Virus record (IMG/VR): IMGVR_UViG_3300046517_002304
Coordinates: 248,001 to 312,000 of that record
Length of the DNA: 64,000 bases
Reading direction: 5' to 3' (one strand)
Position numbers and translations under genes: made by a program. The notes beneath the pieces are model-generated. The model worked only from the letters and a program-made list of their open reading frames with translations. It made no database searches and was not told where the DNA came from. Below are positions 1 through 64,000 of this stretch, piece after piece; position 1 is the stretch's first letter; each line of letters begins with the position of its first letter.

Positions 1-115
1 CTTCTTTCCAATCCATAGTCCAATTACCGGCTATATGTTTGGAAAAAGCTTGCTTAAAATCATTGGCTAAATTAGATAATGATTGGCTATGCTCAACAAA
101 TAGTTTAAACTTCAT
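1..115 (-). CDS. Partial gene running off window edge (MKFKLFVEHSQ...), putative late/virion-internal protein
   Basis: ATG at 115, open to edge; TAAATA 4 nt upstream. Confidence 0.6.
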   Translation of the reverse strand, partial: MKFKLFVEHSQSLSNLANDFKQAFSKHIAGNWTMDWKE

Positions 116-129
116 ATACTATTTAGAAG

Positions 130-381
130 TTAATATCCGTAATCTTCGGAATAATCGCCGTCCATAGGATCAATTATAACGTCAGCATCATAGGCCCACT
201 TAGATAATAGCCTAGATACTTCTTCATAATTCCAGAAGCAGCTTACCATAATTGGACTTTCTTCCCCACAGCTCGGGCCAAATGATCTAATAATGCTTAT
301 AATTTCACTATCCCATTCACCGGAGGTCCATCTAATATGATAATCGTAAAGTCCAACTCCGCTGAAGTCAAATAGTTTCAT
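130..381 (-). CDS. Hypothetical protein
   Basis: 83-aa ORF. Confidence 0.55.
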   Translation of the reverse strand: MKLFDFSGVGLYDYHIRWTSGEWDSEIISIIRSFGPSCGEESPIMVSCFWNYEEVSRLLSKWAYDADVIIDPMDGDYSEDYGY

Positions 382-422
382 CTGGTAAATCTCTTATTAA
401 AAATCCACTAATATATATTAGT

Positions 423-1622
423 ATGCGATTTTCTCAATTCTTGACAGAAATTAGGACTCCTCCACATATGCCTCTGAAGTATTTCAGAGATAAGCTGGCC
501 AGCATTTCTGCTATAGAGCAAAATCTGAGTGAATTTGTTTTAAACTATGAAAAATTTCAAGATATTTTATATGATTTCAATGGTACTTCCAACTATTACA
601 GAATCCGCTTACCATGGGAAATTGGAGAAAAATTAGGCAAAAATACATCATATAAAGATTCATTTTCAGAGCCGATAAGAAGACTATTTCAATATTTAGA
701 GTTTGATAATCCTCACGGTTGGGAAAAATTTCTGCCAAACATTCTTCCGTTCGGAGAAGAAGGATATCAAGCTTTTATTACAAAGCATCAAAAGACATTG
801 AGGAAAATGACTCAATTTATAAAAGCTGCGCCTGATTTAGTTAATGAAATAAAAAGTGTTGCTGAATATTTGCAGGGTGGAAATCAAGCCGAGCCAGGAG
901 CGCCGACTTTAGCAGAGGCAGTAGGGTACGTGAATTACATTGCCAATGGATATCAAAATATAATGAAGTTGCTAAAAGAAGTTTTTGATCTTGAACATAA
1001 ATTAAAAGCGTATATGGAAAGAATACAACTTAATAAAGAGAGACAGTGGAACAGCACCGGAGAAGATATCAAGCCGAAACACGAAGGCACAGAAACATTA
1101 TATCATGCTACAATTGCCGCAGATGCTATTATAAACGGCGGATTTAAAACAAGAGCAGAATTAGGCCATAACGGAGCCTTAGGTGGTGGGCCGAGTGATG
1201 TAGTAAGTTTTACCGCCGACCTAAGAATAGCTAAAGAAATAAGCAAGAACCTAAGAATTGTAGTCAGAATAGCCAAAGGATTAATTAAACCAGAAGAAAT
1301 ACTAAAAATGGCCGCAGACGATAATGTTGACATTAGTAGATTTGACGCTCCCCGTAGTTATGCTCGCCATAAGACAGATGATCCAAAGATGACCTATGAG
1401 TTATTCAGAAGCTTTTTAGCACAGGCACATTTTGATAACAAGCATTATGACCCGTTATTCTTCGACGTATCTTTAGATGATTTGAAAAATGTAGATGAAC
1501 GACAAATTGGCGTACTAGCTTGTAAGGTTGATATGAGCCAAGTGAAAGATTATCTCACATCTATGGAAGAGTATAGAGCGCCGCCTAGTGCAGTTTTAGG
1601 TGTTAGAAAGGCTATAGGATAA
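423..1622 (+). CDS. Putative virion-internal protein with C-terminal ADP-ribosyltransferase-like domain
   Basis: N-terminal MRFSQFLTE; C-terminal LYHAT...VSFT...EEY pattern typical of ART folds. Confidence 0.55.
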   Translation: MRFSQFLTEIRTPPHMPLKYFRDKLASISAIEQNLSEFVLNYEKFQDILYDFNGTSNYYRIRLPWEIGEKLGKNTSYKDSFSEPIRRLFQYLEFDNPHGWEKFLPNILPFGEEGYQAFITKHQKTLRKMTQFIKAAPDLVNEIKSVAEYLQGGNQAEPGAPTLAEAVGYVNYIANGYQNIMKLLKEVFDLEHKLKAYMERIQLNKERQWNSTGEDIKPKHEGTETLYHATIAADAIINGGFKTRAELGHNGALGGGPSDVVSFTADLRIAKEISKNLRIVVRIAKGLIKPEEILKMAADDNVDISRFDAPRSYARHKTDDPKMTYELFRSFLAQAHFDNKHYDPLFFDVSLDDLKNVDERQIGVLACKVDMSQVKDYLTSMEEYRAPPSAVLGVRKAIG

Positions 1623-2311
1623 TGCCATTTAAAAATAAAAGACAAATCAAAGCATGCTTCGCAGCACATGACCCAAAATGGAATTGCGAAAAATGGCTTA
1701 AAGTAACACCTAAAAATATTCCAGAGTCATTGTCATTTAAACAATGGTTGGAAGGCAAACATTTAACAGAAGCTACTAAGGAAGATTTCTGGGAACTAGG
1801 CAATCTTCAAAGAGATAGACCAGAGCACGCCATGCTTCAAGTTCAATATGCTATGGGAGGCGGAGTTATGAATCCTGTCATAGAACATGTCGGCGATTTA
1901 ATTCACAGAATGACAGAGCGCCCTACTTGGAGCTATGCGGGATATGAGTATGTAAAAAATAAAGTAGAAAAAACTCTTAGGTGGCTTACAAATGGGTATG
2001 GGTTTGCCAAAGAATTCAGCGAAAATATAGCCAACAATGCTAGTTCAATGGGAATCCCAGCAGAACAACTACGTAGCAAAATATATCGCGCTATGGATGT
2101 ATATGCCGATGAGCATGCTAAATTACCTACTTATAATAGAGCGCAGAAGCTAGCGCAAATAGCAGCAGTATCTTTAGGTAGACGACAGTTTCATAAAACT
2201 GTCCAGGCACTTAAAATGCTACAATCACATCTTGGATCAATGCAAGAATGGATTAACTTTGCCCATCAAGGCGTCACTCAGAATGAACCAGTCGTAGCAC
2301 CATTGCCTTAG
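1622..2311 (+). CDS. Hypothetical protein (internal SFKQWLE motif)
   Basis: 229-aa ORF coupled to upstream stop (TAATG). Confidence 0.75.
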   Translation: MPFKNKRQIKACFAAHDPKWNCEKWLKVTPKNIPESLSFKQWLEGKHLTEATKEDFWELGNLQRDRPEHAMLQVQYAMGGGVMNPVIEHVGDLIHRMTERPTWSYAGYEYVKNKVEKTLRWLTNGYGFAKEFSENIANNASSMGIPAEQLRSKIYRAMDVYADEHAKLPTYNRAQKLAQIAAVSLGRRQFHKTVQALKMLQSHLGSMQEWINFAHQGVTQNEPVVAPLP

Positions 2312-2726
2312 GTGTGCGATATTCAAATAAACTGCCAACTCCCTTATATGGAGTGCCATTCCAATAATTAATTGCACATTCTTTGGCTTGATCAGGGTTA
2401 TCTATCCACTCATCAATTTCTGAATACCATCCCTCATCTGACGCCTCAACCCTACCAAGTGGCCTAACAAGGTATACAAAATCTAAATATCCGCCAGCAG
2501 AATCAATTTCGTCAATATCTGCTACCATATATACTGATTTTTTGCGGCTTAGCTTATCTTTTGGACGAACTAGCTCAAGAATATTTTCAGAGAACTGCAC
2601 TTCTGGATAACTAGTATATCCATCATTTTGTGGAGTTAAAATAAATCCATTAGGGAATTCCTTTCGGCTCCCATGATAAAGATTTTTAGGATTTAGATTC
2701 TCTAACCATAAACTGAAGGACTGCAT
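2274..2726 (-). CDS. Arr-like ADP-ribosyltransferase-fold protein
   Basis: LYHGS...SVYM...VYLVRPLG...EYR resembles Arr-type ARTs; N-terminal MQSFSLWLE; TAAATA upstream. Confidence 0.55.
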   Translation of the reverse strand: MQSFSLWLENLNPKNLYHGSRKEFPNGFILTPQNDGYTSYPEVQFSENILELVRPKDKLSRKKSVYMVADIDEIDSAGGYLDFVYLVRPLGRVEASDEGWYSEIDEWIDNPDQAKECAINYWNGTPYKGVGSLFEYRTPKAMVLRLVHSE

Positions 2727-2730
2727 TCAT

Positions 2731-2736
2731 TATTTA
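2731..2736 (-). promoter_or_regulatory. T4-like late promoter core TAAATA (also at 120-125 on -, 61335-61340 on +, TATATA at 412-417 on +)
   Basis: Same hexamer 4-5 nt before ATG of four genes with similar N-termini. Confidence 0.55.
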
Positions 2737-2994
2737 TGAGTCTGCTACCAAGTATCTGTCCACTTAGCAACCTTACCTGCTACCGCACCGATAATGATGC
2801 CTCCAACCATTACACCTAAGGCAACCACCATACATCCAAAAAAAACTAGTATTAAATCTAACATCGCTTTAACCTTTCAAAACCATTGTCCAGAAAAATA
2901 TTCCCCATCCGATAAACATAGCTAGTATAACCCATCCAGCAGGTAATACTTTATTCTTTTCTTCAGTCGTGTTTTTCATTTTTTATTTTCCTTG

Positions 2995-3303
2995 TTAATC
3001 ATTAAAACCAACTTGTTCTCTGTACTTAAAAATAAACTCACAAGCCTTGTCTATGCTGGTGCTTCCTACACCATTTGGCGCAGTTACACTTTCAGAATAC
3101 AGCACTTGTGCCGTACTGGCTCCATAAACTGTAATAAAAGAGCCATTAATGGTAAGGCTAACTCTCCCAGCTTCGGTAGAGCCGTCTTTTGTTTTAATTA
3201 CGTGAAGCGGCCAGAACGTTTCTGAATCTAGGTAAGCGACCTGATCGTAAGCATCTTTCCAGCATCTTTCCCCTGATACATTTATACTAACGCTAGCTTT
3301 CAT
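2995..3303 (-). CDS. MKAEVKI-family protein
   Basis: MKASVSINV...IFKYREQVGF. Confidence 0.8.
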   Translation of the reverse strand: MKASVSINVSGERCWKDAYDQVAYLDSETFWPLHVIKTKDGSTEAGRVSLTINGSFITVYGASTAQVLYSESVTAPNGVGSTSIDKACEFIFKYREQVGFND

Positions 3304-3305
3304 AA

Positions 3306-4139
3306 TTACTCGTCTTTCTTATCAGTACTCTTATACATTCGCTCGCCATTAATCCACCACTGCACATTTCCGCTGGCGAAAACAATAGCCGGGCCTTCTT
3401 CTCTATGCAGCTTACCTTCCCTAAACCAGAACATTTCTGCATCTGACGTAATAACAGCAGGGCCATTATCACGGTGCTGTATTCCATCTTTATACCAGTA
3501 TTGACTTCCGTCCGATGTTTGTATGGCAGGACCATTATTGCGATGTAGCTTCCCGTCTAAATACCATAATTGACTACCGTCTGGTGCCATTACAGCCGGC
3601 TTTCCTACTCGGTGATATTTTCCATTAACCCACCATTCTTTTCTTGATTTATATTCTTTTTCAGGCGTGGAACCATGAACCTCTTCAAAAATAATTCTTG
3701 CTGGACCATCTACTCTATGTCTCTCCCCTTCAGAAAACCATTCTTGGTCTCCATTATTACGAATAATGGCAGGCCCACCGTCTCTATGTAATCTTCCTTG
3801 TTTATACCAGCATTGATCGCCATTACTAAAAATCATCGCCGGACCATCTTCCCGATGGAGAAGACCATGTTGGAACCATTCGGCCGTATACCAATTATCT
3901 TGGTAAACGATTGCTGGACCAGAATCTCTATGATATGATCCATACTCGTCAAACCAACGTTCAGTGTTGCCATTTGAATCAGTCTTATACCGTGGAACAT
4001 TAGCGAAACCCCGAGCAACTCCATCAATCGCGGGGCGAGATACAAAATCTTCTCCACGTACAACTTTTGTCCAGATTAGGTATGACCCAAACCCCAGCAA
4101 AAGCAAAAACAACACACGCATTAAATTATTTTTACTCAT
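3306..4139 (-). CDS. Membrane-anchored HRxDGPA-repeat protein
   Basis: N-terminal hydrophobic segment; about 8 W..G..HR.DGPA repeats. Confidence 0.85.
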   Translation of the reverse strand: MSKNNLMRVLFLLLLGFGSYLIWTKVVRGEDFVSRPAIDGVARGFANVPRYKTDSNGNTERWFDEYGSYHRDSGPAIVYQDNWYTAEWFQHGLLHREDGPAMIFSNGDQCWYKQGRLHRDGGPAIIRNNGDQEWFSEGERHRVDGPARIIFEEVHGSTPEKEYKSRKEWWVNGKYHRVGKPAVMAPDGSQLWYLDGKLHRNNGPAIQTSDGSQYWYKDGIQHRDNGPAVITSDAEMFWFREGKLHREEGPAIVFASGNVQWWINGERMYKSTDKKDE

Positions 4140-4165
4140 TTTTTTCTCCTTGTTATTTTTTTCTT

Positions 4166-4396
4166 TCAGGTATTAATAAATTTTAAAACTTCAATAGCAA
4201 TCACGGCTACCCCAACGCCTATGAAGCACATTACTCCAAACATTAACATGACATATCTGGAGTTACTTCTATTTCCTGCCCGACACAGACCACAATCGTA
4301 TATCAATTCATGTCCGTCTATAATCATAGTTCGGCATGTTATATTATGCTTCTTACATTTATATCGGAAGATCAACGTCCTTACTTTAGCTTTCAT
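4166..4396 (-). CDS. MKA-start protein with Cys motifs and C-terminal TM helix
   Basis: CKKH...CGLC; hydrophobic tail. Confidence 0.7.
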   Translation of the reverse strand: MKAKVRTLIFRYKCKKHNITCRTMIIDGHELIYDCGLCRAGNRSNSRYVMLMFGVMCFIGVGVAVIAIEVLKFINT

Positions 4397-4706
4397 AATC
4401 GTCCTTGTATACTTTTCGGTAACGGTAAATAGTTGAGCGCATTTCCGTCAAAGTGTATTCCTTAAAAAACGCCGCACCAAAATCCTTCATCTTACCACTA
4501 CAAATTACACTTCCATCGTCTTTAAAAATAGTCAAAACACTGCTGGTCATTCCTCCTCCATTAGGCGGCACCACTCTACCGACTAATATAAGGTCTTTAT
4601 AAAAACGCTTTTCCAGCCTATTGTTAACCATATAAAAAGAAAGCGAATATTCGTATGTATTCTTTTTTTTCTCAGGCCCTACAGTAATTTTAACTTCAGC
4701 TTTCAT
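4386..4706 (-). CDS. MKAEVKI-family protein
   Basis: MKAEVKITVG. Confidence 0.85.
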   Translation of the reverse strand: MKAEVKITVGPEKKKNTYEYSLSFYMVNNRLEKRFYKDLILVGRVVPPNGGGMTSSVLTIFKDDGSVICSGKMKDFGAAFFKEYTLTEMRSTIYRYRKVYKDDYES

Positions 4707-4978
4707 TTGTTTAATCCATATGCGTTACGATAATAATATACTTCATGTCCAGCGATATCATTAGATTCATCAGACATTTCATACTTAAATGGACGATATG
4801 AGTATGACGCGCCAGAATTATCCTGATAAATATACAATCTTTTCTGGGAATAAACAACATACCCAACACAGTAATTGCCTGGAGTGTAAATGTATACAAT
4901 GCTATACAAATCACCGCTGGGTATAAAATGATATGGGTGTTCTTTAAAACGAATCTTATAATCAACAATGGCCTTCAT
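4703..4978 (-). CDS. MKAEVKI-family protein
   Basis: MKAIV...HPY...YYYRNAYGL. Confidence 0.8.
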   Translation of the reverse strand: MKAIVDYKIRFKEHPYHFIPSGDLYSIVYIYTPGNYCVGYVVYSQKRLYIYQDNSGASYSYRPFKYEMSDESNDIAGHEVYYYRNAYGLNK

Positions 4979-5253
4979 TCCATTCCCTTGCCAGTCCGAT
5001 ATTCATGTAACGCAATACCAAAGGCATCATCGCTAGAATACCATTTTTTAAAAACACCTTTGTTTACCGCAAATCCATCTCCTGTTTCGCCATAAACAAC
5101 AACTAAGCCGTCAAGATCAAACCTCACGCCTACTTTATGATTATTATCATCACGGTAAATCGTACAATATGGCATGCCACTACCATAACATACTTTTTTT
5201 ATCGCATATGGATGTTCGATATTTACTTCTTTTATAATTACTTCAGCCTTCAT
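4975..5253 (-). CDS. MKAEVKI-family protein
   Basis: MKAEVII...LHEYRTGKGME. Confidence 0.85.
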   Translation of the reverse strand: MKAEVIIKEVNIEHPYAIKKVCYGSGMPYCTIYRDDNNHKVGVRFDLDGLVVVYGETGDGFAVNKGVFKKWYSSDDAFGIALHEYRTGKGME

Positions 5254-5516
5254 ACATGCCCCAATTCTCTGAAACGAGTTTCATGAACATATTTCACTAT
5301 TTCATACAAAGCCTCATTAGGGTCAATAGTACGCAGTATATCACGATGATGATTTAAACAAGCATGAACGCGAACAGTGTTGTCAGACCAGTTAATCAAA
5401 CCTGCCAATCCACCATCCTGTAAAGATACTCTAATCATCTGATATGAAATATATTTCAGTCTATAGCCGAACATATCCGGCAACACTTCCAATTCAAATG
5501 AGTAAGGCTTAGTCAT
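5250..5516 (-). CDS. Hypothetical protein within array
   Basis: ATGA-coupled at both ends. Confidence 0.75.
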   Translation of the reverse strand: MTKPYSFELEVLPDMFGYRLKYISYQMIRVSLQDGGLAGLINWSDNTVRVHACLNHHRDILRTIDPNEALYEIVKYVHETRFRELGHV

Positions 5517-5779
5517 TCGTATCCCATCAACTTTCTTAGTTCGTGAATCCTAATGGCAATCTGATCGTCGGTTTCATTTTTACTAATACCAATATCACAA
5601 GTATTCTGAGAATTGTTATTAAAAACACTAGCCTCATCGCGCCTACGATTAATATACCCAACAAAAAATGTATTATCGCTATTCCTTAAGTCCGATCCAT
5701 AGAATGTCTTTTTAAGAGTATAAGGATGACTATTATTTTTTTCCTCAGACCCTAAAGTAATTTTAACTTCAGCTTTCAT
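5513..5779 (-). CDS. MKAEVKI-family protein
   Basis: MKAEVKITLG...IHELRKLMGYE. Confidence 0.85.
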   Translation of the reverse strand: MKAEVKITLGSEEKNNSHPYTLKKTFYGSDLRNSDNTFFVGYINRRRDEASVFNNNSQNTCDIGISKNETDDQIAIRIHELRKLMGYE

Positions 5780-6045
5780 TCCAACCCCTTTGATTTACGA
5801 TATTCGTGTAGAGCAATGCCGAAAGCATTATTACTATCATAATGTTTGTTAAAGCCTATTGCTTCAGAAGTTATATCATTATGATTGTAGAACATCACGC
5901 TACCGTCACCATGAAATCTAACGCCTATAGGGTTATCGTTGTTATCTTTCCAAACCGTATAATGATTACCGCCCAAAACATAAACTTTTTCTGTTTTGTA
6001 AATGATGTTATTTGCTAACTCTCTTACGGTAACTTCAGCTTTCAT
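5776..6045 (-). CDS. MKAEVKI-family protein
   Basis: MKAEVTV...LHEYRKSKGLE. Confidence 0.85.
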   Translation of the reverse strand: MKAEVTVRELANNIIYKTEKVYVLGGNHYTVWKDNNDNPIGVRFHGDGSVMFYNHNDITSEAIGFNKHYDSNNAFGIALHEYRKSKGLE

Positions 6046-6320
6046 TAGTTTCTCCCCAAATAATACTTGCGATAAAGATTTACCTTAAACAAACATGCTT
6101 CTGGCGTAATCCCATCAGGAAGATCAATAGTAGTTACACGCTTCTCCGCTACTTCATCATATATTGAAATTGTGCAATCGGTTAAATTAATAGCAGCAAC
6201 TCTTCCAAGGTTTTTGGCGAAAGGAATCAATAAATAAACAGCACCTTTGGTTGCAGTGGAGTTCCAGTGTATCCGATAAGGCGAATCTTCAACCATTGAT
6301 ATTTTGACTTCAGCTTTCAT
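6045..6320 (-). CDS. MKAEVKI-family protein
   Basis: Start moved to MKAEVKIS (ATGA overlap). Confidence 0.8.
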   Translation of the reverse strand: MKAEVKISMVEDSPYRIHWNSTATKGAVYLLIPFAKNLGRVAAINLTDCTISIYDEVAEKRVTTIDLPDGITPEACLFKVNLYRKYYLGRN

Positions 6321-6604
6321 TCCCATCCCTTTGATTTACGATATTCGTGTACTATCTGGCCAAATTCATCATCACTAGTGTATTGATTAATAGGTAGATT
6401 TAATTCACCATAGTCAAAAGTATTTCCATTTTTATTATAGACAGCAAAACTTTTAGCATTATCATTACTCTCCGCAAACCTAAGAGCGGCTTTATGATTA
6501 TTACCACAGATATAAAGCGTATAATATAACGAACCATTATCGTGGTGCGTTTTCTCAATCTTATATGGGTTACTACAAACAGATACCTTAACAGTTGCTT
6601 TCAT
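6317..6604 (-). CDS. MKAEVKI-family protein
   Basis: MKATVKV...VHEYRKSKGWE. Confidence 0.85.
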   Translation of the reverse strand: MKATVKVSVCSNPYKIEKTHHDNGSLYYTLYICGNNHKAALRFAESNDNAKSFAVYNKNGNTFDYGELNLPINQYTSDDEFGQIVHEYRKSKGWE

Positions 6605-6855
6605 TCGTACCCTTGTTCTTTTCTAAACTCATAAATCCTATGAGCTACTTCATCATTCGTCTCATTTACCAAAGTCATAAACTTAGAAGCAGTCTGACCG
6701 TGTAGATCAAACGCCACTATCGTATTTTGAGGACGATTTACATACCCAACAAAACCATTAGCATTACGAAAGTCCATTCCATATGCCGTAGAATGAAGCG
6801 TGTAAGGGTGCTTGTTAGACCTAGACCCTACAGTAATTTTAACACTAGCCTTCAT
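6601..6855 (-). CDS. MKAEVKI-family protein
   Basis: MKASVKI...IYEFRKEQGYE. Confidence 0.85.
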   Translation of the reverse strand: MKASVKITVGSRSNKHPYTLHSTAYGMDFRNANGFVGYVNRPQNTIVAFDLHGQTASKFMTLVNETNDEVAHRIYEFRKEQGYE

Positions 6856-7118
6856 TCGTATCCCTGTTCTTTCCTAATCTCATAAATCCTACAGGCTGCT
6901 TCGTTATTAGACTCGTAAAGAGAGAGAGGAAAACTAGCAAGAACAACACCATTATTATAAACAAATACAGTGTGATTTGAGCGATCTATCACACCAACCG
7001 TTTTCTCAAAACCATGCTGGTCTATTACAAATGTACTCTGAGTGCCTTCAGACATGCTATAAGGGTGGCTATTATTTTTTTTCTCAGGCCCCAAAGAGAT
7101 TTTAACAGTTGCTTTCAC
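6852..7118 (-). CDS. MKAEVKI-family protein (GTG start)
   Basis: GTGA overlap; (M)KATVKI...IYEIRKEQGYE. Confidence 0.8.
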   Translation of the reverse strand: MKATVKISLGPEKKNNSHPYSMSEGTQSTFVIDQHGFEKTVGVIDRSNHTVFVYNNGVVLASFPLSLYESNNEAACRIYEIRKEQGYE

Positions 7119-7387
7119 GTAGGCCACCCTTTACTTAAACGAAATTCATAGATTCTCTTAGCCACTTCTTCTAACATCTCCTCGTCTTTACCCGATTCTA
7201 CTGTAGTTAAGTGGTCTATACCATTAAAGGCTTTATTATAAATATTCATGTAAGAGTCACCAACATTCATCTTTCCAACAACTACATTCCCTGTAAAAGG
7301 TTTCTCCCAAAAAATATAATATCTACCATCCATAGTCCCAATCCAATAAGGATGCCCGCCAACAGTTATTTTAACTTCAGCTTTCAT
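7115..7387 (-). CDS. MKAEVKI-family protein
   Basis: MKAEVKITVGGHPY...IYEFRLSKGW. Confidence 0.85.
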   Translation of the reverse strand: MKAEVKITVGGHPYWIGTMDGRYYIFWEKPFTGNVVVGKMNVGDSYMNIYNKAFNGIDHLTTVESGKDEEMLEEVAKRIYEFRLSKGWPT

Positions 7388-7659
7388 GTTTCCCATCCAC
7401 TATACAAGCGAAATTCATAAATTCTCTTAGCAGCATTTTCTAAAGATTCCGGTGTAGCTTTTCCATCTATCCAGTCATGATGATGCACTCCGTTAAAACT
7501 CTTATTATAAACGGACACATACTTTTCATCCTTAGCCCATCTTCCTACAACCTTCGATGGATATACTCCTTTAAGCTTAACCATAATATAAGTATACCCA
7601 AATCCTTTAGAGAAATAGTAAGGATGCCCACCAACTGTAATTTTAACTTCTGCTTTCAT
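7384..7659 (-). CDS. MKAEVKI-family protein
   Basis: MKAEVKITVGGHPY...IYEFRLYSGW; close paralog of neighbour. Confidence 0.85.
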   Translation of the reverse strand: MKAEVKITVGGHPYYFSKGFGYTYIMVKLKGVYPSKVVGRWAKDEKYVSVYNKSFNGVHHHDWIDGKATPESLENAAKRIYEFRLYSGWET

Positions 7660-7898
7660 AGGTCGTGATTTTCCACATAACTGGCAATTACTGATGCTAC
7701 CTTTTTCAAATTTTTCGTCTCATAAACAGCATTAAATACCTGCATTCCCTTTTTATCAAATATTTCTAACGTACCGCTCTCGGTCAAAAACCTAGCAACC
7801 ATCGTATAATGGTCATAAAAATAATCCCATCCATAACAATGCATAATACGATAGTCCCCAATCATACTATAAACAATTATAGAAGATAATGCCTTCAT
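7656..7898 (-). CDS. MKA-start array protein
   Basis: MKALSS; coupled to downstream gene. Confidence 0.75.
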   Translation of the reverse strand: MKALSSIIVYSMIGDYRIMHCYGWDYFYDHYTMVARFLTESGTLEIFDKKGMQVFNAVYETKNLKKVASVIASYVENHDL

Positions 7899-7926
7899 AG
7901 GAATCCCTTAATATCCTTTAGAAAAA

Positions 7927-8217
7927 TCATTCCGTCCCAAAAAACTGTTTTCGGGAAGACCAAATTTGTTCGGCAACCTGATCCCTGGTCATATTCTCAT
8001 GACAACTAAAAGTAAATAAAGGACTACATTTATTATCATAAACAACAAATTTCTTACATGATTTAGACTTACTGTCATAGCTCATTGCGCCTACATCACG
8101 AAGTAATTTATAACTATAAACCCTATAATTAAAATCCCAGTCAAGCGCCGTCATGTGAATGCTATATGGATGATCACCTTCTGGTTTATTCACAGATAAT
8201 TTTACTTCAGCTTTCAC
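7927..8217 (-). CDS. MKAEVKI-family protein (GTG start)
   Basis: KAEVKLSV...HPY. Confidence 0.8.
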   Translation of the reverse strand: MKAEVKLSVNKPEGDHPYSIHMTALDWDFNYRVYSYKLLRDVGAMSYDSKSKSCKKFVVYDNKCSPLFTFSCHENMTRDQVAEQIWSSRKQFFGTE

Positions 8218-8477
8218 GCATCACCATTTATTCTTTGTAGTTCTGCGGCTAAGTCATTAGCGTCCCAATATTTTTGACTATAAGTACCAACAATTATTTG
8301 CAATCCTGATAAAGATACATCGTACCGTTCAAGGATATAGACACCAAGATTATTATCTCTAATCCTTCCCTTCTTCTCGCTAAAACCAGAGAAAACATTA
8401 TAATAACCATTGCCAATGTATACCGCATAATACAAAGGCTGGTGATTAATCTTCCAATCTGATAATATTGCTTTCAT
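8214..8477 (-). CDS. MKA-start array protein
   Basis: MKAILS; coupled. Confidence 0.75.
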   Translation of the reverse strand: MKAILSDWKINHQPLYYAVYIGNGYYNVFSGFSEKKGRIRDNNLGVYILERYDVSLSGLQIIVGTYSQKYWDANDLAAELQRINGDA

Positions 8478-8782
8478 ATATGTCCTAATTCCATCATTCT
8501 TTTAGCAAGAATAAATGTAAAAGACTCATACTCATTTGGCAAATATTCCCCTTCCCAAATTGTATTAACTTGATCATCAAACACTCTCATTACATTACTA
8601 TTTCCATCACAGGCACCAATGCTATAATAAGCGCCTTCTTCAGTAATCCTAGCAAATGAATAAAACTTCTTATTAAGATGTTTATACATTATAAAAGGAT
8701 GATATTTTGACGAACTGATAACATCGTATTCAATATATTTTGGAAATTTAAATACAACATCAATACTAACATTGGCTTTCAT
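8474..8782 (-). CDS. MKAEVKI-family protein
   Basis: MKANVSI. Confidence 0.75.
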   Translation of the reverse strand: MKANVSIDVVFKFPKYIEYDVISSSKYHPFIMYKHLNKKFYSFARITEEGAYYSIGACDGNSNVMRVFDDQVNTIWEGEYLPNEYESFTFILAKRMMELGHI

Positions 8783-9059
8783 GTTTACACCCAAATGCCT
8801 TACGTTTTTTGTAAATATGCTCTTCTATTTCTTCTTTACTCATAGCCTTATAATCACTTATAGATAACGTTTTAGATCCAACTCCTTTATTGGCATATAC
8901 TCTTAAGTCACGGATATATCCTGTACTGTTTGGCTTTTGATAACCACATACCAATTCGTTAGTGCTCTCAAGATAAGCGGCTATTCTTCCTAAAGTTGGA
9001 CTATCCCTAAAGACATAACCGTATCGGCTACCAAGACTAAGTTTAACTTCTGCCTTCAT
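8766..9059 (-). CDS. MKAEVKI-family protein
   Basis: MKAEVKLSLG. Confidence 0.8.
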   Translation of the reverse strand: MKAEVKLSLGSRYGYVFRDSPTLGRIAAYLESTNELVCGYQKPNSTGYIRDLRVYANKGVGSKTLSISDYKAMSKEEIEEHIYKKRKAFGCKHESQC

Positions 9060-9340
9060 TGTTTTAACCAATCTCTCTTTAATAATTCATTATGAACATA
9101 GTGAATTAAATGATCATGATTCGCAAATTTAGGAATTCCGTTGATTACTATATACTGCATATTATTAGGATCAGTTGAGCCATATAAACAGATTTGTTCC
9201 GAACCACATAAATGAACTGCTACTAGATTACCCATTACCCAAGGAGGTTGACCTACGTGAACATGTGTCTCTAAAGGAAGCACATCCTGAGCACAATAAT
9301 CAAATATCTTGTTTACTTCTATTTTAACTTCGGCTTTCAT
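9056..9340 (-). CDS. MKAEVKI-family protein
   Basis: MKAEVKIEV. Confidence 0.85.
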   Translation of the reverse strand: MKAEVKIEVNKIFDYCAQDVLPLETHVHVGQPPWVMGNLVAVHLCGSEQICLYGSTDPNNMQYIVINGIPKFANHDHLIHYVHNELLKRDWLKQ

Positions 9341-9597
9341 GGTTTCTCCAATCCAACCGAGATTCTGTATTCATGTAGCTTAGCTCCTACTGCTTCTAAA
9401 TCATCACCTTTTATACTAAGATAAATCGGAAGGCTATTATCTGATTGAATAACAGCCAACATTTTCTTATTCACGTAATACTTGCCAACTATTGCCATAC
9501 CATCTTGAGATATAAACCATTTCTCGTTATTTTTAAGATGATAAATTACATATGGATTATCATTGTTAACAATGGATATTTTAACCGAAGCTTTCAT
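9337..9597 (-). CDS. MKAEVKI-family protein
   Basis: MKASVKIS...LHEYRISVGLE. Confidence 0.85.
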   Translation of the reverse strand: MKASVKISIVNNDNPYVIYHLKNNEKWFISQDGMAIVGKYYVNKKMLAVIQSDNSLPIYLSIKGDDLEAVGAKLHEYRISVGLEKP

Positions 9598-9843
9598 TCT
9601 AATCCCTTTTTCATACGAAACTCATAAATGAACTCAGCTATTTCATCTAAATCACTCATATGAGGAGACAAATACACCGTCTCCCCCATTCCAACGTCAA
9701 CCTGTAGTGAGTTGTTTTCTTTTTTATACATGGCAACAACATGATGTCCACCAGGTTTGCAGAAATAAGTTCCGCCATCATATTGATAATACCAATATCG
9801 CGGTTCTTTTTTTTTCAAGAAAAACTTTTACTTCAGCTTTCAT
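9594..9843 (-). pseudogene. MKAEVKI-family gene frameshifted in an A9 run
   Basis: ATG 9843 MKAEVKVFLE; removing one A of the run at 9807-9815 restores the frame to IYEFRMKKGLE. Confidence 0.75.
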
Positions 9844-10091
9844 TAATCTTCCCACCCTTGATTAAACCTGTACGAATACACCCATCTAGCAACTTCATTT
9901 ACGTCTTTTGACTTAGTAGGAACAAAGAACGTGGACCCATTTGATCGGTAGATCTCTATTCTTTTTTTATTCGTGTCAAACTTTGCCGCTAAGTTGTTGT
10001 TATTTTTATTAGTGAACCAATACAACTGTGGGAAATCAGTAATATTATACGGAGGCTTGTTATTAACAGTGATTTTTACGGTTGCTTTCAT
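9843..10091 (-). CDS. MKAEVKI-family protein
   Basis: MKATVKIT...YSYRFNQGWE. Confidence 0.85.
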   Translation of the reverse strand: MKATVKITVNNKPPYNITDFPQLYWFTNKNNNNLAAKFDTNKKRIEIYRSNGSTFFVPTKSKDVNEVARWVYSYRFNQGWED

Positions 10092-10336
10092 AATTCCCAT
10101 CCTTGCACTGTTCTATAACTGTGTAGCCAAATCCCCGCTTCATCTACGTTAGTATTCGACCACCCGACAGTAATATTCTTTCCATTTGGAGGGAATATCA
10201 ATAGTCTACTGCCTAAAAACAATTTACCGTATATAGAAGATCCATCAGGTGGCGCGAACCAAACTTGGCCTTCTGCAACATAATGTGCCATATACGGATG
10301 TTTTTTATTAATAAAAATTTTGATTTCAGCTTTCAT
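10088..10336 (-). CDS. MKAEVKI-family protein
   Basis: MKAEIKI...LHSYRTVQGWE. Confidence 0.85.
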   Translation of the reverse strand: MKAEIKIFINKKHPYMAHYVAEGQVWFAPPDGSSIYGKLFLGSRLLIFPPNGKNITVGWSNTNVDEAGIWLHSYRTVQGWEL

Positions 10337-10581
10337 TAACCTTCCCACCCTTGCGCTACGCGATAGTTGTATAGGTAGTTTCCTATTTCATCTATGTCTA
10401 CGCTTGATGTACCAATGGTAATTTCATTTCCAACAGGCGAAAACATTACCATTTTGACTCCGAGCAAGAATTTACCGAATACGACATCGCCGTTAGTAAA
10501 CCAAACTTGTTTATCAGAGTAATGGTACTTCTTATAAGGATGCTTGTTATTAATAACGGTGATTTCTACAGATGCCTTCAT
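10336..10581 (-). CDS. MKAEVKI-family protein
   Basis: MKASVEI...YNYRVAQGWE. Confidence 0.85.
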   Translation of the reverse strand: MKASVEITVINNKHPYKKYHYSDKQVWFTNGDVVFGKFLLGVKMVMFSPVGNEITIGTSSVDIDEIGNYLYNYRVAQGWEG

Positions 10582-10829
10582 GGTTGCTCCCATCCCTGCT
10601 CTACTCTGTAGCGATGAATCAAATTTCCTGCATATTCTACGTCCGTACACATAGTAGAAACAATGATGCCTCCTCCTTTTGGAGGACATATCACTATTTT
10701 ACTGCCCCAAAAGAGCTTGCCGAATACCTTGTTTCCGTTCGGTGACGTAAACCAGGTTTGGAATTCGGAATATTGAAGTAAACCGTACGGATGTTTTTTA
10801 CCAATTGTTATTTTTACTTCAGCTTTCAT
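10578..10829 (-). CDS. MKAEVKI-family protein
   Basis: MKAEVKITIG...HRYRVEQGWE. Confidence 0.85.
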   Translation of the reverse strand: MKAEVKITIGKKHPYGLLQYSEFQTWFTSPNGNKVFGKLFWGSKIVICPPKGGGIIVSTMCTDVEYAGNLIHRYRVEQGWEQP

Positions 10830-11074
10830 TCCAATCCTTTTTTCAGCCGGATGAAATAAATCGCTCTGCCAACGTCATCTATTGTATCTTGCGTTTTAGT
10901 CTTAAATATCGCTACGGCCTTACTTTCTCCAAAGCAAGCATGCGCAACTGAAATTCTGGCGAAATATTTGCCGACTAATTTATTTTCATTATTTCTAAAC
11001 TCTATTCTGCGAGGTCCATCATAAGCCCATTTATATGGATGTTTTAGAACAGAGATAATTACGGACGCTTTCAT
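10826..11074 (-). CDS. MKAEVKI-family protein (first gene of operon)
   Basis: MKASVII...IRLKKGLE. Confidence 0.85.
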   Translation of the reverse strand: MKASVIISVLKHPYKWAYDGPRRIEFRNNENKLVGKYFARISVAHACFGESKAVAIFKTKTQDTIDDVGRAIYFIRLKKGLE

Positions 11075-11083
11075 GATTTCACC

Positions 11084-11112
11084 ACAATACCATAAAACCC
11101 CTGTAGAGTCAA
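11084..11112 (-). promoter_or_regulatory. Sigma70-type promoter for the MKAEVKI array
   Basis: TTGACT-17 nt-TATTGT, ending 9 nt before ATG 11074. Confidence 0.7.
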
Positions 11113-11425
11113 TAGGATTTTTTCCTGGTATTTTTGGGAAAACCCCTTGTGGCGATAAAGGGTATTTCCTGGATTTTTTTGAAATGGCCGAATGCGGAAA
11201 ATGTCCCTGAATGTTTATTAAAATGGCAGGGTGCCGGATGAATATGGAACCTTTAAATACCCCTTATGTTTCTAAAGGGGCGGGGTACCGGGAAAATAAA
11301 AGATGAGGGGAATGAGGATGGCTGTCCTGGTGGCGTAGCCCCCCATCTTACTCAGACCCCCCACATGTTCCGGAAGATAATTTATAGCAGCAAGGTTCTG
11401 CTACCAGTTATCCCTAGAGCATGTC

Positions 11426-11647
11426 CTACGCTGCGGTAGGGATGAACTCCTGATACCCGCTCTGTCTATCCAACGCAACCGCTACCTCTCCCGCACTCAC
11501 CGTCAAGTCCCCATGAACCTTGCCCCCTACCAGCACCCGCTTGGTATCCCGCAGTCCCACACTCCAGTGGTGGCAGCAGGTCAGCCCGCTCTCCCTGTCC
11601 CGCACGTAGACCAGACCATTCGGCAGCAGCTCGGCAGTCAGCATCAT
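11426..11647 (-). CDS. Hypothetical protein
   Basis: SD AGGAG; octamer upstream. Confidence 0.7.
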   Translation of the reverse strand: MMLTAELLPNGLVYVRDRESGLTCCHHWSVGLRDTKRVLVGGKVHGDLTVSAGEVAVALDRQSGYQEFIPTAA

Positions 11648-11668
11648 ACTTGGCTCTCCTTACAACCA

Positions 11669-11899
11669 TTAAAGGATAACTAACTGATCCGTGAACGTGT
11701 TCAGCGTGCCTGTCCCGCCCGATGCCCGGTAAGCCTCCCAGCATCGGGCCGCATAGACGACTTGCCCCAGCGAAACGAATGGCAGCCTCTTGCTGGCTTC
11801 CCGCTGGAACTCAGCCGCCTGCTGCCGATTGAACAGGCGAACTAACTCAACCCCGCCGGGCACCTTACGCAAGGCAAGTTGCGACGTTATCCGCATCAT
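11669..11899 (-). CDS. Hypothetical protein
   Basis: Start at MMRITS with AAGGGG SD. Confidence 0.6.
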   Translation of the reverse strand: MMRITSQLALRKVPGGVELVRLFNRQQAAEFQREASKRLPFVSLGQVVYAARCWEAYRASGGTGTLNTFTDQLVIL

Positions 11900-12108
11900 G
11901 GGCAACCCCCTTAATAATAAACAAACAGGTGAACAGGTGTATAGAAAGGCCCACCCGCGGCGTAGATTGAAACGCACGCGGGGGGCGGTAGCAGCTCTAC
12001 TTCCTCATTCCCTGAATGACCGCGATGACGCCCGCAAAGTAGTAGGGGGTTGCTTCCGTCATGTTACTCTCCTGTAAGAGGTCGGGGATACAGAAGGGTA
12101 GGGATAAC

Positions 12109-12372
12109 TCAGGTCGTAAAGGTTCCGTCCGCGAACGTCTGGAGAATCTGGACTTTCTTATCGTGGTTGCCGTCGTCGGCTTTGCGGTTAACCGTCAGTT
12201 CCGCCAGGGTCGCTTCTCCCGCGTTCTGATAGGCGGGAAGGAATTCCTTTACCCATTGCTTGAAGTGAGTCTCAGCGGCGTGTAGAGCGTGCCCAGGCGT
12301 AGCATCGTTGAAGACGACAATCCCTTGAACAATCTGGCGAACCATTTTGAGGACGACGTAAGAATAAATCAC
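12109..12372 (-). CDS. Hypothetical protein
   Basis: SD AGGAG; stop in octamer. Confidence 0.7.
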   Translation of the reverse strand: MIYSYVVLKMVRQIVQGIVVFNDATPGHALHAAETHFKQWVKEFLPAYQNAGEATLAELTVNRKADDGNHDKKVQILQTFADGTFTT

Positions 12373-12381
12373 GATGACTCC

Positions 12382-12591
12382 TTAGAGGGCGGTATAAACC
12401 CAGCCTGAATCGGGCCGACTATTCCAACGGTCAATCAGCTTCAGGAAATCTTGCCGATTGTAACAGTAAACGGTCTTCTCTCCGTCATGGTTGCCGTTGC
12501 CGTTGTACCGAATCCAGTGGTAGCGAAATTGTCGCATGCCAATATGATCGTTGCGGGAATACCAGACGTTGGCTGACGAATCGTGTTCCAT
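12382..12591 (-). CDS. Hypothetical protein
   Basis: Tightly packed ORF. Confidence 0.65.
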   Translation of the reverse strand: MEHDSSANVWYSRNDHIGMRQFRYHWIRYNGNGNHDGEKTVYCYNRQDFLKLIDRWNSRPDSGWVYTAL

Positions 12592-12593
12592 AA

Positions 12594-12791
12594 CTACGCC
12601 CAGGGACTTGACTTGATACGATTTTCGGCGGCTCGCAAAACGGCTGGCGTGCCAGTAAGACGATGGATAACTTCCTTCGCCTCTGCCTTTGTCATGCCGC
12701 CGATCATTCCGAGAATGCCATCGGGCATGTTCAGCGTTTTGCGGGCAACGCGGAGCTGGTGCTTTTCAGGGATACTTAGTTGTCGTGCCAT
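12594..12791 (-). CDS. Hypothetical protein
   Basis: ATG 10 nt after octamer. Confidence 0.7.
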   Translation of the reverse strand: MARQLSIPEKHQLRVARKTLNMPDGILGMIGGMTKAEAKEVIHRLTGTPAVLRAAENRIKSSPWA

Positions 12792-12801
12792 GCGGGGTAA
12801 T

Positions 12802-12949
12802 GGATAACTGCTCCCCGGCTAGTTATCCATATCTTAGGTACAGGGGAAACTATAAGAGTTAATAATTATAGTATCAGTACTTTAGCTATGGATAACTTAG
12901 AGGATCTCCGGGTAACGAAAACAGGGGGGACTTTCCCCCCTAGTTATCC
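12802..12949. repeat. Long intergenic element copy 1 (octamer pair + 77-bp IR-bounded unit + terminator)
   Basis: AGTTATCCATATCTTAGGTAC...TATGGATAACT then G6/C6 hairpin with A-tract. Confidence 0.8.
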
Positions 12950-12953
12950 CTGA

Positions 12954-13205
12954 TTAGTATTCGTCGAAGAATCCGTAGTCTTCGTCGGTCCCCATTCCGG
13001 CGCTGGTCATGGCCGAATCGTGGTCGCCATCCATATCTTCGCCGGGAATGTGGTCGTCGTCGGTCTGCTCTTCGTCTTCCAGAATTCCGACAGAGAGGAA
13101 CAGGCCAGTGGCAGCGTATGCCCGTACCAGCTTGACCGCTTCCTCTTCCGTGGCGACAACGTGCTCATGGCTGGCATTTTGCGTGCGACAGACGACAACT
13201 GGCAT
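12954..13205 (-). CDS. Hypothetical protein with acidic DGDHDSAMTSAG.GTDEDYG tail
   Basis: SD ACAGGAG before MPVVV. Confidence 0.7.
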   Translation of the reverse strand: MPVVVCRTQNASHEHVVATEEEAVKLVRAYAATGLFLSVGILEDEEQTDDDHIPGEDMDGDHDSAMTSAGMGTDEDYGFFDEY

Positions 13206-13254
13206 AGTCCTGTCTCCTGTAAGGGGGGTGCTGAATATAACAGGAGATGGATAA

Positions 13255-13467
13255 CTACGATTTGGCGAAACCGGCTCCGAGCGTCGTTTCAAATTCCCCG
13301 GCGGTCTTGCGGGTTTCGTGGTCCCAGATATAGCCGTAATCCATGTTCGGGCGATTCTGGAATTCGGCGAGGATACGACGGGCCTGTTCCATGCTTTCGG
13401 CGGGCAGAAACGAGATTGACGGCTTGCCCGGCGAAATTTTGCGATGGCCCACGACGGTGAGTTTCAT
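13255..13467 (-). CDS. Hypothetical protein
   Basis: Stop in octamer; AAGGA SD. Confidence 0.7.
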   Translation of the reverse strand: MKLTVVGHRKISPGKPSISFLPAESMEQARRILAEFQNRPNMDYGYIWDHETRKTAGEFETTLGAGFAKS

Positions 13468-13519
13468 AATTCGTTATCCTTTCAAAAATCGGGTGAAACT
13501 TACAACCGACTACGGATAA

Positions 13520-13717
13520 CTAACGGCTAATGCTCCCCGCGAGAAATCGCGTAAAGGGGTTGTGTGTCGTTTGCTGGATTTCTTCGAGGTCGGCCTTTGT
13601 TTCAGCGGCGATTCCCGATATGCGGGCATTGTCGGCGGCTGACATTTGATTTTTGTATCGGCGGGCGATTGACGTTACCTGAGTCAATGCCCGCAAGAGG
13701 TCAATCTGATCCCTCAT
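13520..13717 (-). CDS. Hypothetical protein
   Basis: ATGA-coupled; stop in octamer. Confidence 0.65.
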   Translation of the reverse strand: MRDQIDLLRALTQVTSIARRYKNQMSAADNARISGIAAETKADLEEIQQTTHNPFTRFLAGSISR

Positions 13718-14047
13718 TCTTGCATCGCTGCGATTGCAGCGGCCTTTCTAGTTCTCTGCCTACGCGGGCGGGTATCGTGAACGTGATGAGCGGTGCGGGT
13801 TTGATGACCGATAGCTACGTCAAGGTAGCCGATTTTTACGATCATCTTACGGGTTGACTTCTGTGCGGGGGTGTGCATAATTTCTAACGGATAACTAAGA
13901 CAGTCCGCACATTTTGCGGCTAAAGGAATTATCACGTTTAGGTGGCCTGAAGGAGAGCCAGGCATTCACGGCAACCCCGCGTGGGATTGGTTAACCCCAT
14001 GAATTGTTGTCCTATTATTCCCGACCCGTTTGCCGGTGCGGATTGTC

Positions 14048-14212
14048 TTAGGCGTCAACTTTCTTGATGTAATTGGATTCGAGATAAGCGTTTTTCATGG
14101 CATCCGTGTGGCCGTTGTCCCAGTGAATGATACACTCACCGTTGAGTTCATGCACCACGGTGCCCTTGAGGCCCTTCTCGTTTTGGAGGCGGTCACCCTT
14201 TTTTACATCCAT
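14048..14212 (-). CDS. Small SH3/KOW-like hypothetical protein
   Basis: SD ACAGGAG; GD....GTV...IHWDNG, similar to neighbour. Confidence 0.6.
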   Translation of the reverse strand: MDVKKGDRLQNEKGLKGTVVHELNGECIIHWDNGHTDAMKNAYLESNYIKKVDA

Positions 14213-14249
14213 TGTATACTCCTGTAAGAGACAAGAGTTAAAGGATAAC

Positions 14250-14459
14250 TCAGGCGGCACGCAATTCTTCAGCAACGCAGCCCTCTTCGTCGCCGTTATC
14301 CCATTGGACAGCGTAAATGCCGATGAAATTTCCCGGCACTCTGGCTACAATTTCGCCCCGCTTTGTTCCGTAATAATCCGTTACCCGTTGGCCGACTTCA
14401 AAAACGTATTGCATATTTGCTCCGAGGGTGCTGGTCGTAGCGAGACGTTTACGCCCCAT
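14250..14459 (-). CDS. Small SH3/KOW-like hypothetical protein
   Basis: FEVGQRV...GEIV...VQWDNG; stop in octamer. Confidence 0.6.
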   Translation of the reverse strand: MGRKRLATTSTLGANMQYVFEVGQRVTDYYGTKRGEIVARVPGNFIGIYAVQWDNGDEEGCVAEELRAA

Positions 14460-14687
14460 CTACTTTAATTCCCCCCACGTTGGAGTCCAGCGTTGCAGCG
14501 CTTACCCAATGGCGGGAGAAACTACAATCAGCGTTCCTAGGGATTACCCAGAAAAGTGAGAACATAGTAAACGAACGCGAAGAATCCGAAAATCAAGCTG
14601 CCGAATACGCCGCAGAAAACGGCCATTTCGGCGAATGGGACAATCCACTTGTCAACGAAGCGGTCCATCATGCCCCTCAAAGGATAA

Positions 14688-15071
14688 CTAACTGACGGTG
14701 TTGACGGTGATCGTCTTACGTCGCTTGCCGTTGAACGGGAGCAAGGTCACGAGAAATTCGTTGTGCCGCACGCCGCGAATGGAGTCAATAAAACCGCGAT
14801 GCTTGTTGTAGTAGAAGAGCCCGCCCTCAGACAGCTTTGCCATGAGCTGGCCGTTTGTCAGATTGCCGGGGGTCGGTTTGTTGCCGTCGTCGTTAATCAG
14901 CTTGACGATTTTCGGGATGACATCGTTATCCAAAAGACATGCTGAATCGCAGCGACTTTCAACGTCTGTCGGGTAGTTACAAACAATGTCCAGACTTTCG
15001 CCATACCGCCCGCCGATTTCAGTAAGGCGGATAATGCGATTGTCGTTAGTGATTTGGTTGTCGGCTCTCAT
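14688..15071 (-). CDS. Hypothetical protein
   Basis: Octamer-bounded ORF. Confidence 0.7.
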   Translation of the reverse strand: MRADNQITNDNRIIRLTEIGGRYGESLDIVCNYPTDVESRCDSACLLDNDVIPKIVKLINDDGNKPTPGNLTNGQLMAKLSEGGLFYYNKHRGFIDSIRGVRHNEFLVTLLPFNGKRRKTITVNTVS

Positions 15072-15105
15072 AATCGTTGTACCCTTTCAGGAACTAACGG
15101 ATAAC

Positions 15106-15345
15106 TTAGACCGCTTCCCCCCGACCGATCAGCCAATACCTATACTGGCCGTTCCGATATTCAATGACTGCGGAGCGGTCAATGTGGCTGGCATGGGTGA
15201 ACGCATGGTCGCGGCAATCGGCGAAACTGAAATCGGCAAGGCTTGGATTGACGACGAAGTAGTCAACGGCGATTGATTTGGGAGGAGCTGGCTTTGGCGG
15301 CGGGGACCATGAGCGGCGGTAGCCGTAATCGGTATATGGGTTCAT
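15106..15345 (-). CDS. Hypothetical protein
   Basis: ATG 10 nt after octamer; stop in octamer. Confidence 0.7.
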   Translation of the reverse strand: MNPYTDYGYRRSWSPPPKPAPPKSIAVDYFVVNPSLADFSFADCRDHAFTHASHIDRSAVIEYRNGQYRYWLIGRGEAV

Positions 15346-15355
15346 GGTTGTTAAT

Positions 15356-15510
15356 GGATAACTGCGGGGTGGGCTAGTTATCCATATCTTAGGTACGGGG
15401 AGAGTTTTGTTGTACTAGGATTTAACTAGTAGGTACCTAAGATATGGATAACTCTGGCGGTACGTGGCGAAAAGAAAAAACGCTCCCGTTTCGGGGAGCG
15501 TTAGTTATCC
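15356..15510. repeat. Long intergenic element copy 2 (perfect 21-bp IR, 15376-15396 / 15433-15453)
   Basis: AGTTATCCATATCTTAGGTAC and exact reverse complement; terminator at 15475-15502. Confidence 0.85.
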
Positions 15511-15521
15511 TTAGCTTTGGT

Positions 15522-15890
15522 CTATCGCAGATACTCGGGACCGTATTCGTTCATCCGTCCCATGCCCTTGCTGACGTCGTAGATGTTTCCTCTGGCGTGC
15601 TTCGCGGGGGCTTTCCACGTTGCGGGTTTCAGAATGTCGCCGTTGGCCTTGACGATGAAAGCGAAAGCTGAACCCCTGCAATCTCTGGCCCGTTCGCTGG
15701 CCCGCGATTTCCAGATGCGGACGTATTTGTTGCCGGGATCTTGGATCAACTCCTCCCGCTCCAGGGTCGGGAAGTGAGCCGCCATGTATTCATCAATTTT
15801 CTTCTGGTTATCCGCAACCCATTCCGTCAGTCGCTTCTGAAAGGTCGCGGCCTGTTCGTCGGCATGTCGCTGCAATTCGGCGGCATCCAT
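15522..15890 (-). CDS. Phage hypothetical protein (GDILKPATWKAPAKHARGNI motif)
   Basis: SD CAGGAG; motif familiar from T4-like phage hypotheticals. Confidence 0.75.
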   Translation of the reverse strand: MDAAELQRHADEQAATFQKRLTEWVADNQKKIDEYMAAHFPTLEREELIQDPGNKYVRIWKSRASERARDCRGSAFAFIVKANGDILKPATWKAPAKHARGNIYDVSKGMGRMNEYGPEYLR

Positions 15891-16320
15891 TGTATACTCC
15901 TGAGTAAGGTTGACAATGGGGAATGGATAACTAGCTGACCCGCACCAAGGCCCCACCGTTGCGAATGTCATGCCACGCGAAGCGAATGCCGTGCCGATCC
16001 AAAAATTCGGCGAAGCGAATTGCTCCCAGCGGGTGATTGAACAGGAACGAACGACCGATCCGACGAAAGCTAAGTTTATCCATCTGAGTTATCCTCTTGA
16101 GGAAAATGGACTCACTCTGGATTACGGATAACTAAACGTGCGGCATGTCGTGTGGAGTCAGTATTGCCCACCGGGCTAGGTGGTCCCGCTCCCAGTCTAT
16201 ACGCCGAACGCCTAGTTATAAAAACGAATGGATAACTAAGCAAGTGAGGACGCCAAAATCGTTTTGTCCCTTTCGGAAGATTGCCGATCTGGCTATGTCT
16301 CTTGCCTAGTTATCCGTAGC

Positions 16321-16518
16321 TTAGTTCTGGCGATACTTCGCAATCGCCGAGGCCATCGCGTCGTCAACGGTGCTGCCAGCGGCTACTGCTTCGCGGGTTT
16401 CGCTGAAGATTTTGCTGAGGTCAAACATCATCACCTCAACGCCGTTCCCAAGGCGGCTGTAGGCGTTGTCAATGCTGTCGTCCAACTGCTTTTCGGCTTT
16501 CGTCCTACGTTTCGCCAC
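16321..16518 (-). CDS. Hypothetical protein
   Basis: GTG start with ACAGGAG SD. Confidence 0.65.
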   Translation of the reverse strand: MAKRRTKAEKQLDDSIDNAYSRLGNGVEVMMFDLSKIFSETREAVAAGSTVDDAMASAIAKYRQN

Positions 16519-16561
16519 GATACTCTCCTGTAAGGGGTGACTGATGAGAGTTAAAGGATAA

Positions 16562-16849
16562 CTAGCCGACAGTGAACAGCGGTCGGGTGTATTCCGCCAT
16601 GACCGCCTTATCACTCTGGCGAACGATACGGGCAGCGGAAACTGTCGTCGGGCCGAGATGTTTGTTGCCGCCGGTGCGAGTTGATTCCTCAAAAGCAGCG
16701 ACGTATTTCCGCAAGTTATCCGCAGTCGGTTGACCGTCGCCAGGGACTTGCTCTTGCGGCGATTTTCGCAGTCGCCATTCGCAAGGCGTGTAGATGAAGC
16801 CGGGAACCTTAATCTCAACCGTGAAAGGAATCGCTCTTGATCGTCCCAT
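16562..16849 (-). CDS. Hypothetical protein
   Basis: SD ACAGGAG; stop in octamer. Confidence 0.75.
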   Translation of the reverse strand: MGRSRAIPFTVEIKVPGFIYTPCEWRLRKSPQEQVPGDGQPTADNLRKYVAAFEESTRTGGNKHLGPTTVSAARIVRQSDKAVMAEYTRPLFTVG

Positions 16850-16884
16850 GATAATCTCCTGTTAAGACAGGGAGAAATGGATAA

Positions 16885-17094
16885 CTATTCGCTGATTGTT
16901 TGCGTGTAGGGGATTTCCCCTAATGATTGGAGAATTTCCTCCGCAAGCACATTGCCGGCGTCAGCTCTGAGTTTCAACCCGCCGGCGATCAAGGCAAGTT
17001 TTCCGAGCGACAGGCCAGTAATTTCGTAAAGGTCGTACGCTCCCTTGATTAGTCCCTTAGTTTTCGTCAGTCCTAGCTTTTGCCCTTTCTTCAT
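16885..17094 (-). CDS. Hypothetical protein
   Basis: SD ACAGGAG; stop in octamer. Confidence 0.7.
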   Translation of the reverse strand: MKKGQKLGLTKTKGLIKGAYDLYEITGLSLGKLALIAGGLKLRADAGNVLAEEILQSLGEIPYTQTISE

Positions 17095-17271
17095 GGTATC
17101 TCCTGTGAGAGAAAATTATAAGACTGCCCGTGTTTTCGTCCGCGACAGCACCGCAATGCCGCCAACTGCCTCACCGACCGTTGCCGGGTAATCCGTGGTC
17201 TAGAACACACGACGTTCTACTTCCACGGGCCAGGTTTAGGAGCCTGTTGTCTTACGGTCGGATATGGATAA

Positions 17272-17463
17272 CTAGATGATCGGCATTGAAACCGTGCTGC
17301 CCTTGATTTCCGTGTCAACGATCTTGATATGATTGTTCGGACAATCCAAAGTGAAATTGTAGTCACAATCGGTCGCTGCCATATCGCCCGCGACTTCAGG
17401 TGAAAATACGTGCGGGTGTTCAATGTCAACCGCGACGACAAAGTAAACGCGGGATTTCAGCAT
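17272..17463 (-). CDS. Hypothetical protein
   Basis: SD AAGGAG; stop in octamer. Confidence 0.7.
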   Translation of the reverse strand: MLKSRVYFVVAVDIEHPHVFSPEVAGDMAATDCDYNFTLDCPNNHIKIVDTEIKGSTVSMPII

Positions 17464-17472
17464 GACGCTCCT

Positions 17473-17850
17473 TTATTCGTTTGAGTAACTCAAATCGTCG
17501 CTTGGCTGAAGTTGATTCCAGATATGCCCGCAATTTTCGCATGATTCACCATGCAACGCGGACTCAGGAATCGGCTCTTGACAGTCGGGACATTCGCCCT
17601 TATCATATTCGTTTCGGACGAGATCAGACGGAACCCAAGTCAGACGTTTGGGGAATGGTTTTTTATCACGGAAGCAAAGGATTCGTAAATCGCCCGATGC
17701 CTGACTTTTTGCAGAGGCAAGCGTAGGTGCCCAGTCCTGCCGATTAGTCCCGACTTTGTAACTCCAAAATGGAACAATGCCAGGCGTAGCAATCGGTTGC
17801 TGCCAGATTGTGCATTCGTAGTTCAGGTGTTTGGCGGTATACTGGAGCAT
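17473..17850 (-). CDS. Protein with C-terminal CxxC-CxxC zinc ribbon
   Basis: CPDC...CENC; ATG 10 nt after octamer. Confidence 0.7.
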   Translation of the reverse strand: MLQYTAKHLNYECTIWQQPIATPGIVPFWSYKVGTNRQDWAPTLASAKSQASGDLRILCFRDKKPFPKRLTWVPSDLVRNEYDKGECPDCQEPIPESALHGESCENCGHIWNQLQPSDDLSYSNE

Positions 17851-17860
17851 ACGATTTAAT

Positions 17861-18003
17861 GGATAACTCATCGCCGCCTAGTTATCCATATCTTAGGTAC
17901 GCAGAGAGTTTTGTTGTACTAGGATTTAACTAGTAGGTACTCTAGCTATGGATAACTAGACCTATCAGCTAGGCCAAAAAAATTGGCCCGGGTTTTCCGG
18001 GCC
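17861..18003. repeat. Long intergenic element copy 3
   Basis: 78-bp unit 17880-17957 near-identical to 15376-15453; terminator hairpin follows. Confidence 0.85.
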
Positions 18004-18282
18004 TTGTCCTATTCACCTTGCAGGTTATCCCCCTGATAAGCGGCGTAGCTCTTCTCATCGTGCCAAGTCAGCTTGACCGCACGGCAGGTCGTGAAATCGT
18101 GGTTCCAGAAAAAATCGTAATAGCGGGGGGTGAGATTTCGGTGTTCCCCGCGAGCAAATTGCTCCGCAGTGAATTCAATCATACCGGTTATCCTTTTAAT
18201 CGGGTGAAACTTACAACCGATTACGGATAACTAGAATGACCCTCCCTAGGTATCACTAGGGAGGGTCGGAGGGACGAACGCA

Positions 18283-18753
18283 TCAGGCAGCGGACTTGTC
18301 GGTCTTCTTCTTCGCGGGTTTCTTCGCAGCGACGGCTTTCGTCTTCGCGGCACGCGGCTTGCGGGGTTTGGCGGGTTTCGGGGTTTCGGCGACAGGTGCC
18401 GGCGGTTCAGGGGCGAGCGGTTCAACGGTCGGGGCGTCGTCCACCACAACGGCAGGCTTTCGCTTGCGTTGACGCGGGGCGGTCGGAAGGGCGACGGATT
18501 CGCCAACGGTCGGGATGATCTTTTCGCAGTCCAGTTGCACGCGGACACAATCGGTATCGTGATAGACTTCCAGCACCTTGCACTGAATGCCCATCCAGAC
18601 AGCGGCGGCCAGGCGGAAGAGATTCAGTCGGCCCTTATGGTCGCGGGACAACTCAACGCCGGTGATCGTGGTATCCTTTCGGTCACGAAACTTCAACTGC
18701 GGTTCTACCACCACTTCGCGGGGCTTTTCCTGTTCCTCAACTTCCATACGCAT
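18283..18753 (-). CDS. Protein with Pro/Lys/Ala-rich histone-like tail
   Basis: KPAKPRKPRAAKTKAVAAKKPAKKK. Confidence 0.7.
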   Translation of the reverse strand: MRMEVEEQEKPREVVVEPQLKFRDRKDTTITGVELSRDHKGRLNLFRLAAAVWMGIQCKVLEVYHDTDCVRVQLDCEKIIPTVGESVALPTAPRQRKRKPAVVVDDAPTVEPLAPEPPAPVAETPKPAKPRKPRAAKTKAVAAKKPAKKKTDKSAA

Positions 18754-18933
18754 CGCATACTCCTTAGAGAAGGGGGATTGTTGATTGTTAAGGGATAACT
18801 AACGCCAGTTAGGTGCCACTTCGGTCAACTGGACTACCTCGCACTCTATAGGACTTCGCGGGTGCATGGACGGTCGCAGGCGATTTCAACAGGCCCGCGT
18901 GCGTCTCGGTTAGTTACAACAATGAATGGATAA

Positions 18934-19122
18934 CTAGAAGCTGGATTTTCGTTCGTCCTGAGGCTTCGGCGGCATCGTCAGGCCATCCTGAAAAATCGCC
19001 CGACTTCGCAGCCATTGCAGCATTCCCTTCCAGCGTTCGGGGGGGATATGGTCGGGGCAACCGAAATCGTATCTGGTACATACCAGAAACGAATCAAGGT
19101 TCATTTTGCTGCAATCAATCAT
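18934..19122 (-). CDS. Hypothetical protein
   Basis: Octamer-bounded ORF. Confidence 0.55.
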   Translation of the reverse strand: MIDCSKMNLDSFLVCTRYDFGCPDHIPPERWKGMLQWLRSRAIFQDGLTMPPKPQDERKSSF

Positions 19123-19173
19123 AATACTATCAAACGGATAACTTAGTTGTTAGCTAGTTATCCGTAGCTTGTG

Positions 19174-19404
19174 TCAGTTGCCGTAAGCAAGGCCCATAGC
19201 AATCAACTCTTCGGCCACGCGCCGGGAAATCCGCAGCGCTCCGACATTGCCATTACGAACAATCGTGAGCTGAGGCCGACAACCATGAAACAAGTTGATA
19301 GTTGGCCGATGATCCGCTTTGGGAAGATTTCGGACTTTGCCGTCAATGCTGCCCTTCGGGAGCAACTCAGCAGCAGAGAAATCGGGGAGTTTACTTTTCG
19401 ACAT
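19174..19404 (-). CDS. Hypothetical protein
   Basis: ORF in co-directional cluster. Confidence 0.65.
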   Translation of the reverse strand: MSKSKLPDFSAAELLPKGSIDGKVRNLPKADHRPTINLFHGCRPQLTIVRNGNVGALRISRRVAEELIAMGLAYGN

Positions 19405-19413
19405 TTTGACCTT

Positions 19414-19698
19414 TCATTCGTAAGATGGAATCTCTTCGTCAATCAGATAATTGCGGCAAAGTTTCAAGGCGTCAATCGCGTTGTCCCGTTCGTTTCGCCA
19501 GAATTTGAGGACTTGCCGCTTGGCATTCTCTGCCGTCAAAAACCAGTAGCCAGTGCCGGCACCCTCTGCATGAGCTATCTGGCCGTTGTCAAAAACTACA
19601 ATCTCTTGATCGTCGTCAATGAGAATGTCTTTATAACAGAGGCCGATGGCACAGCAGTTTTGTTCAACCCATCCGTATACTCGGACTTGCTTGCTCAT
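19414..19698 (-). CDS. Hypothetical protein
   Basis: Follows octamer pair. Confidence 0.7.
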   Translation of the reverse strand: MSKQVRVYGWVEQNCCAIGLCYKDILIDDDQEIVVFDNGQIAHAEGAGTGYWFLTAENAKRQVLKFWRNERDNAIDALKLCRNYLIDEEIPSYE

Positions 19699-19749
19699 AA
19701 TGATTGCTAATGGATAACTAGTTGCCCGCTAGTTATCCATAGCTAGGTT

Positions 19750-19971
19750 TCAATGGATGTGAGTCTGGGACTTAAGTATGATGTCCTGATTTTCCTGTGC
19801 GGTCGCAACGCCCGTCAGAAGTCGGGTAGTGTAGATGACGACGTATCGCGGTTCGCCAGTCATACTATCGTGAGGCAGGTCAATCACTTGCATGCTTTCG
19901 CCAGGGTCAAGATTGCCAAGCAACTCAACCATTGCGTCGTGATTCCGACAGTGATAAACGGCGACAAGCAT
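19750..19971 (-). CDS. Hypothetical protein
   Basis: AAGGA SD supplied by an inverted octamer. Confidence 0.65.
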   Translation of the reverse strand: MLVAVYHCRNHDAMVELLGNLDPGESMQVIDLPHDSMTGEPRYVVIYTTRLLTGVATAQENQDIILKSQTHIH

Positions 19972-19994
19972 TGTGAGTTATCCTTTACTAAAAT

Positions 19995-20068
19995 TGGGGA
20001 TGCTAGGACTCGAACCTAGGACCAAAAAATTATGAGTTTTCTGCTCTGACCAACTGAGCTACACCCCC
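19995..20068 (-). tRNA. tRNA with CAT anticodon (elongator Met or Ile2)
   Basis: Cloverleaf: GGGGGTG/CATCCCC acceptor, CTCATAA loop, GGTTCGAGTCC T-arm; CCA not encoded. Confidence 0.9.
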
Positions 20069-20074
20069 GGTGAT

Positions 20075-20533
20075 TTACGCCGCTCCCGCGACCTTACCCC
20101 GACACTCGGGACCGAAACCTGATTCAATACTCTCGGGAACCGTCAACGTCTTGAGGCAACGCCCGCACCTGCCAGCGTTATGCAACTTGAAACCAGCCGC
20201 CTCAATCGCAGCCGTATCGCCCGCCCATACGCGAGCCAGCACGCGATTAATCAATTTGAACGTCATTGAATCCTTTGTGAATTTTGACAGCTTCGTAATC
20301 GTGACTTCGCCGGTGAAAGCATTGACCTTGCCTACGTCGCTGTAATCCCGTATATTTTCGGGACCAGTCAACTTGCCGACCCACCAAGCCTCCGGAAATT
20401 CTGCCGTTGCTTCCGAATAGTTCACGCGATACGTATAATGAGGCTTGCAGCCGTGTTTCGCCGCGAATTCAGCGGGCAACTCAAGAGTAAAAATTGCCTT
20501 GCCAGCGAGGACGAATTCTTTTGTAATCATCAT
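20075..20533 (-). CDS. DUF6011-like zinc-binding protein
   Basis: CGRC..TLTVPESIESGFGPEC. Confidence 0.7.
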   Translation of the reverse strand: MMITKEFVLAGKAIFTLELPAEFAAKHGCKPHYTYRVNYSEATAEFPEAWWVGKLTGPENIRDYSDVGKVNAFTGEVTITKLSKFTKDSMTFKLINRVLARVWAGDTAAIEAAGFKLHNAGRCGRCLKTLTVPESIESGFGPECRGKVAGAA

Positions 20534-20634
20534 ACACTCCTGTTTTATAATTGACAGAAGGGTAGGGATAACTAAAAGACTCTACGCGGCAGTAGTTCCC
20601 ATGGGCGGGCCTTACCGCGTCAGAGTCCAAAACA

Positions 20635-21027
20635 TCACGCAACCGACGACGACCGCAACCGAGCGACTTCGTTGACGTAGGCAGCGGCTTCCGTATCAAC
20701 CGAAAGATACTCCAGAATTTTCTTGTTGACGATGAACGGAGCAACTCCGACGAATTCCCCGACGTATCCCCGAATCGCCGTGCTATACTTTCCGCAGAGC
20801 GAAAGGGCAACGTGATTGAAGGGGGAAACCTTGCGGTTGAGGATGACTTCATCATCCGACCGCCCGCCGAATCCCAAGGCGCGGGCCTCATTCGCCCGAT
20901 TCTGTTTGTCCTTCAGCAAGTCCAGACGAACCTGAGCCATTGCGACATTCGCCGCTGCCTTTGACTGCTGTTTGGCCGACTTCGGCTGAGTCATGCGAAT
21001 ATGAAGCGTCTTTTCGGTCTTCGCCAT
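20635..21027 (-). CDS. Hypothetical protein
   Basis: SD ACAGGAG. Confidence 0.75.
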   Translation of the reverse strand: MAKTEKTLHIRMTQPKSAKQQSKAAANVAMAQVRLDLLKDKQNRANEARALGFGGRSDDEVILNRKVSPFNHVALSLCGKYSTAIRGYVGEFVGVAPFIVNKKILEYLSVDTEAAAYVNEVARLRSSSVA

Positions 21028-21097
21028 AACTTCTACTCCTGTTTAAGAATTGCCTTGACGAATGAGAATGGATAACTACACTAGCGAAAGTTATCCA

Positions 21098-21334
21098 CTA
21101 TTTCGGCGGTCCCTGATTTTTTACTTCGTCCTGCCACGTTGCTTGCTGCCATTCGTGGCTGAAATCTTCGCAAGCCGCTTCCATCTCGGTGATGACTTCG
21201 CGGCAGGCATCGGTCACACTTACGGCAGCGGCACTATCACGATACCGCTCTTGAATCAATTTTCCCAAAGCACGGCGGGTCACATTGCCGCGATTAAATC
21301 TGAGAATGAGAGCCTCAAGAAATTCATCCATCAT
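21098..21334 (-). CDS. Hypothetical protein
   Basis: ATGA-coupled. Confidence 0.65.
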   Translation of the reverse strand: MMDEFLEALILRFNRGNVTRRALGKLIQERYRDSAAAVSVTDACREVITEMEAACEDFSHEWQQATWQDEVKNQGPPK

Positions 21335-21618
21335 ACCCCCTCTACGGATAACTCAGGTTTTTTGAATTTTACCAACTCGGGAAACAACTCAGTCGCTTGT
21401 GTCGGTTGGCCGAATTTGACCGCTCGTAAAATTGCTCTTGACGGCGGGCCAGTCCATCGCCTCCAATGTGATTTGTCGATACGGTTTAACTCAACCGCCC
21501 GTACCCATTGCCCGCCGATCTTAACCGCTCCATCGTATGAACCGACAAAGCTATAATAATTGGCGTCAGAATTCCGTATGCTTCTGGAAATCGTCTTGCC
21601 TAGGTCGTAGTTGGGCAT
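21331..21618 (-). CDS. Hypothetical protein
   Basis: ATG 10 nt after octamer. Confidence 0.65.
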   Translation of the reverse strand: MPNYDLGKTISRSIRNSDANYYSFVGSYDGAVKIGGQWVRAVELNRIDKSHWRRWTGPPSRAILRAVKFGQPTQATELFPELVKFKKPELSVEGV

Positions 21619-21635
21619 GGAGTTTAAGGGATAAC

Positions 21636-22217
21636 TCAGTGTCTCTTTGCCTTGGCACGAAGATAGGCGTCTTCCCACGCATACGCCTCTTCTGCCGTGA
21701 CCGTGCCGCCGATTGCATTGAACATTGCATTCAGCTTGCGATTGTATTCAGCAGCATGCCGACGAACAACGGCAGGATTTGCCTCACCGTCGCAATGCAG
21801 AGTCTCGGGTTCAAGTGCCGCATAGCAAGCAACGATTGCCGCCATGATAGCCTTATCAATATTGGATTGCAGAATCGGATGGAAAACCGAATTTGCTGGT
21901 TGAACGCGACCGACCCCGAGCAACTTCATTGCGTCAACCGTCGCAACGTCAGCGGCGGTCAGCGTCACCTTTTCGCGGGGAGTTTCGGTCTTCTGCGAAG
22001 TAACCCGAGCAACGTCTGCCTCTGTTGCGGGAGTAAGCATTTCATAAGGGACAACCCAAATTGACCCTACTTCGCTGCCACGCCCGTACCCGCGTTGCTC
22101 CAATATGCGAACTTTCGCTTTGACGCGGTTACGCTTGAAAATTTTAGCGATAGTCCTTTGACCATTTTCGCGGCCAAAGCTCACCGGCATTCCGTCGTAT
22201 GCTTGTTCGTAATTCAT
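21636..22217 (-). CDS. Hypothetical protein (LEPETLHCDGE motif)
   Basis: ATG 10 nt after octamer; stop in octamer. Confidence 0.75.
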   Translation of the reverse strand: MNYEQAYDGMPVSFGRENGQRTIAKIFKRNRVKAKVRILEQRGYGRGSEVGSIWVVPYEMLTPATEADVARVTSQKTETPREKVTLTAADVATVDAMKLLGVGRVQPANSVFHPILQSNIDKAIMAAIVACYAALEPETLHCDGEANPAVVRRHAAEYNRKLNAMFNAIGGTVTAEEAYAWEDAYLRAKAKRH

Positions 22218-22227
22218 ATTTGCCAAT

Positions 22228-22368
22228 GGATAACTCATCGCCGCCTAGTTATCCATATCTTAGGTACGTAGCAGATATTGTTGTACTAGGATTTTCTAAT
22301 GTTGTACTCTAGTTATGGATAACTGGCCAGGACTACAGGCCAAAAAATTAGCCCCCGTTTAGCCGGGG
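22228..22368. repeat. Long intergenic element copy 4
   Basis: First ~40 bp identical to copy 3; 78-bp unit 22247-22324; terminator. Confidence 0.85.
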
Positions 22369-22600
22369 GAACGCTGACGCTCATTAGCCGCGAGCGACGA
22401 CAGCAAGGTGTAAGGGATAACTCAGTCAAACAAATCCCGCTTTGCCTGATAGCCGTCATCTTCCGGCCCCCAGGTATTTTCGCAGTTGCCGTGTTCGTCA
22501 ATGTAACGAATCACGCCAGTAAGGTCAAGCTGAAGACAACCGCCGTCTTCCATTTCCAACTCTTGCATAATCAGGACTCCTTTAATTGTTAAGGGATAAC

Positions 22601-22789
22601 TCAGACGGGAACGTGAATGAATTCAATCGTTACGTGCTGGCGGGCAAATCTTCGGGCTTCCTCAATCGCCTCTAGTAAGTTATGATTAGAAGCGATTCCA
22701 AGCATTACGCCCCCTTCGTCGCGGGGAGCATTGCCGAAAATGTCATACCCTCTATAATCATTCGCTTGCACGTAAATCGCCGTAATCAT
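22601..22789 (-). CDS. Hypothetical protein
   Basis: Coupled; stop in octamer. Confidence 0.65.
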   Translation of the reverse strand: MITAIYVQANDYRGYDIFGNAPRDEGGVMLGIASNHNLLEAIEEARRFARQHVTIEFIHVPV

Positions 22790-23451
22790 TTTTCACCACC
22801 TACAAGAGACAGCAGCAATTCGGCGACGGCATTGTTTGTGAAGCGGGTAAGTTTCAAGTCCCTGATCGTGTTGACTCGGGGCTGGCAGTATTCGGCGAAC
22901 GCGGCGGAAATTTCCACAAGCTGATGATTGACTTCAACCAGATTCAACAGGTCGCGGTCAATCGCCTTGATGTATTCCTCTTTCTCGGTGAGTTGCTTCA
23001 CCACTTCAGCAAAAATGCCGTTGTAGCTTCGCCAATCGGGATTGTCCCAATCCTTAGACAAGTAGGTAGAAAGCCTATCGTCGCAACCGATGACCGCCTC
23101 ACGCAAGTAATACTGAGGACCGTCGCCCTTGCTTCGCTCAATCTGTTTGAGCATTTTATTCGACAGCAATTCGGCGGGATAGTAAACTTCACCGCCCCAA
23201 ATTTTGACGCGGACGTTGTAGTTCTCATTCTCCAGAATGACGCTCCACCCCTTGGCGAATGGGTTGTCTGATTTCGCCAAATCGGCCTTGAATTCGCGGA
23301 CCAGCACGTTATCCACACGAACACGATGCTTGATACGGTTCAGGGTGCCGATGAGAATCCCGAGGAGGAAACTTTCAACCTCTGCCACGAGGCGAGCACG
23401 GCGAAGATTCTTTTCGGCTGCAATCGTTTGCGGGAGCGGTGCGAATTCCAT
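22786..23451 (-). CDS. Hypothetical protein
   Basis: SD CAGGAG; 221 aa. Confidence 0.8.
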   Translation of the reverse strand: MEFAPLPQTIAAEKNLRRARLVAEVESFLLGILIGTLNRIKHRVRVDNVLVREFKADLAKSDNPFAKGWSVILENENYNVRVKIWGGEVYYPAELLSNKMLKQIERSKGDGPQYYLREAVIGCDDRLSTYLSKDWDNPDWRSYNGIFAEVVKQLTEKEEYIKAIDRDLLNLVEVNHQLVEISAAFAEYCQPRVNTIRDLKLTRFTNNAVAELLLSLVGGEK

Positions 23452-23491
23452 GGGATACTCCTGAGTAATGTTGACGAAAGTTAAAGGATAA

Positions 23492-23776
23492 CTATTCGCT
23501 CACGTAGACTTTGCCGTGAGCGATGTAGTCCAGTGCCGTCGCCCAATCGCATCGCGGCTCTTCGCAAATGATCGTTGTCTTGCCGTCAAACGTGACCCCG
23601 ACAGAAATCAGTCTATCAGGATTTGTCGGAAGGGCCAGCAGAGTAATATTACGCTGCCGCCACTTGTTGACGGTGGCTCCGATGAGCGGAAGCTGTACGA
23701 TTTCTTCCATGCTCAACGTGGTATTGTTATGAATCTGCATAACGGCCTGATTGTTTGTTTTCATAATGAGCATCAA
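23492..23776 (-). CDS. Hypothetical protein
   Basis: Octamer-bounded ORF. Confidence 0.65.
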   Translation of the reverse strand: MMLIMKTNNQAVMQIHNNTTLSMEEIVQLPLIGATVNKWRQRNITLLALPTNPDRLISVGVTFDGKTTIICEEPRCDWATALDYIAHGKVYVSE

Positions 23777-23872
23777 GGGATAACTGAAAAATTGGCGGGC
23801 CAGCTTGCGTTCAGTATTATCGGGCGTTCCCTAACCTACTAGCAAGCCGTTCCCCGCCGTGAGATCAGTAAT

Positions 23873-23976
23873 GGATAACTAGCTGGCCTCATAGTTATCC
23901 ATATCTTAGGTACAGAGCAATTTTTAATTCTTATAATGAAATAAAAAAACGCCAGCGGGTGATTCCCGCCAGCGTT
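23873..23976. repeat. Long intergenic element copy 5 (single arm) plus terminator
   Basis: GGATAACT-12 nt-AGTTATCCATATCTTAGGTAC. Confidence 0.75.
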
Positions 23977-24197
23977 ATCAAATTCTAGCCCTCAAGGTTC
24001 TAACCTATCTAAACAAACCCCGATGTATAGTATGGCAGGCCGCTCTGCCGGCGCGACGGCACTAGGGAGAATGATGATTGATCTATGCTACATAGTAGGC
24101 TCCGGGCTAGTGGAGCAAAGCATAGCAAAATCAGCAGTGGAAGAAAAATAAACATAATGATTCCGAGGTTTTTGGCAGTTGCACACTATACTAAAGC

Positions 24198-24677
24198 ATG
24201 CAAAAGTTTAACTGCGGGACTTGTGGAAAAGAAGTTTATCGACCGACTTGGAGAATCAAAAAATGTTTAACTGGCATTTTTTACTGTAGCCAGAAATGTT
24301 GCTGTGATGCTAATAACAAAAAAAAGGCGGATCAGGTTAGTGGTATGAGAAAAGGCGAAGTACTAAACCACTGTTCCACGTCCAGTAGGTTCGCAACGAT
24401 ACGGAAAAATGCTAGGCGAACATACCTTGCGTCAGACAAACCTAAGTGCTGCCTAGTATGCGGGTATTCTAAGCATATTGAAATTTGCCATGTTCAGGGG
24501 ATTACAACATTCCCCGATGAGACGAAGTTAATCGTTATCAACGATCTGACAAATCTCGTTGCTTTATGTCCGACCCATCATTGGGAGTTAGACAATAAGC
24601 AGCTTGACGAAGAAATACTCCCGGAAAGATTCGCACTTTCGACCCCCGGGTTAGAAACCCGATGCTCTATCTGCTGA
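24198..24677 (+). CDS. HNH endonuclease with N-terminal Cys-rich zinc finger
   Basis: CLVC...EICHV...NLVALCPTHH; antisense to surrounding genes. Confidence 0.8.
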   Translation: MQKFNCGTCGKEVYRPTWRIKKCLTGIFYCSQKCCCDANNKKKADQVSGMRKGEVLNHCSTSSRFATIRKNARRTYLASDKPKCCLVCGYSKHIEICHVQGITTFPDETKLIVINDLTNLVALCPTHHWELDNKQLDEEILPERFALSTPGLETRCSIC

Positions 24678-24688
24678 GCTACGAGAGC
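24616..24688 (-). tRNA. tRNA-Arg(TCT)
   Basis: Cloverleaf: GCTCTCG/CGGGAGT acceptor, TTTCTAA loop; atypical T-loop TGCGAAT. Confidence 0.85.
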
Positions 24689-24744
24689 AACTGACAGACA
24701 ACAATGGATAACTCAGGAGTTCCTGAGTTATCCTTACCTGAAAT

Positions 24745-24957
24745 TCAAGCGACAACTTTTCCGTGTCTGATCCAGTCCAGTTCGCCACCGAAACACGATA
24801 CGGATGAACCGTCAGGAAAAGCCACTAAGTAATGAGCACGATTTGACATCATTTTCTTGCTCTTCACGCGACCAACCTTGTTGGTTCGCTCATAGAGCAC
24901 CGGGTCACCGACATTATGCTCGGGAACGAATTCCGCACGATAGCCAACAGACTTCAT
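24745..24957 (-). CDS. Hypothetical protein
   Basis: SD ACAGGAG before MKSVGY. Confidence 0.65.
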   Translation of the reverse strand: MKSVGYRAEFVPEHNVGDPVLYERTNKVGRVKSKKMMSNRAHYLVAFPDGSSVSCFGGELDWIRHGKVVA

Positions 24958-25006
24958 AATCGTTGCTCCTGTAGAGTTGTGGACTTGATGCCTGTTAAGG
25001 GATAAC

Positions 25007-25297
25007 TCAGGATTCGGTGGAATGAACAATCAGGATATAGCTCTGACTCTCTTCCGGCGATGAACCAGCAACGTAAAATTGCCCGTCCATCAGGCAGTCC
25101 TCAAATTCGTCGGGAGTCATCACGTTTTCAATGCCGGGGGACGATTCTTTCGCCCACTTCAGGAATAGCTCTTCCGCTTGGCTATTCCCATCCTTATCGT
25201 CGGGGAAGGATGCCAGCTTGTCTACAACTGACTTATCGCTCACCCAAATCACGTTGACGGTTTTAAGCACGGCAATTACTCCAAAAGAAAAGACCAC
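25007..25297 (-). CDS. Hypothetical protein
   Basis: Stop in octamer. Confidence 0.6.
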   Translation of the reverse strand: MVFSFGVIAVLKTVNVIWVSDKSVVDKLASFPDDKDGNSQAEELFLKWAKESSPGIENVMTPDEFEDCLMDGQFYVAGSSPEESQSYILIVHSTES

Positions 25298-25394
25298 CCG
25301 CCACTCCCTGTAAACTCACAATGAGCACCTGAGGGTTTAGGCAGAATGGGTCGTATTATATGGACCGCTTAGCATGCAAGGTTAAGGGATAACT

Positions 25395-25677
25395 GTGTCC
25401 GCTGGTTTTATCTCTTGCTTTCATCGCAACGGGGATACGTTATCCAATAGCGTTGCAGTCATTACGACAAGCCTATTATCCAACTGTCATCACAATTTAG
25501 CAAGGCTCCAACCTTGGATTTAGCCATCGGCACCTACGACGATGGACTTACAGGACTCCAACTGCCTCTAGATTTCACCCGCTCCGCGAGAGCTATTCGG
25601 ATTCACTGGCTCTAGACGCCCAATGTTAAAGCCGCTTCATCGCATTGCGATACCTCACGACTTCAACACTGTATCAT
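25395..25677 (-). ncRNA. Candidate structured ncRNA
   Basis: Octamer-bounded, no long ORF, several complementary helices. Confidence 0.4.
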
Positions 25678-25878
25678 GGATAACTACTTGCGCTTCCGGC
25701 GACCGACGTTCAACAGCGTGCGGTCCTCAAATCCGAGTTTCACGCCATGAACGCGACACACCTGAGCCACCGCTTGAATGAGCTGACGGCCCTGTTCCGA
25801 TTTTGTCGGCTTGCAACTTTTCGCCATGACTCTATTCTCCAGAATGGAAATTGATTTGTCTGATTGACAATGGATAAC

Positions 25879-26148
25879 TCAGCCGCGATTGTCCTCTTGC
25901 CCCTCAACCAACATTGCGGGGACAGTGATGCGACCAGTCAGCATGCCCATCATCGCCCGCCGTGGTGCCGCATAGGTTTCGTAATCAATGCTCAACGCTG
26001 GCGTAGCGACTACCAGATCGGTGCGAGTGACGTAGAAGTATTTCGGGTATTTCAGAGGATTGAAATTGAAGAACGTCTGAAATTGTTCAAGCGTGCGGCT
26101 GGCGTTGCGGTAAACGTAGCCAGAGGCTCTGAGTACTTCAGGATTCAT
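25879..26148 (-). CDS. Hypothetical protein
   Basis: AAGGA SD; stop in octamer. Confidence 0.7.
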   Translation of the reverse strand: MNPEVLRASGYVYRNASRTLEQFQTFFNFNPLKYPKYFYVTRTDLVVATPALSIDYETYAAPRRAMMGMLTGRITVPAMLVEGQEDNRG

Positions 26149-26178
26149 AATCGGTTCCTTTAATTACTAAAGGATAAC

Positions 26179-26442
26179 TCAGCCGCGAAGATACAGCCGT
26201 TCACCCTTCACGATGACGTAGCAACTGCCGGCGTTGCTGTAGCAGATACAGTAAACGCGATACAGCTTCGTATCGCCGTTGAAGCGGAGCATTTTGTCAG
26301 TGCTGATTTTGCTACCGTAGCCGTCTTCCCCTTGCCCTGGGGCTAACTGAAGCATACCACGGCGAGGAACAGGCCGCTCAATCAACTCATAGTTGTCGGC
26401 GTATGTAATCGCCGGGCCACAAGATCCAGAGAGGATAGACAT
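26179..26442 (-). CDS. Phage hypothetical protein (GYG.KI.T...RVYCICYSNAGS motif)
   Basis: SD GGAG; stop in octamer. Confidence 0.75.
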   Translation of the reverse strand: MSILSGSCGPAITYADNYELIERPVPRRGMLQLAPGQGEDGYGSKISTDKMLRFNGDTKLYRVYCICYSNAGSCYVIVKGERLYLRG

Positions 26443-26525
26443 TGAATACTCCGGTGATTTGTAAGGGGGATTTACATCATGGCGACTGTCGAACCCGCCG
26501 CGATAACCCCCAGATGCAGGACGAT

Positions 26526-26722
26526 GGATAACTAGCTGCCCCCATAGTTATCCATAGCTAAGGTACGGACTATCATTTAGATTCCCCTGCTAGTTATCCA
26601 TAGCTAAGGTACGGAACAATACTAGGATGCCCCCGTTAGTTATCCATAGCTTAGGTCCGGCCGAACATAGCTGGGGCCAGTCGAAATAAAAAATGCCCCT
26701 CAGCCAATCAAGGCTGAGGGGA
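26526..26722. repeat. Three direct repeats TAGTTATCCATAGCT(A/T)AGGT at 46-bp period, plus terminator
   Basis: Octamers at 26546, 26592, 26638. Confidence 0.85.
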
Positions 26723-26801
26723 CTAACTAAGGCGGGACATTATGCCCGCAATCGTGGAGGTCCGCCAATCAGGCGGGCCAGTTGAGTCTAACTATGGATA
26801 A

Positions 26802-27590
26802 CTATTCGTCGCTCTCTTCCCATTCTTCATCCCGAGCAACTTCAGCCGTTGCCGTGCTCCGCCCCGGTGCCGCTGTCTTTTCTACCGTAATATAATTCAG
26901 GACACGCATAGACCGCGTATCGCGGACATACTCTAGGTTTCGCTCCTGTTGTAATTCGTGCGGTAGCTTGGCGTATGACGACGGGTAGAGGGAGGGGTCC
27001 AATACCCAAACGGTTTCGGCCTCCAATCCCTTAGCTTTATGCGTCGTCGTCAACAATACCGCGTGCTTTACGTCGCCGGCGTCATTGACTTCCGCGAAGA
27101 TACTGCTAATTAATTCCTTCAACGCTTTCGCAGTATCGGTCCCCTCAGTCAGAGCGATGAGAGTATCGCATTTATCATTAAGAGTTTCCGCCGCACGACC
27201 CGCATTTTTCCGCTTTTCCAGTTTCGTCAACTCCCGACCGCGATATGTTTCAATCCGTTCAATGAGAGTCGGGATATCGTCGGTCTTCATCCGATCAATC
27301 AGATTGATGAGGCCCTCCCCAAAATCGTTGCGGCCTGCAATCTGGACTTTGAGATGACGCCTCAGAAGTTTCCAGACAAGCGTTGCAAGGGGAGCATTGT
27401 TCCGACATTGAACCATATCCCCTGGGGCAATCAAATCAATCGCCGCTGCCAGAGGCATCGTATTGACTTCCCCCTGAGGGGCTGATGCCATTGCTTCAAA
27501 GGCAGGAACGAACGCCTGAGCAATTTCAACGTGCGACTTCGGGCACCGTCGCGTCTTCGTCAGCGTCAAGAGAGTCAAGCCGCGAGACAT
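26802..27590 (-). CDS. UvrD/Rep-like SF1 helicase, C-terminal part
   Basis: Motifs IV (TRRCP), V (TTHKAKGLE), VI (ERNLEYVRDTRS). Confidence 0.85.
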   Translation of the reverse strand: MSRGLTLLTLTKTRRCPKSHVEIAQAFVPAFEAMASAPQGEVNTMPLAAAIDLIAPGDMVQCRNNAPLATLVWKLLRRHLKVQIAGRNDFGEGLINLIDRMKTDDIPTLIERIETYRGRELTKLEKRKNAGRAAETLNDKCDTLIALTEGTDTAKALKELISSIFAEVNDAGDVKHAVLLTTTHKAKGLEAETVWVLDPSLYPSSYAKLPHELQQERNLEYVRDTRSMRVLNYITVEKTAAPGRSTATAEVARDEEWEESDE

Positions 27591-27639
27591 ACTTGTTATC
27601 CTTTAAAAGTGTGCGGAGTTGATGGAAGTTAAAGGATAA

Positions 27640-28605
27640 CTAGGCGGATAGACGACGCTCAAACAATTGCATAGAATCTTCCGCTGCTCCGCAAAAGCCG
27701 TAGATAGCCTGATTCTCATCGCCCACCGCGATAATCCTGCCATTCTTGCCCGCGACCGTGAACGCCATTTCAATTCGGCACATATTCAGGTCTTGAACTT
27801 CGTCAACCAGCACGTTATCATAAGTCGGCAACGTAATCTTATTGACAATCGGAATCCAAATTTGATCGTCAAAATCAAATTCCCGCGTATTCTTGCGTGC
27901 GGCATCCAAAACCTTTGGAACCAATTCAAAAATCCGCTCTACTTCGTCGCCAATTTCAACGCTATGATATTCGCAGAGTTGCGTCAGATTTTCGGTTGTC
28001 GGTGCCAGCAATTTGTTTTTGCAGAGGGAAACCAACTTGACGACCGCATACTTGATACGGTTTTTATCGTTGTCGTCCATCCCCTCAGGGAGCATTGCAT
28101 CAACGCAATTATGCGTTTTGTATTCCTTCAATTCGGCACCCTTATAGAATGCCCGAATTGCACTCCAGCCGAAAGCATGGAACGTGCTAGTGGCCGTTCC
28201 CTCAGGCATGCGTGCTTTCAACTCTCGGGCGATTTTGTTATTAAACGCCAGAGCGATGACGCTACCAGTGAGGCGGGCGGCACCCATGACAATCGTTGTC
28301 GTCTTGCCCGTTCCCGCCAGTGCTTTGATAATCAGGTGGGAAGTCCCATTCTCCATTTCTTCCCATATCGCAATCTGCTGATCCGACCCCTTAAAGGTGG
28401 GGAGAGGAATTTTCGTAATCACCTCCTTAACATACTTGGCTTTCTGAGTATGTTTGCACTGGACTTCACCGGCGGCCTTATCAAACCCCTCAGGATTACG
28501 GGCCGACTTTTCATAGTAGCCCGGGCAACCATAAAACTTGCCGAAACTACTTTTCCGAGCAACCAGCGTTTTGTCGCACTTAGGGCAGAAATATTCGCTC
28601 ATCAT
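27640..28605 (-). CDS. UvrD/Rep-like SF1 helicase, N-terminal part with topoisomerase-type C4 zinc finger
   Basis: ALAGTGKT, STFH, VDEVQD, VGDENQAIYGF; CPKC...FYGC. Confidence 0.9.
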   Translation of the reverse strand: MMSEYFCPKCDKTLVARKSSFGKFYGCPGYYEKSARNPEGFDKAAGEVQCKHTQKAKYVKEVITKIPLPTFKGSDQQIAIWEEMENGTSHLIIKALAGTGKTTTIVMGAARLTGSVIALAFNNKIARELKARMPEGTATSTFHAFGWSAIRAFYKGAELKEYKTHNCVDAMLPEGMDDNDKNRIKYAVVKLVSLCKNKLLAPTTENLTQLCEYHSVEIGDEVERIFELVPKVLDAARKNTREFDFDDQIWIPIVNKITLPTYDNVLVDEVQDLNMCRIEMAFTVAGKNGRIIAVGDENQAIYGFCGAAEDSMQLFERRLSA

Positions 28606-28999
28606 AATCTTTCAGCAAGGGAATTCAAATCCAGTTGCCGTATTGTGGATAACTATTGCTACCCAATGGCAATTCCGTATCTCGTATCTTAGATACGGAT
28701 AACTATGGGGGAGAGGCGTTCTAACTCTACGCTTTGCCTCTCCCCCGTTTTGCGTCGGCCTCCGCACATTAGGCAGGGATAACTCCCCGACCTGTAACGT
28801 GGCATAAGCGACCCTCCGAGGTGTTACGTCGTAATGAGCGACATCCTACCGGCGTCCACTTATGCCGTGTCTGAATTTTTAGGATTGTTGTAATGCCTCT
28901 TATTCTCCTGCAAGTCAAATGAAGCGACCTCAGTCAAGAATATTTAGCTTGTAATGGTCGCATAGGCCAAGCCACAGCTTCCATAGACTTACAACAATT

Positions 29000-29233
29000 C
29001 TAGGAATTCAGCAAATCCGCAATTTCTTGATTACGGATAACTACTGGTTTCGTGATATCGATGTTGAGGGCGGCTCTTGCCCCTTCCAAGTCACCCTCTT
29101 CTAGATAAAACGTGTCGGCGGCATCAGACAAACCGATATCGACTAGCTGATTAACCAGCTCAGCAACCCGCTTCTTACTCATACGAACGGGAGCGTCAAC
29201 CTTAACCAGCAGATTCACCGTTCGTTTTTTCAT
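29000..29233 (-). CDS. Hypothetical protein
   Basis: Start region is tandemly duplicated. Confidence 0.65.
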   Translation of the reverse strand: MKKRTVNLLVKVDAPVRMSKKRVAELVNQLVDIGLSDAADTFYLEEGDLEGARAALNIDITKPVVIRNQEIADLLNS

Positions 29234-29277
29234 GGTTTTCCTGATGGAGTTCGTTTTTTCATGGTTTTCCTGATGGA
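29220..29277. repeat. Exact 29-bp tandem duplication
   Basis: GTTCGTTTTTTCATGGTTTTCCTGATGGA x2. Confidence 0.9.
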
Positions 29278-29546
29278 TCAGGGATAACTAAGAGAGATGC
29301 CCTATTCGCTTGCTACGTCTTCGGGCTACGATTTTTACTGAAGAGTTCTGCTCTTCGCGGCAAGATTCGTCGGATACGCCTATCTCTCGAGGAACAATGG
29401 ATAACTAATTTGTTCTAGCCGTTATTCAGATTCCCGATTTTCACCGAAAGCCCGCTGATCGGGCGAGCCAAATCCTAGAGCTGGAGGCTTTCGCCCCACG
29501 GTCTCCTAACGACCAGAACGAATTAGTTAAATGAATAGGGATAACT

Positions 29547-29584
29547 AAAAATTGCCGGGGAGGGTCTTGGCAACCCTCCCCGGC
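29547..29584 (-). terminator. Intrinsic terminator
   Basis: GCCGGGGAGGG/CCCTCCCCGGC stem plus T-tract on -. Confidence 0.7.
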
Positions 29585-29601
29585 GCGCCAAGCGAAAGCC
29601 T

Positions 29602-29901
29602 TTAGACAGGTTCGCGGGACAGGTAATCGTTGTCGTCGCTGTCGTCGCGGAATTCACCGTCGCCAGAGTCATGCACGACCCCTTCACGCAATTTCTTGCC
29701 GTTTGCGATGAAGTTACGGGCCTCCTTTGCCGAATTCTTGAGGGCGTAGCCGCATGCACGGATGCCCTTATTTTCGGCGGTTTCAACGGGGTTCGCAGCG
29801 AAAATCAACTCCGACAACGCATCGGCTGAGGCCGCATCGTAGCAGGCGTTAATCATACCCTGAAAAGCAACTGCATTGAAAATGAACTTACGACTCATCA
29901 T
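29602..29901 (-). CDS. Hypothetical protein
   Basis: SD ACAGGAG. Confidence 0.75.
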   Translation of the reverse strand: MMSRKFIFNAVAFQGMINACYDAASADALSELIFAANPVETAENKGIRACGYALKNSAKEARNFIANGKKLREGVVHDSGDGEFRDDSDDNDYLSREPV

Positions 29902-30489
29902 GTCTCCTGTTTGGGTAAAAGAAACTTACAATTGTTAAGGGATAACTAGGAGATAACCTCTCGGCAAGTTTCCCACGATTCCTCGCTCATTCCGATATCT
30001 GGTTCCGTTTCATCGTCAACCAGACAGTCCCCGATATTGAGGACATCAACGGCAATCTGCCTATGTTCGCAGAAATCAAGTATTGCCGATGCCGCACCAC
30101 GCGAAAGTTTTCGGTATTTCATTAAGTCCTTTCAAGAATGACCGAAAGTGTATGGATAACTAACGTTGCCCGCCTTGTTTAGCTATTGCCCAATGAATAC
30201 ACCTGCTGTAAGCGTCTTCCCCACCGTTCTCCGAATGAATTGCTACCCAAAGCAGCAACCCTTTCTCCTGAACAGTAGTAAGTTGCAACTCAGGCGAATA
30301 CGTCACCTTGAGTTCCCCCACCATTATTTCTTTCACAATGTCCTCAGGTATGCACGAAACAGGCTAATCGCTTCCCGGCGAGTGTAGCCGATGTATGACA
30401 TTCTCACCAGGTACCCACCGTGAATCGTGGATATCTTCCAGTGGCCGTTATGGTAGGATCGTTCAACTGTCATGATTCCTCACGGATAA

Positions 30490-30702
30490 CTAAATTAAGT
30501 CCCGTTGTGCTTTGCACAGCATGGAATGAAGATCGGGAGCAACGAGTGACTTGGTATTCTCCATATAATACTCGATAGAATTGAACAAGCAAAGTAGCTT
30601 GCCACGGGTGATAACCAACTCAACTTTCACAAGCTGATTGTCATCAACGTATTTCATCTTAACTGACTCTTGCACGAAAACCTCCACAAAAATTGATTGC
30701 AC
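30490..30702 (-). CDS. Hypothetical protein
   Basis: Octamer-bounded ORF. Confidence 0.55.
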   Translation of the reverse strand: MQSIFVEVFVQESVKMKYVDDNQLVKVELVITRGKLLCLFNSIEYYMENTKSLVAPDLHSMLCKAQRDLI

Positions 30703-30962
30703 GGAAGTTGCACGGATAACTAATACATCAACCAGAGGGCCAATGCACCAAGCATCACACCTAAGCTAATCCCGATGAACATAATCATGCTACGGCTTTC
30801 TCGGTGAGGGCGACGTACCCGTTGTCTTTGCGTTCAACGATACCTTGATTTTCAAGGATATCAAGAATGCGCTTTTCGGCCGGCATTAGGTCATCATGAT
30901 GAATGCCGATCAACTGTTTGGCGATAGCAACAAGTGCTTTTTTCATAGTGACCTATGGATAA

Positions 30963-31196
30963 CTAGTTTTCGTCGGCGTCCATAAAATCATCTTCAACTT
31001 CGTCGTCGTTATCGCTTTCTGGGTCATCGTCCCTATCGTCCAGATCTTCTTCGTCACCCCCATGCTCATCCCAGAGGTCATGAGCATAAGTCTCAATCTC
31101 TGACATAACAGATTCAAAGTCACTATGACCAGTTGTCTTGCCGATATCATCAAAGACTCGGCTGATACGTTCAAGTTGTGCGGGGGTGAATTTCAT
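30963..31196 (-). CDS. Small protein with very acidic C-terminus
   Basis: ATG 10 nt after octamer; stop in octamer. Confidence 0.7.
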   Translation of the reverse strand: MKFTPAQLERISRVFDDIGKTTGHSDFESVMSEIETYAHDLWDEHGGDEEDLDDRDDDPESDNDDEVEDDFMDADEN

Positions 31197-31198
31197 AA

Positions 31199-31501
31199 TT
31201 ATGAAGGGATAACTCTAATCTTGAGGAATTCTTCAGGTGGATTGACGCTGGTGTTCGTAAATACGATTGCTTCACCTACCTGTTTGGCTTCTTTGCCTTT
31301 CCAGATAAGATCAATCGTTTCACCGACCGTAGGTCCGTCAAGAAATTCGGACTCCATATACTGAGAAGTCTGCCTCTTTACTTGGCGACTGGTAAACTGC
31401 ATGCCGGGCCGACAATGAACGGCATTACGCCCAATGAACTCGGCAGCAAACTTAGTGCCAACTGGCAGACGACGTTTGACATCGGCGATAGAAATTTTCA
31501 T
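31199..31501 (-). CDS. Hypothetical protein
   Basis: ATG 10 nt after octamer. Confidence 0.75.
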   Translation of the reverse strand: MKISIADVKRRLPVGTKFAAEFIGRNAVHCRPGMQFTSRQVKRQTSQYMESEFLDGPTVGETIDLIWKGKEAKQVGEAIVFTNTSVNPPEEFLKIRVIPS

Positions 31502-31676
31502 ATTTACCTATGGATAACTAGGAATTTTTGGGGCAGCATCACTAGCTTAGTGGATGAATTGGATAGTATCTATTACAGAATATCGGGAAGAATCCGCTCC
31601 GGGACAAGTCAAATCATTTCGGCGAAAAACTGCACAAATATAATTTGCACAAAATCAGGGAATAACAGTTACCAGC

Positions 31677-31874
31677 CTACATTGTCCTATCTAATCCAGT
31701 GGGAACAACAGGCTTAGTCTGCAAATCTTCCAGCCAAGCCGTAAGACCACGAAACAATCTGATGAAGACAACCGCTACAATCACCGTCCCGACACCGTAA
31801 GTAAGGGGCGATACTTTAAGATTGTCCTGAGCAATGAAGATCAGCCAAACCCACATCATTTCTCGCATCATCAT
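31677..31874 (-). CDS. Small membrane protein
   Basis: Hydrophobic segment; ATG 10 nt after octamer. Confidence 0.6.
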   Translation of the reverse strand: MMMREMMWVWLIFIAQDNLKVSPLTYGVGTVIVAVVFIRLFRGLTAWLEDLQTKPVVPTGLDRTM

Positions 31875-31890
31875 GATTTCCTACGGATAA

Positions 31891-32064
31891 CTAATCAATC
31901 TTTACGTCGGAAACGTCAACAGGACGAATACCTAGCACACGTAGATGGCCGTCTTTCCACAAGCAATGATCGGTAAGAGCATTGTCAACGGCATCAACAA
32001 TATCCCCTGCTGTAGTCACTTCAGTATTGTAATCAATTGATACGGTGAGAGTGACTGTAGCCAT
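31891..32064 (-). CDS. VEYDD-family small protein
   Basis: MATVTLTVSIDYNTEVT; stop in octamer. Confidence 0.6.
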   Translation of the reverse strand: MATVTLTVSIDYNTEVTTAGDIVDAVDNALTDHCLWKDGHLRVLGIRPVDVSDVKID

Positions 32065-32294
32065 TAAGCCGCTTCCATTTCATCCTGGCGGGAGGGTTTA
32101 ACTTTGTGAACTTTCTTAGGCTTGCTCGCCGTAGCTTTGGAGAAATCGGGGTAGCCCAAACAGTAATTGAGGCTGTCTCCACTGACGATTTCGTTGATAA
32201 TCAAGTTATCAAGAGCCTCAGCCAATGCTCTCGGATGAGTCTCTACGTCGTCATACTCAACTCGGACACTGATAATTGTTGATCGCTTTGCCAT
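32064..32294 (-). CDS. VEYDD-family small protein
   Basis: SVRVEYDDVET...EAL. Confidence 0.7.
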   Translation of the reverse strand: MAKRSTIISVRVEYDDVETHPRALAEALDNLIINEIVSGDSLNYCLGYPDFSKATASKPKKVHKVKPSRQDEMEAA

Positions 32295-32645
32295 GATTCC
32301 CTTCCTTATGGATAACTAGACCTCTTCCAAGCAACCTTCCAAAATCGCAGCCAATACACCGATCACAATGCACGCGGTAACGTAGGCGTTAGTATTATCT
32401 CCAAACATTAGATAACATACACCGTCAGCCGCCAGCAGGAAGCTGATTGCAATGATGAAGGGGAATGGCTTTTTCATAACTACCTATGGATAACTAAGAA
32501 TTTTTCTCAATAAGATACATTCCAATCCCCGATACGACAACGCCAACTGCCGCACCAACATACCAGCCAATCGGTGCGTTAATGTATGCACCAAGGCCAG
32601 CAACTATGAATCCAGCAGCAACAGAGATAAGCAGGACTTCTTTCA

Positions 32646-32921
32646 TCATGATGTTTTGTACCAGAATTGGAATGAATCGTCGTAGTAGTGCGGTTCAGCG
32701 TGAAAACAAGTATAATACTCGGTAACTCCAAGCAAGGCGACTGCTTCACGAATTGCCTTTGTATAAGTCTGACGCTTCTGGCTTAACCAGATGCACATAG
32801 AGTCCATCTTGAAGTTTTCAAAGACTCTTAGTGTGTCAATCTGGCGACCGAAAGGCAGGGCGTTAAACTGTTTCTCGGGGAAGACGCCTTTAATTTTATA
32901 CTTGCGTGTATAGGTGGGCAT
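32646..32921 (-). CDS. Hypothetical protein
   Basis: AAGGA SD. Confidence 0.7.
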   Translation of the reverse strand: MPTYTRKYKIKGVFPEKQFNALPFGRQIDTLRVFENFKMDSMCIWLSQKRQTYTKAIREAVALLGVTEYYTCFHAEPHYYDDSFQFWYKTS

Positions 32922-32958
32922 AAGTTTCCTTTAAGTGAGGATATAAGAGGATGGATAA

Positions 32959-33177
32959 CTACTCAATCTCATTGCCGTCGCAATCATATAATTCATCTTC
33001 GCTGTAATGAATTACGTGAATTGCATTGTGTCCCGTATGCTCCTGAAAGGCTTTGTAATACCCTAGTCGCTTACAGTGCTCATGGTTGACCAATACGAAT
33101 GTCCCTACGTCGCTATAATTACCACCGTAGTAGGTGAGGTCATATTCAAATCGGACAAATTTTGTGCGTTTGGGCAT
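32959..33177 (-). CDS. Hypothetical protein
   Basis: Stop in octamer. Confidence 0.65.
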   Translation of the reverse strand: MPKRTKFVRFEYDLTYYGGNYSDVGTFVLVNHEHCKRLGYYKAFQEHTGHNAIHVIHYSEDELYDCDGNEIE

Positions 33178-33761
33178 TGCTCTGAATCCCTTTTATGCTC
33201 TCGGGAGGCTCTAAAATCGCATTTGCCGTAAGTCGTTGCAGTGGAACCCCTTAGAGTTCCTGAAAACAATTCGCCGTAAGTCGTTGCTATGAAAGGAGTT
33301 AGGATGGGTGCCAAGCCCCACTCAAATCAAACCCTACCGCATTGGCGTCTTTTCCCTGATTTCGGGGATTTTTACCGCACTTCTTTTATGTCGGTGGCAG
33401 TTTAACGGGTCATGCCCCAGGATCACACTCGCACTCTGATTTATTTCATACTACGGATAACTACTTTCCCCGACTGGCCTGCCATGCCAAGAATAGTAAG
33501 CCGCAAGGATTAACTACAACCGCGATGAACATAGAAATCATTTGCATGTTTTAACTCTTCTCCGTTTCCGAGGACGCCCAATTCCCCCCATTTTCCCCCA
33601 CCGATCCCCACCGATCATTCTATAATTAATCAAAACACTTGAAATATCTATAATTCAGGGGAGTTTGCTCTGGTGGGCAGCTACTCTGCATCGGCCAGTT
33701 TGGCGTTCCCCGAACTATAGATTTAATTTGATAACTCTGAATTATTCCTAATTATGGATAA

Positions 33762-34010
33762 CTACCGCATTTCCTGCGGGTGTTCCCCTTGACGATACGG
33801 CGGAATCCTATAATGCGATTTGAAATTACTCGGCCACTTTTTCGCAATGGACTCCTCAATCATCCTGCAAACAATTTCCGCTTGTCCGCTTGGTTGCTGC
33901 GACTGCAATGCCTTCAGCACTAAAAGAGAGTTTCGCCGCGAAAGAGTCAGTTTCAATTTAAGAAACTTCTTTTTCGCCTTATGCTTGACCGTGACCGATT
34001 CAGTTTTCAT
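33762..34010 (-). CDS. Hypothetical protein
   Basis: Coupled; stop in octamer. Confidence 0.65.
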   Translation of the reverse strand: MKTESVTVKHKAKKKFLKLKLTLSRRNSLLVLKALQSQQPSGQAEIVCRMIEESIAKKWPSNFKSHYRIPPYRQGEHPQEMR

Positions 34011-34210
34011 TACCAGTCCCTTCCTTCGCTTTCGTCTTCCCGCAACGCATTTTCAAAACGGTTGACTGCTTCAGCAGAGAAATCCCCATTAAGAATCGCC
34101 TGTTTGGATTCATACAACTCCCACTGGAGAATACTACACCAATAATGCTGCTTTGATCCTTGAACCGTAAAGCAAACCGCAGTCTTCGTTCTTTTGATTT
34201 CGGTTTTCAT
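34010..34210 (-). CDS. Hypothetical protein
   Basis: ATG 10 nt after octamer. Confidence 0.65.
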   Translation of the reverse strand: MKTEIKRTKTAVCFTVQGSKQHYWCSILQWELYESKQAILNGDFSAEAVNRFENALREDESEGRDW

Positions 34211-34215
34211 AATGT

Positions 34216-34470
34216 CTAATGGATAACTAACTGTTCCGCCGCAGAATTCGTTTTGAAATCTGCCAGACAGATGTTCGTAATGCCACAACTATCAAGAATG
34301 ATAGTTTTCTTAGGCAAGTATAATATAAACTTTGCTGGAAGCGGTTGCTTGCGGTTCCAATCCTCTACCTTGCTTCTGGCAAAGGCTACATTGGTATCAG
34401 CGACCTGAATAAGCGTTGTCGGCCAACCATCATATCTAACAACAAAATGGTAAAGATTCATGAGTTGCAT
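34216..34470 (-). CDS. Hypothetical protein, paralog of 36369-36587
   Basis: LYHF...IQV...AFARS...YLP. Confidence 0.65.
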   Translation of the reverse strand: MQLMNLYHFVVRYDGWPTTLIQVADTNVAFARSKVEDWNRKQPLPAKFILYLPKKTIILDSCGITNICLADFKTNSAAEQLVIH

Positions 34471-34510
34471 TCTTAAATCCTCAAAAACACTTCGTTTCTA
34501 ACAGGGATAA

Positions 34511-34828
34511 CTATCTCAACAAATTTTGCGGGAGGTCCAGCTCAAACTCAACAGGACAAACCCACAAAAGCCGATCATTAAGAGTATTCTGACCTAGCGG
34601 CATCCTGTCAAACGTATACATAAATATAAACAATTCGTGCGGGATATCCCCTCGCCAGACCTTTTTGCCCCACAGAGATTTTTGAGAAATAGTAAAACGC
34701 TCACGAAAGACTTCGGCACGAAACTTGGGATTAAGAACCGCGTTGATTGCAGCAGCACCAGGGCAGGCCGCACAATTTCCCTGCATTCCATTTTTGATAT
34801 GCTCTTCTGTGATTTTAACTAATGTCAT
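34511..34828 (-). CDS. CPxAxAI/FD/F.LD.P family protein
   Basis: ITEEHIKNG...CAACP. Confidence 0.75.
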   Translation of the reverse strand: MTLVKITEEHIKNGMQGNCAACPGAAAINAVLNPKFRAEVFRERFTISQKSLWGKKVWRGDIPHELFIFMYTFDRMPLGQNTLNDRLLWVCPVEFELDLPQNLLR

Positions 34829-34837
34829 AGGGATAAC

Positions 34838-35104
34838 TTACTTCCTCTGATCTACAAGGGTTTCCCAATGGACAGCAATCCACGTTTCATCCAAGTCTTC
34901 GGGCAACTCAATACGCTTGACCTCTGCCGTCGTCAGTTCCAGCACGACCTCAAGGGAAGCAAGATTATACTCCACCGTGAAACCATTGGCGGCAGGAAGG
35001 ATATTCTTGATATCTTCGGCGGCCACCTTATCGGTGCAACTATCCTTGATCCACATAAAGCCATGTTGTTTGAGCAACTGTCTGAGCGTGCCGTCAACTT
35101 TCAT
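34838..35104 (-). CDS. Hypothetical protein
   Basis: Stop in octamer. Confidence 0.7.
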   Translation of the reverse strand: MKVDGTLRQLLKQHGFMWIKDSCTDKVAAEDIKNILPAANGFTVEYNLASLEVVLELTTAEVKRIELPEDLDETWIAVHWETLVDQRK

Positions 35105-35290
35105 CTTATGGTCCCTCCAGTAAATCCATTTGAAACTGCCAGTCTGTGCTTTCGTCGTCCGTCAATGCTTTGAATTCAGGATGAACTTCAACGATATGCT
35201 CCTCAATATAATAAGAAACTGCATCCTCAAATATCTGCTTCACCACTTCTGGCGGGAGGTTTGCGATTCTTGCTTTGACGATGAAATTCA

Positions 35291-35518
35291 TTACTGTTTT
35301 TCCGCCTCTTCCATCCAGCCGTTCAGCCACCTTGCACCATCTCTACTACCAATGTAAGGATTTGCATTGGCGGGAACGCCTGCCCTTTTAGCTTGCTTGC
35401 CAGATTCAACGATGGATGCAAGGTAGGCATCACGACCTTTAGATGCTTCCTTCACCATGAAACACATCCCCCATATCACGGCGATGACCACAGCTAGAAT
35501 TGCAAAGTATTTTTTCAT
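35291..35518 (-). CDS. Membrane-anchored Rmf-like protein
   Basis: TM + GKQAKRAG...NPY...WLNGW. Confidence 0.6.
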   Translation of the reverse strand: MKKYFAILAVVIAVIWGMCFMVKEASKGRDAYLASIVESGKQAKRAGVPANANPYIGSRDGARWLNGWMEEAEKQ

Positions 35519-35534
35519 GATTGATTAGGGATAA

Positions 35535-35831
35535 CTAGGCGAGATACTTTTTGGGAATGTCCATCGTGAAGCGGAAAGGTTTCGCCAAACCATTGTCATA
35601 GTCAAAGTTCCAAATGAAATCCTTAACCTTACGCGGAAGCGGCATATTTGCCAGCTCAACCGTGAATGGTTGCGGGTATCGTTTACAAATCATCAAAATG
35701 CCAAACGCGGCCTTTGCCATTAAAGACGATTTGAGTCTGGCATTGATTGCCCGAGCGACGGGACATTTCCTACAATCCTTCAAAATGCCAGCGTCAATAC
35801 GCTTCTGGGTGACGTAGAATTGAATTTTCAT
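35535..35831 (-). CDS. CPxAxAI/FD/F.LD.P family protein
   Basis: VTQKRIDAG...CRKCPVARAI...PFRFTMDIP. Confidence 0.75.
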   Translation of the reverse strand: MKIQFYVTQKRIDAGILKDCRKCPVARAINARLKSSLMAKAAFGILMICKRYPQPFTVELANMPLPRKVKDFIWNFDYDNGLAKPFRFTMDIPKKYLA

Positions 35832-35832
35832 A

Positions 35833-36018
35833 TCAGCCTGCATCCACTGGTTTCGTTGGTTCAACAACCGTTGGAATCCCGAACAACGTAGACTCCAGTC
35901 CCTTGACTAACGGCGGGAGGGCTTCAAATACATCTTGGAGCGCCTCACGAATGATAAAATGATTCGTTACTTCATCATCGTATTCCACGTACATCGTGAC
36001 TTTGGCGGATTTTTTCAT
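35833..36018 (-). CDS. VEYDD-family small protein
   Basis: VTMYVEYDDEVT...EAL. Confidence 0.65.
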   Translation of the reverse strand: MKKSAKVTMYVEYDDEVTNHFIIREALQDVFEALPPLVKGLESTLFGIPTVVEPTKPVDAG

Positions 36019-36368
36019 GGTTTCTCAAAAGATAAGAGAACATTTTCACCAATGGGAAACTCTTGCTTAAATTCTAATCCTTGAGTCTTCATAACAGTAA
36101 TAACACCTTCCTTATCTTCAGGACGGCAGACGACTCCCAGCGAAGTCACATTGAATTTTCTACAGTTGATAATCATGGTTGATTACGGATAACTAACGAA
36201 ACATATCATGCCAGAATTTGCGATGGGCCGCATTGTTTTCATACTCCACACTGCCGGGGCGGGGAGTTGCCCATCCACCATAGCCGATATTATTAATACC
36301 AGCGACGTAGAAAGAAACGCCAGTCAGAACGATGAGCAATGCCAGAAGCCAGATATCCCAGTATTTTT

Positions 36369-36587
36369 TCATAGCGGTTTCTTGTTTGGGTAAATGTGAA
36401 CAACCTTACTGTCGTCCAGCGACGTAGTAAACTCAGGCAGATAATTCATAACATATTCTGCCTGAGGGTAATTCTGCCCAACCCATTTCGTTGCATCACT
36501 GCGGGCAAAGGCAGCACAAGTGCCGGTGACCTGAATAATCATCGGCTCTTCGCCTTTGATTCGGATATCAAAATGATAAAGACTCAT
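36369..36587 (-). CDS. Hypothetical protein, paralog of 34216-34470
   Basis: Shared motifs. Confidence 0.7.
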   Translation of the reverse strand: MSLYHFDIRIKGEEPMIIQVTGTCAAFARSDATKWVGQNYPQAEYVMNYLPEFTTSLDDSKVVHIYPNKKPL

Positions 36588-36811
36588 GGTTCATATCTCG
36601 GATATCCATGATAGGAAGGCATATTGACATGCACTAGACCCAAACCAGTGCCAGGTTCCGTCTGACTTGGATCAAGATCAATTTTGAGAATTTCCTGATA
36701 CTCCAACTCCGAACCGTCAAGACACAGATACAATACCGCGTTACCCTTCAGCGGGTTAGACTTAGCCATCTTTTGGAGGCTCTTGATTGCGTCGTTGATT
36801 GTCATAGACAT
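36584..36811 (-). CDS. Hypothetical protein
   Basis: Follows octamer; coupled. Confidence 0.65.
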   Translation of the reverse strand: MSMTINDAIKSLQKMAKSNPLKGNAVLYLCLDGSELEYQEILKIDLDPSQTEPGTGLGLVHVNMPSYHGYPRYEP

Positions 36812-36820
36812 AGGGATAAC

Positions 36821-37117
36821 TTAGGCAGCACCTTTCAATGCAATTTTGGGAATGTTCAGTGTAAAACAGAACGGCTTGACTGTTCTGCCATTATCAAATG
36901 CCTTGATAAATTTCTTCACACTTGTCGGCATCTTTAAGCGGCGAAAGACTCCTCTTGTCTTAGTAAAATTATAAATTTCAATACTGCCAGCGATTACATG
37001 AGCGTAATAAGGCCACGCCAGCCTCGCATTAATCACCAAAGCGGCGGGACAAAGCATACAATCACTAGCAATTCCATGTTGGATTTGCTCCTGCATTACT
37101 ACGAATCGTGTTTTCAT
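36821..37117 (-). CDS. CPxAxAI/FD/F.LD.P family protein
   Basis: CMLCPAALVI...FD...PFCFTLNIP. Confidence 0.75.
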   Translation of the reverse strand: MKTRFVVMQEQIQHGIASDCMLCPAALVINARLAWPYYAHVIAGSIEIYNFTKTRGVFRRLKMPTSVKKFIKAFDNGRTVKPFCFTLNIPKIALKGAA

Positions 37118-37308
37118 AATTACATCCTCAACAGCCAGATACGGGAGTGGCGCGGTTGTTCTTTCTCCCACAAAAGAATAGCACAACAGGCAAGAAACGC
37201 AACTATTGCCCACACTATCATCTCCCCCTCATTAGAGGAAGATTTGAGAATGATAGAGAACGCTTTCAGGCAGATAGCAATAAGAGCGATTTTAATTTTC
37301 ATGGATAA

Positions 37309-37542
37309 CTACCTGATCGTTTCCTCAGCACAACATTCGCTTGCACCGCCATTGAACACGAATGGTTTTTCTGGCGTGCCGTCGTTGAATCGGTTGTAGC
37401 CGTTGTCGGATGGAGGCCGCTCCCCTTCCTTTTTGAATACCTTATCGCAAGCATCCTTCGGGGAGTCTGCCTTAACGCTCCTGAACATGTTGAACCCAGC
37501 GCCTAGATTATACGGTCGGGTATAGACGTTATATTTGCTCAT
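37309..37542 (-). CDS. Hypothetical protein
   Basis: Octamer-bounded, 10-nt spacing. Confidence 0.7.
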   Translation of the reverse strand: MSKYNVYTRPYNLGAGFNMFRSVKADSPKDACDKVFKKEGERPPSDNGYNRFNDGTPEKPFVFNGGASECCAEETIR

Positions 37543-37558
37543 AGATATTCATGGATAA

Positions 37559-37786
37559 CTACTTACACTTCCGCATCTTCCAAATTTCCTGATCGTTTTC
37601 CACCTTGATAAACTCAGGACTCCATCCCGTTGCTTCCTCAAAATGATCCATATACCGACCAATGGTCATTCGTCTGGTATAGTAATCAGGGTTTACGCTG
37701 ACGCTATCCGTAGCAATGATATGCTCCACCTTCCGCATATACTCCACGAATCCATCCCATAATGCTTGCGCTTTAACTTTCGTCAT
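37559..37786 (-). CDS. Hypothetical protein
   Basis: Stop in octamer. Confidence 0.65.
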   Translation of the reverse strand: MTKVKAQALWDGFVEYMRKVEHIIATDSVSVNPDYYTRRMTIGRYMDHFEEATGWSPEFIKVENDQEIWKMRKCK

Positions 37787-37934
37787 CGGATGTTCACCCT
37801 TCCGTTTTCGTCAGAGTAATAAAAATCAATCTTGAGAAGGACGTGGGCGGTTTTCAATGCCAGCCAACGGTGATAGGCGATTGCGAAGTCCGAAAACGAT
37901 TCGGCACCTTCATTCGGATTCGTTACGTAGAACA

Positions 37935-38248
37935 TTAAGTGGCTTTCAACAGGAATTCAGGAATATCCATCAGGAAAGTAAGCGGACTCGGCTTTTGATC
38001 GTAATCCTTCTCATCAAACCGCATAATGAAAAAACTCGCTGTATCGGGCAAGTGGCTGGAATATACTTCTTTTCCGCCAAGTCGCCTTGGCGATTTTACG
38101 CTGTAGAACGCTACTCGCCTTTCTCAACATGGAGTTGATACTCTTCAGAAATTAACGGAATAATTGCCAAAGCAATCGGGCATTCCCCGCCCGAACAGGC
38201 AACTCCGTTGTTAATACACTCTTGCGTTACGGCGATTGTTTTAATCAT
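37935..38248 (-). pseudogene. Frameshifted CPxAxAI-family gene
   Basis: MIKTIAVTQECINNG...ECPIALAI stops near 38111; another frame continues to RFD...TFLMDIPEFLLKAT. Confidence 0.7.
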
Positions 38249-38475
38249 ACCTGATTCACGTTTTCGTGGAGTCTGACCCCGCTTGTCTCTGCTGCTTCCC
38301 TGATGATTGCTTCGTCACTACTCAGCCCCGCTACCCAAATCTTAATACCATTCTTGCCATTATAATCAATGTAAGTCGCAACAGTATCCTTAGCATTGCC
38401 TTCCAGCTTTGCCATGAAATTGTCGGCGGCTCTACGGGAGTGTGATACCACTAATGACGCGAATGGCTTTATCAT
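38245..38475 (-). CDS. Hypothetical protein
   Basis: ATG 10 nt after octamer. Confidence 0.7.
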   Translation of the reverse strand: MIKPFASLVVSHSRRAADNFMAKLEGNAKDTVATYIDYNGKNGIKIWVAGLSSDEAIIREAAETSGVRLHENVNQV

Positions 38476-38514
38476 AATGTTTAACGGATAACTACTCGCA
38501 CTTCCGCAAGGTTT

Positions 38515-38721
38515 TCATGGTGCGAAATTTACGCCGATCTGATACTTAGCATTGAAGTCGCCGTCAGCATTCTTGACATGCTGATAGACTACGGCAGCGT
38601 GCGGATTATTTCCAGTGCAGAGAGTTTTCAGCACGGCAAGAGCATTGGCTTGCGAAAGAACCAACTCAATCTTGCAGGATTTTGTCTCTTCCTTATACTC
38701 AATTGAGAATGATTCTTCCAT
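38515..38721 (-). CDS. Hypothetical protein
   Basis: Follows octamer. Confidence 0.6.
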   Translation of the reverse strand: MEESFSIEYKEETKSCKIELVLSQANALAVLKTLCTGNNPHAAVVYQHVKNADGDFNAKYQIGVNFAP

Positions 38722-38740
38722 TGTATTTTTCTATGGATAA

Positions 38741-39034
38741 CTAGGCGGCACGCAAGATGTGGTCGGGGATGTCCAGCTCAAATGTGAACGGTTTCACCGT
38801 ATTATTACCGTCAAAATTCTCAATAAACTTAGCGACTTTTGTCGGAGTCTCCATAAGAGGACAAACCTTTGCGGTATGGTTTTTATAACTAAACCAGATT
38901 AAATCTAGTCCGACCATCACATCATAATGTGTATCAATCACCCCGATGATTGCTCTTGCCACTGGACAATTACCAGAATGGCACGGCTCGCCAGCGTCAA
39001 TGTCTTGCTGAGTGACTGAGATTGTTTTAATCAT
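38741..39034 (-). CDS. CPxAxAI/FD/F.LD.P family protein
   Basis: VTQQDIDAG...CPVARAI...PFTFELDIP. Confidence 0.8.
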   Translation of the reverse strand: MIKTISVTQQDIDAGEPCHSGNCPVARAIIGVIDTHYDVMVGLDLIWFSYKNHTAKVCPLMETPTKVAKFIENFDGNNTVKPFTFELDIPDHILRAA

Positions 39035-39273
39035 GCTTTCACGATTTCAATGTAATTCAAATCGCCCTGGGGATCTCTGATCCAAAGGTCCACATTTTCC
39101 GCAAGATGGCAGACAATGGTTTTCTTACCACGAGGTCTGGTAATCTGGTAAGCGGTTCGTCCATAAGATTTATAAATCTTATTAATCCGATAATCTCTCC
39201 CGCCTTCCAACTTCTCCAGCCATACCCAACCATGCACCCTGATGATACTGCCGACTTGGATTTTAGTATTCAT
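39031..39273 (-). CDS. Hypothetical protein
   Basis: ATG 10 nt after octamer. Confidence 0.7.
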   Translation of the reverse strand: MNTKIQVGSIIRVHGWVWLEKLEGGRDYRINKIYKSYGRTAYQITRPRGKKTIVCHLAENVDLWIRDPQGDLNYIEIVKA

Positions 39274-39289
39274 AATTGATTACGGATAA

Positions 39290-39604
39290 CTAGAGGATAT
39301 CAATATCCTCAACGATGTTTTCGTGAAAGAATGCAGAGATACGGACGACACCGAATCTTACTTTATCGTTGTCGTCCTCCCACGAATAGCCTACAGTATA
39401 CTCTCTCTTGTCGCCAATTCGTACGATGCCGTCAATCTGAAGTCCACCGAGCCATTGCTTGCCGTCAATTTCAACGCCGTGCGGAATGTTCCGACGATGC
39501 CTGACGATTGCCCGTTCAAGGCAACTCCGTTGTCCATCGGTGAGCTGGTTGTGGAAGCTATTGATCTTCTGAACCATGCCGTTTTTAATGATTACTGGAG
39601 TCAT
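39290..39604 (-). CDS. Hypothetical protein
   Basis: Stop in octamer. Confidence 0.7.
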   Translation of the reverse strand: MTPVIIKNGMVQKINSFHNQLTDGQRSCLERAIVRHRRNIPHGVEIDGKQWLGGLQIDGIVRIGDKREYTVGYSWEDDNDKVRFGVVRISAFFHENIVEDIDIL

Positions 39605-39610
39605 AATTAA

Positions 39611-39808
39611 CTACTCGTCTATCTCCACGCTCTCAGGATAGAATGACACCAAGCAATCAGCGTCCATTTTGACTTCGACGATTTCGTTACGACCGTTAGA
39701 GAAAACAGAGTAGACACATCCCTTATGTCCACGCCAATTAGCAATAGAGCAAGATTCTTTAATCTTAACTCTGACGCCGGGGCGGGGAAAAGTGATTGTT
39801 GTTTGCAT
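39611..39808 (-). CDS. KOW/SH3-like small protein
   Basis: PG.RV.I...C...RG..G.V, shared with 40220-40417 and 40984-41184. Confidence 0.65.
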   Translation of the reverse strand: MQTTITFPRPGVRVKIKESCSIANWRGHKGCVYSVFSNGRNEIVEVKMDADCLVSFYPESVEIDE

Positions 39809-39824
39809 AATGTTTAACGGATAA

Positions 39825-40037
39825 CTAGGCGGCTGAGAAAATCATCTTGCCGATTCGCTCAACGTCGGAATCGGGATGAATGAATCCCATTCTCCCGTCA
39901 GCGTGAGCAATGTTGTATTTTTCGGAAGTGGGATTGACGACAATCAATCTGATTGCATGATCCATGCCTCCGATTGTCGTTTCAATTACGTCCCATGTTT
40001 TGCATTCTTTAAGTTTCATTTGTATACTCCGGTGCAA
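39825..40037 (-). CDS. Hypothetical protein
   Basis: Stop in octamer. Confidence 0.6.
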   Translation of the reverse strand: MHRSIQMKLKECKTWDVIETTIGGMDHAIRLIVVNPTSEKYNIAHADGRMGFIHPDSDVERIGKMIFSAA

Positions 40038-40203
40038 GTGGCGGTCTTCGCTCGCCTGTTTTGGGATCGTTCCAGAATTGATGACTTGACTGCTTACACT
40101 TTTTACAATACCTTATCCCCATGCTGGGAGTTGAATAATAATGAACATCACCGCCGCAATCGCCAGTGTGGATTCCGATCTTTCGGTCTTCGTTCTTTTT
40201 CAT
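40009..40203 (-). CDS. Small Cys-containing protein
   Basis: ATG 10 nt after octamer; CKKC. Confidence 0.6.
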   Translation of the reverse strand: MKKNEDRKIGIHTGDCGGDVHYYSTPSMGIRYCKKCKQSSHQFWNDPKTGERRPPLAPEYTNET

Positions 40204-40219
40204 AATTGATTACGGATAA

Positions 40220-40417
40220 CTAGAGAAGGTCTAGACTGCTCTCGCGGACCTTAACAACTAACTTTCCGCCCAATCCAACATGGATGCAATCCTTGCCGAT
40301 GCCTTTGATCTGGCCCATCCTGCCGCGATACTTCGGGAGGAGACAGTTCTGGCGAATTCTGACAACCATGCCAGGCGCGGGAATTGTTTGGGGGATGAAG
40401 GCGGGGAAAGTAATCAT
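40220..40417 (-). CDS. KOW/SH3-like small protein
   Basis: Family motif. Confidence 0.65.
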   Translation of the reverse strand: MITFPAFIPQTIPAPGMVVRIRQNCLLPKYRGRMGQIKGIGKDCIHVGLGGKLVVKVRESSLDLL

Positions 40418-40671
40418 GAGAGGACTTCTATTGTAATGTGGCCTTTGGCGGATTTACGGGGAATGATTTGCGACACATCTTCAAGATTAAACTTGGCAAT
40501 ACCTAATCCATCAGGGTAAACAACGTATTCAAATCGCTCAAATTCGTTGTTTGTCTTGCCAGCCAGAAGTTGCCCATACATGATAAAAAATCGTTCGCCG
40601 CTCGCACGGTGGATGCCCGCGACTCTGACTCCCTTGCCGATATGCTGCTTCAGTATTTCAAGGTTTGTCAT
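40414..40671 (-). CDS. Hypothetical protein
   Basis: ATG 10 nt after octamer. Confidence 0.7.
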   Translation of the reverse strand: MTNLEILKQHIGKGVRVAGIHRASGERFFIMYGQLLAGKTNNEFERFEYVVYPDGLGIAKFNLEDVSQIIPRKSAKGHITIEVLS

Positions 40672-40687
40672 GATTGATAAAGGATAA

Positions 40688-40987
40688 CTAGGCTTTCAGG
40701 ATTGCTTTCGGCAACCGCAGACTGAATCGGAATGGCTTGACCGCTCTGAAGTTGTCAAAATCTTCAATAAATTTTTGCACTCTAAGAGGGAGCGAGAATT
40801 GGATCGGCACTTCCTGATTATGTAAATAAACATCTGCAACCCTCCCAATCACCATAATCAATCTAACTTTCTCGGATAGCTTCTGGCCGATCACTAATGC
40901 AACAGGGCAAGTGGAGCAACTGCATACGTCACCGTCAACGATTAATTCCTCATTAACGGAAAAATAAACTCTTTTTTTGTCGCTCAT
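40688..40987 (-). CDS. CPxAxAI/FD/F.LD.P family protein
   Basis: CSTCPVALVI...FD...PFRFSLRLP. Confidence 0.75.
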   Translation of the reverse strand: MSDKKRVYFSVNEELIVDGDVCSCSTCPVALVIGQKLSEKVRLIMVIGRVADVYLHNQEVPIQFSLPLRVQKFIEDFDNFRAVKPFRFSLRLPKAILKA

Positions 40988-41184
40988 CTTAAATCCATGC
41001 TTTCAGGATAAACATCAATTTGATCGATGCCGTCAAGTTGAACCTCAATGGTTCCTGATTCCTTTTCGCCTGAGACAACCGTTCCAAGTCGGCCACGCGC
41101 CCACTCAATTCGGCATTCGTTGTTAATTGTAACTGGCGTTCCGACTGACGGAATGAATGGTCTTGTTTCGTCCATGAAAGTCAT
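40984..41184 (-). CDS. KOW/SH3-like small protein
   Basis: Family motif. Confidence 0.65.
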   Translation of the reverse strand: MTFMDETRPFIPSVGTPVTINNECRIEWARGRLGTVVSGEKESGTIEVQLDGIDQIDVYPESMDLR

Positions 41185-41193
41185 ACGGATAAC

Positions 41194-41577
41194 TCACCCT
41201 TCCATTGCCTTGCAAGCCTGTTCAAAACTATCAAACGACATTTCGTTTCTTGTATAACGAAAGCCGCACCGAGGATGACGGTTACTTTGAAAAGCAACAT
41301 ACCAAACATCTTCATCCCTGATTGCAAACGTCCAATCACCGCAACTGGCAGTCCAGTCAATGACTCTAACCTCACTGTATCCTAAGAATTTAAATAATTT
41401 CTTATAACTAGATGATCCAGCATTCGGCAGCTCAATACTTTCACCGTTATTAAACAAATCTGCTGCTGGCCTACTCCTCAGAGCGTTTCCATTATCATCA
41501 TAGATGATGCCGAAACCACTCGGGTTTTCGTGCATTCCAGTCGCTTGCTCATGAGCGAATTGTTCGGCTGCTTTCAT
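41194..41577 (-). CDS. Hypothetical protein
   Basis: ATG 10 nt after octamer; stop in octamer. Confidence 0.75.
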   Translation of the reverse strand: MKAAEQFAHEQATGMHENPSGFGIIYDDNGNALRSRPAADLFNNGESIELPNAGSSSYKKLFKFLGYSEVRVIDWTASCGDWTFAIRDEDVWYVAFQSNRHPRCGFRYTRNEMSFDSFEQACKAMEG

Positions 41578-41593
41578 AGTTGTTAATGGATAA

Positions 41594-41935
41594 CTAATCG
41601 TGGGTGCCGATGTGAATCCCATCAGGGTAATGGTCGGGACAAATGTATGACCGTGCGCAGACGCACTGAGTATACTCTGCTTTTTCGCAGCAGATTTGAC
41701 CTTGCTTAACTTCTAATTTCTTTTTGCACTGGTCCCTTCCACATGCTTTCCGCTCAAATGATCTTCTGGCCCAGCTCGCCGTATCAATGTTGAGCGCATC
41801 ACCACAAATGCAGCAATGATAATATTCTTGAACCTTGACCGAACAGTCAGAACAAACATTCAAGCCGTCAGCCATTTTCGTAGTATGCGGCCTTTGTCGG
41901 CACCACTCGCAAGCATCGGCGTATTTAAGTTTCAT
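41594..41935 (-). CDS. Cys-rich zinc-binding protein
   Basis: Multiple CxxC. Confidence 0.7.
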   Translation of the reverse strand: MKLKYADACEWCRQRPHTTKMADGLNVCSDCSVKVQEYYHCCICGDALNIDTASWARRSFERKACGRDQCKKKLEVKQGQICCEKAEYTQCVCARSYICPDHYPDGIHIGTHD

Positions 41936-42245
41936 GGTTGATTACGGATAACTAGGCGACTTTTATGGAGTCAACCAGATGAAAAACCAAGTTATTAAAC
42001 AAACTGGAAGAACATAAAAAAGCAAAAATGGCAAAACTCCAAACCATGCGTAATACATGGCGATACCAATAATAGTAATCAATTTATTCTTAATGCGCTC
42101 AATCATCGCAGCCTAGTTTCCGCTCTGATTGTTGACAGTGCCGTATCAAGGCTCAGGACTTCCGTACTCCACGACAATTCACCGTCGCGGTAGCACTTCA
42201 GCATCCAACAGCCAGCACCGATCTGATTGATTTCAAATTTAAGCA

Positions 42246-42578
42246 TTAGGCTGATTTCAACACATATTGCGGAAAGTCAAGCGTGAAGTGGGCAGGCGTG
42301 ACTGGCTCGGGATAATGGCCGGGATCAAAACAATGAGCGTAGAATTTTTTGGCAATTGTTGCTAACTTAGTAACGACGCCTAAACGCCAAGTTGTGCGTA
42401 TGCCTGAATTGGCAGTTTTAAAAATCAAAACTTCGCCGTCCAACACGCAAACAAAATAACCATCTTTAATTCTTTCGCGGATAGCAAGGTCAACGGGATC
42501 ATGGATGCCGCGATTTTCCATGCTTTTGTTGATTCTGCGTTGCGTGATGCAAAATCTAGTCGGTTTGTAGTTTTTCAT
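42246..42578 (-). CDS. Divergent CPxAxAI-family protein
   Basis: ITQRRI...DPVDLAI...FD...FTLDFP. Confidence 0.7.
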   Translation of the reverse strand: MKNYKPTRFCITQRRINKSMENRGIHDPVDLAIRERIKDGYFVCVLDGEVLIFKTANSGIRTTWRLGVVTKLATIAKKFYAHCFDPGHYPEPVTPAHFTLDFPQYVLKSA

Positions 42579-42595
42579 GATTGGTTTATGGATAA

Positions 42596-42817
42596 CTAAA
42601 TGAAGATAGGTTGACAGGTGACTAGCATTTGTTTCTCAATGGCAATTTCTAATCGCTCAAAAACCCATGCTTGCCGTTGTTCCAGCCATCTATAGTAAGC
42701 GACCTGAGACAATCCTTTAACGGGATAGCGTCTCATCCTATGCCCTTCCATCGGCTGATGAGACAAGTCTAATACTAGACCATCTTGCGGGCCACCGATG
42801 ACATTAGTTTTAGGCAC
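42596..42817 (-). CDS. Hypothetical protein
   Basis: GGPQDG motif; stop in octamer. Confidence 0.6.
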   Translation of the reverse strand: MPKTNVIGGPQDGLVLDLSHQPMEGHRMRRYPVKGLSQVAYYRWLEQRQAWVFERLEIAIEKQMLVTCQPIFI

Positions 42818-42818
42818 G

Positions 42819-43022
42819 TTAATTCCTCTGAACGAGAATTCGTTTGTATTCGGGACTGTCTACGCTGATTAAGTGATGTGTTGTATCAAAATACTTCATA
42901 TACTTCAAATGTTCGCTGCTCTCCGTGTTCTGAAAGTATTGATAACCGTCTGCTTCGCCTTGATAGATATAAATCTTATTGTGGCGAGTTGAGTAGTAGC
43001 GTTGGCCGATTTGGAAATTCAT
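42819..43022 (-). CDS. Hypothetical protein
   Basis: ATG 10 nt after octamer. Confidence 0.65.
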   Translation of the reverse strand: MNFQIGQRYYSTRHNKIYIYQGEADGYQYFQNTESSEHLKYMKYFDTTHHLISVDSPEYKRILVQRN

Positions 43023-43362
43023 AATATTTAAAGGATAACTAGTATCCCCTTTTACGATACAGAATCCATGCAAGATCTTCTAACGCCAGCCTGCGACGGC
43101 GAGTCTCCCACCCTTTGAATGCTGCCAGTCGCCTCTTATTCAGCTTGCGACGACGATTCAGCCATCCTTGTTTCTGCGGGGATGTTTTCATGCTTCCTTG
43201 ACCGCCCAACCGTATATAACGGTTTCAGGGTATGCTACCAAAGCGATTTCTCTTGCGTGAGAATAATCGGCAGCATCAAACATGCTTTCATGCTTGAGAG
43301 AGCCATTCTCAAAATACTGGCAATGAAATCTCTTGTATGTTTTCATAATTATGAAGGGATAA

Positions 43363-43767
43363 CTACTTATATTCCATTTTATTTACAACGCGGGCCGCGA
43401 CTTCCGCCACAACTTCGCCACCATTAATTTTAATGTTAGCGCCGGCATATTCGTTGCTTAAAATTTCATTGCCGATAACCCCCAAATCTTCGGGACGAAT
43501 TTTTCCGACAATAGGCTTGTCGGAAACAACCGAAACGACAATTGAATAATGATACATTTTCTTGACGAAATCGTTGTCGCCAAAATATTTTTCCTGGCAA
43601 CTTAAACAGACAGGCTCATCAATCTCCTCTTCTCCTCCATTTTCGCCGTCTAGAAAACTAGGCGTCCACCCAGCGGCTTGAGCTGCGTCAACATTTGCCA
43701 CCCTGTTATCGCAAAAGTAGCAAGCGATTTCTTTATTCCATCCTGCGGTTTGTTCGGTTTCGATCAT
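43363..43767 (-). CDS. Zn-ribbon protein; C-terminal half resembles 43784-44035
   Basis: CYFC...CLSC; VSVVSDKPI vs LTVLSEDPI. Confidence 0.7.
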   Translation of the reverse strand: MIETEQTAGWNKEIACYFCDNRVANVDAAQAAGWTPSFLDGENGGEEEIDEPVCLSCQEKYFGDNDFVKKMYHYSIVVSVVSDKPIVGKIRPEDLGVIGNEILSNEYAGANIKINGGEVVAEVAARVVNKMEYK

Positions 43768-43783
43768 GATGTTTAAAGGATAA

Positions 43784-44035
43784 CTAATCCTCAAGGTCTT
43801 CGCCGTCATCGTTGATTTGAAAGAATTCTGGCTCTGACGCTTGCTCTCGCAATAGTTCTGCCATTCGCTTCGCGTCAACCGCCTCCGTTACAGATTTTAC
43901 GTCGCCAGAATATTCGCCGTTGATACACTCGTCTACGATAACCTCAAGACTATCCAAATTCACATCGCGGATTGGGTCTTCGGAAAGAACCGTCAACGTG
44001 ATTTCGGTTTTGTAAAACTTGCGTTTTGATGGCAT
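43784..44035 (-). CDS. Hypothetical acidic protein
   Basis: Stop in octamer. Confidence 0.7.
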   Translation of the reverse strand: MPSKRKFYKTEITLTVLSEDPIRDVNLDSLEVIVDECINGEYSGDVKSVTEAVDAKRMAELLREQASEPEFFQINDDGEDLED

Positions 44036-44058
44036 GATTTTCTCTGTAGCGAAAGGGA

Positions 44059-44092
44059 TAACTCACGCCTATTAATTAATAGGCGTGAGTTA
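44059..44092. repeat. Perfect 34-bp palindrome overlapping an octamer
   Basis: TAACTCACGCCTATTAA|TTAATAGGCGTGAGTTA. Confidence 0.9.
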
Positions 44093-44103
44093 GTTGTTGA
44101 CAA

Positions 44104-44325
44104 CTAGGCGACCGAACGAAACTTGCTGGCGTCATTGATGACGACCGCACGACCTTCGGCGAGAAGCATCAAGTGAAAGTCAAAGACTTCGGCTTGCTTG
44201 CGTGCGAAATGATCCTGAACAGGCGGCTGAGCGATAGGCCGAATGCCCAGCACCTTGACAAGCCGCTGCTTCTTTTCAATGACGACGTTGTAGCACTGGC
44301 CTTTGATAATGTCGGTTCGCTTCAT
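44104..44325 (-). CDS. Hypothetical protein, paralog of 44575-44787
   Basis: I..G..Y...V.V..I. Confidence 0.7.
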   Translation of the reverse strand: MKRTDIIKGQCYNVVIEKKQRLVKVLGIRPIAQPPVQDHFARKQAEVFDFHLMLLAEGRAVVINDASKFRSVA

Positions 44326-44380
44326 GATTTTCTTTCTAGGTTGGAGTCAATAGGAACGATTTATAATTGTTAAAGGATAA

Positions 44381-44578
44381 CTAAGCGGGAGTTTTCAGCC
44401 GATCATGTAATTCGGCTTTCGCTTTCGCAGTCATGTATCGCGGATTAGAAATCGCCTCAATCTTCATCGTAGGCGACGATATACCGAAACAATTTCTAGC
44501 TGCCGCATTAGCATCGGCAACGCGGTCAGAGTAGCGAATGTTCCCGCACCAGCTCACTGCGAAGAATTGATTTTTCAT
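44381..44578 (-). CDS. Hypothetical protein
   Basis: ATGA-coupled; stop in octamer. Confidence 0.65.
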   Translation of the reverse strand: MKNQFFAVSWCGNIRYSDRVADANAAARNCFGISSPTMKIEAISNPRYMTAKAKAELHDRLKTPA

Positions 44579-44787
44579 GCTTGTGGCAATTCGTAAATAA
44601 ATTTGCGAACGGTTGTGAAAACGAGAGGCACTTTGCCGTAACAAGTTGTTACATGGAAAAAAATCGGAGAAACTAGACCACGATCAAACGGCATTGTTTC
44701 ATTGATTTCATCTACTCTAACGGCAGTTAATTTTTTATTAACTTTCGCCATGTAGAATTTTCCAGCTTGAATCTCGCTGCGTATCAT
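44575..44787 (-). CDS. Hypothetical protein
   Basis: MIRSEIQAGKFYMAKV. Confidence 0.65.
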   Translation of the reverse strand: MIRSEIQAGKFYMAKVNKKLTAVRVDEINETMPFDRGLVSPIFFHVTTCYGKVPLVFTTVRKFIYELPQA

Positions 44788-44789
44788 AA

Positions 44790-45251
44790 CTAAATGTACC
44801 TTATCCGATACGGAAATTGATCCGCAAGCATCTGATAGCCCCACCACTCTGTTCCTACATCATCGGCACAGGCGTCTACGGCTACCGAAATTCTCGCCTT
44901 TGTTCTTTCTAATAACCCGCATACTGTATCAAATACACACATGCTTTGATAAATGCCGCAAACCCTTAAATGCTCTACTTTAACTTTTAGTTTTTTTAAA
45001 GCAGAAATTACTCCCCGACTACCATCTTGATCGTACTTGGTGATCTGCACAGCCTTTTCGTAATTCGCAACTTTTTTTAGAATACATGGCATTACTGGCC
45101 CACAACGCGACAACCGCACAATAATAATTGGTGCCTTCCGCTTTTTTGCTAACGTAATTTCATGATGAACATTTTTACGGACTTTCGCCCATGTCGGACC
45201 TCCCCACTCAAAATAACCTTGCATATCAATGACAACTAATGCTTGTTTCAT
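44790..45251 (-). CDS. Isochorismatase-like cysteine hydrolase
   Basis: ALVVIDMQ...K...GIYQSMCV (D-K-C triad pattern). Confidence 0.8.
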   Translation of the reverse strand: MKQALVVIDMQGYFEWGGPTWAKVRKNVHHEITLAKKRKAPIIIVRLSRCGPVMPCILKKVANYEKAVQITKYDQDGSRGVISALKKLKVKVEHLRVCGIYQSMCVFDTVCGLLERTKARISVAVDACADDVGTEWWGYQMLADQFPYRIRYI

Positions 45252-45267
45252 AACTTATAACGGATAA

Positions 45268-45441
45268 CTAGGTGCCGACCACATGCAAACTGCCGACTTC
45301 TGGCGTTCCAACTTCATCTAAGACGCCATCCGTGCTTAGGGCATTTTCAAGCAACGTATCCAATGCTTCGCACACTAAATCAGCATCGGTAATGCTGTCG
45401 TCGTATTCAACCGTAACTGAAAGAACTGCGGTTTGTTTCAT
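45268..45441 (-). CDS. VEYDD-family small protein
   Basis: MKQTAVLSVTVEYDDSIT...EAL; stop in octamer. Confidence 0.65.
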   Translation of the reverse strand: MKQTAVLSVTVEYDDSITDADLVCEALDTLLENALSTDGVLDEVGTPEVGSLHVVGT

Positions 45442-45450
45442 GATTGTTTC

Positions 45451-45705
45451 CTAGCTTACGCGAATGTCAATGCTCGCAACGCCATTCATTGCTTTGATAA
45501 TTTTCAACTTGCTAACTAAGCGGTTAGGCATCGGTATTGTGGAACCGATGAGAACGTAGCCAGGCGAATCGGTTTCCGTATAATCATGAAACATCTCATC
45601 GGCTAGTTTTAGCTTGTGTGATTTCGATTCAACTTGGTCACATTCTAACGCCCCGGCGCTCGTAAGCATATAAACCGTGACGCGAATTTTAAATGATTTG
45701 CTCAT
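45451..45705 (-). CDS. Hypothetical protein
   Basis: Follows octamer. Confidence 0.65.
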   Translation of the reverse strand: MSKSFKIRVTVYMLTSAGALECDQVESKSHKLKLADEMFHDYTETDSPGYVLIGSTIPMPNRLVSKLKIIKAMNGVASIDIRVS

Positions 45706-45725
45706 GATTGTTTTCTAATGGATAA

Positions 45726-46169
45726 CTAGTTGATCGGTTTCGTGCCGCTGCATTTCTTAGATGAGAAACCGATACACCCCCAAAACTCTGATTCGGTTTT
45801 TGCATTTTTGCGAACGACCATCGGCCTCCCGCAATGACAAGTTTCATGCGTGCGGGTAGTCGCTTCATCAATGCGGTTCGCAAGATTCTTTTTCCATCCC
45901 TCAACCCGATGGACCCGTTTCTGTTTCCCAACAGGAACAATTGCTCCATCTTCATCTTTATAAACAATCGCGGTGCGAATTGCATCCTCACCACATCCCC
46001 GACTGCTTTCGCCCACGATGCCGCTGAAGATTCTCAGGCAAAGTCTCGGGCCGATAATCTTTCCGTAAACTGCCTCTTTGCAGTTTGGAACAGTGATCGG
46101 AGCAAAACCGAGATTCTTGAGATAAGAATCAAATTCGGTTAGACTGATGTTTTTGTATGTTGCTGCCAT
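45726..46169 (-). CDS. Protein with C-terminal topoisomerase-type C4 zinc finger
   Basis: CHCGRPMVVR...FWGC...C. Confidence 0.75.
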   Translation of the reverse strand: MAATYKNISLTEFDSYLKNLGFAPITVPNCKEAVYGKIIGPRLCLRIFSGIVGESSRGCGEDAIRTAIVYKDEDGAIVPVGKQKRVHRVEGWKKNLANRIDEATTRTHETCHCGRPMVVRKNAKTESEFWGCIGFSSKKCSGTKPIN

Positions 46170-46361
46170 GATGTAATCTAACGGATAACTAAAGTCGCTT
46201 CCAGATAAACCAGATTCCTCTAACAGTCAACCATACAGAAGCAACAAAAGATAACGATGCAAGTATATGATTGCGACTTGTATCAATCTCATACATTGTA
46301 TTAATCCATACTAGCCCTATAACAATTAACAACACCGTTGCGATTGATTTGAAAAAATCGT

Positions 46362-46652
46362 TCATCGGTAGAACCTTAGATTGGGGTATTGAAATTGCAT
46401 TTTTGCCTTAGCATCCCACCGACTAAATGCACGCACAAAATCTTGAAAGCCATCGCCTATTGCAGCATACAACGGACATCCACCACCACCCCAGTAAGCA
46501 CCACCACGATCATAATCGCCGCTTACAAAACGGACTCGGAATAACTGGACTTTGGCCGATTGATTCGTTGTGATTCGCGCACGGCCCTTCGGTGCGCCAT
46601 ATTTACACGGCACATCCGTAAGCAATTTATTTCCGTCGCCTAGCTTTGGCAT
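46362..46652 (-). CDS. Hypothetical protein (YDRGGAYWG motif)
   Basis: Packed ORF. Confidence 0.7.
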   Translation of the reverse strand: MPKLGDGNKLLTDVPCKYGAPKGRARITTNQSAKVQLFRVRFVSGDYDRGGAYWGGGGCPLYAAIGDGFQDFVRAFSRWDAKAKMQFQYPNLRFYR

Positions 46653-46653
46653 T

Positions 46654-46971
46654 TTATCTTACCGATGGGATATAGGATGTAACCAGATTCTTGAATCCAT
46701 CGTCAACGTCTGAGTTTGCGATTTGCTCTTTAAGAAGATTGACAAGATTCGCTCGCTTAATCTTCTTATCTCTTGCGGCCTGAGTGTTAGGACAATCCTG
46801 TTTCCATTCTATACGATTGAAATTAGGACTCCACGAAACAATACAGCCACAAGCAAACTCACGTTCCTCAAATCCATCCCCGCAAGTATGCACGCTCCGA
46901 CACGATTCAGCCACGATATCGGCGGAACAGGTCGGGCAACTTTCAATATGGGCAATGAGTTTAAGATTCAT
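46654..46971 (-). CDS. Cys-rich hypothetical protein
   Basis: CPTC...HTC...CGC. Confidence 0.7.
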   Translation of the reverse strand: MNLKLIAHIESCPTCSADIVAESCRSVHTCGDGFEEREFACGCIVSWSPNFNRIEWKQDCPNTQAARDKKIKRANLVNLLKEQIANSDVDDGFKNLVTSYIPSVR

Positions 46972-47282
46972 CTGAGTTTCCAGTGTTGCGCCAGGGCATC
47001 GTATCGCCTTATCCGATGAATAGACTGTTCACGACGAAAGGTTTGCAAACGATATCCGATGCGAGTTAATTCTTTATGCAATTCGTTATATTCTTCCAGC
47101 TTTGCTGGCGACGTTGCACGAATGCAGTGAGTATAATCAGCACTTCCATGCTGGCCGATATGCTGATATGACTGGCAAGTATGAGATTCGTTAGTTCCCG
47201 GCAATTCAGGGAACAGAGCGAAGATTTCGCCGTCTTTATCTTTTCGGAAGATGACTGCCGTGAGCGGTTCGGTTGTATTCAT
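46968..47282 (-). CDS. Hypothetical protein (ALFP...Y.HIGQH motif)
   Basis: ATG 10 nt after octamer. Confidence 0.75.
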   Translation of the reverse strand: MNTTEPLTAVIFRKDKDGEIFALFPELPGTNESHTCQSYQHIGQHGSADYTHCIRATSPAKLEEYNELHKELTRIGYRLQTFRREQSIHRIRRYDALAQHWKLR

Positions 47283-47298
47283 AATTGTTAAAGGATAA

Positions 47299-47493
47299 CT
47301 ACTTCGCTTCTACAGTAAATTTATAATCGTCAACCGTTAAGTTAGGATGATCGGAGGTAAGCATCCCGCGATGTGCTGCGGTTTTTACGAGGTCTCTCAA
47401 AACCTGCTCGCATTCGGTCGGATCGGGATGAGTTGTCGTTTCGCTGCGAAACTTAACCGTCAGCTTTAACTCAACTGCTTGAATGCGAGGCAT
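47299..47493 (-). CDS. Hypothetical protein
   Basis: Stop in octamer. Confidence 0.6.
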   Translation of the reverse strand: MPRIQAVELKLTVKFRSETTTHPDPTECEQVLRDLVKTAAHRGMLTSDHPNLTVDDYKFTVEAK

Positions 47494-47495
47494 GC

Positions 47496-47744
47496 TTACA
47501 CTTCCGCTTCTGGTCGGATGCAAAGAGGTTTTGTGTGGGGAGCGCCACTAACAATCTTGCCAGTCTTGCGATTAAAAACAAGAATCGTTTCGCAGATATC
47601 AACCTTGATAAGTTTTTTTGTAACTGTAGCAACCTTGCCGTCCCAATCCCCGCCGTATAATCCAGTATTGGTATCAGCGTAGAACACTCTAACTTCGTCA
47701 CCACGTTGGCGAGAGTTAGCTTTAATTGGTGGGAGTGATTGCAT
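47496..47744 (-). CDS. Hypothetical protein
   Basis: Packed ORF. Confidence 0.6.
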   Translation of the reverse strand: MQSLPPIKANSRQRGDEVRVFYADTNTGLYGGDWDGKVATVTKKLIKVDICETILVFNRKTGKIVSGAPHTKPLCIRPEAEV

Positions 47745-48030
47745 TTTTCTTATTCTTATGTTCGTTGCAGCACTTTGCTGAACAGAATGCGTTTGGATGT
47801 TTTTTCATTTCACCGCAATTAATACAAGGCTTCGCAGGATAAACTGGTTTACTTCTGCCTCCACCGCCATAACCCAGCACTCCCATATAAGGCATACCAA
47901 CTAATGCAGCAGCCAAACTAAGATGCATTCGTCCTACTCTGGACAATGCCGATGAGCGAGTAGGATGAATTTCTACTGTATCGTTTCCAGATGTGATTGT
48001 CTCAACCGTATCAGACAAAGCATGCTCCAT
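47722..48030 (-). CDS. Protein with C-terminal CxxC...FCSxxC finger
   Basis: CINC...FCSAKC. Confidence 0.6.
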   Translation of the reverse strand: MEHALSDTVETITSGNDTVEIHPTRSSALSRVGRMHLSLAAALVGMPYMGVLGYGGGGRSKPVYPAKPCINCGEMKKHPNAFCSAKCCNEHKNKKNAITPTN

Positions 48031-48205
48031 TAAGTTTGGGGTTTATAACTTATAATGGATAACTAAGGCTCAAATCCAGTTCCGTCCATAACATCACAAG
48101 CCGCCGCATAAATTTCAGCCATGCGTTCTGCCAGCGTTTCAGGCGATTGATTAGGATCGGACGCACCTTGAATTCTATACAGTGCCATGAGAATTTCGTA
48201 GCTTG

Positions 48206-48775
48206 TCATGGTCTTCCTTTCAGCTTGTAATTCGGAAGTGATTGCTTATCAACATACTTACACGTATCAATAGCAATCACCGAATCAGGACCGTAAAAAC
48301 AAGATTCCATTTCGTTTGCGTCTTCCTCTGTTTCTGGCATCGCCATATTGTCAAACATCCACTGAATAACTTCATAAAAATTTCCTGTGACGGGCTGAGT
48401 AACATGCACAGTTAATTTTTTAACAGGAGCAAGTCTGGTATGCTGCGTCTTAAGAAGATACAATAAATTTAGGTCATTGATAGATTGAATAGATTGTCTT
48501 GACGACAGCATCCCATCTTGCCAGTTTGTTTTCTTGCTACTAAGCCAATCATACTTGCACAGAACAATAGTATGAGGCTCTGTGATAAAATGAGCGTATG
48601 ATGGTTGTCTGACCATTTCGCAGATGCGAGCAACGTCAGACTGGCGAGCGAAAAATGCTCTGTTATATCGCATAAAGTTAAACATATTTCGCAATCCGTG
48701 AGTAGCAAGGATTGCGAAGTTGAACCGATTAAGCGGTCCCTGATCTAAGTATGTTGGTTCGGCGAGTGTAATCAT
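48206..48775 (-). CDS. Hypothetical protein
   Basis: 189 aa; ATGA-coupled. Confidence 0.75.
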   Translation of the reverse strand: MITLAEPTYLDQGPLNRFNFAILATHGLRNMFNFMRYNRAFFARQSDVARICEMVRQPSYAHFITEPHTIVLCKYDWLSSKKTNWQDGMLSSRQSIQSINDLNLLYLLKTQHTRLAPVKKLTVHVTQPVTGNFYEVIQWMFDNMAMPETEEDANEMESCFYGPDSVIAIDTCKYVDKQSLPNYKLKGRP

Positions 48776-49128
48776 GGGAGCGGAGCTACGTCGGCAGAGT
48801 TACAGGCAATGGTATGAACCAACTCCAAAGGAATATCTCCTCTCCCTAATAGACATGAAACTTTAATGATATGCTGGCCTTCATCGTAGCCGATGATTTC
48901 GCCATGCCCCTCAACGCCGCTTACGAAAAAATTAACTTTATCACCGATGGTTGCTTGTGTATCATCGGTGATATCGTGTGCCGTAATAACTTCGGGAAGA
49001 TATTCAGTTAAGGTTCTAGCCGATACTTCAAGCATCGGCCTATGTTTAACCTTGCCGTCTTCGCTAAAAGCAGAATGCAACTGGCGAAGCAAACTGATCG
49101 GAATGAGGATTTGTTCGTCGTTATTCAT
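48772..49128 (-). CDS. Hypothetical protein
   Basis: ATG 10 nt after octamer. Confidence 0.75.
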   Translation of the reverse strand: MNNDEQILIPISLLRQLHSAFSEDGKVKHRPMLEVSARTLTEYLPEVITAHDITDDTQATIGDKVNFFVSGVEGHGEIIGYDEGQHIIKVSCLLGRGDIPLELVHTIACNSADVAPLP

Positions 49129-49332
49129 GATTGATTACGGATAACTACTTTCGCAAAAAGAGAGTAGAGCCTGTCTGAACGTATGTTCCGTTTTCAGATT
49201 TAAAATAAAGCCACATACCATCTTTGCGTATCGCCAGCAACCCATTAGACAAATGGCGAAAACTATTTACGTGGTAACGATGAAGGATGCCTGAGACGCT
49301 GGTCATGGTGTCGCCTTATTGTTACTAGAACA

Positions 49333-49512
49333 TCAACCAATCGGTTCAACTTCCAGCACCTCAACCGTGCGGTCAAGGGTATTTCTCCGACACTTTGCGA
49401 GATTGTCGCTTCCCGCTTCACGAACTTCTTCCTCTACGTCGTCAATGCAATCAGCTTCAATTTCATAGACTGCCCGCATATCTTGACGAATGATGACACG
49501 AAACAAAGGCAT
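49333..49512 (-). CDS. Hypothetical protein
   Basis: SD GGAG before MPLFRV. Confidence 0.6.
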   Translation of the reverse strand: MPLFRVIIRQDMRAVYEIEADCIDDVEEEVREAGSDNLAKCRRNTLDRTVEVLEVEPIG

Positions 49513-49543
49513 GTGATTTCTCCAGTTGATTATTAAGGGATAA

Positions 49544-49756
49544 CTAGCGGGGCCTGTTTCGCATACGTGATGCAGAGGCAAGCCGCTTGATTCGGTTGCG
49601 ACGGAATCTTTCGTTCTTAGAAATGGGACTACGCGCCCGCAACCATCCCGACTTACCGTAGGGATTACTCTGCAAATGCGGTTGACCGCACATGACGCGA
49701 GCAATCGTGTCGGCATAGTATCGGGTGCCGCACATTTCAATCATATCTGGCATCAT
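49544..49756 (-). CDS. Small basic protein
   Basis: Octamer-bounded ORF. Confidence 0.6.
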   Translation of the reverse strand: MMPDMIEMCGTRYYADTIARVMCGQPHLQSNPYGKSGWLRARSPISKNERFRRNRIKRLASASRMRNRPR

Positions 49757-49796
49757 GCGTATGTTCCTTTATGAGTGTTGATTTGTTAAAGGATAA

Positions 49797-50816
49797 CTAG
49801 CGGGGGGTCAACGTCGTTGTCTGGAAATTCGTGATGTTATCGTTTTCCGCCTTGCCTTCAAAATCCATCGGCACAATGTTCGGATCAGTAGGTTGAACTA
49901 CAGGCCGATACATGGAAAGGAATTTCGTTATGACTGCCTTAGTCACGATCTTTAACTGCTGCGGCGTATAAGTCGCCACAACCGCCGGTGGAGGCATCTT
50001 AGCGTTAGAGTCATACAATCCGCCATCCCCGAGAACTCCGTCAAGTCCCGGAGCGATGATCTGGAAACCTTGCGGCTTGAATGGCGTAGGCGTTTTGAAT
50101 GGGTCAATGTTGGGAAGCATGTAAGGGATGACCGATCCATCGGGAACGCTCACGCCAAACATTGCTTGCATGGCGGCTTTTGAGTTTGAATCGAAGTTCC
50201 GCTTAGATACATAAAAATCATTGTAGTTATAAACAGAGCCGTCATACGAACTATAATAAACAATCGGATCGGTATCTTCGGTGCCGCTCATTGTGTATTC
50301 GCGGAACCCATCGCCGTCATAGTCGCGTAGCCGACTCGGCATAAATTCGTAGATGATCTGCTGGCGATTTGTGGATACGGCGAACGGATTCGTTATCATT
50401 GAGGCGAACCCGCTTGGAGTCTTGCCGTTGTCAAATGTGCCGCCCAAAAAGAACACGAGACATTCAGCACCGTCAAGAAATGTCGGCTGGTCAATCGTTC
50501 CATTCCTGTTAATATCGTTATTAACAGTGAAATCAAACATCGGCCACATTTGAGTAATCTGGTATTTTGCCGATGGATAGGATGCCCAATCAGAAGCATT
50601 TTCGCAGAGCGTAATCCCGCTTGGAGGCTGGACACCATAGCGGATTTTGAAAATTGAAATTGCATTGTCAAGCTGAGCAACTTCAATGCGAGATGCGGCG
50701 ATCATCGCTCTTATCCGCACGCCGTTGACAGCGGGGACAAGGAGGCCCATGAGAACAAGAATTACGCTAATCACAATGATTAGCTCAACCACAGTAAACG
50801 CCTTGCGATTCTTCAT
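49797..50816 (-). CDS. Prepilin-type N-terminal cleavage/methylation domain protein (type IV pilin/pseudopilin-like)
   Basis: RKA^FTVVELIIVISVILVLMGLL; AECLVFFLGG; FQIIAPGLDG; DNITNF. Confidence 0.85.
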   Translation of the reverse strand: MKNRKAFTVVELIIVISVILVLMGLLVPAVNGVRIRAMIAASRIEVAQLDNAISIFKIRYGVQPPSGITLCENASDWASYPSAKYQITQMWPMFDFTVNNDINRNGTIDQPTFLDGAECLVFFLGGTFDNGKTPSGFASMITNPFAVSTNRQQIIYEFMPSRLRDYDGDGFREYTMSGTEDTDPIVYYSSYDGSVYNYNDFYVSKRNFDSNSKAAMQAMFGVSVPDGSVIPYMLPNIDPFKTPTPFKPQGFQIIAPGLDGVLGDGGLYDSNAKMPPPAVVATYTPQQLKIVTKAVITKFLSMYRPVVQPTDPNIVPMDFEGKAENDNITNFQTTTLTPR

Positions 50817-50862
50817 AGCGATCTTTCTGTAAGTGAGGTTCAAGATGATTGTTAAAGGATAA

Positions 50863-51243
50863 CTAAGAGAGGATATGCTTGATATCAGAAATGGTTTCCA
50901 AAACGAAAACCATTGTCGGAAAAATCAAAGGGTCTACCACAAATATAAACATGCTATAGAGCATGATGCAAAATTGAAATATGTTTAGTCCCTTCATGGT
51001 TTTGCAGGCAGTCTCTACCCGTTTCCTGTTGTAGACGATGGCCATTGCCGCGATGACAATAAAGGACAATTTAATTTTTACGCCGATCAAACCCATTATG
51101 CCGTTATTGTTGATGTGTGCTTCGGCGAGAGGATTGGCTTCGTAGAACGTATTCCCTTTGTTAATGACCGTCGCAACAGTCATAACAACGTCCATTGATT
51201 GAAGGAACAGGAACAGCAAGAAATGTTTGACGAGCGTTTTCAT
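50863..51243 (-). CDS. DUF5658-like membrane protein
   Basis: D...T...EANPL...K with several TM segments. Confidence 0.6.
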   Translation of the reverse strand: MKTLVKHFLLFLFLQSMDVVMTVATVINKGNTFYEANPLAEAHINNNGIMGLIGVKIKLSFIVIAAMAIVYNRKRVETACKTMKGLNIFQFCIMLYSMFIFVVDPLIFPTMVFVLETISDIKHILS

Positions 51244-51263
51244 ATTTGATAACGGATAACTAA

Positions 51264-51470
51264 TTAGAAGTTTTCAGGAAGCCATTCTCCTAAATCTTTA
51301 ATCATTTTGATAAATGGTGCAATTTTTTCCTCTAGCTGTTGCGGCGTAATGACGCCAGCGGCAGCATTAGATACATTGCCCTCAAGGCCCATGAGGATTG
51401 CAGTGAGTTGCATTTTAGGCGTAGGCTGACGCCAGAGTGGATTAAGTGTTTTCATAAATTCCACATCCAT
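51264..51470 (-). CDS. Hypothetical protein
   Basis: ORF in cluster. Confidence 0.55.
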   Translation of the reverse strand: MDVEFMKTLNPLWRQPTPKMQLTAILMGLEGNVSNAAAGVITPQQLEEKIAPFIKMIKDLGEWLPENF

Positions 51471-51908
51471 CGGCCATGAATTGTTATGTAATTAATCCAG
51501 TCGTGTTCATTCCAATTTCCCGTATACACTGGCGGGGGAGAAAATAGATATTTGCCAGCTCTGTATAGCTGGACTTTATCATCGTAAGATAGGACTACCA
51601 TTTTTGAATGATATCTGTAAGTCGCCAGTAGGCGAACAAAAGAGCGAATGGGAGGAGAAACATTTCAACCTCAATCCATGTTTCGCAAAAGACTTGATTA
51701 ATATCTTTGAGTAGTTCTTTCATTTCAAAAACCTGCCAGCATCAAATCGCGGGTTGTTGAAAAGTAGAAATAAAGTTCGTGGTCTAAGTATGCCAACACA
51801 TATTGACACACTTCACCACTAGGAACATCAAACGTATCGTTGTAGCTGTTCCAGATTTGAGGATTGCTTTTAGGCATTGGATTTTCTTTCTTATCTGGTA
51901 AGGGATAA

Positions 51909-52148
51909 CTACTTACTCCATCCTCTTTCCCACGCTGACGCTTCATCTGCATAAAGCATTCGGTCGTAAATATCACTTTTCTTATAAGGATTTTTGAATT
52001 GCTCTCCACTCATTTTAGTAGAGTAGGCGTCTTCCTCAATCTTAACCAACACTGATTTTCTCGCTTGCATAAACCTTGCGTAATCGGAAAATGCGAACCC
52101 CGCAAATCCAAAAACTAACACGCCAGCGATTATGATTGACGGTCGCAT
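51909..52148 (-). CDS. Membrane-anchored Rmf-like protein
   Basis: TM + NPY...WERGW. Confidence 0.55.
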   Translation of the reverse strand: MRPSIIIAGVLVFGFAGFAFSDYARFMQARKSVLVKIEEDAYSTKMSGEQFKNPYKKSDIYDRMLYADEASAWERGWSK

Positions 52149-52288
52149 ATTTTATAAGGGATAACTAAGGTTGCCCAATCCGTCCTCATTGAATTTTCAG
52201 TCAGTCGACTAAACTTACTAATTCTCCGAATGTTGATTGTCAGATCTGGGAGTTTTATGACCTGATCTTCACCCTTGGCAATCCGTCG

Positions 52289-52561
52289 TTATTCTTCGTC
52301 GGAAATGGTTTTGTTGTTGGCCGTGATTTCAAGTCCGGGAAACGGCGATCCGTCTCTGCCGATTTTCTGGACCGTTTTGAATTTCGCTGGAGCAAAATTG
52401 CTGTTCATATAATTATTAAATGCCGTGTTGTTTCGGCATCGCATACGAACGTGCTTTGCAAACTTGGTGAGGAACCAGAGTTGTTCAGCAGTAGCATCCT
52501 TCACCGAAAATCCAAAAGCCGATTCAAAAGCGGTTGTGAAATCTTTGCCAGTAAAGTGCAT
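52289..52561 (-). CDS. Hypothetical protein
   Basis: AAGGA SD before MHFTGK. Confidence 0.65.
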   Translation of the reverse strand: MHFTGKDFTTAFESAFGFSVKDATAEQLWFLTKFAKHVRMRCRNNTAFNNYMNSNFAPAKFKTVQKIGRDGSPFPGLEITANNKTISDEE

Positions 52562-52602
52562 GGTTCGGTTCCTTTTGTTAATTGACAAATGAAAAGGGAT
52601 AA

Positions 52603-52809
52603 CTATTCGCCGAACATTCCGATGTCGTGGGCAAGACAATCCTTCAAATCAGAAGAAGTATCCGTAAGTTGCACGCCGTTCCCCGACCAAACTTGCACAT
52701 TTAATTTTCCATTAACAATCGTTGTTCTGAGGATACAGCAGAGCCGTTTCCCGTTCACAACTCGGAGAATAGATTGTTCGTCAGTCAATGTTTGTGCGAT
52801 GATGTTCAT
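52603..52809 (-). CDS. Hypothetical protein
   Basis: ATG 10 nt after octamer; stop in octamer. Confidence 0.65.
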   Translation of the reverse strand: MNIIAQTLTDEQSILRVVNGKRLCCILRTTIVNGKLNVQVWSGNGVQLTDTSSDLKDCLAHDIGMFGE

Positions 52810-52829
52810 AGTTTCTAATGGATAACTAA

Positions 52830-52863
52830 AAACTGCCGTGTGGGAATTCCCACACGGCAGTTT
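52830..52863. terminator. Perfect 34-bp palindrome, probable terminator of ParB-like gene
   Basis: AAACTGCCGTGTGGGAA|TTCCCACACGGCAGTTT. Confidence 0.7.
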
Positions 52864-52888
52864 AAACATCCTACCATCACTGCCGAGA

Positions 52889-53902
52889 CTAGGCAGCGTC
52901 GTCTTCGGTCGCCACAGGCAGAGCCTTGTAACGCTGATTCGCCATCTTGCTGATGATGAACCGAACACGCTCAATCCCTTCAAGTGCGTCCATGCTCTCA
53001 GCCAGCTTCGTCAGCTTGCTGGTATTGAGGAGCAATTCCTTCATTTCGCCGAGCGTCTTTGCCTTGGCACGAGCCTTGCTGTTGCCAGCTTCGGTTTCGT
53101 CGGCACCGTCAGTCGCTTCCACCTTCTTGATGAGGCCACGCTTGACGAGGATAGCGGTGTATCCCTTCTTGCCGTCAGCAATGTCCTGGCGATCCTGATC
53201 CGTAACCTTGTCGTCATGCAGCAACGCAAAGTTGCGAGCCTGCTGCTGATTCGGCTTCGGCGGCTGACCCTTCACCGACTTCTGGAAGAGTCCAAGTTTG
53301 CTGGCGATGTCCTTGTAGGACAGTCCCGCAACCTTGTTCAGCCGTGCGGCCTGTCGGCCCAAATCCACAGGCGACAATGCCTTGCGGAAGGTGTTTTCAG
53401 CGACCGAAAACTGTTCGGCCTTGACCTGATCCACCGTCAGCACCTTGACTTCAATCTCGTCGTCCGAAATCTCAGGCGACATGATGTGAGCGGCGGTCTT
53501 CGCAATGAAGCGGCGAGCACCCCACACAATGTTGTATTCGCCATTCGTGGAATGAACCACGCCGATGGCCTGCAACTGACCGTCAGTCAGCAGTTCCTGA
53601 GCGAACGCCCACAGCGCCGGCTCCTTACGCAAACGCTTGACGAAATCAGCTTTCGTCTCTTCGGTGGCGGTGTCGCCCCAGGCGAGGTCGCGGAGAACCT
53701 GTCGGTTATCAACAACCTGCTTCGGCGATTCGCCTTCGGGAAGAACTTCGCCCTCTGCCAGCGGCAGATCGTAGGTGGGAACGAGTTCCGTCTTGAACAG
53801 AACTTCGTCCATTCCCAAGTTTTCAAAGTGTTCGCGGGTATTCTTCCCGTCGTCGCGGGCGAACCCAGTGATCTTGGACAGCTTCAGCTTCTGAGTACTC
53901 AT
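52889..53902 (-). CDS. ParB/Srx-family protein with HTH
   Basis: GQLQAIGV...IVWGARRF...AENTFRKALSP...LSYKDIASKLG; SD GGAG before MSTQK. Confidence 0.8.
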   Translation of the reverse strand: MSTQKLKLSKITGFARDDGKNTREHFENLGMDEVLFKTELVPTYDLPLAEGEVLPEGESPKQVVDNRQVLRDLAWGDTATEETKADFVKRLRKEPALWAFAQELLTDGQLQAIGVVHSTNGEYNIVWGARRFIAKTAAHIMSPEISDDEIEVKVLTVDQVKAEQFSVAENTFRKALSPVDLGRQAARLNKVAGLSYKDIASKLGLFQKSVKGQPPKPNQQQARNFALLHDDKVTDQDRQDIADGKKGYTAILVKRGLIKKVEATDGADETEAGNSKARAKAKTLGEMKELLLNTSKLTKLAESMDALEGIERVRFIISKMANQRYKALPVATEDDAA

Positions 53903-54118
53903 CGTCTTGTTTCTCCGTATGAGAGTTTGCCATGTATCTTTGGGAGCGAAGTCGGACGACTTCTTATTAACTCCCCCTTGTCTCTTCTTCTGTTGATGGA
54001 TAACTAAGAGAGTATTTCTTAACAACCCATCCTTCCCATCCCGCCAAAACTAAGTTAGCTGCTCATGTTGCCGCGTCTCCTGTTAAGAGTGAAACTTTTG
54101 AATTTGATTTCCGATACC

Positions 54119-54373
54119 CTACGGATAACTAACGACGACATTTTTGCCGTCTTTTCTAAGAGTATAAAGAGCAAACTTAGCAAGCATCAGTATATCCCAA
54201 TTAACTTCAAAGTTGATACCCGCTTCTACGATATCGTTTCTAGAAACGATAATTTGAATTTCTTCGGGGTCTTCCGAATACCTTACAGCATGGATTGCAA
54301 CGCCAAGAGCTAAAACAGAACTGGCATGTTGCCATCTCATGCCACTTTTTGCGATGATGAAATAGGTATTCAT
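54119..54373 (-). CDS. Hypothetical protein
   Basis: Follows variant octamer. Confidence 0.6.
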   Translation of the reverse strand: MNTYFIIAKSGMRWQHASSVLALGVAIHAVRYSEDPEEIQIIVSRNDIVEAGINFEVNWDILMLAKFALYTLRKDGKNVVVSYP

Positions 54374-54388
54374 GATGCGTTGTGATAA

Positions 54389-54655
54389 CTAATTGTTACT
54401 TTTAGATGACGATGCATCTGATGTTAAATCAATTAGTAATGCAATAATAATTAGTAAAGTCCATCCTCCAGAGACTTCATGATTATTGTAAATCATCGCA
54501 GCGATATATGCGAGTGTAGTATATGGAACTAAGAGAAAACCAATAAATGCCCACAAGCAACTCATTGATTGCGAAATAACGTTTGTAAAAACCGCCAGCA
54601 CCAATAAAACCAATCTTGGCATAAGTAAGCCAAGTATTACGGCTAAGCAAGGCAT
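54389..54655 (-). CDS. Small integral membrane protein
   Basis: SD ACAGGAG; PR.....P.TTLAY; about 3 TM segments. Confidence 0.7.
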   Translation of the reverse strand: MPCLAVILGLLMPRLVLLVLAVFTNVISQSMSCLWAFIGFLLVPYTTLAYIAAMIYNNHEVSGGWTLLIIIALLIDLTSDASSSKSNN

Positions 54656-56127
54656 TTTATTTCTCCTGTTTCCATCGCCAATGAAACTTATTAGTAGAAG
54701 TGGCCGACACCCATTCGGCATGACCTTTATTTACAGAATCAATTTGCCACCATAAATCCATTGCCAATGCCGATACGAACATCCACAGTATAATATAGAG
54801 AAGCCGAGATAGTTTGCTTGTATCTTTCATTGGCTTACATTAGGTTCGCGGCAGCAGCAAGACCGATTAATCCCAACACCGTAACCACCAATCCCCAAAA
54901 AGCCATTTGCTTACTGCCAAGGTCGATATAGTTAAAAAATGCCACCGTCATTCCACCTAATGCGATGGATATGGACGTAAAAATTAGAAACGCTTGCATG
55001 ATTTTAATCCTTAATTTTTGGTGATGTTAAGAACTTGCAATTAGAAGAGTGTTCACTTAAACCCTTCTTAAACCATTGCTTACACTTCCTGCACTGGCCT
55101 TCGCAGCATGCTATAATATGCAGCATTCCGCCTTTATGGCATTGGCACTTACATATAACAGAAATAGTTTTGTTTTGAGTTTGCACGGTTTCAGTCCACG
55201 CCGCAATGGATAACTATAGTCCTGCGTCCTCTGCTGCTATTAATGCTTTAACTAAACTGCGATATCTTTTATTAATCGTCGGGCTTAAAAAGTTTTCTGG
55301 CACTTCACGAAGTTTATTTGTGGTCCGCTGACACAACCAGCGTAAGCGATCACTACGCTTTGTCCATTTACGATTTGTGATGTTTTCTTTATCTGCACCA
55401 AAAATCATGCCACGGCCCTCATTCGCAGGCTACATTTTGACGATAGTATATTACACATATATGAGGAGAAGAAAATGAAGAAATATTTTATACTAGGGGC
55501 TATTGCTGCTTGTGGTTTCGTGTGGTACTACTGGATTGAGTCAAATATGCTTTTTATTTATTGGAGCTATAACCTACGTGGCTGGCTTGCAGATGTGATT
55601 CGGCCTTAAAGCACGCATCTCTTCCCACGAATAATTGTGCAGCGCCAGTTTCGCTTTGCCACAATTAGAAACCAGTCGGATACGCCGCTCATGATTTCTC
55701 TCGCGGCAAACTCCAGCAGGGACACCGGCACACATTGCGGCTTGCAATTTGCGGTATGGTTATAAACTTTATGTGTGGAGAAAATGTTATTCATGGTACA
55801 CCGATTTTCGCCACAGCTCAACATGCGGCGGATCAACGTCGTCAAACCACTCTCCCATTTGCTCAATAGCTTGTTGCACAGAAAAAGCTTTGATATAATA
55901 ACCAACTTTTCGCCAATGGTGGAGCGCACGGTAGCCGATGACATTTCTTGTGCAACGATATTCATTCATTGCGGCACACAGTATTTGCTAATGAGAGAAA
56001 TCAAAAGTCCTAGCCAACCGATAATGCACAGAACAAGAATTAAAAGAAACATTGAAAGGCATCCATGCAAGATGCCGCCAAAGTTATTCGGTGGAAGTTT
56101 CATGATGCACAAACTTTGCACAAAGTT

Positions 56128-56379
56128 CTACACAAAATAAATATAAACTACGGTTCCGAACGCACCACTTAAAACTGTTCCTACCCAAAAAAGTCGCTCT
56201 TGCTTAGATGAAAAACCAATTCCCATACTTAAGTATAATTTGTCTAACCAAGGGTCATTTCTTGCTCTGTTATAAAATCTGCCCCAAGTAGCCGTACCTG
56301 CCATCATAAATAACGAAACCGAGAGAATCCAGCCGGTTGCGGCGATCATGAAAATGTATGGGAATGGTTCGTTGTTCAT
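56128..56379 (-). CDS. Membrane protein
   Basis: Two hydrophobic segments. Confidence 0.6.
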   Translation of the reverse strand: MNNEPFPYIFMIAATGWILSVSLFMMAGTATWGRFYNRARNDPWLDKLYLSMGIGFSSKQERLFWVGTVLSGAFGTVVYIYFV

Positions 56380-56383
56380 TATT

Positions 56384-56683
56384 TTACTTCACAAAAAACC
56401 ATTGTGCGGCGATGCACACCACAATGCTGCTTATGACACCAAGTAAGATGCATGCAAACACCCCTATTTGAGCTGCGCCTGTGATGGCATTCCAAAAATC
56501 CTCCCCAAACCATTGGGTGCCTCTTCCCAGCAAACAAGAATAATTCTTAGAATAGGCTATCTTGCCTGGCATGGAATCATTTGTTTCTTTCCACTCAATA
56601 ATTTCTCTGAATCCAGCTCCAATTTCTGCGATGATATAAAGAATAAAAGCAAGAAGGAAAAGAGCCAGTGGAAGGTAAAACAT
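56384..56683 (-). CDS. Membrane protein
   Basis: Two hydrophobic segments. Confidence 0.6.
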   Translation of the reverse strand: MFYLPLALFLLAFILYIIAEIGAGFREIIEWKETNDSMPGKIAYSKNYSCLLGRGTQWFGEDFWNAITGAAQIGVFACILLGVISSIVVCIAAQWFFVK

Positions 56684-56905
56684 TTTGTTTCTTTCTGAAA
56701 GTTAAAGGAATTCTGTGCAGGACCGCAATTAGCCCTGCACAGAATTGTCCACACTATGTTTTATCTATCATTCGCTGAACCACAGCACGACAGCGAACTA
56801 TACCGGCATGCGTATTTAGTGTCGCTGAATCCCAGTCTGTATTCATGCCGGAGAACACAGAAGATTGCTAGACTCAACAACGATCTTTTTATGTGATAGG
56901 GATAA

Positions 56906-57127
56906 CTAATAAAGCAGACTCAACACAAATAAAAGGAGTAAAACTGCGGACGCCATAAAAAACCAGTCATTTAATTTTTGGTATGACTTATGTTTTAGGA
57001 CTGCATTTTTTTTATCTTTGCACCAAATATAAGTTGCATCCCGAAAAAACCTCTCGGCAGACCTACCAAATGATACATTCAAAGCAATACTGACACATAG
57101 CAACATGAGTATGATATAGGCCAGCAT
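56906..57127 (-). CDS. Membrane protein
   Basis: Two TM segments; stop in octamer. Confidence 0.6.
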   Translation of the reverse strand: MLAYIILMLLCVSIALNVSFGRSAERFFRDATYIWCKDKKNAVLKHKSYQKLNDWFFMASAVLLLLFVLSLLY

Positions 57128-57132
57128 CAGCG

Positions 57133-57486
57133 CTACTCAATTACGTGTGTTTGACCCCGACCTTGCTTGCCGTGATTCCAGTTTGCACCATTAATATCTT
57201 GCACTGAATGAATATGAAATTCCATATTATAATAATAGTGATTTCCTCGTTCTCCTTTAAACCACATTGACTTGCCTTCTGGAACATCTTGTATGAAAGT
57301 GATGGGCGGTTCGCTATCATACGGGTCAATTCTGTAAAGCTTTAGCTTGTCGCCATCGGCCACCAGAACGGAAAATGTACGTACGTCATGCATAAAAAGA
57401 CGCTCAAAATTAAACTGGTCTACTACATGAGGAGGAGCATAAACACATCCCACAACCAACAGCAGCAGTGGAAGAAAACATTTCAT
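57133..57486 (-). CDS. Putative lipoprotein
   Basis: Lipobox-like LVVGC. Confidence 0.65.
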   Translation of the reverse strand: MKCFLPLLLLVVGCVYAPPHVVDQFNFERLFMHDVRTFSVLVADGDKLKLYRIDPYDSEPPITFIQDVPEGKSMWFKGERGNHYYYNMEFHIHSVQDINGANWNHGKQGRGQTHVIE

Positions 57487-57496
57487 GATTTGTTTC

Positions 57497-57808
57497 TTAT
57501 ATTGAGAAATCGGGTTCGTAAACTTCTGTTTGCTTATTTATAGAGCCATCCAGCACATCTTGAAAATCTCTCGCAATATTAATTTGCTCATATTTAATCT
57601 CCATAATCTTATCGCAGCAATCTCTGAGTTTATAAAAACTAATACCAGTTCGTTGCCTAAGAGCGTCGTTCAGTACGCCCATATCACAGATATTGACGCC
57701 AAGGTCTTCAATCTGATTAGCAGCACTGTTTAGGCATGCTACCAGTTTATCTAATCTTCTGATAGAGTCCCAGCTAATAACATCGCGTATATGATACTTA
57801 GGTCGCAT
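57497..57808 (-). CDS. Hypothetical protein
   Basis: 103-aa ORF. Confidence 0.65.
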   Translation of the reverse strand: MRPKYHIRDVISWDSIRRLDKLVACLNSAANQIEDLGVNICDMGVLNDALRQRTGISFYKLRDCCDKIMEIKYEQINIARDFQDVLDGSINKQTEVYEPDFSI

Positions 57809-57987
57809 TAGATGTACCGAACAGGTCGGATTGCGTCAACGATGAACGGAGCAAGAAACATGGCAAAACAACCCCAAAAGAAGTTGACTTCTCCACCGCG
57901 CAAGCACCACATGATGGGACCGCCAATCAGTCCCATAGCAAGACCTTGCCAAAGTGTCTTCCAGCCAATGCATCCAGTTGTCATGAT

Positions 57988-58248
57988 TCAATCTTTCAGT
58001 TGAAATTTATCAAACATCAACAAACATTCCAACTTGTTTTTTGTATCATTCATAATATTGCCGCAACCTAAACTAATTGCAGCAGTTGACAATGCGGCCA
58101 AAGCACCAGCAGCATCGTTGCCTTCAAGGCATTCCCACTGAACACTCTGGTTATTCCAGATTTCTTTCGGGAGGCCAATGCCATCGGCCCACATACGGAA
58201 CCAGATATCGATTTGTTCAACTCGTTCAGGAGTAGCTGGAGGCATCAT
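57988..58248 (-). CDS. Hypothetical protein
   Basis: AAGGA SD. Confidence 0.65.
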   Translation of the reverse strand: MMPPATPERVEQIDIWFRMWADGIGLPKEIWNNQSVQWECLEGNDAAGALAALSTAAISLGCGNIMNDTKNKLECLLMFDKFQLKD

Positions 58249-58267
58249 GGTTTTCCTTTATTGTAAG

Positions 58268-58351
58268 TGCCGGAAGAGGGATTTGAACCCACACACCCCG
58301 AAGGATACGACATTTTAAGTGTCGTGCGGCTGCCAATTACGCCATTCCGGC
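58268..58351 (-). tRNA. tRNA-Leu(TAA)
   Basis: GCCGGAA/TTCCGGC acceptor, CTTAAAA loop, long variable arm, TTCAAAT T-loop. Confidence 0.9.
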
Positions 58352-58364
58352 CTGTTTCGTCCGC

Positions 58365-58553
58365 TTAATCCTTTTCCCCTAACGGCGAAATATCCCACCA
58401 AAACCGTACGCCAAAAAATATAGCAACCATTGTGATTGAAGTAATAAGAAACTCAAGTTTACCGATTTGAGCATCATGATAGTGTGTAATCCAGATAGCG
58501 CCGCACTGTGCAGAGAAAAGAGCCAGTGCAACATCTCTAATAGTTCTTTTCAT
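58365..58553 (-). CDS. Small membrane protein
   Basis: Two TM segments; similar to 60491-60685. Confidence 0.55.
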   Translation of the reverse strand: MKRTIRDVALALFSAQCGAIWITHYHDAQIGKLEFLITSITMVAIFFGVRFWWDISPLGEKD

Positions 58554-58738
58554 GATTTGTTCCAGTTATTTATTAAACTAGTTTTGCAACAATAAACATT
58601 CACAAAAGCGAGCCAGAGCGGAGAACTAGAAACCACAAAGACTACTGCTGCTATTGAGTTTATTGCCGGGTCTGTACGCTAGGCTAGCATACTTTTCAGT
58701 AGCTTGCTTCGGTCAGGTGAATGCCTATGGATAACTAA

Positions 58739-59041
58739 CTACTTTGAATCTTTTTCCATCTTTCCTTGCGACCAGCCGTTAAGCCACAAAGCGGCCTCAG
58801 CCGTCTTATCGCCGTGCCATGCACTAGATGCGCGTTGCCACGGATTTGCTTCCGACGATGCGCCAGCACGACCAGCTAACTTACCAGATTCAAAAATAGA
58901 ATTTACATAAGCCTGTTGTTTGGCCGCTCTGTTTTCTGCCTCAATTTGACTCCCGCGAAGATGGATGTGAAGGCAACCGCCGACGCACAATAAGCCAATT
59001 ATCCAAAAGATTATTTTCTTCATTTTATTTCTCCACCACAA
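58739..59041 (-). CDS. Membrane-anchored Rmf-like protein
   Basis: TM + SIFESGKLAGRAG...NPW...WLNGW. Confidence 0.6.
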   Translation of the reverse strand: MWWRNKMKKIIFWIIGLLCVGGCLHIHLRGSQIEAENRAAKQQAYVNSIFESGKLAGRAGASSEANPWQRASSAWHGDKTAEAALWLNGWSQGKMEKDSK

Positions 59042-59064
59042 AGAATGCCAACTGCGAACTCAAC

Positions 59065-59298
59065 TCAAATAGCTTCACCGATATCTGATAGCATTCTTAT
59101 TTTTACATTTACTCCACCATCTAATAGCTTCTTTACCCATCTTTCGCTGCGGCCAATTCTTTGGGCCAACTGTAAATTAGTGATATGTTTCTCTTGCATA
59201 ATCTCACAAATTACTTCAGTAACATCAAGAATTAACTTTTCTTGGAAGAAAAGCTTTTTGTATTTTTCGCTTGTCCTAATAATCATTACGGCACCCAT
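59065..59298 (-). CDS. XRE-like helix-turn-helix protein
   Basis: ITNLQLAQRIGRSERWVKKLL. Confidence 0.6.
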   Translation of the reverse strand: MGAVMIIRTSEKYKKLFFQEKLILDVTEVICEIMQEKHITNLQLAQRIGRSERWVKKLLDGGVNVKIRMLSDIGEAI

Positions 59299-59696
59299 TT
59301 AGTTCTGGAAGCAGGATGGCTATCATAAGTTCTAATGTAATAATCATCCTTTTCCTTACCAGGAGCCTTTGTGGGAGCAGGCGATACTTTACCACGAGGC
59401 GGGGGAGATACGTCATTTGCCAATGAACCAAGGAAGAACATGCCAAAAATTATAGTTAATATAAAACAACTGCCAGCCAAACAGCCATAACTTTCAGCGT
59501 GCGAACGATACTCATTCCACTTAACTGTGCCGCTTTTAGCGGTAGCTGATTTATAGACTCCATTATGCCAGTCCAGCTTTACTGTTGAATCATACGATTT
59601 ATTAGAAAGCTGCTGCCTGTTGTACTGCATTTTCCAAAAAGTAGCGGTCAATGCGAGAAGAACCAGCACTACCATTCCGATAATAGCGGTCATCAT
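59286..59696 (-). CDS. Membrane protein
   Basis: Two TM segments. Confidence 0.65.
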   Translation of the reverse strand: MMTAIIGMVVLVLLALTATFWKMQYNRQQLSNKSYDSTVKLDWHNGVYKSATAKSGTVKWNEYRSHAESYGCLAGSCFILTIIFGMFFLGSLANDVSPPPRGKVSPAPTKAPGKEKDDYYIRTYDSHPASRTKWVP

Positions 59697-59905
59697 TGTG
59701 GCACCTTCTCTTTTAAGATATGGTATTCAGTGCCGCCCAACTCCTTATAAAGATTGCGAACTTTGCGATAGAGAAGAATAAGCTGAGTATCCATGGTTGC
59801 TGAAGTGCCTTGGTCGTTGCGGAATCCATAATGGCGATCCCATAACTCTTCTGTTCTAGAGAGAGTTTTGTGCAACTCAGCGGTAATTTGTTTTTTAGTT
59901 CTCAT
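59693..59905 (-). CDS. Hypothetical protein
   Basis: ATGA-coupled. Confidence 0.6.
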   Translation of the reverse strand: MRTKKQITAELHKTLSRTEELWDRHYGFRNDQGTSATMDTQLILLYRKVRNLYKELGGTEYHILKEKVPQ

Positions 59906-60091
59906 TAATATTCTTTCTTACAGCCCGGACAAACCGTATCCTTGCGAGAAATGATTTCGGCATGAGCCTCGCAATACCAAACACAATGCTTGCCACACGC
60001 ATACATTACTGTAGCAGTGCTACGGCATCCGCCTGGGGCCGCACATATTCTTCTCTTAGGAGTTTTCTTTTTCATAAGATTTAAAGGATAA

Positions 60092-60400
60092 CTAGAAAGC
60101 GAACCTAGCGGTCAAGACTTCAAGATGACGCATACCGCTCAACTCTTCGTCATCATCGTCAATACCAATCCCCTCATCAAATTCTTCGCTATCTTCATCA
60201 ATATCGTCGTCGTCAAACTCATCGTCTTCATCATCAAACTCGTCGCTTTCAAATAATTCGTCGTCGTCTTCGTCATCAAAATCGTCTTCATCTTGATCGT
60301 CAAAGTCAATATCGTCTTCGTCAATTTCGCCGAAGTCTTCGTCTTCTTCGTTAATTTCATTAACGAGCAAATCAAGTTCATCGGGATTAGGATTGCTCAT
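60092..60400 (-). CDS. Extremely acidic Asp/Glu-rich protein
   Basis: Long D/E runs with periodic F/I/L; stop in octamer. Confidence 0.7.
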   Translation of the reverse strand: MSNPNPDELDLLVNEINEEDEDFGEIDEDDIDFDDQDEDDFDDEDDDELFESDEFDDEDDEFDDDDIDEDSEEFDEGIGIDDDDEELSGMRHLEVLTARFAF

Positions 60401-60490
60401 GATTTCATTCCTTTTGGTGTACGATGGGGAAGGTGCGGGCCGAACGGGAATGTATCCCTGATATCCAACCGTTCCTTACCCCATTTATTT

Positions 60491-60685
60491 TTACTTAGAA
60501 TTGTCAAACAATAGTTTGAAAAACCACCTCACCACATAAAAAACAATAATTATAAAAGCCGAACACCATAAATAATCACCCTTGCCCACTTTTACATCTT
60601 GGTATCCCAAGACCATTACGGCCCCAATTACGCCGGCAAGAATAGCCAGCAAGGTATCTTTGAAAAACTGTGCAACATTCATCAT
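60491..60685 (-). CDS. Small membrane protein
   Basis: Two TM segments. Confidence 0.55.
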   Translation of the reverse strand: MMNVAQFFKDTLLAILAGVIGAVMVLGYQDVKVGKGDYLWCSAFIIIVFYVVRWFFKLLFDNSK

Positions 60686-60837
60686 GATGATTTTTCCTTT
60701 ATGGATTGTGATGGATAACTAAAAACAAAAAGCTATCCCGACTGCGACGATTGCCAGAAGCCACACAGAAATCATAATGGCTACAAAAGAATAGGCAAGC
60801 AACATTCCTAATCCGTAATATGAAAAGTTAGGGTTTT

Positions 60838-61041
60838 TCATATTACGCAATCAATCTCTATAACGGAACCGACAATACATTTGACTTCCCATAGGTTAAA
60901 CTCAAAGTTGTTTACAGAAAACCCGCCAAGAGTAAGGTCAGCCAGCTCACCCTTCATCAATATCTGTGCTTGACTATTAATTAGGGCAACTTTAGCCTTT
61001 TTTAACTTCAAAAGTTGCTCATAGATTTGCTTGGAAGGCAT
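60838..61041 (-). CDS. Hypothetical protein
   Basis: ATG 10 nt after octamer. Confidence 0.6.
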   Translation of the reverse strand: MPSKQIYEQLLKLKKAKVALINSQAQILMKGELADLTLGGFSVNNFEFNLWEVKCIVGSVIEIDCVI

Positions 61042-61082
61042 ATTTGCCTATGGATAACTAAAATTATATACTATCTTATAGT

Positions 61083-61302
61083 ATGTTCAAAGTAGAGCGG
61101 CATCATATCAAAGAAAATCCTGAAATTATACGTCTTTGCACGCTCAGTAAGGAGTTGTATAACAAGTGTAATTACTACAAAAGTAATCCAGGACAGTGAA
61201 TTTCTTGCTCAACTGGATAGGAGCCTTGTCGCAAGGCCAAAAGTAGTTAATCCATTAAAATCTAGTTGCGTAAAACGGCAGCTAGAGGGTTATATTGCTT
61301 AA
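61083..61302 (+). mobile_element. Internally deleted tnpB (IS200/IS605-type) remnant
   Basis: MFKVERHHIK...LCTLSKELYNKCNYY joined out of frame to KVIQD...DRSLVARPKVVNP; downstream hairpin. Confidence 0.55.
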
Positions 61303-61345
61303 ACTGAGTTATTAATATTACTTAGAACGATAACTAAATAATTAT

Positions 61346-62146
61346 ATGCGTTTTTCCGAATTCTTAGATGAAATGGCGTTCAGCACTGGAGTAGTGCCAA
61401 ATGAACACAAACAGCTATTGCAATTTGATGACACCGATAAACAATTATATCAATGGGCTAAAGCAAAGTTTAATGCTGTTGCTGCGGCTAAAGTTATATT
61501 AGCCAGATATGGATATTTAAGGCCAGACCTACAGCAAAAGGCGATAGAATCTGGCGTTTACTTTAAAGACATAAATGAAAATGTACCAGGCAGTCCAGGA
61601 ATTCTAGTTTTTAAAAATAAAGAGTTTCCGATACAGTCTAATATCAGAGAATTAAGAAACAGAATCAAAGACCAAATACCGCTGCTTACTAGATGGGGAG
61701 GCCGCGCACCTTCAGCAAAGACAGGCATAGATTATGATAGGTTGAGTAAGGGCTTCCAGCTCAACTATCACGCAAAAGCCGATTATTCTAATAATGAGTT
61801 ATGGCAATCAATTATTAAGGCCGATGGGTCAAGGTGTAATTCTCAAGAAGAGTTCAAACAAGAATTTACAAACCCGCACGCTCTTAATTTTAATATGAAA
61901 TTAGGGAGTACTCACGTTGACCACGATCAAATCATAAGGTTGATTAATGATCGGATCAAAAGTAAATTTGGGTCAGTCGCTCCCCCGGGGGATATTAAGA
62001 AAGTATTAGATTATTTATACCTTAACCTCGGCAAGATCGCCAGCAATAGCGGTACAATTCAGTCATCTATCGGAGCCGTTTTTAGGGACTGGGAATATAA
62101 AAATTCTGGGGACAAAGGCAGCTACACGCCTAACTACATCCCATAA
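61346..62146 (+). CDS. Putative late/virion-internal protein
   Basis: TAAATA 5 nt upstream; N-terminal MRFSEFLDE. Confidence 0.7.
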   Translation: MRFSEFLDEMAFSTGVVPNEHKQLLQFDDTDKQLYQWAKAKFNAVAAAKVILARYGYLRPDLQQKAIESGVYFKDINENVPGSPGILVFKNKEFPIQSNIRELRNRIKDQIPLLTRWGGRAPSAKTGIDYDRLSKGFQLNYHAKADYSNNELWQSIIKADGSRCNSQEEFKQEFTNPHALNFNMKLGSTHVDHDQIIRLINDRIKSKFGSVAPPGDIKKVLDYLYLNLGKIASNSGTIQSSIGAVFRDWEYKNSGDKGSYTPNYIP

Positions 62147-62298
62147 GCGTAATCGTTCAGTCCACCGATTTCTACTCCACGCTTGCCCCTAATAAGCATC
62201 GCTTTCCGCTCTCTCCGCGAAAGGACGGGAACGTAAACTAAAATCCACTCGCCCTTATGGGCTGGTTTTCGCTTTTTGCGTTTTATGATTGGCACGAT

Positions 62299-62556
62299 TC
62301 ACCATCCCCACAGAACATTATGGATTAAATATATAGCCAATGCCGGCCCTTCCATTATTAAAAAGAAAAGGCTAATGGTTAGACACCAAGCGTACATGTC
62401 TTCATTAATATAATTCAGAGTATTTTCAAACTTATACTTATAATACCATGCCGTAAGAGCAAATAGTGCCGCCACAAAGGCAAATACTATCATTGCTGCA
62501 ACTGCTAGTGGCATTGTGGGCGCTGTTCTTCTGCTTGTTTGATCCAAGTAGAGCAA
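62299..62556 (-). CDS. Membrane protein
   Basis: Two TM segments. Confidence 0.55.
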   Translation of the reverse strand: MLYLDQTSRRTAPTMPLAVAAMIVFAFVAALFALTAWYYKYKFENTLNYINEDMYAWCLTISLFFLIMEGPALAIYLIHNVLWGW

Positions 62557-62665
62557 TAGCCGATGCTATCATCATCATGCCAGCATGACCGTACTTTGCC
62601 AATCCAGTACATCACAAGGATATCACTGGATTGTTTGGCAACAGCTTCGCAATATTGCCAAAAAC

Positions 62666-62965
62666 TCACTTAACTTCCTCTACCAAGAGGATTTCTTCGT
62701 CCGGCTGCTCTTCAGTAATTCGATCTCTTGCATGTTTCTTAGACACACACTGGAGAACAAAATACTTGCCGGATTTTGTTTCAATTCGCCAAGGGGCAGA
62801 CTTAGAAAGCCCTTCAATGTTAGCCTTCTTGGGTTCCGCTTCAACGGCGACAGGAGCCGCCACCTCAACTGCTTTCTTCTTCATTGTTTTCCTTACATGA
62901 ACTTCGGTGCCATTTTCGGTTGTCTGGCTACCAGATGCGGTTTCAGAACCTTTTTTCTTCATCAT
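62666..62965 (-). CDS. Hypothetical protein
   Basis: ATG 10 nt after octamer. Confidence 0.7.
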   Translation of the reverse strand: MMKKKGSETASGSQTTENGTEVHVRKTMKKKAVEVAAPVAVEAEPKKANIEGLSKSAPWRIETKSGKYFVLQCVSKKHARDRITEEQPDEEILLVEEVK

Positions 62966-63207
62966 GTCTTTCTATGGATAACTAAGGTTTGATTTTAAAA
63001 ACAATCATTCGGCTAATCCGCAAGTATCCCGGTGTTGCCACCCTGGTTTCACAGAGCTTAACCGAACAATTGTCTTATGTCTTTTTTGGCTTCGGCCACT
63101 TCAGATCTGCGGAATTCACAACCCCTTTACCCCGCCATTTTCCCTGAAGTCGGTCCCACAGTCGCCACTTGTCTCCATCCCGACGCATAATAAATCTGAT
63201 TTTCATC

Positions 63208-63519
63208 TTACGCCTTCTTCAATCCAGCGCCGGGGGTTTTCTTCTTGGCCGAAAAATGAATTCGGTTACTGTTGTCGTAATGCCATTCGAATCTGGAATC
63301 GCCGCGAACCAGACCCTTCATAGCCCACACCAAATCTTTATCGTCGCAAGAAATGGAAACCATTGAACCGCTGATGAGCGTCTTCAAGTGTTCCGCTGCT
63401 TTGCTTGCGGCAGCATTCTGAGTCGCTTCACGACGACGCTCAAATCCGTCTCGCTTACGCTTCTCTTTATTCCAATCTCCGAGGGAAAACCCTTCAGCGA
63501 AGTTGCCCTTGCCAGCCAT
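63208..63519 (-). CDS. Hypothetical basic protein
   Basis: AAGGA SD. Confidence 0.7.
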   Translation of the reverse strand: MAGKGNFAEGFSLGDWNKEKRKRDGFERRREATQNAAASKAAEHLKTLISGSMVSISCDDKDLVWAMKGLVRGDSRFEWHYDNSNRIHFSAKKKTPGAGLKKA

Positions 63520-63571
63520 TTTAATTTCCTTTAAAAAAGGTTATTGAATTGTTATGAACTAGTATGGATAA

Positions 63572-63769
63572 CTAAATTTCGATAATGTCTACAACAACGT
63601 CTTTTTCATCTAATATCAAAACTAAACATTCGGCATGTTTCTTATATTCATACAAATCTTTGTTATTCAAATTATCATTAGGTTTTTTGCGAACAGTTAG
63701 ATAACCCATTTTAACTAAATACTTTTCGGCTTTACCTACCTTCATTCCGATTGCGTTTGTTGTTTTCAT
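63572..63769 (-). CDS. Hypothetical protein
   Basis: Coupled; stop in octamer. Confidence 0.65.
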   Translation of the reverse strand: MKTTNAIGMKVGKAEKYLVKMGYLTVRKKPNDNLNNKDLYEYKKHAECLVLILDEKDVVVDIIEI

Positions 63770-63969
63770 ATCTTGATAATTCTTGGGAATGCTTTTAATA
63801 TAACCTTATCAAATGCCTTACAGCAATCTTGCTGCAACCTGTCTATTACGGCATGTCTCCACGCGATATGAGATGGGCTAAGAAGACCCCCTGTAGGAGG
63901 GTCAACCTTATAATGCTTTTTCATACCTTGAAAAAATTGATCTTGCGATAAGCCAGTATCATTGTTCAT
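63766..63969 (-). CDS. Hypothetical protein
   Basis: ORF in cluster. Confidence 0.6.
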   Translation of the reverse strand: MNNDTGLSQDQFFQGMKKHYKVDPPTGGLLSPSHIAWRHAVIDRLQQDCCKAFDKVILKAFPRIIKI

Positions 63970-64000
63970 AGCAACTTCTTGAGTAAATAAACCGCTTCTG

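What the first reader, a model, noticed from the sequence alone, without database searches (positions are those of the whole stretch)
2995..11112. 8-kb operon of ~26 hypervariable paralogs with conserved junctions (MKAEVKI array)
Seen: 26 genes of about 80-105 aa begin MKA, mostly MKA(E/S/T)V(K)I, often followed by HPY. Many end (I/L)(Y/H)E(Y/F)R..G(W/L/Y)E, with very divergent beta-rich, Tyr-rich middles. Nearly all are coupled by ATGA/GTGA/TAATG overlaps, and the C-terminal G-W-E codons supply a purine-rich SD-like stretch. At DNA level the conserved unit is the junction (~GGNTGGGAATGAAAGCTGAAGTTAAAATT), giving a repeat/variable-spacer architecture with coding spacers. Neighbours are often most alike (7115/7384; 10088/10336/10578). 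One sigma70-type promoter (11084-11112) precedes the array. Inference: a gene accordion encoding a diversified binder library on one scaffold, e.g. anti-defence or host-takeover proteins. The N-terminal strand might mediate co-assembly.
Basis: partly seen in the sequence, partly recalled or inferred. Interest (0 to 1): 0.85.

Follow-up and report, generated by a model that had tools for sequence, protein, structure and literature searches.

The report
Orphan 26-gene paralog array, soil megaphage
A 511-kb soil phage carries 26 back-to-back, translationally coupled genes for one family of small proteins found nowhere else, with a newly predicted fold, a conserved loose N-terminal tail and highly variable surfaces; its function is unknown, and a panel of binding proteins is the best guess.

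Summary
On the minus strand, 11074 to 2995, lie 27 co-directional small ORFs. Twenty-six are homologous over their full length, not only at the junctions. Most junctions are 4-nt ATGA/GTGA overlaps.

The N-terminal MKAxVKIxV is conserved at the amino-acid level, because its wobble bases vary. The terminal Gly codon of GxE is always GGA or GGG, so it also serves as a Shine-Dalgarno-like element.

AlphaFold (pLDDT 88) predicts five antiparallel strands plus a C-terminal helix, with a free N-terminal tail. PDB and BFVD hold no structural neighbour. A profile search of 1.84 billion representative proteins found only this genome's own copies. No Pfam, PHROG, NCBIfam or PADLOC model matched.

The copies are old. 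The closest pairs are about 50% identical, synonymous sites are saturated, and assemblies from several samples show no copy-number or sequence variation. This is a stabilised lineage-specific multigene family, not an active accordion.

The array sits in an AT-rich compartment that lacks the TAGTTATCC motif found before nearly every other gene in the window. Function is inferred only. The best guess is a co-expressed panel of variable-surface binders that share one docking tail, acting in host interaction or counter-defence. Co-assembly is the main rival.

The parts
4386..11074 (-). Contiguous run of 25 family genes, g01-g25 (74-106 aa each). Gene starts are at 11074, 10829, 10581, 10336, 10091, 9843 (frameshifted head) / 9818, 9597, 9340, 9059, 8782, 8477, 8217, 7898, 7659, 7387, 7118, 6855, 6604, 6320, 6045, 5779, 5516, 5253, 4978 and 4706.
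   Evidence: ORF list and junction table; alignment A1/A2; HMM hits; all-vs-all BLASTP and leave-one-out HMM
2995..3303 (-). g27, the 26th family member (102 aa), separated from the main run by g26 and the repeat-protein gene
   Evidence: Leave-one-out HMM E=4e-8; HMM hit
9807..9815 (-). A9 homopolymer that shifts g06 out of frame. The head ORF from the ATG at 9843 ends after 21 codons. A8 would restore a normal MKAEVKVFLEKKEPRYW... member.
   Evidence: The run is identical in independent assemblies. Its closest DNA match is the head of g04 (87% over 53 nt).
4166..4396 (-). g26, a 76-aa ORF starting MKAKV with a C-terminal hydrophobic segment. It is coupled to g25 by an 11-nt overlap and is not a detectable family member.
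3306..4139 (-). 277-aa protein with an N-terminal membrane anchor and MORN_2/YwqK/DUF6745-like beta-hairpin repeats, inserted between g26 and g27
   Evidence: Sub-threshold Pfam DUF6745 hit; Atlas structural neighbours at TM 0.65-0.74 to MORN_2/YwqK and DUF6745 clusters; internal 69-nt DNA repeats (D9/D12)
2727..2994 (-). Two tiny hydrophobic ORFs (36 and 39 aa) downstream of g27
   Evidence: Gene calls in L001/L002; sequence read directly
2274..2726 (-). 150-aa DUF2441-like protein with weak ADP-ribosyltransferase-fold neighbours. It is the last co-directional gene before the convergent genes.
   Evidence: Atlas: feature score 0.91-0.95 to DUF2441-type clusters; structural TM 0.48 to Arr and 0.44 to ART-PolyVal. 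A lead only.
11084..11112 (-). Candidate sigma-70-like promoter (TTGACT, 17-nt spacer, TATTGT, with an upstream TG). It is the only such site in the 350-nt non-coding stretch upstream of g01.
   Evidence: 9 of 12 positions; site counts in the region are not above chance. The -10 element ends 10 nt before the ATG.
11384..11413 (-). Inverted copy of the genome's gene-proximal 8-mer (GGATAACT) followed by a terminator-like hairpin. It marks the end of the motif-rich compartment just upstream of the array.

Best explanation
**What it is.** The array is an old, selectively maintained, lineage-specific multigene family of a 511-kb soil/rhizosphere phage. It holds 26 paralogs of one small soluble domain.

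**The domain.** Each protein has five antiparallel beta-strands packed against a C-terminal helix, preceded by a conserved but unstructured N-terminal tail, MKAxVKIxV.

**How it is expressed.** All copies are likely produced together from one long polycistronic mRNA by termination-reinitiation coupling. The stop overlaps the next start in ATGA. The purine-rich codons of the terminal Gly-x-Glu act as the Shine-Dalgarno element for the next cistron.

**What varies.** The core-facing strand residues, the turn glycines, the helix and both termini are conserved. The outward-facing strand positions and the loops are close to maximally variable.

**Most likely function.** It is a co-expressed panel of binders with different target specificities. 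All share one common 'handle', the N-terminal tail, possibly together with the conserved His-Pro-Tyr, Arg and terminal Glu. The handle would dock to one common partner. The panel most plausibly acts on host factors or defence proteins (host interaction or counter-defence).

**Shown:** gene structure, homology, coupling signals, conservation pattern, predicted fold, orphan status, age of the duplicates, and the distinct compositional and regulatory compartment.

**Inferred:** the single transcript, the binding function, the common partner and the host-directed role.
For: - **Family and gene structure:**
- **Coupling:** 20 ATGA/GTGA overlaps and 3 TAATG overlaps. The terminal Gly codon is GGA or GGG in 15 of 15 cases against 52% overall, and lies 8-14 nt before the next ATG.
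- **No internal signals:** there is no internal copy of the genome's gene-proximal motif, and terminator-like sites are not above chance.
- **Selection on the tail peptide:** wobble positions vary, for example GCT/GCA/GCC/GCG, GTT/GTA and ATA/ATT/ATC.
- **Tail is the most conserved segment:** mean column entropy is 1.39 bits, against 2.5-3.2 for the strands and the helix.
- **Tail is unstructured in the monomer:** mean pLDDT of residues 1-10 is 54, against 88-95 for residues 11-80.
- **Variable outer face:** strand positions alternate between conserved putative inward residues (2.13 bits) and variable putative outward residues (3.32 bits). Tyr is 7.5%, against 4.8% in the neighbouring AT-rich genes.
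- **Purifying selection:** all but one ORF are intact although synonymous sites are saturated. A random 88-codon frame of this base composition would stay open about 8 times in 10,000.
- **Fast-evolving, lineage-restricted family:** a profile search of 1.84e9 representative proteins returned only this genome's own copies, and pattern scans of the viral, metagenome and genome collections gave only chance singletons.
- **Distinct compartment:** GC3 is 0.30 against 0.52. There are no TAGTTATCC motifs in the array against 114 on the same strand in the rest of the window. This points to a different expression regime.
- **Precedents:** clusters of diverse phage counter-defence proteins that share only a short N-terminal targeting peptide are known (T4 internal proteins, PMC3012670). 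So are large expansions of small proteins in jumbo phages (phage G, about 35 zinc ribbons, PMC7824862).
Against: - No experimental or comparative evidence bears on function. The phage lineage is a singleton in every collection searched, so no ortholog comparison or presence/absence correlation is possible.
- No RNA run was listed, so the single transcript and its timing are unverified.
- dN/dS is uninformative because dS is saturated, so positive selection on the variable face is not shown.
- The proteins are not acidic (pI 5-10), so they are not DNA mimics.
- The strong conservation of both termini would equally fit self-assembly or co-assembly.
- Inward and outward strand faces were assigned from the alternation pattern, not from coordinates.
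- The phage has other paralog families, so duplication may partly reflect a genome-wide tendency.
Confidence: 0.4

Rival explanations
1. Co-assembling subunits. The conserved amphipathic N-terminal strand (A3, V5, I7, V9) of one paralog would complete or extend the beta-sheet of another. Equimolar, co-translated paralogs would then build one hetero-oligomeric ring, filament or lattice, either a structural element or a scaffold in the cell or the virion. The variable faces would tune the assembly or decorate it.
For: - The tail is the best-conserved segment, yet it is not part of the monomer fold.
- The sheet is a beta-meander with two free edge strands.
- Tight translational coupling favours fixed stoichiometry.
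- The C-terminal helix and the terminal GxE are also conserved in all members.
Against: - A 26-component obligate assembly would be unprecedented.
- Structural proteins are usually conserved across related phages, whereas this family has no relatives at all.
- Extreme divergence of the exposed strand positions (3.3 bits) is not expected for mutually fitting interfaces.
- One member is frameshifted in every assembly, apparently without being lost.
Confidence: 0.2
2. Capsid-packaged, ejected proteins in the manner of the T4 internal proteins. The shared N-terminal peptide would be a targeting signal that loads all paralogs into the prohead. They would be injected with the DNA and neutralise different host nucleases or sensors immediately on entry.
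For: - The architecture is formally parallel: a cluster of proteins sharing a roughly 10-residue N-terminal peptide, as described for the T4 capsid-targeting sequence (PMC3012670).
- Small size and no signal peptide.
- A very large capsid has room for cargo (inference).
Against: - There is no conserved prohead-protease-type (L/I)-x-E site at the end of the tail. E4 is present in only 12 of 26 members.
- In T4 the protein bodies are unrelated to each other, whereas here they are homologous.
- The array lacks the motif that precedes the other genes, so there is nothing to place it among the late genes.
- No virion data exist.
Confidence: 0.12
3. A lineage-specific expansion of small nucleic-acid-binding regulators, comparable to the roughly 35 zinc-ribbon copies of Bacillus phage G. 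Each member would recognise a different DNA or RNA site or a different transcript class.
For: - About half of the members are basic, with pI 8.4-9.9.
- Arg75, Lys2 and Lys6 are conserved.
- A precedent exists in a jumbo phage (PMC7824862).
- The genome has an unusually elaborate per-gene motif system.
Against: - There is no match to any known nucleic-acid-binding fold.
- The other half of the members are neutral or acidic.
- No metal-binding or helix-turn-helix signature is present.
Confidence: 0.1
4. An array of immunity or antidote proteins for a toxin encoded nearby, for example the DUF2441/ART-like gene at 2274-2726, by analogy with the immunity-gene arrays of polymorphic toxin loci.
For: - Tandem arrays of small paralogous immunity genes are typical of such loci (general knowledge).
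- A protein with weak ADP-ribosyltransferase-fold neighbours lies at the end of the same co-directional gene string.
- One low-ranking, non-significant Foldseek hit was to a toxin-immunity complex (E=1.1).
Against: - No recognised toxin, trafficking or immunity domain is present.
- The ART-like assignment is a lead only (TM 0.44-0.48).
- The array precedes the candidate gene rather than following it, and is separated from it by four other genes.
- Coupled co-expression of all 26 members is unlike silent orphan immunity cassettes.
Confidence: 0.05
5. The shared ends are only translation-coupling signals on otherwise unrelated or decaying ORFs, so there is no common fold or function.
For: The terminal Gly codon is under nucleotide-level constraint, and AAA as the second codon is a common expression-friendly choice (general knowledge).
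Against: - 13 of the 27 middles score E<=1e-5 against a profile of the other members once both ends are removed.
- Full-length BLASTP E-values go down to 1e-28.
- The family alignment yields a confident single fold (pLDDT 88).
- Wobble bases in the tail codons vary while the amino acids are kept.
- 25 of 26 ORFs are intact despite saturated dS.
Confidence: 0.02

Closest known systems
Lineage-specific expansions of small proteins in jumbo phages (e.g. about 35 zinc-ribbon copies in Bacillus phage G; PMC7824862) and the multigene families of large DNA viruses (ASFV MGFs, poxvirus ANK/PRANC; from general knowledge)
   Same: - Dozens of paralogs of one small domain, restricted to one viral lineage.
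- A conserved scaffold with divergent surfaces.
- In the poxvirus ANK/PRANC case, a variable binding part joined to a short conserved terminal 'handle'.
   Different: - The protein family and predicted fold have no detectable relatives.
- All copies sit in one uninterrupted head-to-tail string.
- Almost every junction is a 4-nt start/stop overlap.
- The conserved handle is a nine-residue N-terminal tail.
T4-type internal-protein (IP) locus with its capsid-targeting sequence (PMC3012670)
   Same: A cluster of small phage proteins that all begin with the same roughly 10-residue peptide while the rest differs. In T4 they are injected counter-defence proteins.
   Different: - Here the protein bodies are homologous to one another.
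- There is no conserved protease cleavage motif after the tail.
- There are 26 members rather than a handful.
- Virion association is unknown.
Gene accordions: recent tandem amplification under selection (T4 tifA amplification against ToxIN, PMC9391042; poxvirus K3L as cited in that paper)
   Same: Tandem head-to-tail copies of a small phage gene. Short conserved junction sequences could seed unequal recombination; T4 needs only 6-10 bp of microhomology.
   Different: Accordion copies are near-identical, recent and polymorphic in number. Here the closest copies are about 50% identical, synonymous sites are saturated, and no copy-number variation is seen among samples.
Staphylococcal superantigen-like (SSL) gene cluster (general knowledge, not tested here)
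   Same: A tandem cluster of more than 10 paralogs on one fold, each binding a different host target.
   Different: SSLs are bacterial and secreted, their genes are individually expressed, and their fold is known (OB plus beta-grasp).

Membership tests
Tandem lineage-specific multigene family of a large virus | Three or more adjacent, co-oriented genes that are homologous over their full length | tested here: met
   26 members by HMM. Full-length BLASTP E-values down to 1e-28. Leave-one-out HMM is significant for all but g11, g22 and g26.
Tandem lineage-specific multigene family of a large virus | Restricted to one lineage | tested here: met
   hmmsearch against 1.84e9 representatives found only this genome's own proteins, plus three marginal repetitive proteins that hhalign did not support. 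Collection scans gave only chance singletons.
Tandem lineage-specific multigene family of a large virus | The host genome is a virus | tested here: inconclusive
   IMG/VR lists the 511,233-bp contig as a UViG. The window has tRNAs, a UvrD-like helicase closest to phage helicases, and a ParB-like PHROG hit. No capsid or terminase gene lies in the window.
Gene accordion (recent adaptive tandem amplification) | Near-identical copies | tested here: not met
   Maximum about 50% amino-acid identity; pS 0.59-0.80 for the closest pairs.
Gene accordion (recent adaptive tandem amplification) | Copy-number polymorphism within or between populations | tested here: inconclusive
   Eleven loci and contigs of four runs are 99.97-100% identical with the same gene count. 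Only assembled contigs were available, not raw reads.
T4-type internal proteins with capsid-targeting sequence | A shared N-terminal peptide of about 10 residues on clustered genes | tested here: met
   MKAxVKIxV in 24-25 members; mean entropy 1.39 bits.
T4-type internal proteins with capsid-targeting sequence | Prohead-protease cleavage motif ((L/I)-x-E) ending the targeting peptide | tested here: not met
   No conserved Glu after a (L/I)-x pair in residues 1-14. E4 occurs in 12 of 26 members and follows K-A.
T4-type internal proteins with capsid-targeting sequence | Presence in the virion and ejection into the host | not testable with these tools
   Needs virion proteomics.
Known anti-defence or defence protein families | Sequence or fold match to a characterised family | tested here: not met
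   No hit in Pfam, PHROGs, NCBIfam or PADLOC, by PDB sequence, by Foldseek against PDB and BFVD, or in the ESM Atlas.
Polymorphic-toxin immunity array | An adjacent gene with a recognised toxin or trafficking domain | tested here: inconclusive
   The only lead is a DUF2441-like 150-aa protein with weak ART-fold neighbours. No Pfam or NCBIfam hit.
DNA-level repeat/spacer array (CRISPR-like or other non-coding repeat) | Repeat conservation independent of the reading frame | tested here: not met
   Information content drops at every third codon position of the conserved junction. The repeats are the coding ends of the paralogs.

The most novel reading that the evidence does not exclude
The 26 paralogs would be a new class of phage 'handle plus variable body' system on a previously unseen fold. 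One conserved N-terminal donor strand would plug every member into one common machine or into each other. The hypervariable sheet faces would capture 26 different host targets. The array would then be a hard-wired, co-translated counter-defence or host-takeover repertoire of a megaphage, expressed from a compartment with its own transcription regime.
Probability: 0.2. Interest if true: 0.85.

Novelty: new variant of a known kind. Interest (0 to 1): 0.6.

Why it matters
Huge phages carry hundreds of unexplained small genes. Here about 8 kb of a 511-kb genome is spent on 26 maintained copies of one orphan domain, which implies strong selection for diversity on one scaffold.

If the members are target-specific binders with a common docking tail, the array would be a natural, compact binder library. 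It would also be a direct entry point to the host factors or defence systems that soil megaphages must neutralise, and it would add a new small fold.

The near-perfect chain of 4-nt overlaps across 25 genes is also a clean natural model for long-range translational coupling.

The contrast with the rest of the window, where one TAGTTATCC motif precedes nearly every gene, gives a handle on the transcription programme of an uncultured megaphage.

Tried and rejected
- **Close or distant relatives in phage records.** Megablast of the array and of a 20-kb stretch, and tblastn of one member, against 50,697 phage records found nothing.
- **Protein searches.** The word-index search and the exhaustive profile search found only this genome's own proteins, plus one 1-residue variant from another sample.
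- **Three long repetitive proteins** scored E=2e-5 to 6e-4. The two checked with hhalign matched only over a 28-residue beta-hairpin-like stretch (probability 16-30%), and all three were dismissed.
- **Back-translated N-terminal pattern scans** of the viral, metagenome and genome collections gave only this genome or single chance matches without arrays.
- **Structure comparison.** The second, of g05, was good (pLDDT 88). Neither has a significant Foldseek neighbour. Weak polo-box and PH-like hits (E of at least 0.15, TM 0.42-0.55) reflect only a general sheet-plus-C-terminal-helix topology. The ESM Atlas gave no lead.
- **dN/dS** was computed but is uninformative because dS is saturated.
- **Population variation** was absent in all loci and contigs.
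- **RNA evidence.** No RNA run was listed.
- **Structured leader upstream of g01.** The fold z-score was -0.76, so there is none. Rfam found only three tRNAs.
- **DNA-mimic idea.** Rejected because pI is 5-10.
- **Diversity-generating retroelement idea.** Not pursued. The array has no near-identical template/variable repeat pair; the best DNA repeats are 41-53 nt at 87-90% identity, at the gene heads.
- **Literature search** for the 8-mer motif returned only unrelated primer sequences.

Full report
**1. What is there**

The minus strand between 11074 and 2995 carries a chain of 27 co-directional small ORFs of 74-106 aa. I numbered them g01 (11074-10826) to g27 (3303-2995).

- 24 begin MKA as annotated.
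- g06 has an MKAEVKV head starting at 9843 (a TAATG overlap with g05). A run of nine A at 9815-9807 puts this head out of frame. It stops after 21 codons, while the family frame continues from a TTG at 9818. Eight A would restore a normal member.
- g22 starts MTKPY.
- g26 (4396-4166) starts MKAKV, but its second half is a hydrophobic segment, and it is not a detectable family member.
- Between g26 and g27 lies a 277-aa gene (4139-3306) for a membrane-anchored protein with MORN_2/YwqK/DUF6745-like repeats.

A profile of the family finds exactly 26 members, g01-g25 and g27, and none elsewhere in the window or in the flanks I could fetch.

The junctions are 20 ATGA/GTGA 4-nt overlaps and 3 TAATG overlaps. 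There is also one 17-nt overlap, one 11-nt overlap and one 28-nt gap.

**2. A real protein family, not only conserved junctions**

- All-against-all BLASTP gives full-length hits for 19 of the 27 ORFs, with E-values down to 1e-28.
- In leave-one-out tests every ORF except g11, g22 and g26 scores E<=6e-6 against a profile of the others. After cutting off the first 9 and last 16 residues, 13 of the middles still score E<=1e-5.
- The alignment shows these conserved positions: M1-K2-A3, V5, K6, I7, V9, (H13)-P14-Y15, F/Y26, G31, V35-G36, V/I47-Y/F48, G52, D65-E66, I71-(Y/H)72-x-Y74-R75, G79-x-E81. Almost everything else is near maximal entropy.

**3. What kind of conservation it is**

In the N-terminal codons the first and second positions are conserved and the third positions vary: Ala is GCT/GCA/GCC/GCG, Val is GTT/GTA/GTC, Ile is ATA/ATT/ATC. 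Information content falls to 0.2-0.5 bits at wobble sites. Selection is therefore on the peptide, not on a DNA repeat.

The junction repeats that the repeat finder reports are simply the coding ends of the paralogs. They comprise 14 copies of 41 nt at 61-100% identity, with exact stretches of about 16-24 nt.

At the C-terminus there is also nucleotide-level constraint. The Gly of the terminal G-x-E uses GGA or GGG in 15 of 15 cases, against 52% of all Gly codons in the array. It lies 8-14 nt before the next ATG.

**4. Fold**

With the family as the alignment, AlphaFold2 models g05 at pLDDT 87.9 and pTM 0.74.

- Five antiparallel strands: 15-20, 23-28, 34-39, 44-48 and 54-58.
- A C-terminal helix at 64-78.
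- Residues 1-10 have low confidence (mean pLDDT 54).

The more divergent g01 gives the same secondary-structure topology at pLDDT 74, with one strand reduced to a two-residue bridge.

The N-terminal tail is the best-conserved segment of the family (mean entropy 1.39 bits, against 2.5-3.2 for the strands and the helix), yet it is not part of the monomer fold. Within the strands, conserved hydrophobic positions alternate with hypervariable ones (2.13 against 3.32 bits). This suggests a conserved helix-facing core and a variable open sheet face. That reading comes from the alternation pattern, because coordinates were not inspected.

Tyr makes up 7.5% of residues, against 4.8% in neighbouring genes of similar AT content. 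pI ranges from 5.0 to 9.9, so the proteins are not acidic DNA mimics.

**5. Relatives**

None were found.

- No Pfam, PHROG, NCBIfam or PADLOC model matches.
- There is no PDB sequence match.
- Foldseek finds nothing significant in the PDB (best E=0.15-0.5) or in BFVD (best E=0.024 at TM 0.44). The weak polo-box/PH-like hits share only a sheet-plus-terminal-helix topology.
- The ESM Atlas gave nothing.
- An exhaustive profile search of 1.84 billion representative proteins returned 23 short proteins, all encoded by this genome. It also returned three long repetitive proteins at E=2e-5 to 6e-4. hhalign of two of these showed only a 28-residue hairpin-like similarity.
- Pattern scans for the back-translated MKAEVKI(T/S)V in the viral, metagenome and genome collections found this genome or isolated chance matches without arrays.

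**6. The genome**

- The proteins occur on contigs of 511,233 and 511,254 bp from two JGI samples. The array is internal in one and at the contig end in the other, which suggests a circular or circularly permuted genome.
- IMG/VR lists the contig as a viral genome.
- The runs that hold it are soil and rhizosphere metagenomes.
- The window has three tRNAs, a split UvrD-like helicase closest (about 36% identity) to phage helicases, and a ParB-like protein.
- Nothing in the 50,697 phage records is close.

**7. Age and dynamics**

- The tree of the paralogs is star-like, with a median terminal branch of 1.18 changes per site. The few supported clades are g14+g15, g20+g23 (with g18), g02-g04 and g09+g12.
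- For the closest pairs pS is 0.59-0.80, so synonymous sites are saturated and dN/dS cannot be interpreted.
- Eleven loci from other samples, and contigs of four runs, are 99.97-100% identical to the window, with the same gene count and the same A9 run. Contigs break inside the array only where depth is 3-6.
- This is therefore an old, stabilised family under purifying selection. From the base composition, a random 88-codon frame would stay open about 8 times in 10,000, yet 25 of 26 are intact.
- It is not an accordion caught in action. The adjacency of the most similar copies still shows that it grew by local tandem and small segmental duplication. The exact junction stretches are longer than the 6-10 bp microhomologies that suffice for amplification in T4 (PMC9391042).

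**8. Context**

The 8-mer AGTTATCC occurs 133 times in the window, against 1.7 expected. 114 of these are on the minus strand, and the extended consensus is T-AGTTATCC-N-T-(T/A)-A. They lie just upstream of nearly every gene from 11.4 to 63.6 kb. In 34 cases the ATG is exactly 10 nt after the 8-mer. One copy lies about 17 nt upstream of tRNA-Arg, which argues for a promoter rather than a translation signal.

Within 1-11,400 there is a single copy, and there is none in the array.

The motif-free region is also AT-rich. GC3 is 0.30 in the array, against 0.52 in the motif-associated genes. This region continues at least 4.7 kb beyond the window start. Independent assemblers give the same boundary, so it is not a chimera.

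The array therefore belongs to a separate compositional and regulatory compartment. It must be transcribed differently from the bulk of the window.

It is a 9-of-12 match in a region with no excess of such sites, and its -10 element ends 10 nt before the ATG. I cannot confirm it. An inverted motif copy and a terminator-like hairpin at 11413-11384 precede the spacer. The spacer RNA is not unusually structured.

Downstream of g27 come two tiny hydrophobic ORFs and a 150-aa DUF2441-like protein with weak ADP-ribosyltransferase-fold neighbours. Convergent genes follow.

**9. Interpretation**

*Shown:* one family, one predicted fold, tight coupling signals, peptide-level conservation of a free N-terminal tail and of the C-terminal helix and GxE end, hypervariable exposed positions, orphan status, old age, and a separate compartment.

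*Inferred:* a single polycistronic transcript. Termination-reinitiation would then yield all paralogs together, in roughly fixed proportions.

The pattern 'most conserved element lies outside the fold, most variable elements lie on the exposed sheet face' is what one expects of proteins that share one docking interaction but differ in what else they bind. I therefore favour a co-expressed panel of target-specific binders with a common handle, most plausibly directed at host factors or defence proteins (confidence 0.4).

Two known systems work this way:
- The T4 internal proteins are diverse injected anti-restriction proteins that share only the capsid-targeting peptide (PMC3012670).
- The poxvirus ANK/PRANC family combines a variable binding part with a conserved terminal handle (general knowledge).

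The phage G zinc-ribbon expansion shows that jumbo phages can fix dozens of copies of a small domain (PMC7824862).

The main rival is co-assembly through strand donation by the tail (0.2). I could not test it because no multimer prediction was available. A T4-like packaging signal (0.12), nucleic-acid-binding regulators (0.1) and an immunity array (0.05) remain possible. The idea that only the junctions are conserved is contradicted by the data (0.02).

**10. Verdict**

The phenomenon, a lineage-specific tandem expansion in a giant phage, is known. This instance is unusual in four ways:
- its size, 26 copies;
- an almost unbroken chain of 4-nt overlaps;
- a fold and family without any relative;
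- a conserved free N-terminal tail.

I rate it a new variant of a known kind, with interest 0.6.

Noticed in passing
window 11406-63573, mostly minus strand: The 8-mer AGTTATCC (extended T-AGTTATCC-N-T-T/A-A) occurs 133 times against 1.7 expected. It lies just upstream of nearly every gene and about 17 nt upstream of tRNA-Arg (tRNA at 24689-24615). In 34 cases the ATG follows exactly 10 nt after the 8-mer, which suggests near-leaderless transcripts. It is probably a phage-specific promoter. It is absent from the array, and only one copy lies in 1-11400.
   Followed up: partly
window 12802-12841, 15356-15396, 17861-17900, 22228-22267, 23873-23913: Palindromic pairs GGATAACT-N(10-12)-AGTTATCC are followed by the 21-nt element AGTTATCCATATCTTAGGTAC. 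The element occurs at least 6 times in this genome and in no other IMG/VR contig. They may be divergent promoters or hairpin signals.
   Followed up: partly
window 1-11400 and at least 4.7 kb beyond the window start (L001:5533-10283): An AT-rich compartment (GC 0.34-0.40; GC3 0.30 against 0.52) lacks the motif. Several of its genes have a TATA-like stretch directly abutting the ATG (e.g. ...AAATAGTATATG, ...ATATATTAGTATG). This suggests a second promoter class or leaderless starts.
   Followed up: partly
window 9807-9815 (minus): An A9 run frameshifts family member g06 and is identical in all assemblies. It could mark a pseudogene, or a site of transcriptional slippage or phase variation.
   Followed up: partly
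window 34511-34828, 35535-35867, 36821-37213, 38741-39034 (minus): A second, dispersed four-member paralog family of about 100 aa, 26-31% identical, with invariant C..CP.A..I and FD...P.F motifs. Each copy has its own upstream motif.
   Followed up: partly
window 26802-27590 and 27640-28605 (minus): A UvrD-like superfamily-1 helicase is split into two ORFs in different frames, with an AGTTATCC motif (27634-27641) between them. It may be expressed as two separately promoted halves.
   Followed up: no
window 2274-2726 (minus) and 423-1622 (plus): The 150-aa protein is DUF2441-like, with weak structural neighbours among ADP-ribosyltransferases (Arr, ART-PolyVal). Both proteins contain an LYH(G/A)(S/T) motif, but they are not significantly similar to each other.
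   Followed up: partly
window 3306-4139 (minus): A membrane-anchored protein with MORN_2/YwqK/DUF6745-like beta-hairpin repeats (about 69-nt DNA periodicity) is embedded in the array. Structural neighbours are mostly phage and giant-virus proteins.
   Followed up: partly
window 49797-50843 (minus): A 348-aa protein with a prepilin-type N-terminal methylation motif (Pfam N_methyl, just at threshold), that is, a pilin-like protein in a phage genome.
   Followed up: no
window 52889-54025 (minus): A ParB-like protein (PHROG E=2e-11). The opposite strand carries an almost equally long ORF (52838-54007), probably a shadow ORF.
   Followed up: no

What the first reader, a model, noticed from the sequence alone, without database searches (positions are those of the whole stretch)
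11406..63573. One polar octamer (AGTTATCC) divides ~52 kb into about 110 small gene units
Seen: GGATAACT occurs about 110 times on + (hand count), almost always at gene junctions and oriented with transcription. Only one copy was noticed in 1-11.3 kb (2605, inside a gene). It explains the recurrent 'SYP(L)' in the ORF track. About 50 genes end with their stop inside the motif (TAG-TTATCC, TGA-GTTATCC or TAA-GTTATCC), e.g. genes ending at 12109, 14250, 21636, 35535, 49797, 60092. The region reads as [motif]-gene-[motif]-gene. Inference: either a phage-specific promoter before nearly every gene, or a shared crossover site making these genes exchangeable cassettes, conceptually like integron cassettes or T4-type PeSL modules but with only 8 bp. 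Caveat: any ORF running into a TAG-containing motif in frame stops there, so genome compaction alone explains part of the stop overlap.
Basis: partly seen in the sequence, partly recalled or inferred. Interest (0 to 1): 0.95.

Follow-up and report, generated by a model that had tools for sequence, protein, structure and literature searches.

The report
Private promoter-like motif of a megaphage
A 511-kb uncultivated phage marks the start of about 150 small transcription units with one invariant 10-13-base signal, most likely its own promoter; the predicted transcription start often falls on the ATG itself, which would give mRNAs with no leader.

Summary
GGATAACT occurs 133 times (1.7 expected): 114 in gene orientation and 19 inverted. 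The true core is tAGTTATCCnTwa, with 112 exact copies against 6 one-mismatch copies. It delimits units of 1-4 genes, not single genes. The window is positions 248-312 kb of a 511-kb IMG/VR phage contig. The motif fills a block of about 150 kb (259.4-409.2 kb; about 154 forward copies) and is absent from the sampled flanks. No other contig found carries it.

Best reading: a phage-specific core promoter.
- Every strong terminator on the gene strand is followed by a copy.
- One copy precedes a tRNA.
- No upstream element is conserved.
- A pyrimidine-purine step lies exactly 10 nt after the octamer, even where no ATG is there (42/52; p=5e-17).
- In 35 junctions that purine is the A of an ATG without a Shine-Dalgarno sequence, implying leaderless mRNAs.

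A second subclass of 22 copies, in both orientations, flanks terminators and lacks the start signature. One copy splits a UvrD-type helicase gene in two, as T4-type PeSL cassettes do. No polymerase gene was found in the 195 kb examined. Cassette exchange could not be tested, because all assemblies are identical and there are no close relatives.

The parts
11406..63573 (-). Motif-bearing part of the window. 113 copies of AGTTATCC in gene orientation (112 with the full AGTTATCCNT core) plus 19 inverted copies. They bound transcription units of 1-4 small genes.
29946..52834 (-). Densest sub-region, with one copy per ~0.45 kb. The first ATG of the unit is typically exactly 10 nt after the octamer, without a Shine-Dalgarno sequence. 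No strong intrinsic terminators.
39270..39292 (-). Typical junction: stop TAG overlapping the motif, 10-nt spacer, then the ATG of the next gene (TAG-TTATCC-N10-ATG).
12780..12960 (-). Composite module: inverted copy, terminator hairpin, forward TAGCT-type copy, ~35 nt, inverted copy, 11 nt, promoter-type copy, 10 nt, ATG.
15335..15520 (-). Composite terminator/motif module (four copies in alternating orientation around a bidirectional hairpin at 15479-15502).
17840..18020 (-). Composite terminator/motif module, 88% identical to the 15.4-kb module over 104 nt.
22207..22385 (-). Composite terminator/motif module, 83% identical to the 17.9-kb module over 150 nt.
26505..26730 (-). Terminator, followed by three tandem inverted TAGCT-type copies (46-nt period), then a promoter-type copy.
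27591..27642 (-). Motif-bearing junction that splits a UvrD-type helicase gene. The stop TAG lies in the motif. A 12-bp hairpin pairs the motif with the Shine-Dalgarno region. The ATG of the second half follows.
27640..28605 (-). Helicase N-terminal half (321 aa; UvrD-helicase/AAA_19). Aligns to residues 30-304 of an intact 549-aa homologue.
26802..27590 (-). Helicase C-terminal half (262 aa; UvrD_C). Aligns to residues 311-545 of the same homologue.
24615..24733 (-). Perfect 12-bp palindromic pair of copies (24706-24733), followed 16 nt later by tRNA-Arg (24615-24689). This shows the motif upstream of a non-coding gene.
11384..11413 (-). Left boundary of the block: last inverted copy (11406-11413) abutting a terminator-like hairpin. 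No functional-looking copies occur further left for at least 30 kb.
13462..13525 (-). Leader in which the motif pairs with GGATAAC just before the ATG. Sister leaders lie at 18177-18236 and 16078-16137.
52820..52863 (-). 34-bp palindromic terminator with T-run, immediately followed by the motif and, 10 nt later, an ATG. There is no room for another promoter.
2605..2612 (-). Stray octamer inside a gene, lacking the +9 T. Probably a chance match and not part of the system.

Best explanation
Proposal. tAGTTATCCnTwa is the core promoter of one transcription class of this megaphage. It would be read by a phage-directed transcription machinery: a phage-encoded RNA polymerase, or a phage specificity factor on the host enzyme. 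The reader protein is not identified.

Inferred geometry. The conserved block occupies about -19 to -7. It is followed by 4-5 unconstrained bases, then T(-2) Y(-1) R(+1), so transcription would start 10 nt after the octamer.

Consequences.
- Where the unit's first ATG sits at that position (35 junctions in the window, 44 of the 154 forward sites sampled across the 259.4-409.2 kb block), the mRNA is leaderless. That would explain the missing Shine-Dalgarno sequence and the exclusive use of ATG.
- Elsewhere the leader is 3 nt (ATG at +13), or 20-50 nt with a normal Shine-Dalgarno sequence.
- Later genes of a unit are translated by stop/start coupling.
- Because the signal begins with TAG, upstream genes usually end in it, giving 21-nt gene junctions.

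Second subclass. 22 copies of the form AGTTATCC-n-TAGCT.. occur in both orientations, clustered around terminators and back-to-back with promoter copies. They lack the start signature. They are more likely binding-only sites (regulatory, insulating or decoy) for the same protein.

Shown versus inferred. Shown: the anatomy, statistics and distribution. Inferred: promoter function, start site and leaderless translation.
For: (1) Enrichment and all-or-none conservation. 133 copies against 1.7 expected. 112 exact 10-mers against 6 one-mismatch copies. No conserved upstream element.

(2) All promoter-type copies are in gene orientation. 0 of 16 inverted copies carry the Y17R18 signature.

(3) All eight strong intrinsic terminators on the gene strand in 11-31 kb that are separate from the motif are followed within 70 nt by a copy; the ninth strong hairpin (24706-24733) is itself a palindromic pair of copies. 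Several abut it, with an ATG 10 nt later, leaving no room for another promoter.

(4) A copy lies 16 nt upstream of tRNA-Arg, and copies precede ORF-free stretches, so it is not a translation signal.

(5) A pyrimidine-purine step lies exactly 10 nt after the octamer in 42/52 sites that have no ATG nearby (background 25%, p=4.6e-17, sharp peak at that offset only). It is present in 35/35 ATG+10 sites and in 24/42 sites outside the window.

(6) ATG+10 genes have a Shine-Dalgarno-like sequence in 3/30 cases, against 30/38 for 20-100-nt leaders. All ATG+10 starts are ATG.

(7) The motif is confined to one ~150-kb same-strand block (259.4-409.2 kb) of ORFan and auxiliary genes. It is absent from 229-259 kb and 409-424 kb, although those genes are largely on the same strand. 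This is the pattern of a temporal class.

(8) The motif is private to this genome in the IMG/VR and metagenome scans, as phage-polymerase promoters are.

(9) Precedent: jumbo phages with their own polymerases have phage-specific, highly conserved ~10-nt motifs centred near -10 upstream of early operons (PMC7598289).
Against: - No transcript data exist, so the start site is inferred from sequence only.
- No RNA polymerase or sigma gene was found among called genes in 229-424 kb (38% of the genome). A regex scan for a DxDGD-type catalytic motif returned two matches, in a 375-codon open frame (the pilin-like protein) and a 169-codon one, neither RNA-polymerase-like.
- Four leaders pair the motif with the region just before the ATG (z = -2.2 to -4.5). 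This only makes sense if the motif is also transcribed, either by read-through or from a start further upstream than I infer.
- 19 inverted copies point antisense or into terminators, which is odd for promoters.
- The Y/R step could equally mark an RNA cleavage site.
- The motif is less AT-rich than the described jumbo-phage early promoters.
Confidence: 0.6

Rival explanations
1. RNA punctuation. Long polycistronic transcripts are cut by a sequence-specific endoribonuclease that recognises AGUUAUCCNU and cleaves 10 nt downstream, or within the motif. This would release short mRNAs with little or no leader. Alternatively the motif is the RNA binding site of a translational regulator.
For: - The motif is transcribed at least in read-through RNA. 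Four leaders have selected complementarity to it, which could mask it.
- Stops sit at or before the motif in 104/112 sites, so upstream cistrons would stay intact after a cut.
- There are no terminators in 31-51 kb.
- The Y/R step could be a cleavage site.
Against: - Copies directly abut efficient-looking terminators, where little RNA would arrive.
- Inverted copies keep the extended consensus on the non-coding strand.
- The arms of the inverted pairs are conserved as sequence, without compensatory changes.
- No other promoter candidates are seen for 35 kb.
- One ORF runs past the putative cut (21618-21331).
Confidence: 0.12
2. The motif is the operator or activator site of a DNA-binding regulator that recruits or blocks the host polymerase, rather than the polymerase recognition element itself.
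For: - Back-to-back pairs GGATAACT-N11/12-AGTTATCC look like sites for a dimer.
- A 22-copy subclass occurs in both orientations and lacks the start signature.
- Two ORFs hit PHROG transcriptional-regulator families.
Against: - With an ATG 10 nt after the motif there is no room for a separate -10 element.
- No sigma-70-like hexamers accompany the copies. Promoter-like hits are at or below shuffle expectation in 31-51 kb (31 found against 38 expected).
- Most copies are single and strictly polar.
Confidence: 0.1
3. The primary role is recombination. The motif and its short flanks would be crossover points that make the ORFans exchangeable cassettes (a minimal PeSL-like or integron-like system). 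This may well be a secondary consequence of the promoter repeats.
For: - A motif-bearing junction splits a helicase gene exactly between homologous residues 304 and 311. PeSL-like sequences sit similarly between g43A and g43B in Aeromonas phages (PMC2839356).
- Every internal DNA repeat in 11.3-64 kb contains the motif apart from two palindromic terminators and one 29-nt tandem duplication; the motif-containing repeats are 23-150 bp at 83-100% identity.
- Near-identical leaders precede dissimilar genes.
- A GC-rich sub-block (12-29 kb) is embedded in lower-GC DNA.
Against: - No variation exists among seven assemblies of the phage, so no breakpoint can be seen.
- No integrase or recombinase hit was found in the window ORFs scanned (larger ORFs of 1-11.4 kb; the 121 ORFs of 60 aa or more in 11.4-64 kb).
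- A single polar 10-13-mer is not a typical recombinase site.
- The fixed distance to start codons and the Y/R step point to an expression signal.
Confidence: 0.05
4. A translation signal: a tether for terminating ribosomes (termination-reinitiation), or a Shine-Dalgarno substitute pairing with rRNA. GGAUAACU occurs in 16S rRNA of E. coli and Bacillus from my memory; this was not checked here.
For: - The stop is in the motif and the ATG is 10 nt later, without a Shine-Dalgarno sequence, at ~35-44 junctions.
Against: - Copies precede a tRNA and ORF-free stretches, and follow terminators where no ribosome arrives.
- Many genes in the block lack the motif.
- Long-leader copies carry normal Shine-Dalgarno sequences.
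- The Y/R step is present without an ATG.
Confidence: 0.03
5. A polar DNA-metabolism signal: a Chi/KOPS-like orienting sequence, a T5-type nick site, a primase or packaging signal, or DnaA boxes.
For: - Strong strand polarity over 150 kb.
- The motif contains TTATCC, the first six bases of the DnaA box.
Against: - The position is locked to stop and start codons and terminators.
- It is absent from flanking same-strand DNA.
- Only two copies continue with AC as a DnaA box would.
- A density of 1 per 0.4 kb in an ORFan region is unlike any such signal.
Confidence: 0.02

Closest known systems
Early promoters of jumbo phages that carry their own multisubunit RNA polymerases (phiKZ, AR9 and relatives)
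   Same: A phage-private, highly conserved ~10-nt motif lies upstream of early operons of small genes. It has no -35 element and is centred near -10 of the start (PMC7598289). Here the conserved block would span -19 to -7.
   Different: - Copy number and density are far higher (about 154 forward copies; 1 per 0.4 kb at peak).
- The motif is not purely AT-rich (it contains CC).
- Starts coincide with ATG.
- No beta/beta'-like genes were seen in the 38% of the genome examined.
T4 late promoter TATAAATA (gp55/gp33 with the sliding clamp) (own knowledge)
   Same: A single 8-bp element at about -10 suffices. It contains a stop triplet and often overlaps the end of the upstream gene.
   Different: - Different sequence.
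- T4 late mRNAs have leaders with Shine-Dalgarno sequences.
- T4 has tens of copies, not ~150.
- No gp55 or gp33 homologue was identified here.
T7-family single-subunit polymerase promoters and the yeast mitochondrial nonanucleotide promoter (own knowledge)
   Same: Near-invariant promoter unique to the phage. All-or-none conservation. Orientation is strictly with transcription.
   Different: - T7-type conservation runs through -1 to +6. Here -6 to -3 is free and conservation ends at -7, a geometry closer to sigma-type -10 elements.
- No single-subunit polymerase gene was found in the sampled DNA.
PeSL (promoter-early stem-loop) mobile regulatory cassettes of T4-type phages
   Same: Repeated composite units: stop codon, terminator stem-loop, early promoter, start codon. 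They sit upstream of ORFans in hyperplastic regions. PeSL-like sequences lie between the two cistrons of a split essential gene (PMC2839356; PMC4122927). The 12-27 kb modules and the split helicase here match this picture.
   Different: - PeSL promoters are sigma-70 consensus; this motif is not.
- Most copies here (31-64 kb and beyond) have no stem-loop.
- Recombination and mini-circles were shown for PeSLs and are untested here.
Mimivirus AAAATTGA early promoter octamer (own knowledge)
   Same: One octamer lies upstream of a large fraction of genes of a giant virus. It is oriented with transcription and contains a stop triplet.
   Different: - Eukaryotic-virus polymerase.
- Variable distance to the ATG.
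- Degenerate variants are common, whereas here variants are almost absent.
Integron attC cassettes
   Same: Only the picture of many small genes separated by a recurrent site.
   Different: - No integrase hit in the window ORFs scanned.
- No 57-141-bp imperfect palindromes.
- The genes here carry their own expression signal instead of being promoterless.

Membership tests
Phage-specific promoter class (jumbo-phage early-promoter type) | Genome-private, highly conserved ~10-nt motif upstream of operons, in the orientation of transcription, without a -35 element | tested here: met
   133 copies against 1.7 expected. 112 exact against 6 one-mismatch. No upstream conservation. No other contig with multiple copies.
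Phage-specific promoter class (jumbo-phage early-promoter type) | Transcripts start at a fixed short distance downstream (motif centred near -10) | tested here: inconclusive
   There are no RNA data. Indirectly, a Y-R step lies exactly 10 nt after the octamer in 42/52 sites without an ATG (p=4.6e-17) and in 35/35 ATG+10 sites.
Phage-specific promoter class (jumbo-phage early-promoter type) | The genome encodes its own RNA polymerase or specificity factor | tested here: inconclusive
   No polymerase or sigma Pfam hit among called genes in contig positions 229-424 kb. A regex scan for a DxDGD-type motif returned two matches in ORFs that do not look like polymerases. 62% of the genome could not be fetched.
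Phage-specific promoter class (jumbo-phage early-promoter type) | AT-rich motif | tested here: inconclusive
   8 of the 12 specified positions are A/T, but two invariant C are present.
T7-like single-subunit polymerase promoter | Conservation continuous from about -17 through the start to +6 | tested here: not met
   Positions equivalent to -6 to -3, and those beyond +2, are not conserved.
PeSL regulatory cassettes | Composite of a terminator stem-loop and an early promoter, repeated upstream of ORFans in a plastic region | tested here: met
   Met for ~8 modules in 12-29 kb. Copies in 31-64 kb lack stem-loops.
PeSL regulatory cassettes | The promoter part is a sigma-70 consensus | tested here: not met
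   No -35/-10 hexamers accompany the motif. Sigma-70-like hits are not enriched.
PeSL regulatory cassettes | Indel or replacement breakpoints between relatives fall at the elements; mini-circles occur | not testable with these tools
   Seven assemblies are 100% identical. The nearest homologues are 32-35% identical. No reads are available.
Integron | An IntI integrase with attI, and cassettes ending in attC imperfect palindromes | tested here: not met
   No integrase or recombinase family among the 10 larger ORFs (three of them in 1-11.4 kb), seven ORFs of the 4-11 kb array or the 121 ORFs of 60 aa or more in 11.4-64 kb. The site is a single polar 10-13-mer.
Chi/KOPS-type polar octamers | Polarity follows replication and position is independent of gene boundaries | tested here: not met
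   Position is locked to stops, starts and terminators. The motif is absent from adjacent same-strand DNA.
DnaA boxes | TTATCCACA-type 9-mer | tested here: not met
   The base after CC-N is T in 112/113 copies. Only two copies continue with AC.

The most novel reading that the evidence does not exclude
The 13-base signal is a complete, self-contained gene junction: stop codon, polymerase recognition site and leaderless start within 21 nt. It would be read by an unidentified polymerase or specificity factor with nine invariant contacts. The same short repeats, together with the longer terminator-motif modules, would act as mobile regulatory cassettes that capture ORFans and can split essential genes, as with the helicase. 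On this reading a 150-kb quarter of a megaphage genome would be an array of autonomous, shufflable, leaderless expression units.
Probability: 0.2. Interest if true: 0.8.

Novelty: new variant of a known kind. Interest (0 to 1): 0.55.

Why it matters
If the reading is right, it gives a ready-made transcription map for a quarter of an uncultivated 511-kb phage: about 150 units with predicted start sites. It would be one of the densest and most invariant promoter sets I know of, with many predicted leaderless mRNAs, in a phage with no close relatives in the collections searched. The motif is also a handle for finding the polymerase or factor that reads it, by DNA pull-down or co-variation, and a candidate orthogonal promoter/polymerase pair. 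The split helicase and the PeSL-like modules make this a place to test whether regulatory repeats drive ORFan turnover in huge phages. If it is only a promoter consensus, it is an ordinary kind of feature in an extreme form.

Tried and rejected
- Alternative genetic code. Allowing read-through of any one stop does not merge the small ORFs, so the code is standard.
- DNA similarity to 50,697 GenBank phages: none.
- Rfam: only three tRNAs.
- Searches for other genomes with the motif. Two IMG/VR scans and one metagenome scan found only chance single hits outside the parent contig.
- Relatives by protein. The helicase has one relative at 32% identity in IMG/VR. The ParB-like protein has one at 35% in 5.8 billion proteins. 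No comparative test was possible.
- Strain variation. Contigs from JGI samples 3300046517, 3300047312, 3300046780 and 3300046792 and from three Logan runs are identical to the window except for one mismatch.
- Hunt for a polymerase. Nine look-ups, seven of them stepping outward from the window, covered contig positions 229-424 kb. Pfam, PHROG and PDB searches of the larger ORFs, including a 771-aa ORFan, found no polymerase. A regex scan for a DxDGD-type catalytic motif returned two matches, neither RNA-polymerase-like.
- Sigma-70 reading of the motif or its surroundings. No register fits TTGACA/TATAAT, and with an ATG at +10 a separate -10 element cannot fit (inspection).
- MotA-box-like activator site at -30. 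Rejected for the same spacing reason.
- Hairpin function of the inverted pairs. The arms differ without compensation, and the 8-bp/11-nt-loop hairpin is not more stable than shuffles (z=-0.6), except for the perfect 12-bp pair before tRNA-Arg.
- Duplicated cassettes. There are no DNA-level duplicates of coding sequence. Paralogue families exist but are old.
- Pairing with 16S rRNA was considered only from memory and was set aside, because copies precede non-coding genes and follow terminators.

Full report
**1. The observation**

GGATAACT occurs 133 times in the 64-kb window, against 1.67 expected from dinucleotide-preserving shuffles with a maximum of 5. 114 copies are on the + strand and 19 on the - strand. 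Nearly all genes from 2.7 kb onward lie on the minus strand, so in gene orientation the common form is AGTTATCC.

The motif is longer than an octamer. The base two positions after it is T in 112 of 113 copies. The next is A or T, then mostly A. The base before it is T in 85 of 113. The working consensus is tAGTTATCCnTwa.

Conservation is all-or-none. There are 112 exact AGTTATCCNT in gene orientation against six with one mismatch, and several of those six are probably chance. The lone copy at 2605 lacks the T and lies inside a gene, so it is probably a chance match.

In my rough gene map 62 genes end in the motif (51 TAG, 8 TGA, 3 TAA), and 104 of 112 sites carry a stop triplet at its first bases. 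T at -1 is also preferred where no gene ends (33/50), so it is partly a motif position. Of the 28 sites without T at -1, 19 have T at -2 and so form TGA or TAA.

Two corrections are needed:
- The stretches between motifs are units of one to four genes, with later genes overlapping by ATGA-type junctions. Median spacing is 375 bp.

**2. Where the window comes from and how far the motif goes**

An exact 23-mer from a repeated module hit only IMGVR_UViG_3300046517_002304, a 511,233-bp viral contig. The helicase locus fixes the window at contig positions 248,001-312,000, on the same strand.

There is no DNA similarity to GenBank phages. The genetic code is standard.

I pieced together contig positions 229-424 kb, with two small gaps, from pattern scans and from steps along identical Logan/JGI assemblies.
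- The motif begins sharply at 259.4 kb (window 11,406) and ends at 409.2 kb.
- There are about 154 forward copies. Density falls from one per 0.4 kb (260-300 kb) to one per 2-3 kb (332-409 kb).
- There are none in 229-259 kb or 409-424 kb, although those genes are largely on the same strand.

Outside the window the consensus is tTAGTTATCCATAag.

No other contig in IMG/VR or in the sampled metagenome hits carries more than chance copies. The phage is an orphan. Its helicase has one IMG/VR relative at 32% identity. Its ParB-like protein has one at 35% among 5.8 billion proteins. Seven assemblies from other samples are identical, apart from one mismatch.

**3. Anatomy**

Three kinds of junction occur.

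(a) ATG at +10. In 30-52 kb the first ATG of the unit is exactly 10 nt after the octamer. This holds for 35 sites in the window and 44 of the 154 forward sites sampled across the 259.4-409.2 kb block. A second peak lies at 13 nt. These genes have Shine-Dalgarno-like sequences in 3 of 30 cases, and all start with ATG. There are no strong terminators in this sub-region.

(b) Long leaders. In 12-29 kb, which is GC-richer (50-52%), leaders are 20-50 nt. They carry Shine-Dalgarno sequences in 30 of 38 cases.

(c) Composite modules. In the same sub-region nine strong intrinsic-terminator-like hairpins lie on the gene strand. One (24706-24733) is itself a palindromic pair of copies; each of the other eight is followed within 70 nt by a copy, often abutting the T-run. 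About eight of these sites are composite modules repeated at 83-93% identity. Their order is: terminator, forward copy, ~35 nt, inverted copy, 11-12 nt, forward copy, 10 nt, ATG. Sometimes a further inverted copy sits just before the terminator.

Other points:
- A perfect palindromic pair precedes tRNA-Arg by 16 nt.
- Several copies precede ORF-free stretches.
- Proteins in the block are mostly ORFans.

**4. A start-site signature**

I took the forward copies with no ATG within 16 nt and not of the TAGCT type (52 sites). Of these, 42 have a pyrimidine at offset 17 and a purine at offset 18, counted from the A of AGTTATCC. That position is exactly 10 nt after the octamer.
- Background is 25%, p = 4.6e-17.
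- The peak is confined to that offset.
- In the ATG+10 class the purine is the A of the ATG (35/35).
- In the ATG+13 class the sequence reads ..tcAtcATG, with the same step.
- Outside the window 24 of 42 sites have it.

A pyrimidine(-1)/purine(+1) step at a fixed distance from a conserved block, independent of the coding start, is what a transcription start looks like. The conserved block then spans about -19 to -7. Positions -6 to -3 are free. This geometry resembles -10-type elements read by sigma-like factors or jumbo-phage polymerases more than it resembles T7-type promoters. That comparison is inference.

None of the 16 inverted copies and none of the six forward TAGCT-type copies has the step. 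These 22 copies share AGTTATCC-n-TAGCT/TATCT-TAGGTAC and cluster around terminators. I read them as binding-only sites for the same protein. That is inference.

**5. The split helicase**

ORFs 27640-28605 and 26802-27590 are the N- and C-terminal halves of a UvrD-type helicase. An intact 549-aa homologue exists in another viral contig (L043:7914-9563). The halves align to its residues 30-304 and 311-545.

The 52 nt between them consist of TAG in the motif, a leader and the ATG. The motif pairs with the Shine-Dalgarno region in a 12-bp hairpin (-12.1 kcal/mol, z = -4.5). Three other leaders have the same design.

So the motif is at least sometimes transcribed, presumably in read-through RNA. 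Such hairpins would then tie translation of the downstream cistron to the upstream one. PeSL-like sequences between the two cistrons of split g43 in Aeromonas phages are a published parallel (PMC2839356).

**6. Interpretation**

The best-supported reading is a phage-specific core promoter. The grounds are:
- strict polarity of the start-signature class;
- terminator-then-motif architecture;
- a copy before a tRNA;
- no room for any other promoter where the ATG is 10 nt away;
- confinement to one 150-kb block, as for a temporal class;
- privacy to this genome;
- the published rule that jumbo phages with their own polymerases have private ~10-nt motifs centred near -10 upstream of early operons (PMC7598289).

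Leaderless mRNAs follow if the start site is right.

Weak points:
- There are no RNA data.
- No polymerase or sigma gene was found in the 38% of the genome I could read.
- The leader hairpins and the inverted copies are not fully explained.

Rivals:
- RNA punctuation by a sequence-specific endonuclease fits the stop placement and the hairpins. It does not fit the copies abutting terminators, nor the conserved inverted copies.
- A regulator site is a variant of the promoter reading.
- A translation signal is excluded by the tRNA and the ORF-free units.
- Polar DNA-metabolism signals and DnaA boxes do not fit the locking to gene boundaries.
- Cassette exchange as the primary function is unsupported and untestable here. 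As a by-product of repeated regulatory modules it is plausible by analogy with PeSLs.

**7. Novelty**

Phage-private promoter consensus sequences are a known kind of feature. This one is unusual in several ways:
- copy number and density;
- near-absolute invariance;
- the predicted coincidence of transcription and translation starts;
- a second non-initiating subclass around terminators;
- a gene split by the element;
- its setting in an orphan 511-kb phage.

I class it as a new variant of a known kind, of moderate interest.

Noticed in passing
window 4166-11074 (-): Tandem array of about 25 back-to-back ~90-aa ORFs. At least 15 are detectable paralogues, and many start with the same MKAEV-type N-terminus. 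GC is 36%. There is no motif and no Pfam hit. The array sits immediately downstream of the motif block.
   Followed up: partly
window 26802-28605 (-): UvrD-type helicase encoded as two cistrons split exactly at a motif-bearing junction. An intact 549-aa homologue exists in IMGVR_UViG_3300047509_000221.
   Followed up: yes
window 12000-29000: Sub-block with GC of 50-52%, against 36-45% on either side. It also differs in having terminators, long leaders with Shine-Dalgarno sequences, and all the inverted copies. It may be of separate origin.
   Followed up: partly
window 11469-63969 (two ORFs, not pinpointed); L289:1649-2110; L285:1-257; L288:6551-7297: Translation-related genes in the motif block: two ribosome-modulation-factor-like ORFs, a ribosome recycling factor, a PTH2 peptidyl-tRNA hydrolase and a methionine aminopeptidase. 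Three tRNAs lie in the window (Met, Arg, Leu).
   Followed up: no
L285:3057-3812, L286:3718-4617, L288:16017-16556, L290:16861-18237: RNA repair set: two RNA ligases, Tpt1-like 2'-phosphotransferase and RtcB. NAD salvage genes (NAMPT, PRTase, NADAR) and an Apyc1-like metallo-beta-lactamase-fold protein (a possible anti-defence gene) are also present.
   Followed up: no
window 44059-44092 and 52830-52863: Two perfect 34-bp palindromes acting as terminator-like hairpins. Contigs from other samples break at the first one.
   Followed up: partly
window 33177-33763, 24960-25685, 28600-29600: Stretches with several motif copies but no ORF of 38 aa or more. They are candidates for small RNAs transcribed from the motif. 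29220-29277 is a perfect 29-nt tandem duplication.
   Followed up: no
L173:310-2625 (-) = contig ~332.8-335.1 kb: 771-aa ORF inside the motif block with no Pfam, PHROG or PDB sequence match. It is the largest unexplained protein near the feature.
   Followed up: partly
L291:1-351 (contig ~423.5-423.8 kb); L288:15141-15509 and 18626-19954: TnpB/Cas12f-like gene fragment just beyond the right end of the block. HNH and LAGLIDADG endonuclease genes lie inside it.
   Followed up: no
window 49797-50843 (-): 339-348-aa protein with a prepilin-type N-terminal methylation motif (type IV pilin-like), encoded by the phage.
   Followed up: no

What the first reader, a model, noticed from the sequence alone, without database searches (positions are those of the whole stretch)
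12791..62983. Fixed 10-nt motif-to-ATG spacing without SD suggests a new promoter class for leaderless mRNAs
Seen: about 29 genes start exactly 10 nt after AGTTATCC with no SD. Examples are ATGs at 12791, 13878, 15345, 17850, 21618, 22217, 31196, 31501, 34210, 35518, 38475, 39273, 39808, 40203, 40671, 41577, 41935, 43022, 43767, 45251, 47282, 49128, 51243, 52148, 52809, 61041, 62965. The spacer is AT-rich (e.g. TTTAACAATT, GTAATCAATT, ATTAGACATT). When the motif is farther upstream (~25-45 nt), a strong SD such as ACAGGAG or AAGGA is present. The motif also precedes tRNA-Arg. Inference: a -18..-11 promoter element, unlike sigma70 or T4 late consensus, read by a phage sigma factor, RNA polymerase or activator.
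Basis: partly seen in the sequence, partly recalled or inferred. Interest (0 to 1): 0.85.

Follow-up and report, generated by a model that had tools for sequence, protein, structure and literature searches.

The report
Invariant megaphage promoter making leaderless mRNAs
An uncultivated 511-kb soil phage puts an invariant 8-base signal (AGTTATCC) in front of nearly every small gene unit, placed so that transcription most likely starts exactly on, or 3 bases before, the start codon. It is a real and unusually clean phage-specific promoter system, but the enzyme that reads it is unknown and no RNA data exist.

Summary
AGTTATCC occurs 133 times in the window against 1.7 expected. 114 copies lie on the coding (minus) strand, and 1-mismatch variants are at chance level. 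All 27 cited starts check out, and 36 ATGs sit exactly 10 nt after the motif. These starts lack Shine-Dalgarno (SD) pairing; units with 15-60-nt leaders have strong SD.

New evidence: copies with no nearby ATG still carry a pyrimidine-purine step at +10 (75% against about 20% background). This marks +10 as the likely transcription start. Predicted leaders are 0 nt (41 units), 3 nt (13 units) or at least 15 nt with SD. Nothing is conserved upstream. Strong terminators are followed by the motif within 5-27 nt. The motif also precedes tRNA-Arg and non-coding stretches.

Three relatives (44-58% helicase identity) use the same 8-mer and geometry.

Best reading (about 0.7): a compact phage-specific promoter that gives leaderless or near-leaderless mRNAs. 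Its layout resembles T7, phiKZ/AR9 virion-polymerase and T4 late promoters, but its sequence is new. No polymerase or sigma factor was found, and no RNA run was listed.

The repeats also act as recombination joints that shuffle gene cassettes, as PeSLs do in T4-type phages. I class it as a new variant of a known kind.

The parts
11674..63573 (-). Array of 113 co-oriented exact copies of AGTTATCC (extended form t-AGTTATCC-n-T-w-a), about one per 1.4 genes. It heads units of 1-5 small, often ATGA-coupled genes. One further copy at 2605-2612 lies inside an ORF and is probably chance.
39271..39291 (-). Typical leaderless unit. The TAG stop of the upstream gene overlaps the motif (39284-39291), followed by the 10-nt spacer GTAATCAATT and the ATG at 39273. 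The intergenic distance is 16 nt and there is no SD. It is one of 36 such units; the others have ATGs at 12791, 13878, 14671, 15345, 17850, 21618, 22217, 30473, 30946, 31196, 31501, 31874, 32477, 34210, 35518, 36176, 37542, 38475, 39808, 40203, 40671, 41577, 41935, 43022, 43346, 43767, 45251, 47282, 49128, 51243, 52148, 52809, 60075, 61041 and 62965.
46167..46190 (-). Unit with 13-nt spacing. After the motif comes GTTAGATTA-CA-TC-ATG, so the predicted start A (position +10) gives a 3-nt leader. Other cases have ATGs at 38721, 19698 and 19122.
23449..23493 (-). SD-led unit. The motif is followed by TTTAACTTT-CG (the Y-R step at +10), a leader with SD CAGGAG, and the ATG at 23451, 34 nt after the motif.
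29539..29584 (-). Terminator-promoter composite. A 13-bp G+C-rich hairpin (29584-29554) and T-run are followed after 7 nt by the motif (29539-29546). Similar composites have terminators ending at 18238, 17985, 15479, 12922 and 22352, and there is a hairpin at 52833-52860 directly before the motif at 52820-52827.
24615..24733 (-). Motif (24706-24713) lies 16 nt upstream of tRNA-Arg(TCT), so the predicted start is 6 nt before the mature 5' end. This copy is the 3' arm of a 12-bp palindrome (24706-24733) whose other arm is a plus-strand copy.
27590..27641 (-). Junction of a split UvrD-type helicase (N half 28605-27640, C half 27590-26802). It reads TAG stop + motif + CA at +10 + SD AAAGGA + ATG. 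The same split with the same motif is present in relatives L043 and L044; relative L368 has an unsplit gene.
28654..29546 (-). Seven motif copies in 0.9 kb (29546, 29406, 29289, 29042, 28784, 28704, 28654), most of them heading short stretches without ORFs. These are candidate small non-coding transcripts, and none matches Rfam.
17861..17957 (-). Inverted-repeat module of the form AGTTATCCATAGCTAGAGTAC - about 43 nt - GTACCTAAGATATGGATAACT - 11 nt - AGTTATCC - 10 nt - ATG. Copies lie at 12802-12897, 15356-15453, 17861-17957 and 22228-22324, with partial ones at 23.9, 26.5, 19.1, 19.7, 21.1 and 24.7 kb. These modules hold most of the 19 reverse-strand copies, which lack the Y-R step and lead no ORF. 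Their role is unresolved.
61041..61059 (-). Motif + 10 nt + ATG placed directly after the only clear opposite-strand gene (61346-62146, plus strand).
41588..41597 (-). Recombination joint. In DNA run X3 a contig joins ..41597 to 52830.. (an 11.2-kb deletion type). Other contigs join ..43364 to 31215.. and ..50847 to 44366.. (duplication, circle or other gene order). All three joints lie in the shared motif plus spacer, which is 14-24 nt long.

Best explanation
AGTTATCC, with the T two bases downstream and a weak A/T-rich stretch after it, is the core of a compact promoter that is specific to this phage lineage. It occupies -19 to -7 relative to a transcription start fixed 10 nt after the 8-mer. 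The start itself shows a pyrimidine(-1)/purine(+1)/T(+2) initiator pattern.

The promoter has no -35 or upstream part, so it fits between the stop codon of one gene (TAG or TGA overlapping the motif) and the next start.
- In about 30% of units the +1 A is the A of the ATG, giving a true leaderless mRNA.
- In about 10% the ATG follows after 3 nt.
- In the rest the leader is at least 15 nt long and carries a strong SD.

What is shown: the motif, its strand bias, its all-or-none conservation, the spacing peaks, the lack of SD, the Y-R step, the terminator-motif composites, and conservation in relatives.

I put that second point at roughly 60:40, based on the strict invariance and the absence of -35/-10-like sequence.

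A secondary consequence is that the many identical copies serve as joints for recombination that shuffles gene cassettes.
For: - Abundance and invariance. 133 copies against 1.7 expected. 114 perfect copies on the coding strand against 15 single-mismatch variants, which is chance level.
- Restriction to one gene class. There are at least 149 co-oriented copies across record positions 259-401 kb of the 511-kb contig. There is none in the 10 kb left of the window and only two in window 1-11.4 kb: one inside an ORF and one plus-strand copy at the block's edge.
- Spacing. First ATG at exactly 10 nt in 39 of 136 copies (p = 4e-35), and the base before those ATGs is always C or T.
- Initiator step. 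In copies with no ATG within 17 nt, a Y-R step sits at positions 17-18 in 43 of 57, against 2-46% at every other offset from 8 to 31 (median about 20%). The pairs vary (CA, TG, TA, CG) over varied spacers. Pooled figure: 63 of 95 against a background of 0.24, p = 5e-18.
- Leader lengths. Predicted leaders are bimodal: 0 nt (41), 3 nt (13), almost none between 5 and 14 nt, then 15-56 nt with SD.
- Terminators. Six of eight strong coding-strand terminators are followed by the motif within 5-27 nt.
- No other promoter signal. Sigma-70-like matches are not enriched (29 against 21.9 +/- 4.9, and 31 against 39.5 +/- 6.1), and nothing is conserved from -55 to -3.
- Non-coding targets. The motif precedes tRNA-Arg and ORF-free stretches, so its function is not translational.
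- Relatives. Three relatives from other samples (helicase 58, 57 and 44% identical) carry 11, 31 and 10 copies in 5.8, 12.9 and 4.7 kb. They have T at position 9 in 51 of 52 copies and Y-R at +10 in 35 of 52. Orthologous helicase promoters keep CA or TA at +10 while the spacers differ.
- Negative control. About 300 unrelated loci fetched by other searches show no clustering: up to 3 copies each among those tallied, and only single pattern matches in the later genome scan.
- Precedent for the geometry. AR9 and phiKZ virion-polymerase promoters are a highly conserved block followed by 6 nt and then the start, and they are intolerant of single mismatches (PMC5312081).
Against: - No transcript data. 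No RNA run was listed, and read laying could only use DNA contigs. The start site is therefore inferred from sequence statistics alone.
- No RNA polymerase, sigma factor or known transcription factor was found in about 150 kb of this genome or in the relatives' contigs. About 70% of the genome was not inspected.
- In the 32-52 kb stretch there are almost no terminators. Units there would also be read through from upstream, which a processing model explains equally well.
- A few copies sit 0-4 nt from a plausible ATG (37310, 36821, 34838, 41194). A start at +10 would exclude that ATG from the transcript.
- The reverse-strand copies and the inverted-repeat modules are not explained by the promoter model.
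Confidence: 0.7

Rival explanations
1. RNA processing site. Long polycistronic transcripts are cut by a sequence-specific (phage or host) endoribonuclease 10 nt after AGUUAUCC, between the pyrimidine and the purine. This would release mRNAs that begin at or just before AUG.
For: - Fixed distance and a Y-R step at one position.
- All-or-none 8-mer.
- Very few terminators in 32-52 kb, so long precursors are plausible.
- Units abut with no room for a classical promoter.
Against: - The motif follows strong terminators within 5-27 nt in 6 of 8 cases, where there would be little precursor left to cut.
- No other promoter signal exists to make the precursors.
- No shared secondary structure surrounds the site, and only about 10 copies lie in a hairpin.
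- A copy stands directly after the only clear opposite-strand gene.
Confidence: 0.1
2. The motif is a promoter read by the unmodified host RNA polymerase with a host sigma factor (housekeeping or alternative) of an unknown soil bacterium. In that case it is not a phage-specific system.
For: - Early genes of many phages use host holoenzyme, for example T4-type PeSL promoters (PMC2839356).
- No phage polymerase or sigma factor was found (the many annotation calls listed above).
Against: - Host promoters are degenerate, whereas here 1-mismatch variants are at chance level.
- There is no -35, no TANNNT-like hexamer at -12 to -7, and no UP element.
- The adjacent part of the same phage genome lacks the motif altogether.
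Confidence: 0.1
3. The primary function is at DNA level. The motif would be a site for site-specific recombination or cassette exchange (integron-like), or for another DNA transaction, and its fixed position relative to starts would be secondary.
For: - Three contigs of run X3 join flanks of different motif copies exactly at the motif: one deletion type and two duplication/circle types.
- The array consists of same-oriented ORFan cassettes.
- Inverted pairs GGATAACT-N11-AGTTATCC exist.
Against: - The joints share 14-24 nt (motif plus similar spacer), so ordinary recombination between short repeats is enough, as for PeSLs.
- GTTATCC does not fit the integron core GTTRRRY, and most copies have no palindrome.
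- No integrase was seen.
- This model does not explain the exact 10/13-nt spacing to ATG, the SD dichotomy, or the Y-R step in SD-led units.
Confidence: 0.05
4. Translation signal. AGUUAUCC in the mRNA would recruit ribosomes (a non-SD ribosome-binding site) or promote termination-reinitiation across the 16-nt gap.
For: - Fixed 10-nt distance to ATG without SD.
- The stop codon of the upstream gene overlaps the motif.
Against: - Two thirds of copies are 15-60 nt or more from the start, and those starts have their own strong SD.
- Copies precede a tRNA and non-coding stretches.
- The 8-mer is pyrimidine-rich at its 3' end and cannot pair with the CCUCC anti-SD (read directly from the sequence).
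- The Y-R conservation at +10 in SD-led units has no role in this model.
Confidence: 0.03

Closest known systems
Virion-RNA-polymerase (early) promoters of phiKZ-like jumbo phages, e.g. AR9 AAATATATATTAT-(6N)-G+1 (PMC5312081; phiKZ: PMC8244752)
   Same: - A highly conserved block about 13 nt long, no -35, and a start a fixed 6 nt after the block. Here the block ends at motif position 11 and the predicted start is at position 18.
- Intolerance of single mismatches.
- Dozens of copies in front of early genes of a very large phage.
   Different: - Those motifs are purely A/T-rich, while this one has an invariant G and CC.
- AR9 leaders are 26-491 nt and phiKZ had no leaderless transcript, whereas about 40% of leaders here are 0-3 nt.
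- No split beta/beta' polymerase genes were found in the parts of the genome inspected.
T7-type single-subunit RNA polymerase promoters (from established knowledge: conserved -17 to +6, A/T-rich -4 to -1, purine start)
   Same: - A near-invariant upstream recognition block, an A/T-rich stretch just before the start, and a purine at +1.
- Many copies through a gene-dense genome, with read-through between units.
   Different: - Shorter (about 13 against 23 conserved positions).
- No conservation after +2.
- No T7-like polymerase gene was found. The genome was only partly inspected.
T4 late promoters (TATAAATA read by gp55; from established knowledge)
   Same: - An 8-bp element is sufficient, with no -35.
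- The element is conserved across very divergent relatives.
- One relative (L043) has a T4-type major head protein gene next to its motif array (phrog_138).
   Different: - The sequence is unrelated, and the element lies further upstream (-18 to -11, against about -13 to -6).
- It heads ORFan-type small genes and auxiliary genes rather than known structural genes.
- gp55/gp33 homologues were not found.
Leaderless-gene promoter signature of Actinobacteria and Deinococcus-Thermus (TANNNT about 12 bp before the start codon; PMC3160421, PMC12340547) and the extended -10 middle/late promoters of Thermus phage P23-45 (PMC7403470)
   Same: A promoter element lies at a fixed distance from the start codon, SD is absent, and +1 falls on the A of ATG.
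   Different: - The element here is not a -10 hexamer of the housekeeping sigma factor.
- It is invariant rather than degenerate.
- It serves SD-led units equally.
PeSL regulatory cassettes of T4-type phages (PMC2839356, PMC4122927)
   Same: - A repeated promoter, often just after a stem-loop terminator, flanks ORFans in hyperplastic regions.
- Recombination between copies gives deletions, replacements and circles. Joints at the motif were seen here in run X3.
   Different: - PeSL promoters are sigma-70 consensus promoters with -35 and UP elements, which are absent here.
- Most copies in 30-64 kb have no stem-loop.

Membership tests
Sigma-70-type (housekeeping) promoter | -35 hexamer and -10 TATAAT-like hexamer 16-18 bp apart, with degenerate matches | tested here: not met
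   There is no information content from -55 to -3 of the motif. Consensus matches are not enriched (29 against 21.9 +/- 4.9, and 31 against 39.5 +/- 6.1). The positions equivalent to -12 to -7 read CCnTWA. Variants of the 8-mer are at chance level.
Phage-polymerase promoter (T7-type or phiKZ/AR9 virion-polymerase type) | Compact, near-invariant element with the start a fixed few bases downstream | tested here: met
   The invariant 8-mer plus T is followed by a Y-R step fixed at +10. The conserved block ends 6 nt before the step. This geometry was compared with PMC5312081. The start itself is inferred, not measured.
Phage-polymerase promoter (T7-type or phiKZ/AR9 virion-polymerase type) | The genome encodes the cognate polymerase | tested here: inconclusive
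   No polymerase domain was found among proteins of about 150 kb inspected (Pfam, PHROGs and precomputed Pfam). A 750-aa ORFan gave nothing. About 70% of the 511-kb contig remains unseen.
Phage-polymerase promoter (T7-type or phiKZ/AR9 virion-polymerase type) | Primary (triphosphate) 5' ends at the predicted start | not testable with these tools
   No RNA run was listed. Only DNA contigs were available.
T4 late promoter | TATAAATA at about -10, read by gp55/gp33 | tested here: not met
   The motif sequence is unrelated. No gp55-like protein was found among those scanned with PHROGs.
Leaderless mRNA genes | Promoter element at a fixed distance from the start codon, no SD, and +1 on the start codon | tested here: met
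   There are 36 window starts at exactly 10 nt with median SD energy +0.6 kcal/mol, against -2.2 at random positions. This follows the criterion of PMC3160421. Transcript ends were not measured.
PeSL cassette (T4-type phages) | Sigma-70 early promoter joined to a stem-loop terminator | tested here: not met
   Terminator-motif composites exist at 6 or more sites, but the promoter part is not sigma-70-like. Most copies lack a stem-loop.
PeSL cassette (T4-type phages) | Recombination between copies shuffles flanked ORFans | tested here: met
   Three joints between different motif copies appear in contigs of run X3. Each rests on a single contig.
Integron attC site | Imperfect palindrome with core sites RYYYAAC / GTTRRRY, plus an integrase | tested here: not met
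   GTTATCC does not fit GTTRRRY. Only about 10 of 114 copies have an inverted partner. No integrase was found among the proteins scanned.
DnaA box | TTATCCACA (TTWTNCACA) | tested here: not met
   TTATCC matches, but the 8th box position is T in 112 of 114 copies where the box needs C. Strand bias and spacing to ATG are unrelated to replication. The lead came from PMC11317965.
Structured RNA processing site (RNase III, Cas6-type) | Conserved hairpin at the cleavage site | tested here: not met
   There is no conserved complement near most copies and no Rfam match other than tRNAs.

The most novel reading that the evidence does not exclude
A lineage of soil megaphages carries its own, still unidentified, transcription apparatus with an invariant 8-bp promoter. 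That promoter is positioned so that more than 50 early units are expressed as leaderless or 3-nt-leader mRNAs, next to SD-led ones. This would amount to a built-in two-mode translation programme, possibly used to favour phage messages when host initiation is altered. The same element would double as the joint for cassette shuffling of a unidirectional gene array more than 140 kb long.
Probability: 0.3. Interest if true: 0.8.

Novelty: new variant of a known kind. Interest (0 to 1): 0.6.

Why it matters
Promoters of uncultivated huge phages are essentially unknown. Here the sequence alone yields a complete, testable transcription map: at least 149 predicted starts, each to the nucleotide.

If the starts are confirmed, this would be the largest set of leaderless mRNAs described for a phage outside Thermus. 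It would offer a clean system for asking how a virus mixes leaderless and SD-dependent initiation.

The invariant 8-mer is also useful in three practical ways:
- as a marker for finding members of this phage lineage in metagenomes;
- as a guide for correcting gene starts (for example, the topoisomerase gene in L368);
- as bait for identifying the polymerase or factor that reads it.

The recombination joints at the motif show how such arrays of ORFans are reshuffled.

Tried and rejected
- **Stop-codon recoding.** I considered it because few ORFs are long. I rejected it: the minus strand is fully tiled by small ATGA-coupled ORFs under the standard code.
- **Known phages.** Megablast of 12 kb found no match. 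tblastn of the helicase gave at most 36% identity.
- **Literature search for the 8-mer.** It returned only primers and DnaA-box contexts. The DnaA box was rejected because position 8 is T, not C.
- **RNA evidence.** No RNA run was listed. Read laying on four DNA runs showed no base variants, so no population-level conservation test was possible.
- **Search for the polymerase:**
  - Pfam and PHROGs on about 70 proteins, plus precomputed Pfam hits for about 150 kb of the contig;
  - PDB sequence search and ESM Atlas on a 750-aa ORFan;
  
  Nothing was found.
- **Metagenome scan with a helicase alignment.** It returned only distant helicases (39% identity or less) without the motif.
- **Genome-collection scan with the motif-ATG pattern.** It returned only single chance matches and no host clue.
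- **Masking of SD by the motif** (GGATAAC in leaders pairing with it). Five of 136 leaders against about 3 expected, so not significant.
- **Rfam.** Only the three tRNAs.

Full report
**Source and setting.** The window is positions 248,001-312,000 of a 511,233-bp viral contig from a soil/rhizosphere metagenome (IMGVR_UViG_3300046517_002304, which is jgi Ga0495630_0000004). No cultured phage resembles it. From about 11.5 kb to the end of the window, and on for at least another 29 kb, the minus strand is tiled with small genes of typically 45-150 aa. Many are coupled by ATGA overlaps, and almost all are ORFans. The same orientation continues to at least record position 401 kb. Three tRNA genes lie in the array.

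**The observation.** AGTTATCC occurs 133 times against 1.7 expected, and 114 copies are on the coding strand. The first ATG falls at exactly 10 nt in 35 of 114 copies. In 92.8 kb of contiguous sequence the count is 39 of 136, against a background probability of 0.018 (p = 4e-35). These starts pair with the anti-SD more weakly than random positions do (median +0.6 against -2.2 kcal/mol). Starts 15-60 nt from the motif have strong SD (median -5.6).

**Anatomy of the element.**
- The conserved element is t-AGTTATCC-n-T-w-a, with T at the 10th position in 112 of 114 copies.
- Nothing is conserved from -55 to -3, and A+T content there is at background.
- The motif is all-or-none: 114 perfect copies against 15 single-mismatch variants on the coding strand, where about 23 are expected by chance.
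- The upstream gene's stop codon usually overlaps the motif (TAG-TTATCC or TGA-GTTATCC). The standard junction is therefore stop - motif - 10 nt - ATG, only 16 nt between genes.

**New evidence for a fixed start.** Among the 57 copies with no ATG within 17 nt, a pyrimidine-purine step lies at positions 17-18, so the purine is 10 nt after the 8-mer, in 75%. At other offsets the figure ranges from 2 to 46%, with a median of about 20%. The step is spelled in different ways (CA, TG, TA, CG) over otherwise varied spacers. Pooled over 95 copies that lack the 10-nt ATG, it is present in 63, against a background of 0.24 (p = 5e-18). In the 10-nt class the base before the ATG is C or T in 35 of 35. Position +10 is therefore special whether or not a start codon is there, and Y(-1)R(+1) is the usual signature of a transcription start. 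Measured from that purine, leaders are 0 nt (41 units), 3 nt (13 units), almost never 5-14 nt, and otherwise 15-56 nt with SD. This is what one expects if messages must either be (near-)leaderless or have room for an SD.

**Transcription rather than translation or processing.**
- The motif stands 16 nt before tRNA-Arg, so the predicted start is 6 nt before the mature end.
- It heads several ORF-free stretches at 28.6-29.6 kb.
- Six of eight strong coding-strand terminators are followed by the motif within 5-27 nt. Another hairpin directly precedes the copy at 52,827.
- A copy stands directly after the only clear opposite-strand gene.
- Sigma-70-like promoters are not enriched, so the motif is the only candidate promoter after those terminators.
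- Most copies have no hairpin, which argues against a structured processing site.

A processing model remains possible for the terminator-poor 32-52 kb stretch, and I give it 0.1.

**Distribution and relatives.**
- The 10 kb to the left of the window has no copy, and window 1-11.4 kb has only two: one inside an ORF and one plus-strand copy at the block's edge. This region holds glycosyl- and nucleotidyl-transferases and a 24-gene paralogue array.
- The motif block runs through at least record positions 259-341 kb. Copies recur, always co-oriented with genes, at 380-401 kb and in another 20-kb piece that holds RNA-repair and NAD-related genes.
- The UvrD-type helicase is split into two ORFs with a motif at the junction.
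- Its closest homologues come from three other samples: L044 (58% identical, split), L043 (57%, split) and L368 (44%, unsplit). They carry 11, 31 and 10 copies of the same 8-mer in 5.8, 12.9 and 4.7 kb.
- In those relatives T is at position 9 in 51 of 52 copies, Y-R is at +10 in 35 of 52, and the ATG spacing again peaks at 10 nt.
- Orthologous helicase promoters keep CA or TA at +10 while their spacers differ.

The element thus belongs to a lineage, which implies a conserved reader.

**What reads it.** I could not find out. About 150 kb of the genome and the relatives' contigs contain no recognisable polymerase, sigma factor or transcription factor. The layout consists of a near-invariant block from -19 to -7, an A/T-rich -6 to -1, a purine start, and no tolerance of mismatches. 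It parallels T7-type promoters and the virion-polymerase promoters of phiKZ-like phages: AR9 has AAATATATATTAT-6N-G+1, and a single mismatch abolishes use (PMC5312081). It is unlike degenerate host promoters. I therefore favour a phage-encoded or phage-modified polymerase at about 60:40 over host holoenzyme. This is inference only.

**Comparison with what is known.** Phage-specific compact promoters are well known. So are leaderless phage and bacterial mRNAs recognised by a promoter element at a fixed distance from the start codon (PMC3160421; PMC7403470). phiKZ and AR9, the best-studied giant phages, have long leaders and no leaderless transcripts. What is new here is:
- the sequence itself;
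- its invariance over at least 149 copies and four genomes;
- the packing of promoter, stop codon and start codon into 16 nt;
- the 0 / 3 / 15-or-more-nt leader pattern.

I rate it a new variant of a known kind.

**Recombination at the motif.** Laying DNA contigs of four runs on 38.4-44.4 kb gave no base differences. However, run X3 holds three contigs that join flanks of different motif copies exactly at the motif: 41,597 to 52,830, 43,364 to 31,215, and 50,847 to 44,366. The shared sequence is 14-24 nt, shorter than the assembler's word length as I recall it (31 nt; not stated by any tool), so these are unlikely to be graph artefacts. This mirrors PeSL-mediated shuffling and mini-circles in T4-type phages (PMC2839356, PMC4122927). 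I treat it as a consequence of many identical promoters, not as their primary role.

**Unresolved.** The 19 reverse-strand copies are nearly all confined to the G+C-richer 12-27 kb part. They are arms of inverted repeats, either GGATAACT-N11-AGTTATCC or 21-bp arms sharing a TACCTAAGA core. They lack the Y-R step and lead no ORF. Relative L043 has a related hairpin, GATACCTAAGAA..TTAGGTATC, just upstream of eight motif copies. These may be regulatory or terminator elements of the same system; I could not tell.

Noticed in passing
window 4386-11074 (-): Tandem array of 24 paralogous small genes (about 80-106 aa, 24-65% identical, mostly starting MKAEV.. or MK..), nearly all joined by ATGA overlaps. 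The array has no AGTTATCC motif and no Pfam or PHROG match.
   Followed up: partly
window 26802-28605 (-); L043 1931-3672; L044 866-2620; L368 2679-4334: A UvrD-type helicase with an N-terminal Zn-ribbon is split into two ORFs by a 50-nt insert that carries a stop codon, the motif, an SD and an ATG. The split is shared by relatives at 57-58% identity but is absent at 44% identity. This looks like an internal promoter fixed inside a formerly single gene.
   Followed up: yes
window 41597/52830, 43364/31215, 50847/44366 (run X3): Contigs from one soil run join different motif copies. One joint is an 11.2-kb deletion type and two are 'backward' joints (duplication, circle or another gene order). 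This indicates cassette shuffling at the repeated element.
   Followed up: partly
window 12802-12897, 15356-15453, 17861-17957, 22228-22324 (also 23.9 and 26.5 kb); L043 about 1400-9400: Modules of about 95 nt have 21-bp inverted arms (AGTTATCCATAGCTAGAGTAC / GTACCTAAGATATGGATAACT) around about 43 nt, placed between a terminator and a leaderless gene. Relative L043 has a related 9-bp hairpin with the same ACCTAAGA core 5-10 nt upstream of eight motif copies. Their function is unknown.
   Followed up: partly
window 28654-29546 and 33180-33763 (-): Motif-headed stretches of 50-300 nt have no ORF and could be small non-coding RNAs. None matches Rfam. Within 29233-29290 a 27-nt segment (catcaggaaaaccatgaaaaaacgaac) is directly duplicated at a gene start.
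   Followed up: partly
window 12000-64000: G+C content falls steadily from 52% (12-16 kb) to 40% (60-64 kb) along one co-oriented gene array. The G+C-rich part has mostly SD-led units with a recurring leader (..CTTACAGGAGTATACA-ATG) plus all the inverted repeats. The 30-52 kb part has mostly leaderless units and almost no terminators.
   Followed up: no
L045 1-9600 (record about 238-248 kb, left of the window): This cluster holds two nucleotide-sugar transferase-like proteins (PF03407), a glycosyltransferase and a metallophosphatase, with large ORFans of 704 and 449 aa. It may be DNA or surface modification machinery. The region carries no motif.
   Followed up: no
L366 and L369 (other parts of the same genome): Motif-led regions encode:
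- nicotinamide phosphoribosyltransferase, NADAR and an MGS-like protein;
- RNA ligase and RNA 2'-phosphotransferase (Tpt1);
- an Apyc1-like metallo-beta-lactamase-fold protein;
- a SET-domain protein, methionine aminopeptidase and YqeY;
- HNH and LAGLIDADG endonucleases.

This is a counter-defence and RNA-repair type repertoire.
   Followed up: no
L368 597-1490: The called start of a type IB topoisomerase gene lies upstream of a motif whose +10 ATG (at 651) is in position to be the real start. The motif can be used to correct gene starts in this lineage.
   Followed up: no
window 49797-50816 (-): A 339-aa protein has an N-terminal prepilin-type methylation motif (PF07963, at threshold). It is an unusual passenger in a phage early-type array.
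   Followed up: no
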